DNA of 63,991 nucleotides, counting the filler, from Bigelowiella natans CCMP2755 (lineage: Eukaryota > Protista > Cercozoa), in the NCBI GenBank assembly GCA_000320545.1. It is 6 parts of 6 records of this genome, joined end to end, with 100 filler letters (N's around TTAATTAATTAA, not from the genome) between each part and the next. Parts side by side here need not be neighbours in the genome. Positions count along the whole stretch, not along the records: positions 1 to 24,774 come from ADNK01001721.1; positions 24,875 to 32,013 come from ADNK01001128.1; positions 32,114 to 41,854 come from ADNK01000641.1; positions 41,955 to 60,496 come from ADNK01001794.1; 2 more parts are not named here. The stretch is one strand, 5' to 3'. Below are positions 1-63,991 of the stretch, piece after piece (the stretch's first letter is position 1; each line of letters begins with the position of its first letter). Made by a program: the position numbers and the translations under genes. The notes beneath the pieces are model-generated. The model was not told the DNA's origin. It did no database searches and worked only from the letters and a program-made list of their open reading frames with translations.

Positions 1-225
1 ATACACACACTCTCTCTCTCTCGCGAGATCTCTCTCGCACCTGTGCGCACCAACGTAGGCAGTGGTTAGGATCAACGCGTGAGGCGTTTATCTGATATGC
101 TTCCGTGCGACACTCCGTGTAGTAGCGAGTGCGCGCTCTCTCCCTCTCGAGCGCCCCCCAAAAAAGATATTAGTAGTAAGTAACTACTACGTACGTAACG
201 ACGACTACCTATAAAACATAGATAA

Positions 226-303
<78 letters not shown>

Positions 304-413
304 CACATTATGCATCGATTGATTGATTAATAATTGGTATTCTGGTATACATACTTAATTCCTCGCCGGCATCATCGTTATTACTCTTCTTTTTTCAAAA
401 CCCCACTTGCCAG

Positions 414-829
414 GAACCGAGATCACAATCCTCTTAGCTTCGAGTCCCGCTAAGAGATACGAACGATACACACGCCCTCTCGTCCAATTCGCAACCGTCG
501 CCTTCATGGAACATGCAGCTGTGAGACATCTTTCGGAAGAGAGAGCAAGAATGTACAAAGCCATCCAGCAAAGGTTACGGGCCAGCACAGTTTTAATGGA
601 GACATCTATTGAGAATAAGCTGAGGTCCGGCGCTGCTGCTCCTGCTGCTGAGTGTTTTTCCGGCGGAGTACGAGGTGTTGACAAAACAAGGCCTCCTGGA
701 GCTCCACGGGGAGACCTTTTGGGTGATTTGAAGGTGTTGGTCGAAAGAATGCAGAGAGACTCGGATTCAGTGCTGCAGAAAGCCGAAATGAGTATACGCC
801 AGATCGATCGCGCTTTGAATGAAAATTAA
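414..829 (+). CDS. Terminal exon of an unknown gene (5' part outside window or in low-quality sequence), C-terminal coiled-coil-like
   Basis: Pyrimidine tract + CAG acceptor ending at 413; open frame GTEITILL...LKVLVERMQRDSDSVLQKAEMSIRQIDRALNEN to TAA at 829; no recognisable family. Confidence 0.6.
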
Positions 830-989
830 TTGTAATCATTGCACGTATGTTGAAAATGCTGTCATTTAATAGTGTTTTCCCAAACCTCCTCTCCGGCTTC
901 TGCTACGCAAAGGCCAAGGAATTGTAGCCATCTCAATAATTAGCATGCTCATGAGCGCGGTTTGGTCTTGTTCTTCATCATTGAACTTG

Positions 990-1930
990 ATCGAATGATG
1001 CACACAGCTGGCATCTTCAGATCTAGATGTGGCGCGTACAAATGAGTGCATTTTTGTCGCACTTTGCTCATTTTGTCCATCTTTGTTTCTGTCACCATTG
1101 CTATAAAATTCATTGCGTGTTGCAAGTGGTCGTCAAGGCGGGCGTTTTTTGAAATCTGCCTGCGGCGAGGGCAACGGCCACGGCGCGCGCTGGAAAAGAC
1201 TGCGATCGATGCTGGGTGGCGAACGCCACGGCTAGCTCTAGAGATGGTGCACACATCGACGGATCGCAAATTCGTGGGTTGGATTGTCCTGGCACATGCT
1301 AGCATGGCCAAACTAGCTAGCTAGCTAATCACAATCATGTTGCATGTCCTTCATGCTAGATGGCCTTTGAGCATTGGCGTGCATGTGGCCGGACACCGCA
1401 CTGACTGCTGACGTGCACAATGCTTTCTAGCTTTGCTATCATCGTGTGAATGCATGCCATTTGGCTAGTTGGCCATGCCGATTGGTCCAGTGTCCAGTGG
1501 TGCCTGCGAGCTCACACAATGTGAAACGTGTCGTTTGCGCTCTGTTGCGCGTGCGCACGCAGCCTGACAGTGATCGAGATGGTGTGTTGTTCTGCAGGGC
1601 GTCGTTTTTGTGCAGCTTGTTTTCCAGTTTTCCATGCGCACACCTGTGGACGTCGACGTGCATGCCAGCTAGCCATCTAGCCAGCATGCTGCGGCATGTG
1701 TGAACGCTAGTCCAATCAATGGCGATCATGTGAACAATCACAACACAGACACGATGTTGAAACATGGCTGTCGTGCAGCGTTTGAAACGGCGGCAATGCA
1801 GGCACGTGACAACGCTCACAACTGGACAAGCACGTCCAGCACTTGCACCTGCATGCTGCAGAGTGCCTTGATCGCAGCACCTACCAAGTGCGCACTTTTG
1901 TTTCTGCGACAACGAAAATGCGATAGATTT
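990..1930. other. CTAG/CATG/TGCA palindrome-rich intergenic block A
   Basis: e.g. 1295-1326 catgctagcatggccaaactagctagctagcta; lies between a + gene 3' end and the next + gene start. Confidence 0.8.
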
Positions 1931-2083
1931 GACGAAATTGGCCTCTGTCTTAAACTCCATGAATTTTCGACACCTCGTTCATGTTTTTACCCGGTAATAC
2001 CGGGTATTTCCTACGATTTCTTCCTCCCCTCCCCCACCTCTCCCTGCTGTAGGATATAGATAGATTTGCCGTCCCTTCAAACG

Positions 2084-3106
2084 ATGACCGACTCCATCAG
2101 TGCAATTACGTTCTTCGCGGAGTATCATGGACACCGCATTTCGGACCTGAAGGTCTGCGACGGCGAGAAAGGGTGTGAGAGGGGATTCGTCGGGTTTATT
2201 CAACCTCCTTTTCAGAGCTTCACTTTACGAGAGTTCCCGCATCAACCGTAATCAATTCATTGCCTTATTTTGTTCGATTCGATTGCTTCAATTAAAGGGC
2301 GTTCACCATGCAATGAGAAGATTAGGTAAGTTGAGGATTGTATAGTTACGTTAATGGCGAAGGAGGACGTGCATGATAACATCGAGAAAACGCTAATATC
2401 CTGAGTCCCCACTTTCTACTCTCCCCCAGGCAAAACTCGCTTCATTTACTTCATCGGCGATTCAAGTTTGGTAAAATAAGATACGCCCTTCACAAGAGGT
2501 TTCGATGATCACGTACGCTTCCTTGTGCAGGACAACAAACATTGGCTTTATATGGGCGGGAACAAACTCAGCGATAAGTTGACAAACGAACAATTTACAG
2601 GTTTGTAATTTCCAATCTCTTCATATGAAAATGTTGCCCTTTTTTTTTAAAAAAAAAGAACATTTTCGCGGAATACGCACAAATCTCGTAAGTAATGTGC
2701 AAGTCCCCATGAAGTCGAAGTATATGGGAAACGCGTGACTTAGTGTTTAGAATATTGTGTAGCCTAGCATTGCTCCTTCCTTCTACTCATCGACCCTACT
2801 ATTCTTCTGACATATATCGTTTTAGCGCCAGCTTGCAACGGTTTCGAGAAAGTTCTGCACCCTCCTCGCATGGTAGTAGTAGTAGTAGTGAAAGGAGGGA
2901 AGATATGATCAATCACATGCGACATCATAACCGTCGCCCTCAAGACAATACCCATTCATTGGTCGTCCAGGTAAAAGACGTTGCCTACTGGCTCAACTGG
3001 GAGCTTTCGAGGAACAAGAAGGTAGGGTGGGGGCTTGAAAATGTAAAAAAGAGCTTTGATTTCCAGCGGGAAGAAAGAGCGCTGGATCATCATCTTTCAG
3101 AAACCT

Positions 3107-3142
<36 letters not shown>

Positions 3143-4006
3143 ATATAAATCGCTTGTCTTGCGCGACGATCAAATTCAGGCATCTTCGGTTTGCATCAAC
3201 GCGAGCATCGAGGAGAGCGCTCTAGGAGAGCGCGACAACGGTGTGCTCTTAGACCAGGTCAGCCTCTGTGCGCCTACATTCTCTAACGCTGCTGAAACTT
3301 CTCGGAGTTCTACATTTGGCACTCTTTCCCCCAGCGTTGCACCAGTGTGTTGGAAGTGTCAGTGTTGGTTGGACTATCACTTACCAATGTTATAGGCCTG
3401 GCTTTGGCTATTGTTGTGATTCGGTCGATTCAATGTTTTTAGGACATTTTTGTTCGAGACCACATCGAGAAGAACGATGTCCTCGTTGTTTCTGTTGGGG
3501 GTGGGTGACCTGTCGTGTTTGCTGTCATTGCGACACGGCAACTGTCATTGCTATACGCATGATGAAGAAAAAACGTTTTATGAAGACAGCCAAATCAAAC
3601 TTGGGGAACGTGCCGGTTTCTCAGCGTAAGCAAAACACTTGATTAAAAAAGTCGTTTTCAGTCACACGCTGCTCGAATCATCATCGTGATCGTTCGGGGG
3701 TCCTCCCATCTATCTATCTATAGATCCACACGCCTGATGTTCTTGATCTCACGCAAAAGGCGTCATGTGACGTGATGATGAGAAATATATGCTTGTTCCC
3801 CCTCCTCCTCCTCCTCCTCGTCGGTTCTGTAGGAAACGACATCGCGTTGAAGCCCACCATCTGCACAGCGCTTAACATGGTATTACGAACGAGGGGGTTG
3901 CTCTCGAGAAGAGTCGTCAAGGACAAACGTTTGCCTTTATCGGGGTTTCAATGGGGCCGGAGACGTAGTAGATAGGAACGCCTTCGTCGTTGTTTACAGG
4001 GGAAAA

Positions 4007-4054
<48 letters not shown>

Positions 4055-5985
4055 TGTTAAATGTTCCGCTAACACTATTCATTCCCCACCCCCCCCTTCT
4101 CTCCAGGCTTGTCTGACATTCTGCTCGTGCACGTGTTGCGTCGAGCATCTATCCTGCGGGCTACCGCTCCCCTGCTGCTGTCTGTTTATCATGATAACCA
4201 AAAGCCATCGAGAACTAAAATGCGATTTGTAGGAAATCTTCAAATCCAATAACGTTAGCTTAATACAGGCAGCCCCGCTTTCCCGCCCGGGCTCGGCCAT
4301 TTTCTCAATTTATTTAAGGTCCTCTTGCTACTGCGAATTATCAAGGGCGGCGCGCAAGTCAGCGCCTTTTTCTTCTTATTGCCACACCAACACCTATGTA
4401 TCATGTCCCAACGCGACGATATTTCGATGGATCTTGCCGATATTGGTAGCTAAATCGTCTTCATTCGGAAGCTTTCGTGACGCTAAGAACAATGGCTCGA
4501 CTTGGGGCCAATGGCTCTTCTTCTTTTTTTTTTATTTTTTATTTTTTTATTATTATTATTATCACAATGCGATAATAACAGAGGGACGACAGCTCGCAAG
4601 TAGAAGTCTCGCCATCCAACTCATAACTCAAATTTTCCTCAGTGCAAGGTTGAGAACTACGTGAGGCGAGTCATCGCCAAGAAGCAGCCGAAATTGGTAG
4701 TCCAGTCGAGATGTGTGAAGTCACCGCCATTCTTTCAAGAATTAACTCTAAAGCACGTTTTAAATTCGGAATTCGCTACCTCCACATGATACCGACAGTC
4801 GCATGCAGCACCATACGATCGCATACCCGCCCCACTTCCAAGCCTTGTTTTGGCGTGTATGTTCAAAATAGTATCGCTCCATCTCCAACCACATCTGCGC
4901 TTCCCATTCAGGTGATAGTGTGCATGATTTATTACCTGGACGAGAAACCGGGCGGGAGCTGGGCCGACAGGTAGCTCTAAGTTCTCCGATGTTCATAAAA
5001 CCATGGCAAATCGAGATCAATCGCTCTTGCCGCGCAGCGTCATTGCGGCACCCTCTCGGCCCCAGAAGGACGCCGATGGTGGCTGTTCATAACATTTATA
5101 ATGGTGTCAAGCTAAAGCCCACTGGCGTCTTTTGGCTGAAATTATTTGCGTTTGATCGTTGATTGATTTGCCGCGAGTTAGCTCCGATTTTCACGTCAGT
5201 GTCGCGTTGTTGCGATACCCTCCGCTAATGCAGCATATCTAAGCTAGGAAAGTCGCTTGGCGTGCTGTTGCGTTCCTTTCTTCCCTGCCCCCTCCTTGCC
5301 AGCATCAACGGGTCTTCGGTCAATTGATCGTCTTTATGCATGATAATCGTTGTGCGCAGGGTGCTCGAGCTGCTGGGGTATAATCGTAATCCGAAAAAGC
5401 TCCAAACAATCATTCGGAAGGTTGATTGTGCTTGTGTCGGGTGGAACGCATCGAGCGACGACGATGACGATGATATGATGATGAGTATTATTGCAGTGAT
5501 TATCCTTGTGTCGCACGAAAGCAATGCCTGCCATTTTGCCTCGTAAATTCTACGAAATCGCCGAGCCACTCAATGACGGTCGGACGTGCGTATGTAAGGT
5601 GTTTGAGCTTGCGACCTCGAGGATAAAGATCCCAGGAACAGAGGTAGGTTTTTCCAGTGGATGCTGTGTTAGTATGCTTGTGCAGTGCGGCACTTCTTAA
5701 TGCTGCTATGAATATGATAAGGTGCGAGCCTTCCCTTTGTTCCAAGTGCTGGACGGAAAGGAAACCAAAGATTACGACAATCGTGTGGAGCCGAGCGTGC
5801 AAGGAGGTCGTAACTTGCAGTATTGATTCAATTATCACGCATTCGTAATACACGCAATCATCCCCCCCCCCCCCCTCCTCCCCCCGACACCGTTCTCTCA
5901 AATCAACGATGGTCCAGGGGCCAAAATGGGAAGAGCGTTCTATAAATGCATCTTCGACTTGGAGGATGAGGTGTTGAGGATCTGA
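2084..5985 (+). CDS. SGNH/GDSL-hydrolase-like protein, ~15 exons
   Basis: Exons join in phase at GT-AG: MTDSISAITFFAEYHGH / KTRFIYFIGDSSL / DNKHWLY / PACNGFEKVLHPPRM / VKDVAYWLN / CINASIEES / DVLVVSVG-GNDIALKP / VIVCMIYYLDE / LGYNRNPKKLQ / PLFQVLDGKETKDYDNRVEPSVQG / KMGRAFY...LRI*. GDS (block I) and GxND (block III) motifs. Confidence 0.8.
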
Positions 5986-6309
5986 ATGAGAAATGACAGA
6001 AATAGCCGCGTTCTTGTTCTTCTTAAACTCCCACTGCCATTTGCCATTGTAAAATTCTGGTTGGTTTCCTGAGAGAAGGGGGAACCGTAGAGGCATGTAG
6101 ATAGGGTCAGATAGCTTTATACGTACACACGTACACGTCTCCTTACCGACTCTTCGTCGACACTAGATCCACCTTACCACATGTCATAAACTATGCCACG
6201 ATTAGAAAGCAGGCGCTCCGATAGATGGTCAGCCGGGTGTGGGAAACAAAGATTCAAAGGTATCTAGTTGATTCCTCGTATGTACCACATTCAATAGAGT
6301 GATGAAGTG

Positions 6310-7290
6310 ACGATAATCTCTAGTCTAACACATACTGCATTTTGGACGCATATTGTTCCGTGTACATGTACGTGCACACATTGGTATCCACGCATTTCCT
6401 GACGTCAGAGACAAGATTGTGCATCAGTATGTGGCATCGCCGAGGATTTTTGATGATCGGAATGAATGTGAATGCTTTCGAATTCAGAGAAATGAGAAGT
6501 ATGGATCTACAGATGAAGCTTTGATCGGATGAACTGTCCATTAGTTCAAGTTTGACAAGCCAATTGCGAGACCATGTTGTAGACAACGTAATACACATTG
6601 CACACATGATGTCACTATGTCTATTGTCCACATGACAGTGTTCCGATGATGTTTGTGCACATGATGTGTGCACCTGCAGCATGATGCATTGAGCAGATGA
6701 TCGAATGGCCCACATCTAGACACACTAGCTAGCTAGCATGGCTAGGCTAGCACAGGGCGACTACACACATGATCGGACGTTGCATTGGGCTCTGGATGCG
6801 TCTAGTGCGTGCACTGCTAGACTGCCTGCCCTTGCGAGCTGCTGCCCAACCTAGCAATTCACGTGCACACTTGCATTTGCAAGCTTGCATGTTTTCGATG
6901 ACTTTGCACAGCGCCGGAGCGTGGCAACACTGCAAACTGCGAAGGCTAGATGCATCGCATCATCGCACTGCCACACATGCTGACATGGTCTGCATCGTGG
7001 CATGCCAGCATGCCAGCAGCGATGTGATTTCAATTTGGTTCGATCATGCCAGCATGGCACACTAGCTTGCTAGCTAGCTAGCACGCGTTGCATCATTGAT
7101 GCAATGACGCACGCGGCAAGTCTAGAAATGAATTATTTGATTCTGCTTGCATCACACGTCGCAATTGAAGACGTGCCAGCGTGGCGACGCAATTTGGCAA
7201 TGCACGTGTGATGTCGACTGTTTGCTGAGTGAAAGTTGGCGAACGAAAAACAAGGTGGCATGAAGACGACTAGACAGAAAAAGTTGTTCC
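6310..7290. other. Palindrome-rich intergenic block B
   Basis: e.g. 6716-6752 tctagacacactagctagctagcatggctaggctagc; 7061-7082 actagcttgctagctagctagc; follows SGNH 3' end. Confidence 0.85.
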
Positions 7291-7541
7291 AACAGTGCAG
7301 TTGAAAGGATCATTGTGTGCGACCACTCTTCCTCTTCCTCCTCATTCAACAAGGATCACCATCAACAAAATCGAGGTTGCGTTTCGTACCCGCCGGCTGA
7401 GCACTCAAGACGGATGATGACCTGCAGCAAAATGTGCTCTTGTGGCCTTGGACGAAACCGCCACGGACACCACGCCCGGATTTGAGCATGATTTCCACGC
7501 CAAACATCGTCATTTTCCCACACTACGACTCTGATGTGCCG

Positions 7542-8351
7542 ATGTCTCACGAGCACAAATCCATCCCATTTCTCCCCGTCATGTCCCGTTTTGACTCGCA
7601 ACTCGCAATAATACTTCGAAGAAATTCGTCAGAAAATCAGCGACTGTTTCTGCCTGTGACAGCGGAAAGCTGAGGTCGCCGGGCTCTGGAAGCAGGGGCA
7701 GCTGTTGGATGTTCTTAGGTGATCATAGAGACTTATCGTAGTGACGATCATACGACAATAGAAAAGGCATGACGTTCTGGAGAAATGCCATGTATTTTAA
7801 TTATTTTGGAACACTACCAGCAATAAGGTACACCAGCTTTCCCAGGAGCAAACGAATCCTTCCAACCAAACAGGAGGAGCCATGCTTTCCTGTGGCCAGG
7901 TCCTCCGTTATCTTCCCTCCCATCCTTCCCCTGTTCTTCTTTGGTTGTTCCTACCTATTTCGAACTTCCTCGCAAAGTTTTTCCCGCTTGCCCGGGAGTC
8001 GTTTAAGTCGAGCACGCACAACGTTTGCCGACCACGACCGGAATTGGGTCGTTGTGTATTTAGAAGCTCTCGAGCTCTACATCTGGGTGAATTCGAGGCT
8101 GTGTCCTCTACGTGAAATTGAAGCATGAAAGGGAGGAATAGTGATTGCTAATGAGTAAGCTTTTAAATATGCCTTTCATGTTCTAGGGAAAGCCGCCCCT
8201 TGGCAATGGGAAGTCATTTCTTCTTGGTCATATGATGCAATGGCTGACATCAGACCAGAAGCACTCAAAGGCGAGGTAATTAAGAAAGGAGAAAAGCCTC
8301 TCTTTTTTTTTCCATGCTATTTTCTTCATTTATACACGTGCACATATACAC

Positions 8352-8403
<52 letters not shown>

Positions 8404-11400
8404 GCGCTCTTTAATGGATCCAAAACGTGCATAATTCATGAAATATCTACTCTCCAGCTGTCCAAACTGCAAAATATGGAAGAGCCGATATTTTGAGCTC
8501 TTGGAGAAGGTCACAAAGAAGAAGTATCATCGCGGACGATTATTCGACATTCCTATGGTACGGATACAGAGGAGAACAGTGATTTTTAGACATTGCCACA
8601 GTACGAATACAGTGGGGAAATAGTAATCAGAAAACGAATGTAGATACTGTATATGCTCGCTAGTATGCGATTCCCCCCCCGCAGCAAATTTATTCTGGTT
8701 TTAAAATCAGCGCCGTCGGCCATCATCATCCACAGCAGGATCTCCCTCCACTAGAAGCGGTATACGAAGAACAAACCCGACCCACCATCACTAGTGCTCA
8801 GGATGAATTTGCACAAGTTAGAATTTCGCTCTACGTTGATCTTATTGCCCCTATTCTGTCTGTTCCCCTTTATTTATTTTGGAATTTGGTGTTTCCCCGT
8901 AGTCGTGACGAGCCCGGACTCCAAAGCGAGTAGAAGCAGTTTTGACGCCTTCGCTCGTCTTTCTCAGCATTGCGGCAAGGTTGCTTCTTCTGATGACGGG
9001 GGGGAAGTGATCGCTGAATGGGAGAGATCAATAGGCAACAATCTCTCCATCACGAAGCAGACCCTCGACGAGCTCAGAAAGCAGCTCCTTTTGGTAATCC
9101 ACTCGGGATATGTAGGGGAAATATAGTAAAGGGTGTTGTCTAGGAAAAAATATCTGGAAATAGTTCTGATGCCTGAAGCAACTAAACAGATCCCATCAAA
9201 TGCCACCTTATACTTTTTACACTGGAGGATAAAGCATACGATGCATGTTTTCGCTTCACTCTTTCCACTCCCACACCCCGTCCTTCTCAGATTCGTCGGG
9301 AACTCTGGATGCAACAAAGGGGAGAGCGAACCCAGCAACAGAGGGGAGAAGGAGAAGGAGAAGAGAATGGGGTGAAGGGAGCGGCCAATCGAAGAGTTGA
9401 GTCCTCCCATCATAATTCTCTCCCCTCCATCCCTATCACCGCCACAAGTCCCCCAATCTGCGCTCCTATGCCTACTCCGAGCAACGCCATTAGAAACAAT
9501 AGAGGCACGAGCGGAAGTAACAATAGCGGCGATGAAAGAACGGCGGCCTGCCCTAAGGAACAGCGACAGCAAATCCACCAATTACCCTCTCGGGGTAGTA
9601 ATGACAGTAGCAGCAGCGCTCCTCCAAATCGAGTCCATGCTGAGTTGCGAGGCACTGAATGCCACCCGAAGAAGGATGATACACAGCAAAATTGCCATTC
9701 AAGGGAAAATGAAAGATGTGTTTCGAAAGAAAGCAGAGGGGGAGGGGCGGTCTCCATTGGAACTACCCCCACTGCGTCGCCGCCATCAATAGTGGAAGTG
9801 GTGATAGCTGCTGATGCAGCGGCATCGGCAGCTTCTATAGAACAAGAAAAGCATTATCATCATCATCTTCACCACAAAACCAACCTGTTGCTGTCATCAC
9901 CCCAACCATCTCAACCACCAGCTGCACCAGCTACGGCGGTGGGGAATGCAGCAGCAGCAGCAGCAGCAGCATCCTGCTCATCGTCCTCCTCGATAATCTC
10001 CACCGACACCACTCCCTCATCCAGTTCGCTGCACCGTCATCATCACCATTGTCGTGAACGCAATAATCATCCCCAACTCAATAATAATCACCAGCAAAAC
10101 CAATCCCAGGGGGACACAGCCTCAACCTCCCCATCCCCCCCTTACTACAACTGCAGTGTCGCTAACAAACGAAACAGAATGATCAGTGCCTCGCCCCTAG
10201 TACCGCAGCAGCTAGCCCTCCCTACCCAGCAGCAGCAGATGATGACGCATGAAGAAGAAGATCAGAAGTCAATAAATCACAACTACCTTCAACCAAAGCA
10301 CCATCAGCAGCAACAACTGCCAGGCGGCGCCGAGATCGCACAGCATCATCATCATCATCATCATCATCATCGCCAAAACGTACTTCGGGAGAATGGGCAT
10401 GCCAAGCGACTGACAGCGCAGTGGGACTTTGAAGGCAGAGGTGGAGGGGGGGGGGGGGGTATGAACAACCATTTGAATCTAGATAGCATTAGTTCCACCG
10501 ATAACAGCAACCGTAATAGCAGTACAAGGGGTACTACCAGGAGCAGAAGGAGAAAAAGGCTTCTCTCGCCTGAATGGGAGGTTTTCGAGCACGGGGCGGG
10601 CGGAAGAGGCGGAGGGAGAAGAAGCAGCAGCAGTGGTAGTACCGTGGATTTTGACCGATAGTAACTGAGAAGGAGTCCAAATTTATAATCATAACGCCAG
10701 TAATAATATCGAATCAAAATAACAGTAGTAATAATAGAAATAAACAGTAATACGTAATAACAATAAAGAACAATAACAGTATAATAATGACAGTAATGAT
10801 AATGCATGCTTACGCCTCCTTAGAGGGGCCACACACCCTCAGCCTCTCTCGTAGCCTCGCTAAATATGCCATATTCTCTGTCGTCGCAGAACTCGTCTCA
10901 CTCATCGACATGAAGAAGGATGATGAAGCCCAAGGGGGGAGAGTAGGGGGGGGGCAGGTGGAAGAGGAGGAGGAGGAGGGGGGGGGCACCCTAGCAGCTG
11001 GCTTCTACCAAAGAGAGCATGAACTCCAAAACCACCATACGCGGGGGGGGGATGAGGCACAAGAATCAGCTACTCCTCACACAAATACCGACAGAAACGC
11101 CATTGTTAGAAACGGTGGGGCCGTGTTATCAGCCGCCCCTCCCTCCTCCGCCTCCCCCTCCTCCCCCGCCTCCTCTGCAGTCCTGCTTGGGAAGAACGCC
11201 GGCCAACGACAGATGGCAGCGATGCAGCTGCTACCACCTTCAAGCAAGGGCACTCGAGATAGCGAAACGTGCTGTAGCATCAGCACCCGTCGTCGGCAGC
11301 GGTGCCTTCCTCGAAACCACAATTCTCATCGTCGTCATCATCACGGCAAAAGTGCTGCTGCCGGAGATACCTCCTCCTCCTCGTCGTCGCCGCCGCCGTC

Positions 11401-12347
11401 GTCGCGTACCGGAGAGATCCGTGGGAAGAGCCGGAGCTTCTTTTCGCTTTACAAGCAGGCGCTATATCAGGTGAGAGGGAATGCCAGCATATAATATATG
11501 GATTTATACATAAATATTAAATATATAATATGTATATACTTCAGTAGACTATGGTTTTAATGTGTTATCTACCAAATGGCACCCGCTACTCTCCGTGTGT
11601 CACAGAGCCTGAGTTCTCCATAACTTACTTCGCGATGCAATTGAAACATCAAGCATTTTCGGGGATGTGAAGCAGAATCCCCCTCCCCCCCAACCCCTAT
11701 CTATCCACCCATCCATCCATCCATCCATCCATCCATTCATTCGCTCGCTCACCCACCGACGAATTGTTCATCACAATCAGATCGACCTCGATATGCACCG
11801 CACATTTGCAGATGTGAAATCATTCCAAACAAAGGTAGGAGCACAGTTGCAGCTGCTGCTGCTTGATGATGACGATCAGGATGATGATGATGATGATGAT
11901 GATTGATTCCATGCCCATCTCTCTCCTCTAGTCGTGTTTCACAGCAAAGATAGCGCTGGGGGGTTGGGGTTAGTAGAGGAGGGGGGAGGAGGAGAGGGGC
12001 GAAATGCGTACAGTATTGTTGAATGCAAAGTTCTGATTGGGAAGCATCATTATTTTGTGGCCTGCCAATTGCGAGTGTACCATTGCTATTTCTGTGATAG
12101 CATCTATCGTCGTCGTCACTATTGACGTAGTTCCTCTCCTCCACGTGCGATGCGAATGCACGTGCATGACATTATCGTATGATGATGATAATCATAACAA
12201 TAGTAATGATAATAATAATAATGATAATACTCTTCAATAACAGTTATGATGATGATGATGGTAATAATAATAGACCAGCCGCCGAGGGATGAGGTACATC
12301 TTGCAAAGCTTCGTCCTCTTCCGCCCAGACATCGGATATTCGCAAGG

Positions 12348-12379
<32 letters not shown>

Positions 12380-12392
12380 GTGATGATGATGG

Positions 12393-12441
<49 letters not shown>

Positions 12442-12511
12442 GCCAGATCATCTGGCCTGCGAACGTCTCGTCTGAGAAATGCTCGATAATCATCATCTCG
12501 CAACAACAACG

Positions 12512-12544
<33 letters not shown>

Positions 12545-12957
12545 GATACTGATAATATTTCCGCTAGCTAACAGTGGATATGCCATTTTTCATTTAAATA
12601 ATATTATATATATAAATATATATATATTTACCTTTTTATACGCAATGGTGCTGCCAGGGATGTCATATCTGGCCGCTCAGCTGCTGAAGCAGACGGTATT
12701 CGAAAGAAACACGAGCAACAACTAGCCGGCATCTTCCCACCGCCTGCACGTTGCTACTGAATGAACGGATAGCTGACACCTACAGCGCACTACAGCGCAC
12801 TCACGCGCGAGAGAATAGTAGCAGCAGTGGTTGTAGCGGTGGTAGTAGAAGCTGCCGATCGAATAATTGTGTGAAATGCAATCGCAGAAGGTGCTGCCTG
12901 CGCTTGTAGAGACGTCGAGAAAACTGCTTTTTGATTGATCGCAAATTGACTAAATTA

Positions 12958-12993
<36 letters not shown>

Positions 12994-13192
12994 TCTCTCT
13001 CTTTGCTGACTCGGCTGGGTAGGGGAGCGATCCTTGGCGCGGTTTTGTGCTTTTCGCTAATCTCATTTGCTCCTCACGCCTCTGCCAGTCCCTCTACGCT
13101 GGCAAGACCGTGATGAATTCCAAGGTGGGCAGGGGGGGGGAGGGGCTGCACTTGTTATAAATTAGTTGTTTGCTAATGCCTTAATGATTATG

Positions 13193-13224
<32 letters not shown>

Positions 13225-13593
13225 TATATTTATATGGTGTGTGTGTGTGTGTGTGTGTGTGTGTGGCTCAATTGAAAGTATTTGACGTATTATGTACATC
13301 GTGATATTGGCGAGAGAGAATCTATCCTCCTACCCGTGACGTCATTCTTTGTCCCCCCTCCCCCCCCCGCCCCTCCTTCCTTCCGTCATCGCATTCCTTC
13401 TCTCCTTTCTCTGGATCGATTGAAAAGAGCATTCGACGCGTAGAGCTGTGGAAGCAAATGCTGCATGCATTTGTCCCTCGAGAGCTGTACTGCAAATAAG
13501 AACAATCCCTAACTCCTACATCCATGCCTTACCTCTCCCCCTCCCCCCCCCCCTGATGAATTCAACCACAAACAGATAAAAAAAAAGGAAAAG

Positions 13594-13643
<50 letters not shown>

Positions 13644-13828
13644 GGGGGAGGGGGGGCAGAGAGAGAGGACACACACACACACACACACACACTAACACTC
13701 ACTCACTACTTCAAATACTCAAAAATATAGGTTCGAAACGCTGGAGGACCATCTGCACAACATCTTCACGCAGGTCGTTGTCGCATGGACACGTATTTTG
13801 TTTTTATTACTAGTATTATCATTATGCT

Positions 13829-13860
<32 letters not shown>

Positions 13861-15192
13861 ATATTTGGGCTCTGTCGTGGAGATAGTTGTAATGCTGCTT
13901 CGTCGCATTTGTGAAGCTTTGCCAGGAAACGATGCTTGTATGTATGTAAATACTTATGCATGTATACATTTGCATAGAATATGTGTGCGTGTGTGCGTGT
14001 GTGCGCGTGCGTGTAGGAGAGAGAGAGAGAAAGAGATAGATTTGAGTCAAATTCCAATCGTCATCCTTGCCATTTCCCCGTCTGATTCATTGATTTGTTT
14101 TGATATTGATAATTTTTTGTTTGCCGCTATTCACAAACCATCCCCCGTCAACCAGTGGACGATAACGCTCTTTGGCCAAGCACTTGGACCTGGAGACTGC
14201 CTCGATTATATATGGAGCTTCTTCCTGTCCCCCCACCTAAGGCAACACCACGACCAAGGCCGGAGAAGAGGGGGAGGGGGAGGGGGAGGAGGAGCAGCAG
14301 AGGGTTTGGAGGAGGAACTGGCGATTTATATCATCGCGACGGTACGTTCGCCGATATTATTCAAGGAATCATTGACAGATCCCATCACTATCATCGCCTT
14401 GCTACTCGGTGAGGGGTGCGAGGGGTTTCATCGCTATTTTCGTTGGTTGGCCTGTGCTCAATGGTGATTCGTGCATTTCTAGGCCTTGCTGCGCGTTCTT
14501 GTGAGGAAACACATCGAAGCGAAGGTAGTGGGGGCACCGAATTTAGAGAGAGAGAGAGAAGAAAAGAGAGAGAGAGAGAGCAAACCGTAGCAAAGGCTGA
14601 TGAAGATATCACATATGCAAAACTAAAAGCGGTGATGATGTGTAATAATGGAGAATTTCAGCTGATTATTATTCCAACTTTCGCCCCCCCCCCCCCCCCC
14701 CCTCCCCACAACCCGCAGGACTACGATATGTGCCTGAACACGTTGTTGTCCCAGTCGCGGCATAGCGTGGAGCTGAAAGACCTTCAAAACTCGGTGACGA
14801 AGGTGCTCTCAATATCTTTAACATTCTGTTCGTTGCTACTACTGCTATTATTCCATTTGTTCATATCGCCGCCCTCCGCTCCCCGCCCCCCCCCCCTCCT
14901 TCACACGACATTAGTTTTTTACAAATTTTGCGGTCATCCTTCGATCCACCCACATAACATAAATCAGGTTCACCAATCGTTCGTCATCGAGCGTCCCTTC
15001 GGCCGGCAGTTCACGGAAAAGCTGCGGAATCTGCACCGCCTCGATGCAGAGGAGGAGAGGTCAAAGATGAGGCTCAGCCGGGAGAGAAAAGGGGGAGGGG
15101 ACGAGGGTGAGAGCAAGGAAACGTTTTCGGATTTCGACTCGGACTACAACGCCGAGGACGATATAAAGACTGCAGGCGGAAGATACGGATGA
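7542..15192 (+). CDS. TBC-domain Rab GTPase-activating protein with long low-complexity insert (start codon uncertain: 7488/7542/7581)
   Basis: Arg finger IDLDMHRTF (11781-), Gln finger [18 protein letters not shown] (12320-, 12658-), [21 protein letters not shown]...[18 protein letters not shown]; large His/Gln/Ser-rich exons ~9290-10636 and ~10890-11470; stop TGA 15190-15192. Confidence 0.85.
12347..12441. repeat. Intronic (GAT)n microsatellite with periodic GGT interruptions, starting at a splice donor
   Basis: CAAG|gtgatgatgat...ggtgatgatgat; representative of dozens of intronic (TA)n, (GA)n, (CA)n, (GTA)n, (GAT)n tracts. Confidence 0.95.
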
Positions 15193-15299
15193 TCGCTGCT
15201 GTGGAGTATATTATCTTGCACTACACATATGAGTAAGAAATTACACATATAAACTATGTATGTTAGATCTGAGAAGTGCCTTCCGATCGAATAAAGAAT

Positions 15300-16260
15300 T
15301 TTAGTAGCGTGCATAGTGCTAGAGAATGCACTGCATCGCCTAGCCGTATATTATATACATACATGATGTACCTGGGCTTTGAAGAAAAATGAGGTTTCTA
15401 GCTTGTTTGAAAATGCCATAATCGTATATACATTGCATGTGTACGCTGTGGCATCGGTATCGCGTACCATGATAATTGAACATTGTTCGCATCAGCAATA
15501 TGTTCAATGCCAATCATCATCATTCCACAACTTCCCAGCTAGCCAGGTTGCACCATTGCTGTATTTCTAGCAGCTACATAGATGTCTGTTATCTAGTCAT
15601 GCTCGCAATCTACGGCGTGCGCCAATCTAGCTAGCTAGTGGCGGGGCATGCTACTCTAGTACTAGCTAGCACACTCATTCAGCATATGGCAAAGAATACG
15701 TACGCACATCCGCCATCTAGCTAGACATGGACAGTCTCTTGATCTAGAAGCATTACTAGATCGTCGAATAGAGCAGCAGCTAGTAATAGCATGCAAATGT
15801 AGTCTGGTATCGTAGCTACGCTAGTACTTGCTAGCTTGCTAGAGTAGCATGCTAGCATGGCTAGGTAGCTAGCTGGTGCATGCTGGCATGCCTGCATGTA
15901 GCCCATGCATGCTAGCTTGCAATCTAAGCAATGCTGGCAGTGATGAAATGCATGCATGGATATCTAGCATCTAGACATGGACACCTAGCTTGCACGTCGA
16001 ACATGAACCTGATTGACTACTAGCACACAGATTGTGATACATGGCGGACCATTGCTAGCATTGGTCGCGGCACTGAATATGTAGATATATCGACGATGAC
16101 ACAGCTACTAGATGTTGTGTTGTTTTGATCCGTGCATCCCCACGCACTCTAGCACTGCTAGACTAGACGTCTCGCCTGTCAGTATGGAAATTCCTCAAAG
16201 TCGCTCCATGTGGTGACAGAAGCCGCCGTCTAGCTGTAGAGCGACGAACGCGGCCATACA
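15300..16260. other. Palindrome-rich intergenic block C (convergent TBC/GST spacer)
   Basis: e.g. 15820-15930 gctagtacttgctagcttgctagagtagcatgctagcatggctaggtagctagctgg. Confidence 0.9.
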
Positions 16261-16350
16261 AGCTACTCCAGACGGCCTATTTTACCGTGACAACACCTTG
16301 TTAACATTGTCGCAGTACTCGACCGCAACCTGAGAGAAGGCAATCTAAAA

Positions 16351-16681
16351 TCAGCTTGACAACATTCCCAATTGTCTCAAAACGGTGTTGATTTGCACGG
16401 CAGAGGGAAGATCATATCGGCGACTTCTCTTTGTCTCCGAATACTCGACGGAGATGAAAGCGGCAAGATTTCTTCTACGGAAGGAATTAACGACTGCAAA
16501 CATGCAGAGCGTTGTTGCTATTCGTATGTTATCCGCAGCCCTGCAGCAGCAGCCATAACTATTCTCTCCAAAATACCTTCTCTCTTGGGAAAGGAAAGTA
16601 CAGGTCAGACTTGAGATACTCCGCAACACTGGGCAGTTGAATCACATGGTCGCGGACTCCTTTCAAACCAGGATATCTACC

Positions 16682-16752
<71 letters not shown>

Positions 16753-18770
16753 TTATATATACATATTACATATAATCAGGAGGAGGAGACGAACAGGCGC
16801 TGAGGAAATAAACACGAAACACAAAGCAAGAGCCAACGAAAAGCAGCAGACTTATCTCCCTATATCTCACTTATCAAGACAGCCTGGGAGCCCTTCATCG
16901 TACGCGTGAGCCAGCGCCGCCACCAACACATCCGCATAGGTCAAACTAGACCCTACGATGAACTTTATTATCGGGGCAAGGGGGGGGGAGGGGGGGGTGA
17001 GATCATTGTTGTATTTTATCGCGATTTCGGAGGCTAAATCGACGTGGGGGTGCCAAAGGAAAGTAACAAGCCCCCACCTTGCTGTTCTCGTTCATCTTAA
17101 TCACCTTTTCCAATCTGATATGCATAGATCGGAACGTGAATCGTCGTTTTATGTTCGGTCACGCGTGCAGTGAGCGGGGCTAATCTAACGCAAGCGCGAC
17201 GCAAATTTTTCCTGATGGATCTATCCCCAAAACACCGGCTTACTCTGTAGAGCCCCGCAAACAGGGTAAATTCCGTTTGAAGGAAATCAATCGCGAGGAG
17301 TATAATGTGCTTTTACAACGGGGATTGCTTCTTACTCTTACTCATTTACGCTTTAGATCTAGCAGATTCGAGCATCTATTTGTGCTCTGTCGCACTACAA
17401 CTTCTACTACTACTTTGGGAATGCTTTGTTGATGAATGTTAGAAGGTCCTTTTCGCCTAATGCACACACGCGCACACACAAAAGACACACACACACACAA
17501 ACGCACACACCGAACATTAAGAACATCGCTATCTCGCTTACCGATCGAAGAGCATATACCTTGTTCCTTCGCCTCTTTGTTTTTACCCTCCTTGAATAGG
17601 GACAACCTTGAAGAAAGAATTCACGCATACACGCCAAATCACGTAGATCCCCAGAAGAGGAAGCTGCTAAACAATGGCCTTCATGCGACAGAGACCACTC
17701 ATCAGTCGTGGGTTGCAGAAGGCGGCGCTGCGATTTTTAATGTTTCCCTCCTTCTTTTGATTGAATGCTGGCACGAATTTCGGATGTTCAGTTTTACAAC
17801 AAACTTACAGTCTAAATGGATATCCCATGACTCCCCCAACAGAGTCGTTCACGGTGTCAGCCACCATGTCGCACATAGCTGAATATATTCAAAATCTCAT
17901 GCCATTTAGGAATACGTTCGTTCTCCACACTATCCCTTGTCCTTCCCTCCCCCATTCTAAATCTCATGCCATTTAGGAATACGTTCGTTCTCCACACTAT
18001 CCCTTGTCCTTCCCTCCCCCATTCTCCCTTTCTTGCACCGAGCCTCACGGTGTTATGCATGCCGCTGGGCGGCGTCTCACCTTGTTCTTTCATTGTTTTG
18101 CCGTAGATCTTTCCTCTTCTGGCCAGATAGCGGTTAATCGACTATCCAGCATTATCCAAACAGTTCGTTTCAGAATCTCGAAACTACTTCAAAATGTAAA
18201 GCGGGAGCTCAACCCACTCCTTCTGCTCTCCCAGCAGCAGAAGAAAAATTCAAAATTGAAAAGAGCATCGGCGGTGGTCACACATACCTGGCTTTGCACG
18301 AGCTTCAGGCCGTCGATCTCCAGCAATGGCAGCTGGCCGAACAGCAGTAAGCCATCACCTACAAGCAATTCAAATATGAACGATGATAACAACTTATACT
18401 CGATGTTGTTGCCACCAGAGATAACTGCACGTGGCTTGCACGAGGGAGTTCGGTTTACCTTTCATTTTCTCAAATTGCTCCGGCTCATCTAGACAGACGT
18501 TCTTGAACGAAACACCTAAGACCCCAAGAACTCATTATGCTGCCTCAGCGGCGAATACATAGTCTTTCCGTAGCTTCAAGCTCGAGCTATTCCAACCAAC
18601 ATTGAACCGAACCTGTGGCGGCCATGAGCCATCTCGCTTGCTCGGCCCTCCCCCTGACATCAAAATAATCAGCATTTCAGGACAAAAGAACATCCACGAT
18701 ACCCTAGCCGCACCAACCGTCCGTGGAAGTAGGTCAGGGTAGCTCCTTTGGTCTTAGTTTCTTCAGCCAT
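16351..18770 (-). CDS. GST: Cytosolic glutathione S-transferase (alpha/sigma-like)
   Basis: MAEETKTKGATLTYFHGR / GRAEQARWLMAA / LLFGQLPLLEIDGLKLVQSQ / CDMVADTVND / EKDLLTFINKAFPK-LEKVIK / FIVGSSLTYADVLVA / YPGLKGVRDHVIQLPSVAEYLKS; final exon and stop approximate. Confidence 0.9.
17892..18025. repeat. Exact 67-bp tandem duplication in a GST intron
   Basis: aaatctcatgccatttaggaatacgttcgttctccacactatcccttgtccttccctcccccattct x2 (17892, 17959). Confidence 0.95.
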
Positions 18771-19098
18771 GGTAGGTCACAAAAGCGTGTGCGTGCGAGT
18801 AATGATATCTGCCTGTCGGAGGGTAGATGAAATGTGGAAAGTATGAAAATACAACAATCGCAATTTTATCACATACGACTTGGAAAAAGGACAGAATCAT
18901 CCGAAAACACAATGTATTTATCTACTCGAAAGGAGTAATCTTCGAAAGTCTATGACATAAAAAAAAAACGAGGAGATTTTCCCCGTGCGTCATTTGAAAC
19001 CAAAAAACGATGAATGCATGGTATTTTCCTCGTGCGTCATTGACGAACTTGCGATATAATTTTAATTCGGCTCCCTCCCCACTCTTAAACGACCCACG

Positions 19099-19420
19099 AT
19101 GATTGCTCTCCGCTTCAGCACCCATCGCCTCCTCAATCTCCCCCGATCTTCCACAAGGGTTGGATTTCACCGCATTATGCGGGGAGCAGCGATGCCTGGT
19201 GGGGTCGCTAATATTTGATATCTAATATCACCAAATAAGTTTCGTCCTCGTTACTCATTCATGCAGTTCTGCGGGTGGGGGGATTCACGAAGATGGCAAA
19301 GCTCGGGGGATCTATTGCAACAATTGGAGGCTTTATAGCGCTCAGAGGTGGGCCTCTTGCTGTTCCCCTCTGGAATTTTTAGTGCGAACGAACCGCGACA
19401 TGTATTTTCCCTAACATATA

Positions 19421-19457
<37 letters not shown>

Positions 19458-20070
19458 GATGCATGATGTGTAGGTGTAGATGCATAGATATATAAACACA
19501 CGCACGTACACATACGTACATATGCACGCAAGTATTTCAATCTTTGAATGAAATCGAACAAATGCTGTCTTCTGGTAGGATTGTCCGGGAATCTGAACAC
19601 TGCCCATGCAGAGGCCGCAACAGGTAAATCCACACCACCGTCGCCTTTCTACTTGTGATCAAAGCTCAGCTGTATGAATCGTAGACTTACTACGCGTTGA
19701 GTAGCACTCATTTCATCTTGTTTGAATGGCAGTCGCTCAAGCAAAAGCAAAGACGGTTGTCGTCAAACCGCAAATAAGCAAGCCCATAGACGAATACGTA
19801 AGTTCTTCAGATTCATCACACCTTGCCTATTGATGATATTCTCGCTGTTTCGCAAAATTTTGCCAGGAAAAACCCGGGATGTTAAGGCGTATAGGGTCTG
19901 CTGTGGCCGACGTGATAGTAATCATGGGTTTCAAGGTAGTTGTTGATTGCGGCCAAATTTGAACGAACTACAAAATAAACGACTTTTCCTCGCAATTTTC
20001 CATTGGAATCGGCATCAACTCCTCGGTTTTGCGCTCGTTTATAAGACCAAAAGCCATTTACTCGCTTACG

Positions 20071-20117
<47 letters not shown>

Positions 20118-20493
20118 CGCCGATTCTCTGCTCCCTCATCTTCATGATGAACAAACAGATTTTCACTCTACTCAAAGTTCCTAGCTGGGCATGCGATCTA
20201 GCGGGGCTTGCGTATTTCCAAATCGCCTATTGCTTGTATGGGCAGGTTCGATGAAGAAACGCACCTTATGCATTCATGATCCCCCCCCCCTTCGCGTCAA
20301 GGCCACTGTGTATGACGACATGGTTTTGCAACCTGCCGCGTTTTTCTTTCTTCTCGGTCGGCGGTTTTATCACCACCATACTCTCATTCTATGCGCATTC
20401 TATTCTCGCCAGACTTTTGGCCAATTCCTCACCGATCAGAAGATACTCAGACGCGACGGTAAAGCAGCATATGCATATAATATATCTATACAA

Positions 20494-20528
<35 letters not shown>

Positions 20529-21356
20529 CATACATCGCGGCCATGCCCTCTTGTGTTTGTGTGTGGGACGCGAAGTCGGCGTTACAGTCGGCCAGCAAAG
20601 GATCATGAGGGGGTGCGCGCCGGAAGGATGCATTTCCGACCGTTGGCTTACATAAATCTAGCCTGTAGTGCGAACGCCGTCAGCACGCTACACCCTCGCA
20701 TTGAATAAACTCCGATAAACGATATGAATAGGCACCCTGCTGAGCGTCGGCCAGGCATTTGGTAATTTATCACGTCGCGGTCCTCTGAGCGCTCTAATGC
20801 GCAATGATATCAGCAGCATAGCGTTGCGGTCTCTCACTTTTAATTTTTGGTTCGCAGGAAGGGGCTGCCTCAGCTTTGTTCTTTTCGGCGTCGAGGTGGG
20901 ATATATGGGGTTTGGGAGACAGCAATGATGGCAGCCATGATGCTGATAATGATGCTGGTGGTGGTGGTGGTGGTGGTCACGACGAATACGACAACGGAAT
21001 TCGGCAATACATATGACATAGCCGACCAAATGCTAGCGATCGATTTTTGCCTAACACCATGGTGTTGCGGGCCTAAACAGGCACATTTTCATCGGTGTTA
21101 TTTCGACTGATGTAGACATTGTAAGGAGAGGGAGGGGAGGGGGCGGGTGGGGTCTTGGCTTCAATTCCCCGCGCTGCAGTTCGCCTATTAGTTCTACAAT
21201 CTCACTCGTTTACCTTACCCCCCCCTTCCCCTCTCCCCTCCTGGAAACAATTTCTTTTGGTAAAAGATGGTGTACTGGCCATTTGGCGACGGAGATTTGC
21301 TAACTGATAAGATCATGGGCACCACCATCATTATTGTGGACGACGGTGATCAGTGA
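19099..21356 (+). CDS. RDD-family membrane protein with N-terminal mitochondrial-type presequence
   Basis: MIALRFSTHRLLNLPRSSTRVGFHRIMRG (Arg/Ser-rich, acid-free); later exons TFGQFLTDQKILRRD / TLLSVGQAF-GRGCLSFVLFGVE / MVYWPFGDGDLLTDKIMGTTII...* resemble the RDD pattern (T.G......++..DG, .G.A..R, L.D.+.GT.V). Middle exons uncertain. Confidence 0.6.
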
Positions 21357-21579
21357 GAGAGAGAGGGGGGGAGGAGGAAAGGGGGGGGGCAGAAAAGGCA
21401 TTTTGGCGACTGAATGACAACACCCGCTGCTACTGCCAAACTGCCGCGGCTGCTAGCGAGAGAACGGGCAATAAAAAGGCTCCTTTCGGACTGGTCATGT
21501 CGCTTGGTTATATCCGCAAGCTTATTCAAAAATTAACCCGGAATTCAAAAGTGATTTCGCTGTTGCTGATGCCTAACAA

Positions 21580-22640
21580 CTAGGCCAGAGCTAGCAGATA
21601 GCGTGCAAGTGGTGATTTCCCATTTGCTGTCGAATTCAAAATCATGTGATAAACACAATGATACCATATATATAGGATATATATGATATTAAGTTGTCTT
21701 TTATAATGGCGGAGGCGAATGCAACTGTTTATGTTATTTATTGCATGTGTCATTGCTAAAGATGTGCGTGGGTTAGACATCTGGGGATTTTCATTACACA
21801 TGTTACATGTGCAGATATGTTTTCGTGTAGAGCGTGCATACACGCTAGCACGTACATGCATGTGCAAAGAGAGATGTATAGCAATGCAATCTGTACCACC
21901 ACAACGTGCAGGTTTATGGCGGTGCACATGTGTGCATGCATATGAGCGATTGCCACGTACATGCGCCTTTGCTGTGTCTATTTTCTTTCTTGCACTTCAC
22001 AAACTCATGGAGCCACAAGCAAATGTGCAACATGCTAGCATGCATCAGTGCGACAAGCACTGGGACTACGCTAGACTAGAGCATTTTTGGGGGTGCGTTC
22101 ATGTATACGTACTATACATGCGACACATTCAGACATGATCTAGATGATTCACGCGCACATGCGCTGCACACTGCAATGCATTTGCATGTGCTCTCCGATG
22201 CAATGGCGTTAGTTGAGCTAGCGAAGCCTTAAGTAACGTGCATGTAATCGTGCATTCCCATGTCATTGCATGTGTCATTGCATTGCGTTGCACTAGGTCC
22301 AACCTAGAGCCGGATGATGTAGCTACTCATTGCTAGCACGGGAAATTCACAACACATTTACATGGCGGTGATCAAAGTGTTCGCGCGCGAGCGAGCGCCT
22401 GTGCCTCGCTAGCTCGCTGGTCTGGCGTACATTACTCTTTTGAAGCGCATCCTTGCAACAATGTGAGTGAACGATTGGATGTTTGGTGTGTATGCGAGGC
22501 CTATATATAAACTACCAAGATGCAATCAATAGGATGTACTTGGCCTGTCGTTGGTGCGGCGGCGCCACAAATAGTGATAAGAGATATACACGTACGCGAG
22601 CGACGTGAGTAGTATATACACCAGCCTTTGCATGCTTTGC
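21580..22640. other. Palindrome-rich intergenic block D
   Basis: catgctagcatg at 22031; dense tgca/catg/cacatg/gctagc; follows RDD 3' end. Confidence 0.8.
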
Positions 22641-22963
22641 CTCTACGTTTTGTCGCATTAATTTACTTTATGATCTTCATTACATCAATCTAAAGTCCCT
22701 CAACTCGATATGACAATTCGCCTTCTTCTATTCAGCTCATCGACTAATATCCGAACTAAGAACACTTTTCCCATCAGAGGACGCTGTACTTTGTTCTGGT
22801 CACAGAATATCTTGACACCACGAGGAAGCTAATTGTCAGCAATGCGCTGGCAGGGGGGGGGGGGCATCATTGAAGAGGAAAGAAGGAAAGATTACTTTTC
22901 AGTTCTGAAGAGTAAAATGAACAATATCCTGGACTAATTGCGTATACAACGACAACAACTAGT

Positions 22964-22996
<33 letters not shown>

Positions 22997-23568
22997 CCTA
23001 CTACAACTACTACTACCTGATGAGGAAGATAAGATCGTTCCAGTGGTAATAAAAATGAAACTCCTGCAGAAAGAGAAGGATACGGAGTTGACCCACCATC
23101 AGCATGTGATAAATAACATGTCCCGAATTCGAAAGCAGAAATGCCGCTGTAAAGGCGTACATAAAGAAACACTATGCTCCAAGGTAATAACTGGAGACGA
23201 AAACCAGCGATATACGTCTATCTATCATCGCATCGTCATCATTTAGCTTGAGGGCTGCGCGCGGCAAATCATCCTTCCTCTTGTAAGGCTATCACTAGTG
23301 CGACTCCTCACCAGATCTCCCAACACGTCGGTTATGATCCGACGATATTTCGCCTAAGAGGGAAAGAAAGGATTGCGGAGAATCATTATCAAAAGCCAGA
23401 AATTGTCAGAGAGGGGAGGAAAGAAGCATCTCTCCATTTCGTGATCGCGACCGTGCTTACAACGATCTGGACTCGTCATCACCAACGACGATTTGTTCTC
23501 TGTTTTCGTTTGGGTTTTATATCGATGATGACCTCCAGACGTGCATACACACACACACACACACACAC

Positions 23569-23612
<44 letters not shown>

Positions 23613-23756
23613 AGAGAGGGAGAAACACACACGCAAGCGCACTGAAACGGGTTATTGCAAATATGCGTATGTGCAACCGCAGTTCATCACCGGAAGATTC
23701 ATTCGGATAAGGGAGCACAGAAAGAGACGAAGTACCTGGAAGAAGAAGGAGAAGAA

Positions 23757-23787
<31 letters not shown>

Positions 23788-23874
23788 GGAGGAGGAGGAG
23801 GAGGAGGAGAACATCAGTATGTACATTAGCAACTTGGCACTCAAGCATACTGTTTGTACTCTTCTCTCTCTCTC

Positions 23875-23915
<41 letters not shown>

Positions 23916-23916
23916 C

Positions 23917-23953
<37 letters not shown>

Positions 23954-24018
23954 ACACGCAGATACACAAATACACACACACACACACACACACGCGCGCG
24001 CGCGCAAATACACAAATA

Positions 24019-24735
24019 CACCACGTCACACGCGCAAAACTAGCACCGCGCCCCACTCTATTCCTATTCACGGATAAAACACAAGCAGTACATTCCCATG
24101 ATCTCGGAACTAAGAGCGATGATGAAGCTTGACGTGTGCACGGAGCTCCACGAGTGAAATAACCGCACCTAAACGACGATTTGGTGTCGCAGTAATATCC
24201 TACAGATTAGCACACCTTCACATGCTCGGTCCGCACACACGCACACACACACACACACTGCCATTGTTGCATTATCATCCTTATTGTTATATATTGCTCG
24301 CATTTACGGAATCAAATGAAACTACTTCCGAAATGATTAAAAAGCACAAAATGACCTGATTTTTGGTACTAACTGCATCCATGAACAAAGCTTTGGCCAC
24401 CAAAGCAGGACTCCTTATTGCGCAGATAGCCAATTCCTTCACCGCCCCATCACCCCCGGGCGCATCTTCATTAATTGCATGAGCATTATCATAATGAATA
24501 TGTGTATAAGCATTGGAACGGATTGTGCATAGCTTGGTGTCGCCGATGTGATGATATATTTGCGACACTTCTCAAGTTTTTCGTGCGGGTATCTTGCGCG
24601 GGGGGCTGACGTGACCATGTAGAACTTCATAATATCTCTCTGTTGTTCATAGCATCGTGCATATACGCTTGTGTTTTATCTGTGTATATGAATAGAGTGG
24701 GGCGCGGGGCCTAGTTTTGCGCGTGTGTCGTGGTG
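24019..24735. mobile_element. Non-autonomous TIR DNA transposon (MITE), Tc1/mariner-like TA target duplication
   Basis: Left TA|CACCACGTCACACGCGCAAAACTAGCACCGCGCCCCACTCTATTCCTATTCACGGATAAAACACAAGC; right end reverse-complemented TA|CACCACGACACACGCGCAAAACTAGGCCCCGCGCCCCACTCTATTCATATACACAGATAAAACACAAGC; weaker inverted similarity extends to ~190 bp; no transposase ORF. Confidence 0.85.
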
Positions 24736-24774
24736 TAATCAAGCTTATGGATACCACCCACCAACACCATTGTC

Positions 24775-24874
24775 NNNNNNNNNNNNNNNNNNNNNNNNNN
24801 NNNNNNNNNNNNNNNNNNTTAATTAATTAANNNNNNNNNNNNNNNNNNNNNNNNNNNNNNNNNNNNNNNNNNNN
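24775..24874. other. Assembly gap with TTAATTAATTAA linker
   Basis: 44 N + linker + 44 N. Confidence 0.99.
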
Positions 24875-24888
24875 CCCTTTCCTATCAG

Positions 24889-25150
24889 GTTGTCCTTCGC
24901 AACAGCCGCTACCGACAATTGCCTCATCCTTCAGTCTCTCATCGGAATGAATAATAAGTATAAGCCAAAGACACTACCACCATTGTTGTCATCAACTCCT
25001 TTGATTTCGGATCGGCCGATAACAAAATGGGCCTCAGTTTAAATCATACACGCAAACCACACCACACCATACAACTTACCAATAATGTGCACATGTATAT
25101 AAATTTTGAATAATACTTACAATTATTTGCATAATGTATTTGCACTGTGT

Positions 25151-25185
<35 letters not shown>

Positions 25186-26023
25186 TAAATTCTTCCTAGA
25201 TGGGCGCACTTCATGGTGACTTACGATGGCTCAACCACGAAATCGTACGTTAACGGAGTGGAAAAGAACTTTGTCTATTCTTCCGGGTTCTGTGGCCAAA
25301 ATACGGGATGTCTGGTGGGTGAAATAATGACTACGGCACATGCACGCCCATACTAAATATGAAAACGATAATAAGCTCACAAATAATGTGCGTTTTCCCA
25401 AATGGTTTATTATCATTATTTTCATTATTATAACCATCATTATCATTCTTCGATGATGATTGGAGTCAAAACACCATCTTTCGACTGACACTGATGAAGA
25501 CAAGTCGGTCCCAACATTCTGAGAATAATGATAATGATAATGATAATAATGTCAACAACCAAATAACTGGCCAAGGAGTAGAAACCTGTACAGCGGATAA
25601 TGACCCTATCGTAGATCACCTCCATCCTCACCATGTGCTATTGTGCGCCATAAAATCTACAAAATTAGGTTATCGGCCAAGAACAAGACAGTCTATGTGG
25701 CGGCTTCTCTGCCGTTCAAGCAGCATCCTTCCGTCTCGATTCTCTGCGTATTCACAAATTCCTCGCAACTGGGCCTGCGATTGCGTCCATGCTCAACTAC
25801 GACTGCATTGGCGCATTCGAATGGCACAGTAACTGGGCGTTTACGTCACTACGTCTCGATGAAGCGTCTCGAAATCATAAGCCGTACCAGTGCGATGCAC
25901 AGTTCAACAAGGTGGGGGGCAGCTGCTCTATTCACGCCCCCGACCGCGCCTGGTGAGATGAGCACTTTTGTGAGTAGGAGTGGGATGCAGTAATATTGTA
26001 ATTTTCTCTCCCTCTCCCTCTCC

Positions 26024-26075
<52 letters not shown>

Positions 26076-26501
26076 CTCTCTCTTTCTCTTCTCATTGTGA
26101 AAGTGTGAGGGGAGGAGAGAGCGATGATCCTTCTGACTTTTTTCATGTTTCTTCTTCCGCATCTTCTTGCGAATTCGTTTGTTCCGGGGAATGGGGGATG
26201 GGGCTGTCCGCGCTGCGTGGTCTTCTTCATCTTCATGCCTCATCACCACTATTTTTTCCCATCATCATCATCACCATCATCATCGTGATCATTGCCATCC
26301 TTCCCCAGGTGCCTGGAAGAGTCGACCCAGGTGAAGGTGGAGGACTACCCACGCAATGGAACGTGGGTGGACTATGGAACCTACATGGAAAACAGAGTTG
26401 CGGGTACTACTTGTTGTTGTCGTAGTTGCTGTCGTTGTTGTGCGCTACTACATCATAGTAATATTATACAGAACACACGTAAAACTGCACACACACATAT
26501 G

Positions 26502-26539
<38 letters not shown>

Positions 26540-27149
26540 GCGAGTGTGTGTGTGTGTAATTTACATATAACAAAGTATTGAATTTCCTCCTGAAAACTCT
26601 GCTGAGATGAAAGCTCAAAGCGTTGTGTCATTGACGTTTTCGCCGAGTGTCCTCAATCTCATTCTCATTTTCATTCTAATTCTAATTCTTATTGGCATCA
26701 AACCGCCGTAACCCCCCCCTCCCCACCCCTCCTACTACCACTACTACTACTACTATACAGGACTGCGAAACAGCTACATTCATATCCCTGTTAAATGCAC
26801 AGCCCAAACCAATCTCCAGCTCCAAGGGTCAGTAGATGAATAAACGATGACGAGGGTTGCGAAGATGGGGAGACAAGGAAAAAAAACGGGGGGAGCGGAG
26901 GGGGAAGGGGGGAGACGTAGGGGAAGGAAATGGGTAATGAAGAACGGAAATGTTGCTTGATTCAATCCGCCGTGATTCTTCCTCGCTGGAGTATTCGTTA
27001 AAAATCAAAAGTTTGAAGTAGTTTTTTTGCCGTGAACGTATTGCGTTGTTGCTTAGGCTTGTCTTGTCCCCCAATAGTGGCACCGACTCTTTCTTTGTGC
27101 GAGGGGGGTACCTTAACAAATGTTACTGCTACTATGAAAAGAACATATA

Positions 27150-27195
<46 letters not shown>

Positions 27196-27941
27196 CTCGA
27201 TATGGGGAACGAAGTTTCAAAATGGAGGCTGGTGTTTCTTCCTTGCACCTTTTGTTCTCGGATGCAGCATCATCAGGCGCTCATATTATTAAACCACGTT
27301 TTCTTCATTACACACTAGTGAGCTTTGACATCAGGAAATGACTCAATTTGTGCTCCGATTGAACCCTCCTCCCACTACTCTCCTCCCCCTCCTCTTTCCC
27401 CCGCCTACTGTTCTTCTCCTCCCTCCTCCTCCTCCCTCACTTAGACACATGACCGCCGATGGGAAATACGTGTACACTACGAGCAAGCTTGTATGGCACA
27501 CTGGCCACCGAACGACTTATGCATGGTCGACTACGTCGCCTTCGATTCCCTTGGCGGCTGGTATTCAGGTTGTTGGCCTCATCAATAGAGAGGTATGGAT
27601 GCTTATTAGTCTATCTTCAACGGAGACGGGGGGGTGGGGAGGATCAAAAGGGATTAAGGAGGGTTTCAGTCGCGGCGGAGGCATGTGCTGCCTTTTATGA
27701 TTATGGGTTGGTTTGTGTGTGTGTGTGTGTGTGCGTGGGCAGTGTTGTTTTGTCTCCCCCTCTTTTCTCTCTGTGAAATTGTTCCATAGGTTTAATTCTA
27801 AAATCTTATCTTTCATACTTGACGATTCCTTTTCAAGTTTTTTGAATTTAATATATTTCTCTGAAAACAGTTTCATACTATTATTTAATTTACTTTTCCA
27901 TTCTATAATGTTTGTTTCATTTTCTCTTTCAAATATCTCTC

Positions 27942-27991
<50 letters not shown>

Positions 27992-28380
27992 ATGCACACA
28001 CAAACGCTTCATAACCTATCCTCTCAGCCAACCAAAATCCAAGACCTCAAGATCGTAGGAGGGGCGTGCAAGTTCCTCGACCCAAGGGGTGGGACTCTGG
28101 GGAAGGCGCAGATGAACAAATACATCTCCTTTGGAAAGAAATATTTCGAGGTTGTTCGCGTAAATTAAAATATCAATCTGCAAAGGACGTTGTTTACATG
28201 CCAAAGATACTTCACACTATGTGTCATCAATAAGATTCATAGCAAACCTCGCGTAAGCTATGCCGACACATATCTCTAGACGCGAAGTTAAAAAACCCTC
28301 TCCTTACGATTCTAGCGGCTGTTTGAGAGGGTAAAAGGAACTGGCTGCTGCTGTTTCGTCTTCCTTCCGAAGAGAGGAAC

Positions 28381-28418
<38 letters not shown>

Positions 28419-28483
28419 GTATACGTTGGTGTGTAACAAGAGTGTTTAATATGTGCTACACAACCGCGCGCACGTGTGTGTGT

Positions 28484-28521
<38 letters not shown>

Positions 28522-28723
28522 GTTACCTTAATGGGGTACAAACTGAAGGCTATGATCGGAATGTCGCCCCAATTTGATGCATTCGACAACCGCAAGGACG
28601 TCTATCCTGGTTACACGTCCGGCACCGGCTACGGCCTATGGACAAGTAGTTGATATTTCATCTGCTATATGACTGAGCATCCGTTTGCTACACGCACATA
28701 CACGCATTCAAGAGAGAGGGAGA

Positions 28724-28766
<43 letters not shown>

Positions 28767-28991
28767 ATCATACAATATGAATCTCGCGGCAACACAAGTG
28801 TACAACAATTGTAAGGCACGGGAAGGATCTACGAGAACGGCGCGACCACGAGTCTGTGCCCATCTATCGACGGACTAGCGGCTGACAAGAAGGTTGTGGG
28901 CGTGGCTGTTGACTTCGAAAGCAAAAAGACCTGGTGGTCCATCGATGGCACCTGGTGCGGAGGAGGAAACCCTTCCACAGGTAGTAGTAGC

Positions 28992-29023
<32 letters not shown>

Positions 29024-29048
29024 GAGTATTAGGGAATGTGCGTCCCTT

Positions 29049-29099
<51 letters not shown>

Positions 29100-29487
29100 T
29101 TTCTAAAGTCGACAACCTGCTCGAAACACCGCCACCACGGCATACTGATAATGAGCATGACTCCCACTCTGTCCCCCCCCCCTCCCCCACCAACGCCCAT
29201 GGGAACAAGTAGTGGTAGTAGTAGCAGTAGTAGTAGTACGTGCATGGAGAGTATCTTCTCTTCTAAATCCCACTACTTTCTCCTCCTCCCCCTGTATGAT
29301 TCAATCATCAGGCTCTGGTGGTTATGCATGGAAAACACAATGGGATCAGCTATCGCTTGCTGTCGGACGAGGTGATGGTAGTTTCAAGACCGATGTGCGC
29401 GTGAATGTCGGGTGCCGCATCTTCCAGCATGATGTACCGACCGGCTTCGAAGCATACGGGTAAAAACACAGACTAAGTCTAGGTCTC

Positions 29488-29573
<86 letters not shown>

Positions 29574-30712
29574 GGGAGAGCGGAGGAAAAACGAGAGGAA
29601 ACACGTACACATCCACAGACGCGCGCGCGCGAACATAGATACTCATTCACATAATGCGCCAAGAAGTAACCAGCCACCACCCCCCCCCTGTGTTGTTATC
29701 ATCCCTCCAACCAAGTTCAACTCTCCATCCGATGGAGCTTGGCGTCTACGGCGAGAACGTGGCAAGAACAGCGAATTCGAAGTCGACAAGATCGAAGATT
29801 CTTCGTACTGGACGTGGCGTTTCGACTTTGAGATGAAAAAGCGTATCACAAGCTGGGAGGTTAAAAATCCTGTGGCCTTGGTGAACGACCATAATGACCT
29901 ATGGCGGACGGGAAGATCCCGAGATCTCTACTACCCCTTCGACCCGGACGCTTCGCTCGTGGAGCACTGGCCGGACTTGTACGAGTTTGATGGCACAAAT
30001 CGGTATTGTTGACGACAAAGCGTAGCGCACGGCCATGAGCATACTATTAGTAGAAAATAAGAACATTTTCCATTCCTCCCCCTCCCCCTCCCCCTCTCCC
30101 TCTCCCTCTCCTCCCCTTCCTCTCTGAAATGAATCTTGAGCCAAACTCGATTCCTAGTGCTGCTGCTGCTGCTGCTGTACTCCCTGTGCGTGCTGACGAG
30201 CAACGCAACACGTGATGAGAAAGATGACAGCAGCCTTCATGGATCACACACTCAAAATGCAATTTTTCGGCTACTAATTGCCACTATCGCAGTTACGAGG
30301 TCCCATCCGCTTCCAAAAACCTAATGACTACGGCGTTCTCCCTCTGCATCTGGTTCAAGTACACGGGCGATAATCCAACCGATTGGATCCGACTAATCGG
30401 AAAAGGCTCCGGAAGTAACAGGCACTATGGCCTCTGGATTAACCCGAAGGACAACTACCTCCTGACACAAACGTATGGTGACACTGGGAGCGACCAGCTC
30501 ATCACCGGGTATTATTCATGGCAACAACAACAACAACAACAACTGTTAATACTACTTCTACTGCTACTACTATTCCTACTACTACAACCTATGGGGAGGG
30601 AGAAGGGGAAGAAGGAGAGGGCAACATACATCATTATTGAATATCAATGGCAGATCATTCTGAACTTTAAACCCTGGTAGCGTGATATATAAAATGTAGC
30701 AGTCCCGCTTAG

Positions 30713-30765
<53 letters not shown>

Positions 30766-31892
30766 TAGGTCATCGTAGGATACGATTGTGGAGCAAAACT
30801 AGCCAGTTGTATTGTATATCTGAAGGTCGATTTCCCGCATTCGAAGGAGCTAACCTCTCCCCTCTCTCCATCCTTCCTTTGTATTTTGCGAAGAAAATAC
30901 AAAAAAGACACGTGGACTCACTTTTGCGGAACGTACACGAAGAATGGCTTTGAGAAAGGATACGTCGACGGCGTGGCCACCACTTCAGTAGCTACTACAG
31001 GTGAAGAAAAAAAGACGGATTTTTTGGAGAAGGAATGGGAGGGGAAATTTGATTGAGATCTCTATTTCTATCGTTCATCTGCTCGTTAGCATTAATGATG
31101 AATGAATGGCTTTGACGACTCGACATCTCCACTTCATCCTTGAGATTTAATTACGACCCAAAACACACAATGATCATAGTTCTCTTCTGTGACTTGAAGC
31201 CGCTCTTTTGCTTTCGAAAACCTTCTGTTATTTTCGTCCTCCCCCTCCCCCCCCTCGACTACGTTCACATTTTTTTTTGAAATTTTGATACTCGCTGTTA
31301 TCCAGGCACACCTCATACGACGACTGACCCCGTGACTATGGGGTTCGCCCCCACATTGCACACGTCGATGGTTGGCTATCTCGCTGACGGACGCATATAT
31401 AACCGCGAACTCTCTGCAACAGAAATAGCGCAGATGTCACAGATTGGAAGTGGCGAGGGTTTGCAGTCTGTCGTGCTGGAGAAGGGAGGGGATTATATTC
31501 GACAGGTAGTGTAGCGCTACTGCTGCTTGCTTGTCTTGTCCAAAGCGGCAGCACAAGAAAGCAGCAGCAGCAGCAGCAGCAGCATCGTCCCTTTTCCCAT
31601 GTTCTCCCTTTGTCTTTTCACGCTACGGAGCAAACACATCTTACGCTTACAAATTACTCCCTCCCGCCCCCTCCCCTCTTTCTCTTCCTCTTCCTCCTCC
31701 CTAGTCAATGCCGGTCATACCCAACCGCTGGTTCAAGATCACCTTCCGCGCCAAGTCCCGCGAGTATAGCGAGAAGTCGTGTGCACAGTTGCCTTCCTAT
31801 TCTAATCCCTACGCAATTTGGGAAGGGCGGAGGATATTCGTCACTCCAGCCAAGGTCGAATTCAAGGCAGACGAGAAACTTCTCAACGACGC
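24889..31892 (+). CDS. Large multi-exon concanavalin-A-superfamily protein: pentraxin + SPRY/B30.2-like + LamG3 domains (partial, bounded by gaps)
   Basis: WAHFMVTYDGSTTKSYVNG / VIGQEQDSLCGGFSAVQA (pentraxin signature); GKKYFE / MIGM...YPGYTSGTGYG / VVGVAVDFESKKTWWSIDGTWCGGGNP / VNVGCRIFQHDVPTGFEAY (SPRY); FSLCIWFK...LIGKG...YGLWI / WTHFCGTY...GYVDG / GYLADGRIYNRELSATEI (LamG3). Confidence 0.8.
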
Positions 31893-32013
31893 GTAAGTAA
31901 CGACACCATCATAACGAACTTTGTGATAGCCCAGATCCGTGTTTGGGGGGGGGGGGGGGGAGGCCTATCAAATTTTTTGTTAATGGACACGGCGATACTG
32001 CCCCCACCTTGCG

Positions 32014-32113
32014 NNNNNNNNNNNNNNNNNNNNNNNNNNNNNNNNNNNNNNNNNNNNTTAATTAATTAANNNNNNNNNNNNNNNNNNNNNNNNNNNNNNN
32101 NNNNNNNNNNNNN
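32014..32113. other. Assembly gap with TTAATTAATTAA linker
   Basis: N run with linker. Confidence 0.99.
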
Positions 32114-32609
32114 CATATCTCCTCCACCTATCCCAAATGTAGAACCGTGTATTACGGATACTTTTCCATCTCCCCATTCGCTACCACCTGTAGCGGTTAG
32201 ACCTGATGCTGTGATAGTGATATTGGGTTCAGTAGACCTGATCTCTAGTTCGGGCGTGATGGTTTCAGAAGCCACAGCGTGAGAGACAGCCCGAATGGGT
32301 ACTAAATGAGGTCTCTTATCAAAAAACATGCTATAGTTTTTTACAATCCCACTTTCAAAAAGTAGCCGACAAGCGTAAAGTCTCTAATTCTATTTTTTCT
32401 GAATCTTTATCCTTCTTCTGCCCTTCATCAAACCCAAAGGGTGTGGGGGGGGGGGGGAGAAAAAAGAGAGAGAGAGAAAGAGAAGGAGAGGAGGTGTGAG
32501 GTAGCGAAATAGCGATAACACGCATCATGTTGGTCCTTTCGTGGGGTGTTAAGCAGCAGCAGCAGCAGCATCATCATCATCCATGACTCCCTCCTCCTCC
32601 TCTCACGAA

Positions 32610-33154
32610 ACACAAAAACGACGCACTCGAATTGGGCTAGCCATTCCGTCAAATTGGCCACTGCGTTGTGGGGGTTGGACACAAACTGGGGAGGGGAAGG
32701 GAGAGAGAGGGCGCGTTGTGGAAAGAAAGAGAAGAAGAACATAAGAGCATCAACCAGTTGACCGTGAAACCGAGAAGCAATGGAGGAGGGGTAGCATCAA
32801 CCTCCACTGGAGATGTATACATTGATGATAATCACATGTTCAGGCACTTATTATAATATATTAATTTATCGGAATATGTATTCAATATTGAATATATAGA
32901 TCCAGCAATAAAATAAAGAGCAATGGGACTCCTCCGGCACCTGTCCTAACGACACAGCCCATGCATCCCTCGTCTAAATTTCGCAATCACGATAACACAG
33001 TGAGAGCGACAACGACGCAAATGACAACATAAACGATGATGGTGATGGTGATGATGGTGATGATGATGATGGTGGTGGTGGATATCAAGATGACGATAAT
33101 AACTGTGAAAGGAGTCATATCTAAATTTTGTATCCTGAGCTGGGTACCATTATT

Positions 33155-33186
<32 letters not shown>

Positions 33187-34937
33187 AATTATCATATTAT
33201 TTATTCGTTTATTTTCAACCAAAGCAATTTAGCAATTACCGTTACTTTTCTTATTTTTAGTATTTGAATTCGTCTTCTTCTTCTTCTTCTTCTTCTTCTT
33301 CATCTTTTTTTTCTTTTCATTATTGCTAATACTATTGTTTGTTTACGCGCATATTCTGGAATCGCAGTCGTATCTTAGATTTGTGGTCCTCGACGTGCAA
33401 CTCCGTGCTGCTCTCACCGGTGAGGACTGGCTCCACCTTAAAATGTGTTTGTTGGGGGGAGGGGAAACGGGAGGCAGGAGGCAGGGGGAGGGGGGGATTC
33501 TCGCCGCTTAAATGCGGGCTTGTATCTGACAATGATGATAATGGCAATGATAATGATGATGGTACCTGAGCGCTCATGAGATCGATCTTCTTTTCGTTGT
33601 TACACAGAAGCCAGAATGCCTTAGCTGTGGGATCTTTTTTGGGAGCAGATAATGATATATTAAAAATATATACACATAAATAGTATACATATTGTGGTGT
33701 GTGTGTGTGTGTGAGTGAGTGTGTGTAGATAATATGTATGTGTGTGTTTGCGCGTCACACGTGTGCATTGCGTCACGTTAAATGACAAATCAAAATATGT
33801 ACTATATCTGCCTATCTTCCAATGCAGAGAAAGATTATTTGAAAAGGGGGGGGGCTATATTTTCCGACAAAGCAAGACATCTGCAGTCAGTACCATTCCT
33901 GCTACACCCCCCAAGAACAAGCGTGCGTGAATGCACACACCAACTCACTAGCTACCTTTGGAAGTTGTAGCAGTCGGATTTGTTACTGCCATTATCTCAC
34001 ACTTGACCTGCAGAAGGCGCGACATCAAACGATTAGTAGTCGTCGCCGTTCAGTGAAAGGCATTGAAAGATGGATCTGATGATGGTGGTGGTGGTGATGA
34101 TGACGACGATGATGATGATGATAAGGGTCACGGGGATGAGGCTGATATCAGCAATAAGAGAAAACAAGGCTCATCAAGTGAGTGGCACAAAGTCGGTACA
34201 TCCGTCTTCCACCCCCCCCTCCTAGCTCTGACGTCCACGTAGTCGCTCTTGAGATGGGTCTCGATCTCCGAGGGGCGGGTGTGCAGTGCTGAAAGAAAGG
34301 CAGGAGCACGGAGGCTAATTCCGGAGAGAAGTTGCTTCATGATGCTCTCCATCCTCATGCCGTCTCTGTTATTATTTCCGCTGCTGCTGCCCTTAGGGTT
34401 GTTACTATTACGAGCAGCATTCGTTCTTCTCCCATCTGTACTCGCATTGCCGTTGTTGCTGCTGCTGCTGTTATTCGCATCGTTCCTGTCCCCCCCCCCA
34501 CTCTTGGCAGTGACAGCGAGGCGTTTCCACGTCTTGACGAATGTGACCACGTGATCTCGATACCCAGCGAAAAGCCTTCGGCCTATGAGGAGGACGGAGG
34601 CATTCTCTACTTCCTGGAAGGGTGTGAGCCTCACATGTCCGCTCGTAGCCTCTCCCACCACCTAGTTGATGGTGACGATGATGGTGATGACGATGATGAT
34701 GATGAGTGCTAACCCCCTCTTCTGTTCGCTGGCACCTAGATGAAGGGGCCAGAGAATGAGTAAAATAATACCTGACTGCGTCTCCATCGACTCGACTCTT
34801 TGAGTGCCTTCTGCCCCTCCTCAATAAGATACGTCTCGGCTATCGCCTCCGCGTCGTCTCTCACTTTGTTCTTAAACTCGTACACCTTGGCTAAGAAACT
34901 AGCGGCGTTTCGAATGGGTGTCACGTAATCGACGACA

Positions 34938-34969
<32 letters not shown>

Positions 34970-35078
34970 GTGGTGATGACGTTGGTGCTCGCGAGCTGCT
35001 CGATAAGGAGTCCCAGGAGAAGAACGAGACAGCCTATGCCTCCTCTCCCTTCGAGATGTCTTGACCTCCCCAACAACA

Positions 35079-35142
<64 letters not shown>

Positions 35143-35167
35143 CATCGAATAGGAGCGACGGTTTATA

Positions 35168-35203
<36 letters not shown>

Positions 35204-35587
35204 GCATACGAGGAGGATGAGGGAAGGTGGGTCGGTGGTAGGGGAAGAACATTGAACATTGAACATTGTTGCTGACAACTACATACATGCACAAGAGCGA
35301 CATCACGACTGCGATCATGCTGATGATTTTTTGCACGACGGACGGGGGTAAAAGCACCCCTTCTCCTCTTTCCTCTACCCCTTTCTCCCTCCTTCGTCTT
35401 GCGATCAAAATGTCATCATCATCATCATCGTCATTCGTAACATCCTCAGTTGGGGGGGGGGCAGAAGAAAGTAGGAAATAGGTCTTACTACCGACACGGA
35501 TGATCGCAGTCTCGCGCGTGTGGTGGCAGCACCTGAGTACGGTTGATATGCATCGATAGCAGAGGGGGGGGAGAGGAGGAAGGAGGG

Positions 35588-35627
<40 letters not shown>

Positions 35628-35751
35628 AGGGAGCACGAAAGCCACGAGTCGTTTATAACGGTGACGAGATCGTATACAAGGTGAATTTATCGATCAATCG
35701 AGAAAGTGAAGGAGGGAGGAGGGCGGCACATACAAACATACAATATATAAG

Positions 35752-35788
<37 letters not shown>

Positions 35789-37102
35789 GCACCACCGTTG
35801 GTAGAGGTGATAGTCGTCGTCGACGTTCTAATTAAGCTTCGTTTCCTTCTGGATTTCGTTGGCGTCTGCAACGCACGAAGTTGGTGCTGCTGCCGTCGAT
35901 AGTTCTGGTCTAAAAGACTGCCACGCGACCAAGGGGCCAGCAGCTTAAACATCCCCTGCTGTGTGATGGTCATGGAGATTACTGGCCGGTAGTATTCCAC
36001 CAATTCTGCTCCGTAGTGTGTTGATAGCGTTTGGATCACCTGTGGGGCACAACGACGACGATGGAGGGGAATAATGATGATGATGATGATGATGATGATG
36101 ATGGTGTTGGTGATGATAGCTTACGACGATGATGGTGGTAGTTAATAGTATTTTTTATTACTTTTTACTACTAGCAGTAGTTAATTGCAGTTTGTTTTTG
36201 ATGGTATGGGGGAATCCCAAGTCTTATTTTACACACTCTCTCTCCCCCCCCACACACACCACACACTTGGCCCTTCTATTTTCTTTTGAGCACCACCACC
36301 TTCACGTGTGTGTCCAGCAGGATCTTCCCCACATTGGCCTTGAGGATGCTGTGGGTTTGATTCACAATCGTGTGTGCGACGGAAGAGTTGATGTGGTGGT
36401 AGGGGCCTAGGTCACGTGGCCACAGGATCTTGTGGATGGCTAGCACCCATTTACCACGGTCCTGACGACATATTTTTGAGTGAAAACAACGACGACGAAA
36501 ACAGCCCATGAACGTCATCACGAAAGGCTGCACCGTCGATATCGTAATCCCTCGTTCCTTAGAGTATTGTATGGTAGGGAAAAGGGCAGAGGAGGCGGAG
36601 GAGGAGGAGGAGGAGGAGGAGGGGGAGGAGGCAAAGAAGTGCTACTCCTACAACTTGTACTACAACCTCCAGTATAACTTCTACTACCAGTAGTAGCACT
36701 AACCCTACCTTGGCATTTTGGGCCTTTAGCACAAAGAGCGCGCTCATCCGTTTCAATCTCGAAGGCTCTGAAGGGGTCGCGGCCGGAAGCTCACATCGCA
36801 CACGTTTTTAATAAGCCTCATGCCCCCTAGTGGCGTCTCCGACTTCCGTGAGCGGTACCACTTCAGCAAAGCTTGTTGCCCTTCCCCCTCAACCACCCAT
36901 AGCTTGAAGTAACGAGTTCTATACACTTTAAACACCTGATGATGAACCCCCCCCCAACACATACACGCACAAAAACACACACAAAAACATATACGTGCGT
37001 GTTTGTGTGTGTGTTTTTGTGCGTCTCGAGCTGGCAGTCGCGCATTACTTCTACAGCAAACACAACGACTTTAACGGTTATTGCTGCTACTACTTCCCAT
37101 TG

Positions 37103-37136
<34 letters not shown>

Positions 37137-37745
37137 CTACCCTTCTCGTAATCTCTTTGTTTTTTAGCAACCCTTCGCACACGGGGGCCTCCTGTGTGTC
37201 GATCTTGTACCACTCCTCGTACCTATGTTGTGATGGGGGATGTTTTGCAAATGTCTATTAGGAAAGAATTGGCAAGATACGATTACGATTACGATTACGA
37301 AGATGATGATGATGATGATGATGACGATGATAAGACCGACAACGAGAAGGACATTAGGAGTATTTGCTCTGGTGGATCGCTTTCAGAATGAAGCTTACGA
37401 TGCCGAGATATGCTCTCTTGACGAAAGCGCGAACGATCATGCTATAGTTGCGTCGTACATTGGCTGGTTCAGGAAGAGCACTACTATCTCGTATAATAAT
37501 TATTATGACCAATATCATCATTATTATTCTACGCTGTTGTTGTTATTGCAGCTGCTTTGTAATTGTGTGCAGGAAGACGATAGGAAGAGGAGGAGGAGGA
37601 TATACATGCTCAGTTTAGCGTCGTGGTCCTCATCAAAGTCGCTCGAGTCGACGTGGTTTCTTGAAAGTTCCTCCTTAGCGTTCTCTGCCGCCCCCTCCAT
37701 CAACTGGAAATCTACTGCGGTGGCCCTAAGATATCACACACACAC

Positions 37746-37791
<46 letters not shown>

Positions 37792-39156
37792 TACATTGTC
37801 TACTTATGTTAATTTAGATGAATATACACCATCCACACAAACACACATAGAGATTGGGAGCATTGAACATTGAACTTCACAGTGAGTCGTCCCTGCATAT
37901 GCGAGGGAGGAGGGAGGGGGGACACCATCCTAATACCCTTCAATCGAATCGTCATCGTCGTCGTCATCGTCATTGGCGCCCTTCTTCTCCTCCTCCTCCT
38001 CCTCCTCCTCCTCCTCTTCCTCCTCCTCTATATTGTCCTGTGTTTTCGAATTGGTGGTACTCTTACTCTCTTTGCTGCTGACTGCATTCCCCTTCCTGCC
38101 TCTGCTAGTACCAACAGTAGCGTTTGCGGGTGAAGGAGGTGCAGGACGTGTGGGGGAGCAGTTTTCGATAGAAGAAGACGATGCTACAGCTGCTGCGGTG
38201 GCCGGCTTAGCCTTCGCTTGCATCTCGATTGCATTGTTGACTCCAATATGACAGAATGTGTTTCGTAGGGGTTTCAACCACAGCAACCCCTTAAAGAACT
38301 TCAGGTCTCGCTCCTCCTCCACCTCCGGGGGGGGGGAGTCTGGCTCCTTGCCTAGCACACGACCTACCTGCTTGAGCTTTTTCTCATCCCAGGAGGCGTG
38401 AAGCTGCTTCGATTTCGAGGACTGGTCAACCAACGGCTTCAGAAGGCCCTATTTGTTGGCGGTTCTTAGGTCAGTGCTAATGTTGATTGTGGTTAACACG
38501 ACGATGCCGAGAGATATTGCACCTTATCGAGCATCCTCTTTCGTCTTTCTACAGACGTAAGAAGGGCGTCTCGGACTGAAAACGCAACAGCACAATATCG
38601 ATGTGAGAAGGCGAAGCGATGATAATTTCGACATGAATATTGTCATTCAAAGTAAAGAGGTGAAAGCAATTGAGAAAGAGAGAGAGAGAGAGTTGTGGGA
38701 ACGAAGGCGACCGTCGTATGCGTCAATTTCGCCATTCGCTAGCTTAGATATCAAGAGCTTTAGCAGGTCATTCCTGCTTATTATCGACTTCAATGAGCTC
38801 TTTGGGGGGCTCCGAGATATGGACGATGACATAGATGCATTCTGAGATATATTATGGAACCAAACGATGACATAGATGCATTCGGAGATATATTATGGAA
38901 CCAAACGAAAGTCTCTGCTTAGCAGCGAATACAGCAGCGGTCCCTTCATTGTGAGCATTCGAACAACAACTTCGCTCTCAAATCTCAATTCATCATGATA
39001 GCTCTCCTCTCTAACAACAAGACAACTCACCGTTTTCGGCTTCGAGGGCCTGGTCGCTCGGTTCCGAGGGCGGGAGGCCTGTTGGAACAGGCAAAGGAGC
39101 AACGAGAGCGCGAGGAAGGACGCCGTCAGCGCGGAGAGAAAGTACAGGAAGTTCAT
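32610..39156 (-). CDS. Membrane-anchored signalling protein with PH and RGS-like domains (possible degenerate kinase-like segments); 3' end uncertain
   Basis: N-terminal hydrophobic MNFLYFLSALTASFLALSLLLCLF; PH: CEGLLKNK / VFKVYRTRYFKL...LLKWYRSRKSETPLGGMRL / DRGKWVLAIHKI; RGS-like: ASFLAKVYEFK...AEAIAETYL...LTPFQEVENASVLLIGRRLFAGY; distal NLTEWLAQF may close a second PH. Confidence 0.65.
38823..38908. repeat. 41-bp tandem duplication (1 mismatch), intronic
   Basis: acgatgacatagatgcattc(t/g)gagatatattatggaaccaa x2 (38823, 38864). Confidence 0.95.
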
Positions 39157-39506
39157 GAGGGCCAGAGTGGTCGAGCTTTCGACAGAGCACCCCCTTGCTT
39201 CGAGTAGCTTTATGAGCAGCTATGAGTAGCTAGTGCCTCCTCCCCCTCCCAAAGGGTATCGATTCTCCGGCTCCTTCCGAGAGGCGAACCGCTTTCGGAA
39301 GAAGATATGATGGGATTTTCTGTGTACGACATGCCCAATCAAGGGCGAATGGGTGAAAACGGCTCCGATACATTCTAGAGGCTCATTGCAATCAGTGCTT
39401 ACGACATCTTCCTCTCTCGTACGAATGGAATTGAGGCTGATTTTGCTTGTCGCAGGGTCGCAGCGCAGGGCATTTATCATTTCCCCCCTAAATCTGGCAT
39501 AATCCA

Positions 39507-40050
39507 ATGCGCGCTCACCGCCTGCTCGGGCTTTCCCTGGCCATCGTCGCCCTCCTATGGGGCGCTGCTGCTGCGAAGAGAATCGTCGCAGGAAAAGTTC
39601 ATGTGAGTGGCCCCGAGAGAGAGCTGGGGGATTGGGGGAAGAGGGGACCGTTGCAGCAGAGAGTTTATGGCGACCGAACCGCAGAAGGGAAATTGTGATA
39701 AGATACTCTCTTCGTAACCCAGGTGCTGGACGCCTCCAACTTCGAGCATGATACGCAGGCCACGACTGGAATGACGACAGGGGACTGGTTCATCAAATTT
39801 TACGCACGTTAGTAAAATTTCATTCTTCCCTCCCTCAACCCCACCCCGCCCCGCCCCCCCGTACGAGGAGTCAGCACAAGAAATCATGTGACACGACTCA
39901 ATCGTGATGACCTGACACTGATAATGATACCAATCGTGTACAGCCTGGTGTGGACATTGCAAAGCACTAGTGCCAAAATGGTACATTTTTACCTTTTTAT
40001 ATGTGTTAACATAGTGAGAGAGGGTAGGGGGGGAGAGGGGGAGGGAGGGG

Positions 40051-40083
<33 letters not shown>

Positions 40084-41140
40084 TGCACTCATATCCTAAA
40101 ACATATCATAGATCTTAAAGTACTGCTCCTAACTGATATACCGTTTGTTATGTAGGGAAAAACTAGCTAAAAAGCTGAAAAAGAAGGTCACGGTTGCCAC
40201 GGTGGACGTTACACAGAACAGAGTTCTTGGCCAACGATTTGGCATTACTGGCTTCCCAACGCTCATCTTCTTCCGTCACGGCAAAGTACCAGCCATTGTA
40301 GCAGTAGAGATAGATGGCGTGAGTCGCTACAGTATCAATTATAGTTGAACTAGAAGTGGTGGGAGGAGGAGGAGGAGGGTGTCGGGAGGGGGGGGGGGGA
40401 GGGAGGAGGAGTATCGTTACTGTGCAGTTCTAGTTAGCAGTTTAATCTCCACAAGTTTCTAGGAGGGTGTTTCATCTTTCTGCTGGCTTTCATCTCCGTG
40501 CCAGACAGAGAGTTCTTTGCACCTAGATCAACTTCGATAGTTTCCAGCCTCATTGGAGGAGGATCACAGGCTCAAAGGCCCCTTCTCTTTCCAAGGGCGG
40601 AATGTCAAACACAAACCTTCCCCCCAGCGCACTAGCCAGCCCAATATGTGTGCGTGCATATATACAGGCCCATGGAAAGCTGCTTGTAGTAGCCGTAGTA
40701 GAAGAAAGCATGACTATATTCCCATTCTACTTGTTATTCTAATCCCTCCTCCTCCTTCGTCCCTACTCATCTACCCCCTCCCTCACCCCCCCCCTCAGAT
40801 GTACAAGTACGAGGGAATGAGGACGGTGAAGGCACTGAAGAAGTTTGCCCTGGGCGGCTATAAGGATGCAAAGTAATGATGATATGTGCACCTTTTTCTT
40901 AATACCTTTGGGAAAGTATGGCTGAGTAAGATAGCAAAGGAAAAGAGAGCCTGTAATTTCGGGGTTGTAATGTACGTGTTTCTCTTTTTTTAACCGCAAG
41001 CCCTTTGTTGCTGTTGTTGCGTCATTGTTTGTTGTCGTCGTCATAAAATCTCCGCAGAGAGGAGGAAATACCGCCAGAGCCTTCTATGCTCGTACGTTCA
41101 ATCTTGCAACTAACAATAATGAATACATCATTTACAGTAT

Positions 41141-41176
<36 letters not shown>

Positions 41177-41349
41177 ATAAGTATATATATAATAAGTATA
41201 TATATTATATAACAGTATGCTGCTACTACTATTGCTGCTTCCCCCACTTATGTAACGACTACAATCGACACTACTACTACAACCACTACTACAATTACTA
41301 TCATAACTATTCCCCTGCCCCTCCAACGCTCTCGTGCTGCCTGCTTCTT

Positions 41350-41386
<37 letters not shown>

Positions 41387-41776
41387 TGTACACATTTATA
41401 CTAATATGTTTTGCTAGGTCTCAATGTTGTTCGAAGTGCTCGAGCAGGTTGTTGTCGTCGCACTACTCGCAAGCAGAGACAATGCGCCACACTCCCCCCC
41501 TCCCCCCCCCTCCCTCCCCCGCCAAGGGAACCGGGAGAACAAACCCATGGAAAGATGAATATTTAGTAGTGGCACTATCAACATCACGTCTCATGTGAAT
41601 CTCACTCAAACTTATCGCTATGCGCCCCGTAGTGCGTCCATGCTGCCCTCTCTCTCTCCCTCCCCTCCCCCCGCCATTTGATTCCTCTTACTCGCACTCG
41701 GTAGTTTGCTATTTGGAGCCAGAAGAGACCCCTCATGGGGTTAGGAGTCCTCACCCTCACTGGATTCGCACTCGCG
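39507..41776 (+). CDS. ER thioredoxin/PDI-family protein (single WCGHC domain, signal peptide, likely C-terminal TM; TMX-like); 3' end in or after gap
   Basis: MRAHRLLGLSLAIVALLWGAAAA / [41 protein letters not shown] / VATVDVTQNRVLGQRFGITGFPTLIFF / MYKYEGMRT / LMGLGVLTLTGFALA. Confidence 0.92.
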
Positions 41777-41854
41777 GTGAGAGAAATGTGAAGAGAGGGA
41801 GAGAGGGGGAGGGGAGGGGAGGGGGAGGGGGAGGGGGGAGGGGGGGGGTGGGGG

Positions 41855-41954
41855 NNNNNNNNNNNNNNNNNNNNNNNNNNNNNNNNNNNNNNNNNNNNTT
41901 AATTAATTAANNNNNNNNNNNNNNNNNNNNNNNNNNNNNNNNNNNNNNNNNNNN
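41855..41954. other. Assembly gap with TTAATTAATTAA linker
   Basis: N run with linker. Confidence 0.99.
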
Positions 41955-42249
41955 AGAAGATGAAGAAGATGAAGAAGAGGAAGAAGACCAAAACTATTCT
42001 TTTTACATAGTCATGCGTGTACATGTTCAATTTTGTAATCTCCCTTTCTCCCCCCCCCCCCTCTCTTATCTCTCTCTCTCTCTCTCTCTCTCCCTCTTTC
42101 TCTCTCTCACTCTCTATTCGTCTATCTCTTTATAAGAATGTGTGTTGGCACATGTGATTTATGTATGTTGCTGCTTGAAGGTTTTTGCTATTTTTTTTTA
42201 AATAATGTGTAATAAAATCATCGTCGTATGATGCAGGCAACCAACACGG

Positions 42250-43160
42250 GCGAGCTAGGTCATCAGAGGCGCGGTATTAGAGTTTGATAAATACTGCTCC
42301 ATTAACATCCGCCGTTGCAGTAGCAAAATAATCGCTCTGTAAATGGCATTCAGCTAATGAAATAAGCAGCGCTATTGTGATATGATGAACATCATGTTTG
42401 CCATGGAGCTTTGCTATGCGGCGTCTGCATGCATGCATGGGTCGTCTCGCGCGTGGACACGCAGCAAACACAATGCTACTAGCTCATCACACAAACATGG
42501 GTGTCGTGATCTCAATGTGCGTAGTAGGCCTTACATGATGTGAACAACCTTGCGTATAATAACTGGTCAGCAAGTGAATCATGCACTTGTTATGTTCACA
42601 TAATAACATTGGAGTGTGCTAATCGTATTGCATTGTTGCATCTATCGGTCATGCATGCTAGCATGGCTGTTGCCTAGCTCGTGCCACATGTGGTAGCTAC
42701 ACGCACGCTGCCATGCTCTTATTACGCACTACGACATAGCTGCACATTTATTTGCGCAGCTATGGCGCACATGCTAGTCATCGCTGCATGCAGAGACGAG
42801 CGAGCGCCGCACACAGCTGCTGTGCTAGTGTGTAGACAGCGTTTGCACGGCTTGCACAACGTCTAACTTGCATGCATTTCGAACCATTGTCCCTATAAAT
42901 GATCTAGTGATCAGAGGTAGCTCTAATCGATAACAATGAGAACATGAGTGCAAACTTTTCCAGATTTATTCGGTACATATGTGGAACATGATTGTGCACG
43001 TGTGCATCTGAAGGTGTTATCCACGGCCATGTGAGCGAGCAAAATGGCGCACACATCTAGACATGCACACTTGTGCTTCAACTATGCACTGCATCGCAGA
43101 CTTGTGATACAAACCGCGAGAAGTACGCGATTTGAATGAGCTTCGCCACGTGCAATTTTG
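42250..43160. other. Palindrome-rich intergenic block E (convergent thioredoxin/Rdx spacer)
   Basis: atgcatgctagcatggc at 42651; tgcatgcatgcatg at ~42426; many cacatgtg/gctag. Confidence 0.8.
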
Positions 43161-43361
43161 TTTTCATGTCCATGAACGACGGATTGTAATTTATTAATGC
43201 ATTTTTTCTGGGATTAGTTGCTTGTAATTCTTTCAAAGCAACATCAACTTGTTTTTTGTTTTTGACAACTCCCCGCTTCTTCAGAAAAGCACGGCCGCTA
43301 CATCTAAGTTAAGATAAAATCCAACAGATCATACGATATCATGTTTTATTTAGCTATTATA

Positions 43362-44637
43362 CTATTTCTTTCCAACATCGCTATCACTATGGCCGAGTCC
43401 CAAGCTTGGATTTATTCTATCTCTAAGTATTTGCTTCAGCTCCTTCAGTTCTGAGAAGGCAAAGTACAATGTGGTAAAATTATCACATTCCGTTTCGCAG
43501 TAGATGAATAACACAATTATTTGAATGATCAACATAAAAAAGTTATATTTGTAATTAAATATGATGCAAAACTCTCGCTGCTACGCTATAAAATGGTGAG
43601 TCTATTGTGCAATTACAGGACTATGCCAAAAACTAAAATGCACAGTTGGCGATACTACCTGGAAACCTTCCTTCGGCTGTTCTGTTATACACGAGATCAT
43701 CATCCAGCCACACATTAAACTGGCCTCCTGCGACAGAGCTTGGCAAAGGAGCAATTGCTACTTCACCTATTTGATCCCCGAAAGTCACTAGCAGTTCCTG
43801 TTTGCACATACGAATTATTCTATCAATGTCCGATTTGTCACGCTTGAAATATGTAGTATCAGTAACAAGTGAACACCTGCGACATCCATCCAGCTCTCAG
43901 CCCCCATCTTCATCGTTGCAGTGCGTAGAAGAGTTGTTGTGTAAGCGACGATATCAAACCAACAGACATAATAAAAATTAAAGCGACATCGATGATTTAA
44001 ATGTATTGTATCTCTATATAACCCCTACGTCAAATGATAAGACAGATGGTAGTGATATCTCTATTCCTATTGATGTAATAAATCTCTTGATTGAAGGAAT
44101 CCTTACCTGCATCCGGTGCAAAACTCGATCAGCACCCTAGGGCTTCTAACAGCACCGCTACCTGGCCCTTGGCATTGAACTTGCATAGGTTACGTGAGAA
44201 CGAATGAAAAAAAAATAAGATAAAGAAGGCAGCAGTGTTGTATAATGGGGTGCCGGTGACTGAGACTGCTGCCGTAAATCATGCTACAACATACAACTAC
44301 AATGAGCACAAATTATATCAAAATCCCGTGGTTGCTGTCAAACCTTGAGTATCACGTCTATGGTGAGAAACTCTGAATCGATTTCCTAAACCTAATATCC
44401 CTTTTTGTGTTGCCCAAACGTGCTTTGCCCTTCATAAAGACAACTGTGAGCTTACACCAGCAACACATAAACATTTAGTGACCTGGGAGGAGGGGGATAG
44501 AGAATAGTGTAGTATGACGGGAGTGATTCCATGTGCGAATAGGTCCGATAGAGCGTCCTCGGCAACAATGTTGATGGCATCGATACAGTTGCTCTCGGCA
44601 AGAGGAGGAGGAGGAGGGGGAGCACGGCCGAGAACAT
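43362..44637 (-). CDS. Rdx family (SelT/SelW/SelH-like) redox protein, Cys form, with putative signal + transit-like leader
   Basis: PRVLIEFCTGC-RWGLRAGWMSQ / ELLVTFGDQIGEVAIAP...GGQFNVWLDDDLVYNRTAEGRFP / ELKELKQILRDRINPSLGLGHSD...*; leader [27 protein letters not shown]...RFRVSHHRRDTQVQC (leader splicing inferred). Confidence 0.85.
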
Positions 44638-44763
44638 CTGCAATGAGAGACCACATAAATATGTAATCGATTTATTTTGAGCGACAACAAAAAGGCGATC
44701 AATCGTCAAGATAATGCCGAATAAGTCGACAAAACTCAAATTGCATCCAGATGTTAGGTGAAA

Positions 44764-45801
44764 TTACACGGAAATCGTCCACTCGAATTTGCCCAGCCTG
44801 CACTGGACTCTTTCTCTATGTTAGAATCTGCCGGCAGATCTACCCGGCAGATCTGCCCGGCATTCACATGTCACTGTCGAAGTAACGGGTACTTACTGAA
44901 ATATTTTGTCGTCGGCAGAATCTGCCAAATCTGCTTTTTCGAACCAGTCGCCGACTACATTTTGGCCTAGACCTTTGATCTACGAACGCGAAAATTGTGG
45001 TTCCAAAGAAAAACTCGCCTCAAAAATAAAAATTCGTGGGGGCAGCATCAGACGGATTATGATCCTTGCTTGCGACAAAGGATTCTGCTTGCTTTATTGT
45101 TGGATCTATTTATAGACATGTGGTCGTTTTTATTGGGTGAAATCGGTATTCCTGTGGTGGTAGTGATCGCTAGATCTACAAGACCTGTAGTCCAGATCTA
45201 TTTTTTACAAAAAACGTTTTTTATTTCATACCCTTTTCACATACACGCGTGAGAAGTTAGCGAATGTCGTACCGTAGTCTAACGAATATGGTACTCTTAC
45301 CAAACGACGTATCAGTGTAAAATTAAAGCCAATTTACTGTTAAGACAAAAGAGTCTTGATGTCACAGAGCATAAATGAATCATGTCTGCGCTTGTTGGTG
45401 AGCTCGGAACTCGTCTGGAACCTTCCAAAAACCAAAAACCGAACAGCAGTAGTCACGACCACCCTTTGCTAAATCCACCCCCCAATCTGAAGTCCAATGA
45501 ACAGCATCAACAAGATAAGGTTCCCAATTAGCGTCCGGAGGGGCATTAGCTACCCGAAGAGATTACAGGCAGCTGCAAGTTTTGTTTTCATCTCTACAAC
45601 CGCATTCTCCTTGGCTATGAACGCCTCAAAACGATTGGGCAGTCGTCATGGGCCTCACAGTGTGCGGAATTTCAGATGATTTGTACCTCTGTTTATGATC
45701 CAATTTAATTGGGACAGAAGTTGACTTGTGGGTCACACGAGAGTATCGCTATGGTCTAGAGGGAAAAACCAGTGACATTTCAGAGTTGTAAATGTCGCCA
45801 T
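44764..45801 (-). CDS. Hypothetical multi-exon protein with short introns
   Basis: Plausible GT-AG exons MATFTTLK / AFIAKENAVVEMKTKLAAA / NAPPDANWEPYLVDAVHWTSDWGVDLAKG / GLGQNVVGDWFEKADLADSADDKIF / QERVQCRLGKFEWTISV*; no family recognised. Confidence 0.45.
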
Positions 45802-45979
45802 GGTAGCGATTCTGGAAGTAAAAAACCGTAAATTCTGCCTTTTTTGTAAAGTAGACGTAATTAAAGGCTTCGAGATAGATCAATCGTCTCGAAGCTATCA
45901 ACGAGTTTCCAAGCTCATGTTAATTGTAAAACTTTGTAGTTAGACAGACAATGTCAGATTATCACACCGTCCAGTCAAC

Positions 45980-46790
45980 TCGATAGCTCTAGAGCAAACC
46001 ATCTCTCTTACCAACATGGTTTGCACATCTAGCTAGATATGTCTATGCAAGTTACCCCTTGTACATCCTCAAGATTACGAAATTTTGTTGACATGAGATT
46101 ACAATAGACTCACGTAGAGTATATAAGTAACTCGGTAACCGTGCATGCGTACCTAGACAGAGCTGGCACGTTGAACCTTGCTTGCTTTCCGAACATACTA
46201 GCATGTACGTGTTGCAATGCAGTCTAGTTAGTGCTAGTATGTATTCACGCGTTTCATTGATTCAACATCATTGACCGATGCGATGTTGCACATTGAACGC
46301 ACAAAGCTAGCTAGAATAAAGGCGTCATCATCTAATCTGGCATCTCATCTAGAGCTGCTGGGCGCTGCATGTATGACGTGCAAACACAGGCACTCTACCG
46401 CCAATGGCTAGAATAGAAGCCGAGTGAACCGAATCGAGGAGCTTCGTCGCAAGGAAGCTATGTGCGTTCGTACTTGATGACGAGCTATATATAGCCAGTC
46501 GATCTCATTCTATGTACAAGCAGTGCTAGCTAGCTCTTGTTAGCTAGACTACTAGCTTGTAGCTAGCTAGACGAGTGCATGAACACATGCGACACTAACA
46601 TGCTAGCACGCGAACAAGCGATGCTGTTTGATCTAGTGATGACAACACTGATGATTTCTATATTTCTAGATTTCACATTTGCACATCTAAACATGCATGC
46701 AGCCAGCCGTAGAAGAGATCATGCGTTGTTGTTAGATTGTTGCTGTAGGCCAAAACTGCTCGGACTCCAACGATGCTGCTGCTGCATGTG
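45980..46790. other. Palindrome-rich intergenic block F (downstream of SRP68)
   Basis: 46526-46572 gctagctagctcttgttagctagactactagcttgtagctagctagac. Confidence 0.85.
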
Positions 46791-46823
46791 CTACTACTAT
46801 GATTACTAACACAAAGACTACCA

Positions 46824-48155
46824 TTACCAGAGTCCTAGACTAGACAATAAACCACCACTCTTTTGCTTCTCTGCTTCAAGTCTCTTACCCAGCGAATCAA
46901 AGGAAAGCTCATTGTACGCGACATCGAAGAAGAGAGCCTTTCCGGGGGCTGCTTTGAAGACCTCAGGAAACTTAGTGAGTTCTTTATCTTCTGTAGACTC
47001 GAACTTATCCAGGCGGTCAAGGAGTGGAGCCTCTGTTTTCTTCGTGTCGCTGATGTCCATATTCGCCATGCCTTTCGTCAGTCCCTTTTCGGTTGCATAC
47101 TTAGCCTGCAGAACAAGGGCCTTAGCGCGAAGGCGCTTTGCTGGCAGAAGGGAGACGAGCGTCTCCAAGCGAGAGAAGCCTGGAAGGAGGAAAAAGGAAG
47201 TAAAAATAAAAGCAGATACCAATGATTGAACTGAATCACCAATACTTTCCAAGCTACGATGACATTCGCGCATTGTTATTCTTAGAAAGATACTGAGCGT
47301 GATATTCGGTAGTACCAGGATCTTTCTCGCCTAGAGCAGCCGCAGCAGCAGACGCCTCTTTTGCCACCTCTGTGCTACGATCGAACAGTGCAAATGCTTC
47401 CAAAAACCTGTTGAAGAAGAAGAAGAAGAAGAAGAGGAATAAGAGGAAGGAGGGTGTTAATGACGATTACCGATCCCTCTCGGGCACCCCCCCCCCCCCC
47501 CCTTCTCTCCCATCCTCTCTTCCACCTATTTCACCCACGCTTCTACGGCTTTTTACTTTCTGTTGTTTTCGAAACTCGTCGCCTTGTAGAACAGCCGAAT
47601 CGCGCGGTAGCACATTCGTTTCGTTTCAAGTCTCTTTCGCTCATCGCCGTCCTTGCGCTCCTCAGCGAATCTACATGATGACGTAGTATACATATTGTAA
47701 GAATTACTCGCCACACCCAAACGTGTTGGATGAACGTGGGTATTGAATTTCGTATTTACATACATGTATGCCTGCGCCCTCGTGTGTGTGTGTGTGTGTG
47801 GTGTGCGCGTGTGTGTCGCGAGAAAGGCAGATGGGGCAGTTCGCCAGGGGGGGAGGAGGAGGAATTGAAGAAATGGTCCGTCGTTAGTTGACTACTTAAA
47901 TAGCAATATACCGTTCAAGTTCCTTGACTTCACGGAGCAGCGAGTTGTACGCAGAGATCAGAGACACGACCTGCACGCGCTCCTTCTTCGCCTTGCCTTT
48001 GAGCACCACCCCCGGCTTATTTTCTTCATCGTACTTCGTCGCTAGTGCCTCGGTCTGCACATGGCCACGGGAGAACTTGTGTGTGAGCTTCTTATAGTCT
48101 ATGTACGACTTCAAGAGCTTTAAGTACCTGGTTGTAGAGCACGACTTAGGTTCAT

Positions 48156-48195
<40 letters not shown>

Positions 48196-48690
48196 TACAT
48201 ATACATATAAATATAAATTAATACGAAAATAGATTTTTGATACACTGCGCTACTCTCCCGCTTATATTGTGTTTGCAGTTGTTATGTCAGCTGTGGTGAG
48301 GATAGCGTCCTCCTATTACCCTGCTTTCTTGTCAAGCATGATAGTCCTTAGCTTGGCGCCCTCATTGGCATATATGTCCCTCTGGCACGACCCATGTGCT
48401 TTGGTGTAATCCGCAATTATTTGCGTCAATGCGTGGATATGGTCCGAAGATGACGATGATGATGACGATGATTTTAAGGCAGCTTCTTTGGTGGCGGCTC
48501 TGTCCAGAGCGGCACGTGTATTTGCATTGGAAATCGGAATTTTACTCCCCATGAAGGAGACCACCGCGGTAGTAGCTGCAGTACTAGAAGACTGATATAG
48601 GTGTGTGGGTGGGGGACGGGGAAAGGATTTTAATGTGGAGTCTTGAAATCACTTCACACATATGCACACAGGAGGGGGGGGGGAGGGAGA

Positions 48691-48730
<40 letters not shown>

Positions 48731-50458
48731 ACCTTAGTCTCATGAGCCTTTTCCAGGATCTCGAATTTTGATTTAATCTCAGGAGCTAGCTTTGTTGCCT
48801 CCTCAACTACTGCAGCTAGCTTCTGCGCACCCCCAAGCTCTCTCTTGGCGTTGTACTTGGCAAGACGGAGGGACTGCCCGATTTGCTTCGCCATGTCTAA
48901 CAATACCGTTAAAATTGGTGATCAAGGCAAAAATGGCCATTCGAATAAAAGGAAATGAACAAATCAAATACTGTCAAGAAGTATCGTTTCATCTATTTTA
49001 AAAAATCCAGAAATATACCTTGTTCTTTATGTTTTTGTGGGCTACTACTACTGCTACTATTACTACTACTACTACCGTTGCAGCGATCTTCAGTCTCCAC
49101 ATCGCTCACCTTAGCCAGTTGCTCACATAGTGTTTTCGCGTGCAAAAGCGACGTAAGAGCATCCTTCCTGTAGGAGATAAGTTTTGTGTTGTGAGAGTGT
49201 GTCTATCTGCATGCGTGTGAGAGCATGCTTACATTCTCCTATAATACATCATCATCTTGGCATCTAAGCTTCATATCTTTCGTACCACTCAGCTCGTTCG
49301 TTGTGGTTTATTCCTGCCATCCACGATGCGTAAACGTCACTCTCAAGTTGTGTGCGGTCGGTCCCCAACTTCTACTGACAGCTCGTGGAGTTGCTGCCAT
49401 GAACACAATTAAGCATTATTACGTCATTCTGGACAATGTGAATCTAGCTAGCCAAACTATCCCCAACCTTTGTGGGAGTTGATTTGTTATTTCACTGTTT
49501 TACGAACAAATTCGATTACAAGATGCCTTTGAGTGTTACATATTACTTTGCTCCAAGCTACGGCCTTCTTCAACTTCTTCAGAAGATGGTGCTGTTTCCT
49601 CGAGTCATCATCCTTGGTAAGAGCTTGCTTTAACTCCATGGCATAGCTCCATGCACGCTCCGCATTCAGGAGAGGAATCGAGAGAAACCTGGAACAAAAA
49701 ATTTGAACTTGAATCTCTAACATCACATCTGAAAAATGGTTTTGGGGCATTTCCCGTCGGGTATAGCCATCCGAATATAGTTATTGCATCCTTCATTACA
49801 TTAGTTCAAGAATCCATACCTGTTGTTCTTCACGTGCTTCACCTCTAGCTTCTTTTTCTTAAAATGACCCTTACCATGTTGAAATTTGACGCTTTTTCGC
49901 ACGCGTTTCAACCTCTTCGCGCAGTATTGTCTAGGAAAGGAAGAAAACAGAACATTTGATGAACAGCAGGGATTGAGAAAATGTAATGCCCCCACCCAGA
50001 GATTAAAAGATGATGTCTCGATGTTCAAACATATTCAAATATTTCTATGATTTGATACATAGTACTACCTATAACGCGTGTAGTCGTCGCCTCGAAGTCC
50101 ATATTGAGATTGGGAGTCCTTAACTGTTGTTAGGACTGGAGAGCAATAAAGAAAGCCGTGATCAGCATGGGAGTGGTTTTCAAACTAAAACTATCAACTA
50201 TGTGGGTATGCAAAAATAAAAATTCCCCCAAATTTTGACCCCAAAGGTCCCTGAATCAGCTCAATAGGTCACAAGGGGGGTATCTAGTATGACTTTGCTG
50301 GGTCAGCACATAAGGTGAATGGCGAAGGGGACCAGGTTTCGTTTTTTTTCGAATCTTACTACTGTGATTAAGAGAAAATGAATACCGTCGAGATGGATTT
50401 TCTTTTCATCGGCGCCCGCGGCGTCCTTCGAGGGGGTGTCAACCTTCTCGACCTCCAT
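46824..50458 (-). CDS. SRP68: Signal recognition particle subunit SRP68
   Basis: SQSQYGLRGDDYTRY-RQYCAKRLKRVRKS; LLNAERAWSYAMELKQ...KQHHLLKKLKKAVAWS; C-terminal LTKFPEVFKAAPGKALFFDVAYNELSF...SGGLLSSLGLW*. Confidence 0.95.
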
Positions 50459-51249
50459 TGTGGACTATTATAGGACTTAAAAATAAAGTCTCCAAAACTA
50501 ATGATCCCGGATAAAAAATAGATTTGCTGAACAATATGTATGTCGCCTTATATAAATGGAATATATCTTTCCAAAATATATTCGACAAACCAGACCTCGA
50601 TGTCCACCTTTTGGAATTTCAGTGCGCGTACGTCCGTACTCCCAGTAAGCGGGAGGGTATCTTTGGCTACGGTAACAACATTATGATGTCGCAGAAGGAA
50701 GTCAGACCCCATCGGACTATTCGAACAAATCCGATTCTGTCCGTAAGTACCGGAGCAGTTGCCCGTGTACGACACGACTTTGGACATTTTTACTGCGAAA
50801 GTTGAGATCCTTCCTGTACATTTTGATGGAATCGTGGTTCAATGCAGCTGAATTATGAATTAGAATTATAATCCAGTGGAGATCGAAGATTTGAAAATAA
50901 GAATGCCGTGTGTGTTAGCCCATAATGACACTAATTTGTGAGACGTATATAATTTACTGCTTACTTTTATGCAAAAATCTCCTCTCTGCATTCGACACTA
51001 CATCGGAGAATCACTTCCACTTTGCTAGGAGAAAGGCAATGATGTCCGCCCCGGATCAAAAAGACACCCCTAATTATTTGAAAAATAATAATATTTTGTT
51101 GTCGCTAAAATTTATCCAAAGAGTAAATGAAAGATATATTGCCAATGCAAGGATTCTTCAGGTCTTAAAATTCTCTTGAACCCCAAAACCCAAACCCTGG
51201 CGCGGAGGACCCTCCCATTTCCCCCTTCTCTCTACGCCTTGGATTAGTC
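50459..51249. promoter_or_regulatory. Divergent (head-to-head) promoter region SRP68/HDAC1
   Basis: Lies between ATG at 50458 (-) and ATG at 51250 (+); lacks the palindrome-rich block; aaccccaaaacccaaaccct near 51179. Confidence 0.6.
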
Positions 51250-54200
51250 ATGCAGAAGAAGAGAGTCGCCTACTTCTATCATGGTATTAATTATGTGAGA
51301 GTAGGAATCCGAAAGAAGAACGAGGGAACATCGGGTTGGGGGAAACAGAACATCGAAAGCATATGCGGACACCCTTTGCTCGAATCCTTTAGAATGGCTC
51401 CAAACGTTTCGACTGGTCACCGTCCGCATTTGAAATATACCAAAAAATATTTAACTGGATTAAAGCACAAATTCCACATGTTTTCACGAAGTGAACCGCA
51501 ATTATGTTCTTTCCCTCCTGACTACACTATTCTTTGAAAACATCCTTGAACAACGCATCTGACCGTAATATAGCTCAGAATCGAATCTCATGTTATGACA
51601 CCCATAATATTATAGACCAAGTCGGGAACTACCACTATGGACCCGGCCACCCGATGAAACCTCACCGCATTCGCATGGCTCATTCCCTCATCCTAAACTA
51701 CGGACTCTACAAGAAGATGGAAATATATGTTAGTTTCTTGCCCCCAGCCCCTTAGCCTGTGCTGTTTGTGGATACTATACGCAGCTATATGTATTAGAAT
51801 CAGAGATACTGAAATCATTTGAATGCAAAGGCCTTTGTAGCTATTTACTGCACTGACAACTCTCTAACATAGCGCCCGGACCTTGTGGAGGATGAAATGA
51901 TGACGATGTTTCATTCGGATGATTACGTCCATTTCTTGCAGTCGGTCACCCCAGGTGCATCAAATATTGCAAACTCATTGTTATTCGTAGAGGACATTTC
52001 TACCCACTCATGATGCCGACAATTTTTTTTCTGGAGATTGTGCAGCACACCCCTTCACCGTCCTCGGGGCATAGTTTTCCACAAAATTTCTCAAATTTTC
52101 CTATCCTCCGTTAACTCCACCTTCCCCCAGATAACATGAATGACTACAGCCGAGAGCTTCAGCGATGTAAGTTATCACAAAATAGGGCAATGGATGAGAC
52201 ATTACCGAGAGTTCTCTTCTGATTTAAGGATATTGAATGAGTCTACGAACCTTTTTAGGATATTGAATGAGTCTACGAACCTTGTCTGCCTATCTGAAAT
52301 CGGCTTTCTCTTTCTCAGGAAACATCTTAATAATCTTCCATGTTTTACTTTCCTTGACAGACAATATGGATGTCGACTGTCCCGTCTTCGATGGTTTGTA
52401 TAAGTTCTGTCAAATTTACACTGGCGCCTCCATAGGTCAGCTTACGTATAACACGTACCTGGTCAACACTGTTTTGCTATATTGTACTCCAAAAAAAAAC
52501 TTATCATTATTATCCGGGATCCAAACCGCCATCTTGGCATGACCACAAGACGAAAATTCGTTCGAATACTAGGGGGAACAGAACCCTCAATTCTTCTTTG
52601 ACTATTTTAGGAGGAGCTCGAAAGTTGATGCAGGGGAACGCTGACATATGTATCAACTGGTCTGGAGGATTACACCATGCAAAAAAATCAGAGGCGTCGG
52701 GCTTTTGCTACATCAATGATATCGTTCTGGCAATCCTCGAGTTGCTCAAGTGATTCAAAATAGACAATAGAACAAAAAGAGGGTGCACTAAAAACTTTCG
52801 GGTGGTTTTGCTGCCTGTGTCATTGCCAGCTCAGCCTAAAAGATGCCAACATGACAACTTTGCCGCAGCAATCGATTCATCATCGTACAGGCCTCGTACT
52901 TGAGAGATTTTTTTAGAGTATCCCCGGCTCGATCTATAAGCTTCATATTCAACTGTTGTGATTGATGCGTTATATATGACAGCCACTACGCACGTGTGCT
53001 GTACATCGACATCGATATCCATCATGGAGACGGGGTGGAGGAGGCTTTCTACAACACGGACCGCGTCATGACTGCTTCTTTTCACAAGTATGCGTTGACT
53101 ATATGTGACTGTTGTATGAATGCGAAGGACGCGGTTTGTGGCCGTAGCTCCACAGAGATACATGCTGGCTCCTATCGACACAGCAAGAAGAAATATACTG
53201 AATATCTGCACGTCCATGTGTTTCTCTTCTAATGTATTAAATAGATATGGAGAGTATTTCCCGGGCACCGGAGGAGTCAAGGTAATTCAATTTTCCTTTT
53301 CATTGGGTTTGCATATCTACTTTCTCGACATGATAACGAAAACCGTGCATACGAATGATATTCACTTGCATAATATTGCTGACTCGGCAAATCTCCTAAA
53401 TGATGGGTATTATTATTATTAATAATAATTTGCAGGATATTGGGGTGAACAAGGGTAAGAAGTACTCGATTAACTTCCCACTCATGGACGGGATCGACGA
53501 TCAAAGCTATCAAAGCATCTTCAAACCGGTGAGAGGGAAACGTGAAGAAAGGAAGGGCAGGCGTGCATCAGTTAGATAGCAATCAATATGATGTGTTTTG
53601 CTCATGATATCATCTATCATCAGCGTAGCTCTTCATCATCATTATTGTTATCATTATCATCATCGACAGATAATGGCCAAGATAATGGAGACCTTCCAGC
53701 CAGGCGCCGTGGTGCTTCAATGTGGCGCTGATTCGCTCGCTGGTGATCGACTCGGTTGCTTTAATCTTTCCCTCAAGGGTCATGCAGCATGCGTGGACTA
53801 TATGAAGTCCTTCAACGTTCCTCTCCTCATTCTTGGGGGTGGCGGATATACTGTCCGTAACGTCGCACGGTGCTGGGCAAACGAGACTGGCGCGGTGTTG
53901 GACCAAAAACTCTCGGAGGAAATCCCTTACAATGAGTATGTTCTACTGCAACTAGTGTGCTTATATCATTCCTTCAAGATCATCTTCTCATTAAAATTCT
54001 GCGTTGATAGTGAAGCCTCCCATCTTCTCTCTACTTCGTCCTCTTCCCCCCCCCCCCCCCCCCCTTCTCTCTCTTTCTCCATCCGTCCTCACTACTGCCT
54101 TTTTTGTTACTCTTCCTGAAGCTACATCATCGTCACCAATGGATCCTCTTTGTCAGATATTACGAATACTACGGCCCTGACTTCAATCTGCACATCACCC

Positions 54201-54601
54201 CGAGTAATATGGAGAACCACAACACAAAGAAGTACATGGAAGACACCAAGATTGAGCTCTTTGAGTGTCTTAGCTCTCTTCCTAAGCCAAGCGTTCAGAT
54301 CAAACAGGTATGTAATCAAGCACTAAAGAAGCTCTCTCGAAAACATGAGCCATGAGATGATGTGTCTCATTGTGGTTTTCCACCTCGGCCTCATTTTCGC
54401 TGCGCTCTTCCCTTGAATGCTTATTAATCATAGATGCCACGGTATCTGGGCGGAGACCAAAAGGAGTCTTCGGTGAAGGAGTCGAATCCTGACGTTAGAA
54501 TTTCGACACGAGAAGCAGATAAGATGGTCATGGACGAAAGAGAGTTTTACGAGGATGATAAAGATCAAGATCGCCAAGCTATCCCGATGCAACTCTCGTA
54601 A
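51250..54601 (+). CDS. HDAC1: Class I histone deacetylase (HDAC1/RPD3)
   Basis: [119 protein letters not shown]; stop TAA 54599-54601. Confidence 0.98.
52227..52283. repeat. 30-bp-period tandem duplication in an HDAC intron
   Basis: aggatattgaatgagtctacgaacctt x2 (52227, 52257). Confidence 0.9.
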
Positions 54602-54769
54602 AAAAATTAAATTCAATGTGAAATATTTGAGGGAAATTAAATCAATGATAGTACCAACGTACAATTGGTATCGTGTCTCATTTGCTGGTATGTGTATGCA
54701 AATAATTTCAAGAAAGCGGCAAATCGTCGTTCTATGATTAAATAAAGAGCCAGTGAAGAGAAATGTGCA

Positions 54770-55510
54770 TGTGCTGCTATGATCCAATCAATTCTCCATG
54801 CTGTCCGCATCCAGCAATCGCTGCTATGCTTCATAGCAGTCATCATATAGCAAATCTGTAAAGCTATGGTTTTGCTTTAAGGGCTAGCAATCACGGCAAT
54901 GCACTTATCAGACTTGCTGAGCTTTGCGCGTGCTAGCGTATCGTGCTGTAGGTACGACACATGCACGCTAGCACGGCCAAAATATGTCGACGATCGATGG
55001 TGTTGTTGCTCAGCTGCTAGAGTTGCCATGCTAGCTAGCTCGGCACTCCAGCACTGTTAGTTGGGCCGCCCATTGCTGTCCACATTTGCACATGTAGCGA
55101 GCAGGGTGTCCACTAAATGTTACGTTGTTGCTGACACATCACTTGCTAGCTAGCTCTAGAGCTATATCTAGATATACTAGTACACACACAACAACATGCA
55201 CACAGCGTAACATGCACAGACACATGCTGTGTTAAATGCATAAAAACAGCAGCGTAGCGTCGATCTTTATATGTAGCTACATGCACTGTGTAGGAATAAA
55301 GGTAATCTGGCATGAGACTATAGCTAGCTAGTAAAAGACCAGATGACAATAATAAAGTATTATACATGACAATTGTATCATATTCATATGCCTCTAATCC
55401 GCCATTCTAGACTGTATCACACCGCTAGTAACACGCGCAACGCCCCGTCCATCGATCGGCCCCAGTGAATAGCTACAATATAATGTTACATAAAACAACT
55501 TGCTGCATCG
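54770..55510. other. Palindrome-rich intergenic block G (convergent HDAC/securin-like spacer)
   Basis: 55025 gccatgctagctagct; 55144-55180 tgctagctagctctagagctatatctagatatactag. Confidence 0.85.
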
Positions 55511-55733
55511 CTTTGGTTGAAAGCATCATCATGATTATTCTTTCATTTTTTCTGTATATAGTTGTTTGTTATATTGATTTTCAATATGGTGTAACACATC
55601 TCGCTTCATTTCGAATGTCTCTTAAGATTAACTGATATAGAAAATAAGTACATGTTGCCCTTCCTCACCGTACGCAATCAAGAATATCGAACATGTTTTG
55701 AAATCTCCCTGTGAAATATACACCTTGATCCTA

Positions 55734-56354
55734 TCAGTCGTCAAATAGTGCAAATTTTGAAATATCTTCTGCTGATATCTTTGCATTTGAAGGTATCTCT
55801 GCTACGGCTGAAAGTTGGTCAAGTTCATCGTCCCATTTTAGCAGGTCGAGGTCCTCATGCTCCTCTTCTGCTGTAGATTTTGCAAGTTCACCCAGTCTTT
55901 CTTTGAAATCATCTACATTAAAATTGCTCTTGAACGTGGGTTCTTTGTAATTGCTTCCATGAGCATACTCGATTTCCTCTTCTGTAATTGCATCGATTTG
56001 TGCCATTAAACTGGAAAGATTTAGATCAGCCATAGCTTTTGCCATCTTGGTTCCTTCCTGTCGACCCATTGCCAGAGATTTCTTGTTAGAAATAGACTTT
56101 CTCGCTGATTGGTTGTTCGTAACATCGCGCAGGCCTCTCCGGGCGCTACCAATCCGTTTCTTCGTGCTACTTCCACCCCCTTGTTGACTCCTTAAACCTT
56201 TCAGAGGAAACTTTGTTGGCTTTGGCGTTTGGATATTCACATCCTTTACGATACCAAATTTTCTTCCCCGACCAAGGCTTTTCTTTGCAGACAGAGTTGT
56301 GCCCTTTCTGGCTTTGTAGTCCGGGAACACATTGAAGCCGCGGCTGACTTCCAT
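55734..56354 (-). CDS. 206-aa disordered APC/C-substrate-like protein, candidate securin
   Basis: Intron-free ORF; basic N-half with FNVFPD (ABBA-like) and RRGLRDVTN (D-box); acidic C-half with EEIEY. Confidence 0.6.
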   Translation of the reverse strand: MEVSRGFNVFPDYKARKGTTLSAKKSLGRGRKFGIVKDVNIQTPKPTKFPLKGLRSQQGGGSSTKKRIGSARRGLRDVTNNQSARKSISNKKSLAMGRQEGTKMAKAMADLNLSSLMAQIDAITEEEIEYAHGSNYKEPTFKSNFNVDDFKERLGELAKSTAEEEHEDLDLLKWDDELDQLSAVAEIPSNAKISAEDISKFALFDD

Positions 56355-56929
56355 TGTCCTCTATCCGTTGGCCTGTACACTGATGACATAAAACATCCCC
56401 ATATCAACACTGCGACAAGCAATATTTGAATAAAACAGAAAATATTCGCGTATGATTTACAGGTACCAATTCCATGAAAATTCTGATTCATTGTTGTCGC
56501 TTCACTTAAACGGTATGCTATATTAACTGACATCTTTTAACCACGAAAATACCGGTAGTAACGGGTACTGACCTATTGTTCTTGATCTTGAATCAAATCA
56601 TGGAGAATGCTTTCAATGCCAGGCGATGTGCTCCTTGTCACATCCTTGCGGGATCGCACACTGCAAATGTCTTGTTACATTTTGGAAATGTAGTTCTTTA
56701 TCATTGTTCATTGTTCATTGTTCCAGCATCTGATTTTGACCGCATCATGAACATTTGCAAAGGCGAGGAACATCCTCAGAGAGTTTTCGCACACAGGTCA
56801 TTCCAAAACAAGTGGGTTCCAGTTTGTTCCACAGTGCCAGCGTTCGATTCATCAGCAACGGCTGGGATCTCCACGTTGAGTCAGTCTCATCCGCGCCGAT
56901 CGAAACCATCGATGTTTGACAATGTCACC

Positions 56930-57600
56930 AAAGCACACCAAGATGGACACGCAAGAATGTGCGCTTGCAATTGGGGAGGGATTTCTCTCCATTTTCAAGT
57001 TGTGTGCATTCGAATTGTGCACGTGAAAAGGCTAGTAGGGTGGAGGCGGCTCTGGGGCCACACGTCTAGACGTGCGCATTGTGGCATGGCTGGCGCACGT
57101 GCGTGAAAAAAAACCTCTAGACCTGGAAAGCAGTGTTCTCGTGCGTGTCATCAGACACACAGCCGGCTTTGTGTAACGCACATTGCTCATCCACGCAGTG
57201 TCAGTCGCAACAAACACGACACCTGTGACACACCGTCTTCTAGTCTTGTCAATTCGCATCGAAACATCGAAACACAGGTTTGGAAATGTGTGGTTGCATG
57301 CGAAGAAGTTGTTGCACATTGACGTCGCGTGAGAGACAAGTGCAAGCATCGCATGCACATGCGTATGGCACAAGCATGCGCAGCAGCGTTCCACGTGCTA
57401 GTAGCTCAAGATTGCTTGTGCAAAAAAAGCTCGCCAACTCGCGCTTGCTGCTTGCAGGCTACCAATGAATATTTTGGTGCGTACACCAAACTGTGGTTCC
57501 AGTGAGGAGCTAGTTAATTGTACTACCTGCCAAAAAACGTACGTAGCAGGTAGTGTGCCACGCTAGCACGTCTACGCCCGTGCGCTCCACGCATAAGATA
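56930..57600. other. Palindrome-rich intergenic block H (downstream of ADA)
   Basis: Dense tgca/catg/cacgtg/ctag, e.g. gcaagcatcgcatgcacatgc, ccacgtgctagtagc, cacgctagcacg. Confidence 0.7.
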
Positions 57601-57666
57601 AGCCTCACATTTAAAGTAGCCTCTGATCGTTCAGCTTTTATTAGAGTGGTTATTTTGACAGGTAGA

Positions 57667-58352
57667 TCATTTGAAGTATTTATCCATCACACGCTGCCGT
57701 GCTTTCTGTGGAAGGAAGGATCTCTCTACGGCGTATTTATTCGTCTCTTTCAGCTCTGCGCCATCGAATCCCAACTCGTCGTGCCATAGACGATACTCAC
57801 CTTGCAAATCTGCGTATATGATATCCACAGGAGCAGGCTTTATTATAACTCGAGGCACAGAATAACGAGAACGCAACATGCACGCGAAGAGATTGTACAA
57901 CATGCTATTCTGAAACACACACGCGCACGCGCACATAGACACGTACGCATGGGCTGCATAAAGTTTAAAAAACATCGCAAGGAATACACGCAATCACCTA
58001 AAGACATGATTCCGGGGTCATCAGTATTCACGCAAAGAGGAATGCCTGAATACAATTTGTGCAGCAAATCACAATGCAAAGTTTCATTTCCCAGTGGAAT
58101 CGCCCTTGATCCAAACTACCATGGTGCCAGCAAGGTGCCGATGGCTCTTTGGACCAAAATGGTTAGATTAAGTCTTCTCCTTCTTCTTTACTTCTTCTTC
58201 TTCTTTTCAACTACCAAAATTCCAAAGCGTTCTGGCTGGATGGGCGCCCATCGGAAAGCATCCACAAAGGTAGTTGGACGACACAGATATCTATTTGTTT
58301 TCATTTTGAATACAGCAAAACCAAACATATACACAAGATCAACATATACAAG

Positions 58353-58394
<42 letters not shown>

Positions 58395-58612
58395 ATAGGT
58401 ATAGAGCCAATGATATCACTTTTAGATGCAAGGGGGCACATACAACATACCTCTAGGAGTACATCATGAGCCTTGACAGCCTCCATTGCGCGAGGATCTT
58501 GGATTATTTGAACCTTTACCATCAAATATATGTATAAATATATATATATATAACAGACACACACAGCCTCACGCATTGAGTAAATATGTTGAGTACAGTA
58601 GGGGAATTTTAT

Positions 58613-58672
<60 letters not shown>

Positions 58673-59811
58673 TCATGCTGTAGTATTTGTATGCTTAGGC
58701 ACCCCATGCCCAATGCGTGATGCTCCGAGTTCCTCTATTGCTTTCACCGCGTTGAAAGGATGGCCTTCAGACATTATGGTGGTGATGATGATGATGATGA
58801 TGATGATGATAATGATGATGATGATAATGATGACGATGATGGTGATGATGATGATAATGCTGTTCTTGACGCTTTTGACCTCTTTAAATACATAGAGCAG
58901 AGATCTGTAATCGTACGTATGCATATTGATGTTGGTGCAACCTGTGTCTTTGTCCTCAGAGGCATGGCAAGTGATTGGGATTCCCGCATCACGCACCCTC
59001 CGGAAAGGTGCCGTCCTTTCATCACAGCGAAAAGAAGAGCATACGGATGGTATTTTCTCCTCCGCACAGGCTTGGGTTGTGTATCGAAATGTTCTCATGA
59101 TTATTGCCCCCCCTCCCTCGCTGACTCATCATCATCACCATCATCATCATCATCACCTAGTATAAGCAGCAGTAGTAGTAGCAGTAGTACCATTGTGTGA
59201 GTTCAGTCTCAGCGCCAGCTAGATCAAATCCAACGAAGGCCTGGAACATGGAAGAAGAAGCAGCAGCAGCAGCAGCAAAGAAGAGGTATATTAGGCTGAG
59301 CTTGTTCATAATAGTTTCCCCAAGGACAGGTTGATGTTATTGTGTGTTCTTTCCTCTTCCTCCTCTTCCTCCTCTTCTTCTTCTTTCTCTGGCGCTACTT
59401 CTGCATGCGAACTACTGGAGGAGGGGGGGGATAGATGGGCAGTTTACATCTCTGTTCTCGAGCAGGAAATCGACGGTCTTTTCCATCTCTTCTGGGCCTG
59501 AAGGAAGGAGGGATAATGGGGTAGATATATAATAGCGTGAAAGCAATGTGCAATCCATTGTACCCGACAGCTGGTAGTGATGCTGAAACTACGATTAGTC
59601 TCTCTAGCCCTACCACTACAGCTATCATCGTCATCATTATCATTATCATCATCATCATCATTATCATTATCATCATCATTACCCATAGCGCCAACAGCAA
59701 TACAGAGCAAACCGACCTAGGTAGTCGGAATATATATTTGTACAATGCTTTTGCGAGTATTGCTGTTCTCTCCTCTCTCTCAACTGACTGTGCAATTATC
59801 TACCGAGAGAA

Positions 59812-59849
<38 letters not shown>

Positions 59850-60125
59850 ATGGTAACACGTGTCCCCTGATCGCACGTATTGCTTTATGTATTGATTTCC
59901 TCTAATTCGTGTTTTAATTTGTAATATCTCGTCCGCGTGCAGTTACTTCTATGTCGTACAGCTGCTTCGCTTGCCTTACACCCTATTATGTGGTGAACAC
60001 ACGCCATCCATCCGCAGGATGGTATATCATATCACACAACTCTACATACAACACACGCATGTACTAAGAGAGAGAGAGGGGGGGGGGGGGGGGGGGGGGT
60101 TACAGCCTAGTAGGATTCGCGCATA

Positions 60126-60161
<36 letters not shown>

Positions 60162-60268
60162 TATTTATTTATTATAGTATCAAAATGTTGAAGATGGCAC
60201 CGGACTGCTATAATATATTTTGCACTCCTTTTCTTTGGCAGTGGAGGGAGGGCCGGAGAGACAGAAAA

Positions 60269-60317
<49 letters not shown>

Positions 60318-60377
60318 AGAGAGAGGCAGAGAAAGGAGCATTACCTTTAAGTTAGGGAAGGGCTTGTCCGTTAGCAC
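57667..60377 (-). CDS. ADA: Adenosine deaminase family protein (5' end lost in gap)
   Basis: VGFDLAGAE / PFRRVRDAGIPITCHASE / AIEELGASRIGHG / AMEAVKAHDVLLE / GIPLCVNTDDPGIM / ELKETNKYAVERSFLP...YFK*. Confidence 0.9.
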
Positions 60378-60496
60378 CTATGATCAACAAATTTTTTACT
60401 GTAATTCAATAATATACACGCACGTCGCCCAAGAATGATGATAATGATGATGATGATTTCTATTTATAATGCTCCTCCATCATCATCACCATCATC

Positions 60497-60596
60497 NNNN
60501 NNNNNNNNNNNNNNNNNNNNNNNNNNNNNNNNNNNNNNNNTTAATTAATTAANNNNNNNNNNNNNNNNNNNNNNNNNNNNNNNNNNNNNNNNNNNN
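60497..60596. other. Assembly gap with TTAATTAATTAA linker
   Basis: N run with linker. Confidence 0.99.
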
Positions 60597-61175
60597 TCGA
60601 TGGGTACTTTCGTCACGAAGATTTTCCGCTCACAAGACTACAATGCTGTTTTGTGGGTGCTCAACAAGGTATTACACCACATCCTGGAGATCATCCGTGT
60701 TATCAGAATAATAGCAGCAGCATAAATAGTAGCGCCTTCTTCTTCCTCTACCCCCCCCCCCCCCCTCCCCCCCCCTCAATTTTTTTTCTTTTTTTTTTCG
60801 AAATCAGTTTTTTAGTGGGGGGACGATTTTTCAGCCCCCCTCTTTCCGTAATGCGTCTGGGGAAATTTTTGGGAGGTGTTAGGGTCTCCAAAACGCACAC
60901 CCAAACACACAAGCAAACGGAAAAGCACAAGCAAAAGGGCACGGACACGGAAGCGCACAAGGGTAAGCAAATGGTCACCAAGGAAAAAATTTAACATGGA
61001 TGTGTAGTATAACTGGCAATGCTTAAATTCTAATCGTATAAATGCAGGGATTTCTTGCGCCGAAGAAGATCGATCCTCGCCTTCTTGACCCATCCCACGT
61101 TTTTAAAGAGTAGTGACGATAAAATAGTAGAAGAAGAACGTTTGTTAGATTAGTTCATGATGGTAATGACGATTG

Positions 61176-61227
<52 letters not shown>

Positions 61228-61986
61228 GCTGGTGGTGGTGCTGGTGGTGGTGGTGGTGGCGTTGTTGGACGTTTGCCGATTCTGTCATCATTCGTTGCAA
61301 TACCCTTGCTCGTTGAGAACATGCACACCATTTTATATCTACAAATTGCCGCACTCTTCGTGCCAATGCAGCAGGCATTTCTGCTTCTTCTTCTTCTTCT
61401 TCTTCGTCTTCGTCTTTCTTCTCCTTCTCCTCCCTGTCCTCCTCTTCATTCTCCTCTGCAGCGTTTTTGAATTGTCAATGTTGATGGAGATGGTACATAA
61501 CAACAACAATGAAAGGGTTCTGGACGCAACGACCTCAGAAGGACCGGACGTCTTCCATCAAAAAAGTACCGAATCCTCTCTTTATCGTCTCCCTTTTTTC
61601 GTGAAGAGAAAGAGAGAGGGAGGGAGGTGGAATGGGGGGGGGCGCCGAAGGCAATGAAATGCACTCAAATTTCCGTTTGAATTCTCACGATAACTATCAA
61701 TTGACGCACTGTCCTCTTATTCGGTTACGCAGAAGCAAAACGGCACAGAGAAGGGTACGAGGAAGGCGCCACGCTTCTCTACAAGGAAGTCGAAGCTCTC
61801 GATTTCATCAAATCGGAAGTCCCTGTGGACATGCTGGGGAAGTACAACGCCTTCACCTTTAAGGGAGATGAAAGTGCCAAACTTAAGGTGAGGACATCTT
61901 GCACAGACGACGACGACGACGATGACGACGACGAATGGTGCTCCTGGTGGATGCAAAATGCTGTCAATTGGGGCTCTTTTCGCCAT

Positions 61987-62020
<34 letters not shown>

Positions 62021-62480
62021 GTTATCCTGCTGATGTTAGTGCTTGATGATGCTTCTTAATTGGTATCATCATAATCCAGGAACATGATGAGACGTCAGAG
62101 GAGGTTATCGCTTGTTGTTCGGACCTGAAAGTGCTAGGTAGCTCATTCTTCATGAGCAGCATAATCATCATGAGCATCATCATCACCGTTATCTCTAGTC
62201 ATAAATGCAACGAAACCAATGATGACTCACGATGAGATGATTGCCGTCGTCAAGAGCAAATATAGACTCCATCTTCAACTGGTTCCCCGCGTAAAAAAAG
62301 GCGATATCATTCCTCTCTGATTCTTCGCATATGTTTTGCATCCTGACAGGCAAGAAGGACTTCAGCAATCTGCTCAAATGGCGGATGAAACTCCGGAAAA
62401 AGTTTGCGGAGGCACGAGCCCAGGAGAAGAAGCAGCAAGATGGCGAGGGGGGGGAGGAGGATGAGTCCGAAGGAGAAGAC
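60597..62480 (+). CDS. SPB1: rRNA 2'-O-methyltransferase SPB1/FTSJ3 (internal exons only)
   Basis: GTFVTKIFRSQDYNAVLWVLNK / GFLAPKKIDPRLLDPSHVFK / RHREGYEEGATLLYKEVEALDFI / [32 protein letters not shown]. Confidence 0.93.
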
Positions 62481-62530
62481 GTAATCAAAATTTGTGTGTG
62501 TGTGTGTGCGTGTCACATTTAACACAGTTT

Positions 62531-62577
<47 letters not shown>

Positions 62578-62726
62578 TTATTATATATATATATATATAT
62601 ATCGCGCACACACACACACACACACACACAGTGTCACAGACTTTGGGCTCGTGCTCACGCCCTCCCGCGCGCTCTCGCTGTCTCTCTCTGTGTGCGCGTG
62701 TGTGCGCGCGCGTGCGCGCGCGCGCG

Positions 62727-62826
62727 NNNNNNNNNNNNNNNNNNNNNNNNNNNNNNNNNNNNNNNNNNNNTTAATTAATTAANNNNNNNNNNNNNNNNNN
62801 NNNNNNNNNNNNNNNNNNNNNNNNNN
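62727..62826. other. Assembly gap with TTAATTAATTAA linker
   Basis: N run with linker. Confidence 0.99.
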
Positions 62827-63991
62827 AAAAAAAAAGAGAAGGGCTAGGGTTGGTCCAGACGGCAGTGCCTGATAACGTACGATCGGTGGGCTATGTAACC
62901 TTAGTGGAGTCGTATTGGGAATAGGTACCCTTAACATGAATGGCATTAATTCTGTTAAGGGATCCTGACCCTGTAAAGCGAGTTGTCACCATTAATGGTG
63001 AAATCGTAAATTCATACCCCTGCAGCGTCGACGTGCTTTCGGCGACTGTCGTTACAGTTATGGGGATGGATATGCCTCCGATGGCGGCAGCTCCCGGCGA
63101 GATTTGTAGTATGGATACAAATGCCGTGGGAGAATTGCCGGGGGAGGAGGAGGTGTCGTCTGTAGTTCGAAAAGAACTACGTAATACAGTGGATCATGAT
63201 TTCGTAAATAATCATGATGATATAATTAAAGCACAGGATTTGCCTGATATCGATGTTAAATCGATGGCAAATCCCATCGAATCTGATGGAGTGCTTCTCC
63301 AGCGGTTATCCAGTATTGTACCGTTGTCGGAGTTTGGCGACCAGCGTGAGGTTGCTAACTCAGACTTGGTAAGCGGGCACGTGCTGGACATGCTTGATCG
63401 CCTGGAGCGCGAGATGGTTACGAAGGAGAGCTTGCTGCCTGGTTTACAGCAATTCTATTATCTTCGTACTATCATATGCCGCTTCCGGAAGTATTTTGTG
63501 ATAAAACTACCGGAGGTGGGCAAGTATAAATTACGGGAACCGCATGATATTAAGCGATGGCTGAAGCCGGGCTGCAAGCCGGTTCGCCAGCGGCCTTATC
63601 ATTTGGAGCCGAATAAACTTAAGCTTATGAAGCTCAAGCTCGACCAAATGGTAAGTGATGGGTTATGTTATAAGGTAACAAATAATACTTCAGAGTGGGC
63701 GTCGCCAGCTTTCTGTGTATATGACAAAGGAAAAGCATTACCACGCGTCGTGGTGGCGATGGGCCGCCTGAATAAGCTCGTGGAGCTTATGTATGCTGTT
63801 TGCCCTGTAACTCGGGATACAGTAAGAAAATTAATGAATGCTCAATGGGTTATAGTCTCTGATAGTAAAGCTGCATGGAGACAGCTTGGTATGACCGAGT
63901 TTACAAATTGGTATTTGTATTCGTTACTCTTTTCGCGTCATTCGCGAGCGAGGGCCTACCGATGGGGTACAAGAATGCTCCTCAAGTATGG
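62827..63991 (+). mobile_element. Ty3/gypsy LTR-retrotransposon pol fragment (protease end to RT), frameshifted
   Basis: Intronless frame from ~62940: KPVRQRPYHL...LDQMVSDGL...SEWASPAFCVYDK...RVVVAMGRLNKLV...VSDSKAAWRQL, then after a shift at ~63915 VFVTLF...LPMGYKNAPQVW (RT MPFGLKNAP motif). Confidence 0.88.

What the first reader, a model, noticed from the sequence alone, without database searches (positions are those of the whole stretch)
990..57600. ~1 kb palindrome-saturated blocks mark gene 3' ends but never divergent promoters: candidate termination/boundary system
Seen: eight non-coding blocks (approx. 990-1930, 6310-7290, 15300-16260, 21580-22640, 42250-43160, 45980-46790, 54770-55510, 56930-57600) of similar length. 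They are dense in CTAG, GCTAGC, AGCT, CATG, TGCA and CACGTG and lack the microsatellites that fill the introns. Each lies just past a gene 3' end: three in convergent spacers (TBC/GST, Trx/Rdx, HDAC/securin-like) and five in tandem spacers. The three head-to-head spacers (18771-19098, 39157-39506, 50459-51249) have none. By eye the blocks do not align to each other, so they look like a shared composition or grammar rather than copies of one repeat. Known: CTAG is usually avoided in genomes, and modified DNA at termination zones exists elsewhere (base J in kinetoplastids). Inference: a genome-wide, orientation-independent terminator/insulator or modified-DNA domain. One exception is the ~125-bp spacer 44638-44763 (separate finding).
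Basis: partly seen in the sequence, partly recalled or inferred. Interest (0 to 1): 0.85.

Follow-up and report, generated by a model that had tools for sequence, protein, structure and literature searches.

The report
Palindrome blocks at every gene end
In this stretch of the marine alga Bigelowiella natans, every visible gene end runs into a 0.6-1 kb block packed with the short palindromes CTAG, CATG, TGCA and AGCT; the blocks likely act as two-way stop or boundary signals for transcription.

Summary
The window is Bigelowiella natans. Eight blocks of 0.6-1.0 kb (about 10% of the window) carry CTAG 11x and TGCA/CATG about 4x, with no microsatellites. A leave-one-out model recovers all eight and finds no ninth. 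They share words, not homology, and the four laid with DNA reads lie in unbroken single-copy contigs. Five blocks are convergent, not three. All 13 visible 3' ends adjoin a block and 0 of 4 divergent spacers hold one. New here: the three tandem-spacer blocks are almost stripped of TpA except inside CTAG. This matches a TpA-editing signature recently reported in this alga's viral insertions. Best reading (0.45): a protected or selected array of palindromic binding words that works as a two-way termination or boundary element. Rivals: a neutral mutational scar (0.28), a modified-base domain (0.2), a decayed transposon (0.07). Function is untested, and only one 64-kb window could be examined.

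The parts
943..1931 (.). Block 1, tandem spacer (+,+ by eye); TpA outside CTAG almost absent
   Evidence: not covered by RNA reads
6548..7299 (.). Block 2, tandem spacer; overlaps the last exon (from 6486) of the + gene; minus-strand reads also fall here; TpA-stripped
15308..16265 (.). Block 3, convergent; + RNA contig ends 15400, minus GST contig ends 15970; densest in CTAG
21716..22432 (.). Block 4, convergent (+ contig ends 21658; spliced minus gene ends near 22650)
42389..43174 (.). Block 5, convergent Trx(+)/Rdx(-); minus-strand read ends pile at 43245
45911..46793 (.). Block 6, convergent: abundant + transcript with poly(A) at 46082 / SRP68(-) contig end 46627
54884..55511 (.). Block 7, convergent HDAC(+; contig end 54747) / 206-aa minus gene
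56991..57594 (.). Block 8, tandem (-,-), the weakest; its promoter-facing part is TpA-stripped
1351..1850 (.). TpA-free zone (non-CTAG TpA O/E 0.04)
6851..7350 (.). TpA-free zone (O/E 0.03)
56701..57200 (.). TpA-free zone (O/E 0.07), next to a high-copy repeat piece at 56654-56723
45497..46082 (+).
1298..1308 (+). Shared 11-mer GCTAGCATGGC (also 6732, 15851, 42657 on + and 55035 on -): exact in 5 of 8 blocks

Best explanation
Each block is a sharply bounded, non-homologous array of short palindromic words at a gene 3' end, and it likely works as a two-way termination or boundary element by binding dimeric sequence-specific proteins. Shown: position at 3' ends, vocabulary, sharp edges, low RNA in most cores, single copy for the four blocks tested. 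Inferred: symmetric words (CTAG in GCTAGC and TCTAGA, CATG, TGCA, and the composite GCTAGCATGGC) are bound on either strand and stall or release Pol II shortly after the poly(A) site. This would keep opposing genes, and antisense transcripts from the next promoter, from running into each other. Inferred: 4-bp slippage or duplication supplies new sites, and selection or protein cover keeps them. Inferred: in tandem spacers the alga's TpA editor has also acted, and only TpA inside CTAG survived. The identity of the binder is unknown. The vocabulary resembles that of apicomplexan AP2 domains, which is a lead only.
For: 13 of 13 visible 3' ends adjoin a block, and 0 of 4 divergent spacers hold one. 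RNA-contig depth is 1.8, 2.3 and 3.8 in the bins inside blocks 5, 7 and 8, and 2.7 in block 2, against 57.5 in the divergent bin 50612-51229. Edges are sharp: 32 RNA-defined introns show no gradient toward the blocks (Spearman 0.00; 10 near vs 22 far, p=0.93). Long words recur beyond Markov expectation: 12-mers in 3 or more blocks 10 vs 2.0+/-1.7 (order 5), and CATGCTAGC is in 7 of 8 blocks. CTAG needs 4-base context: neighbour-only resampling gives log2 0.1 vs 2.3 observed. CTAG stays at 3.0-5.5x where other TpA falls to 0.13-0.42 of expectation. No neutral model tried reproduced TCTAGA or CACGTG. GCTAGC, TGCATGCA and GTGCAC are ApiAP2 targets (PMC2965767, passages).
Against: There is no functional or binding data. 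One RNA contig runs 45600-46593 through most of block 6, and a wild-sample contig lies at 55311-55472 in block 7, so the cores are not RNA-free. Block-like sequence also lies in the GST UTR and a last exon, while the HDAC, Rdx and one other UTR lack it. Hand-set neutral simulations fit the 4-mer spectrum as well or better (r 0.68-0.76) than selection models (0.62-0.68); the split-half ceiling is 0.86, with one 6-kb replicate each. Divergent spacers are short (327-840 bp) and the one measured is RNA-covered, so they may simply lack room. Whether B. natans has AP2 proteins was not established.
Confidence: 0.45

Rival explanations
1. Neutral mutational scar: 3' spacers are the least constrained DNA and suffer a local mix of TpA-to-CpA/TpG editing that spares TpA followed by G, C-to-T loss in CC, and 4-bp duplications (slippage, or topoisomerase II cuts filled in by end joining). 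The palindromes pile up with no function.
For: TpA editing is reported in this species (10.64898/2026.01.13.699255, parts 1-3 of 5 read). The 1-kb windows over blocks 1, 2 and 8 pass both of its cut-offs. Period-4 tandem runs number 56 vs 22-36 expected (Markov orders 1-3), other units 31 vs 15-18, period 8 four vs 0.2. AGCT is the most duplicated 4-mer in human TOP2A-mutant tumours (PMC8795545, passages). A mixed neutral model reached r=0.76.
Against: Plain TpA editing depletes CTAG in simulation, and duplication alone overshoots tandem runs and misses TCTAGA. The period-4 excess is gone at order 4 (56 vs 50). The five convergent blocks keep TpA (0.68-1.01) yet have the same words. There is no intron gradient. 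Yeast topoisomerase II is depleted between convergent genes (PMC11482950, passages), and its duplications show weak sequence specificity.
Confidence: 0.28
2. Modified-DNA domain: the palindromes are symmetric sites for a heritable base mark (methylated C or A, or oxidised or glycosylated T) that signals termination, as base J does in kinetoplastids.
For: All top words are palindromes, and their non-palindromic kin are far less enriched (CAAG log2 0.3, AGCA 0.9). A mark could shield CTAG from editing. Precedents at convergent ends: base J (PMC4344527, abstract) and 5-hmU at dinoflagellate array boundaries (PMC11071213, passages). B. natans has a DNMT6 (10.1101/2021.06.11.447926, passages).
Against: No modification data were found for this species. 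Base-J features are absent: T-N12-A odds 1.04, and G runs are depleted. CpG is neutral (rho 0.89). There is no clear 10-bp or nucleosome-length period. Four different 4-mers would need several enzymes.
Confidence: 0.2
3. Very old, decayed insertions of a mobile element that targeted 3' spacers.
For: Similar size; a shared 11-mer in 5 of 8 blocks; weak nhmmer matches up to 19 bits (no shuffle control); a high-copy repeat piece beside block 8; TpA loss is linked to foreign DNA in this species.
Against: No collinear homology and no terminal repeats; self-inverted matches are as strong as cross-block ones; DNA contigs run unbroken at single-copy depth through blocks 5-8; no Pfam or Rfam hit within a block; one block per 3' spacer with no empty site.
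Confidence: 0.07

Closest known systems
Base J termination zones of Leishmania/Trypanosoma (JBP1/JBP2)
   Same: A DNA feature confined to places where transcription stops (PMC4344527 abstract).
   Different: J is a modified base at T-N12-A pairs near G-rich DNA at the ends of polycistronic units. These blocks sit at single-gene ends, are G-run poor and show no T-N12-A excess. Modification was not testable.
ApiAP2 target motifs of Plasmodium (PF11_0442 GCTAGC, PF14_0633 TGCATGCA, PF10_0075_D3/PFF0200c GTGCAC)
   Same: The same three words are among the most enriched in the blocks.
   Different: In the passages read they are upstream elements; here they are kilobase arrays at 3' ends and absent from promoters. 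No AP2 binder is shown in B. natans.
Roadblock termination by DNA-bound general regulatory factors in yeast (Reb1, Rap1; recalled, not read)
   Same: A bound protein would stop Pol II between close genes.
   Different: Those are single non-palindromic sites, often in promoters; here there are dozens of palindromes per gene end.
5-hydroxymethyluracil at dinoflagellate convergent array boundaries
   Same: Marks convergent boundaries in a SAR lineage (PMC11071213 passages).
   Different: No sequence motif, and several hundred domains per genome rather than one per gene pair.
TpA hypermutation of viral insertions in B. natans (Mettrop et al., preprint)
   Same: Tandem blocks are TpA-poor and CpA/TpG-rich at that paper's cut-offs.
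   Different: Reported for 25-186 kb viral regions and clusters of 3 kb or more. Here the zones are 0.5-1 kb host spacers, CTAG is retained, and convergent blocks keep TpA.
Topoisomerase II duplication signature (ID17/ID_TOP2A)
   Same: 4-bp duplications, with AGCT the most common in tumours.
   Different: Seen with mutant enzymes and enriched in transcribed genes; it does not explain TCTAGA or the sharp edges.

Membership tests
Base J termination zone | Located where transcription ends | tested here: met
   13 of 13 visible 3' ends
Base J termination zone | T pairs 12 nt apart on opposite strands near G-rich/G4 DNA | tested here: not met
   T-N12-A odds 1.04; runs of 4+ G/C 1.3/kb vs 6.5/kb
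Base J termination zone | Modified thymine and JBP-type enzymes | not testable with these tools
   no genome held, no raw long-read signal
AP2-type binding array | Dense known AP2 target words | tested here: met
   GCTAGC log2 5.0, CATGCA 3.5, GTGCAC 3.3; motifs
AP2-type binding array | An AP2 protein of this species binds the words | not testable with these tools
   literature look-ups gave no family counts
MITE/SINE/Helitron repeat family | Collinear homology between copies, defined termini | tested here: not met
MITE/SINE/Helitron repeat family | Multi-copy in the genome | tested here: not met
   4 of 8 blocks laid with DNA; contigs unbroken at depth 73-82; blocks 1-4 not tested
B. natans TpA-edited DNA | [quoted passage not shown] | tested here: inconclusive
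   met by blocks 1, 2 and 8 in one of two window offsets each; not met by the five convergent blocks
B. natans TpA-edited DNA | Ongoing A>G/T>C mutation at TpA | not testable with these tools
   the preprint's supplementary mutation tables are closed
Topoisomerase II duplication scar | Excess of 4-bp tandem duplications | tested here: inconclusive
   z 3.5-6.8 against orders 1-3, z 0.9 against order 4
Nucleosome-phased mark or positioning sequence | ~10-bp or nucleosome-length periodicity | tested here: not met
   no consistent period; isolated outliers (a 320-bp bin z 4.3, one 10-bp point p 0.01) among many tests
Structured ncRNA (Rfam) | Match at gathering score | tested here: not met
   0 matches in the window

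The most novel reading that the evidence does not exclude
Chlorarachniophytes punctuate their genome with a sequence-encoded boundary at every gene end: roughly ten thousand kilobase-sized palindrome arrays (about a tenth of the genome, if this window is typical). They recruit proteins or a base mark to stop Pol II from both sides, and they also draw in the cell's TpA DNA editor, whose action on host DNA upstream of tandem promoters spares only protected CTAG sites.
Probability: 0.25. Interest if true: 0.9.

Novelty: new variant of a known kind. Interest (0 to 1): 0.7.

Why it matters
How gene-dense eukaryotes keep neighbouring genes from transcribing into each other is known in only a few lineages, and I found no account for Rhizaria. 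A visible sequence signature at every gene end makes it directly testable by nascent-RNA maps, native long reads, pull-downs and reporters. The TpA-free zones with retained CTAG suggest that the newly reported TpA editor also reaches ordinary host spacers, and they give a sharp prediction for its sequence rule. If the blocks are only a scar, they still record a localised mutational process. They would also help gene annotation: here they exposed two misread gene orientations.

Tried and rejected
Whole-genome test: no genome held. Relatives' spacers: the 206-aa protein found no relative in metagenome contigs. An HDAC exon gave 80 loci with best identity 77% and none recognisable as chlorarachniophyte DNA. 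Used as an outgroup, 0 of 80 reached a four-word O/E of 3 (best 2.69, above block 8's 2.47; many are transcripts or duplicates). A block-word pattern found 0 matches in viral contigs. Earlier scan findings: nothing in 4 look-ups. Ten paper searches listed no description of the blocks. The 2012 genome paper is not held, and the preprint's supplements are closed; either may bear on novelty. Rejected: RIP-like C-to-T (GC content unchanged); general palindrome or hairpin formation (TTAA, CCGG and AATT depleted; an all-palindrome duplication model gave r=0.19; hairpin excess shrinks to about 1 SD at order 5); a diffuse gradient around 3' ends; helical phasing. The 168-aa ORF at 56600-57106 is not in the protein collection and has no atlas hit above 0.79; it is likely open because stop codons with TpA are lost. 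Viral methyltransferase motifs of ChlorV (TGCA among them; 10.1101/2025.11.19.688996, passages) were considered, with no link shown. Passages of PMC12730881, PMC12344493 and PMC6823432 held nothing on such blocks. Wild-strain variants are too few to judge constraint (2 in 162 bp inside block 7, depth 2.9).
Full report
Source. An HDAC exon matches a JGI Bigna1 protein at 98% over 95% of the query, so the window is from the chlorarachniophyte Bigelowiella natans. No whole genome is held. Everything below rests on this 64-kb window, two read lays and public papers.

The observation. Sliding counts show eight peaks and no others. Against the rest of the window the blocks have CTAG at log2 3.4, TGCA and CATG 2.1, AGCT 1.7, GCTAGC 5.0 and TCTAGA 4.6. 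CC/GG is at -0.86, and GC content is unchanged. A model trained on seven blocks scores the eighth at 38-192 bits; the best of 996 other 800-bp windows scores -27. The cores total 6,317 bp (9.9% of called bases) and hold no dinucleotide microsatellite. Block 8 is the weakest: by a simple four-word ratio (2.47) it does not exceed the best of 80 outgroup loci (2.69), whereas the other seven reach 4.6-7.0.

Not a repeat family. blastn gives matches of about 100 bp at most, built on shared words. nhmmer gives up to 19 bits, with self-inverted hits as strong as cross-block hits; no shuffle control was run. No terminal repeats were found. A DNA run's contigs cross blocks 5-8 unbroken at depth 73-82. 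A few short extra contigs match block words, which hints at similar words elsewhere.

Position. Run X23 behaves as a stranded, 3'-biased library whose first mate is sense. This is inferred from HDAC, SRP68 and a poly(A) tail; the record does not say so. With RNA contigs it shows the following. Block 3 lies between ends at 15400 and 15970, and block 4 between a + end at 21658 and a spliced minus gene ending near 22650. Block 5 lies between Trx and Rdx (end 43245). Block 6 lies between a very abundant + transcript with poly(A) at 46082 (159 reads) and SRP68. Block 7 lies between HDAC and a 206-aa minus gene. So five blocks are convergent. Blocks 1, 2 and 8 are tandem. Block 2 also has minus-strand reads (depth 6.2 in 6748-7413), likely antisense RNA from the next promoter, though the older RNA run is low there (2.7). 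Block 8 has only a weak + signal (0.36). Block 1 and the divergent spacer at 39.2 kb were outside both lays and were oriented by eye and by Pfam. In all, 13 of 13 visible 3' ends adjoin a block and 0 of 4 divergent spacers hold one (p=0.002). Three more 3' ends fall in assembly gaps. No 3' peak lies inside the long 7.4-15.4 kb gene, so I count it as one gene.

Against a simple silent-DNA picture: one contig runs 45600-46593 across block 6, the + gene splices 6257-6486 so that its last exon is block-like, and the GST UTR is block-like, while the HDAC, Rdx and 21.4-kb UTRs are not. The 32 introns that the lays defined (not all introns) show no rise toward the blocks, so the edges are sharp.

Grammar. 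Palindromes are favoured over their kin: CTAG and CATG over CAAG, TGCA and AGCT over AGCA. TTAA and CCGG are strongly depleted. Purine-pyrimidine alternation is raised 1.23-fold. Keeping that pattern and resampling by nearest neighbours recovers the spectrum broadly (r=0.84) but not CTAG. Period-4 runs exceed Markov orders 1-3 but not order 4, and period-8 runs exceed all four orders. CATGCTAGC occurs in 7 of 8 blocks and GCTAGCATGGC in 5, beyond order-5 simulation. There is no consistent helical or nucleosome period.

Two classes. TpA outside CTAG has O/E 0.13, 0.16 and 0.42 in the tandem blocks and 0.68-1.01 in the convergent ones (11.9 vs 54.1 per kb), while CTAG stays at 3.0-5.5x in the tandem ones. 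The three lowest of 1,210 500-bp windows (0.03, 0.04, 0.07; next 0.31) are these three zones, on the side facing the next promoter. I found this split after the orientations were assigned, and it rests on 3 versus 5 blocks. A preprint reports A-to-G/T-to-C hypermutation only at TpA in viral insertions of this species (10.64898/2026.01.13.699255; parts 1-3 of 5 and passages read; supplements closed). One-kb windows over the three tandem blocks meet both of its cut-offs, and none of the 42-44 non-block windows meets the CpA/TpG one. CTAG is the only context in which TpA is followed by G on both strands, so an editor that avoids a 3' G would spare it. That rule is my inference.

Mechanism. Forward simulations with hand-set rates, one 6-kb replicate each, show the following. 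TpA editing alone removes CTAG. Site-specific 4-bp duplication makes all four words but misses TCTAGA. Sparing plus CC loss lifts CTAG only to log2 0.4-1.3. Mixed neutral models reach r=0.68-0.76 and selection models 0.62-0.68, against a ceiling of 0.86. Sequence alone therefore cannot decide. I favour a protected or selected binding array (0.45) because of the one-per-3'-end placement, sharp edges, recurrent long words and CTAG survival under TpA loss. The topoisomerase version of the scar has one point for it (AGCT, PMC8795545 passages) and one against (yeast topo II avoids convergent spacers, PMC11482950 passages). Base-J sequence features are absent (PMC4344527 abstract). The ApiAP2 resemblance (PMC2965767 passages) is a lead only. 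Yeast roadblock termination is recalled, not read.

Novelty. Ten paper searches and four look-ups of earlier findings listed no account of these blocks. The 2012 genome paper and its supplement could not be seen. It works like known 3'-end boundary systems but meets no family's full definition. Verdict: real, apparently undescribed, function untested; interest 0.7.

Noticed in passing
window 45497-46082 (+): A 60-aa gene with by far the strongest RNA signal in 41960-60490, poly(A) at 46082, also in a marine metatranscriptome (5 substitutions and 1 deletion in 520 nt); no Pfam hit at cut-off. It may act as a non-coding RNA.
   Followed up: partly
window 1988-2006, 44884-44893, 56550-56569: A shared promoter-side word (TACCCG[G/T]TA, AACGGGTACT), in inverted arrangement at 1988-2006.
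   Followed up: partly
window 56654-56723: Piece of a high-copy, transcribed repeat (DNA depth several hundred times single copy), inside a TpA-poor zone.
   Followed up: partly
window 43939, 43980, 44022, 47486, 49360: One-base indels against a DNA run (49360 also against two RNA runs): likely errors in the assembly.
   Followed up: no
window 62940-63989 (+): Intronless 350-aa ORF that looks by eye like the start of an LTR-retrotransposon pol; no Pfam hit; TpA not depleted (rho 1.02).
   Followed up: partly
whole window: Genes alternate orientation almost strictly: 5 visible convergent and 4 visible divergent spacers against 3 tandem ones.
   Followed up: partly
window 43245-44656 (-): Rdx-family gene; this family often carries selenocysteine (recalled). 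Not examined.
   Followed up: no
window gaps 24775, 32014, 41855, 60497, 62727: Each gap is 44 N, a 12-base linker and 44 N: an assembly spacer, not genomic sequence.
   Followed up: no
window 50386-51283: One RNA contig covers the whole SRP68/HDAC divergent spacer at depth 57: long 5' UTRs or overlapping starts.
   Followed up: no
window 17902-18025, 38828-38907, 52221-52280: Short exact tandem duplications of about 30-60 bp seen by eye in non-coding DNA; real or assembly artefacts.
   Followed up: no
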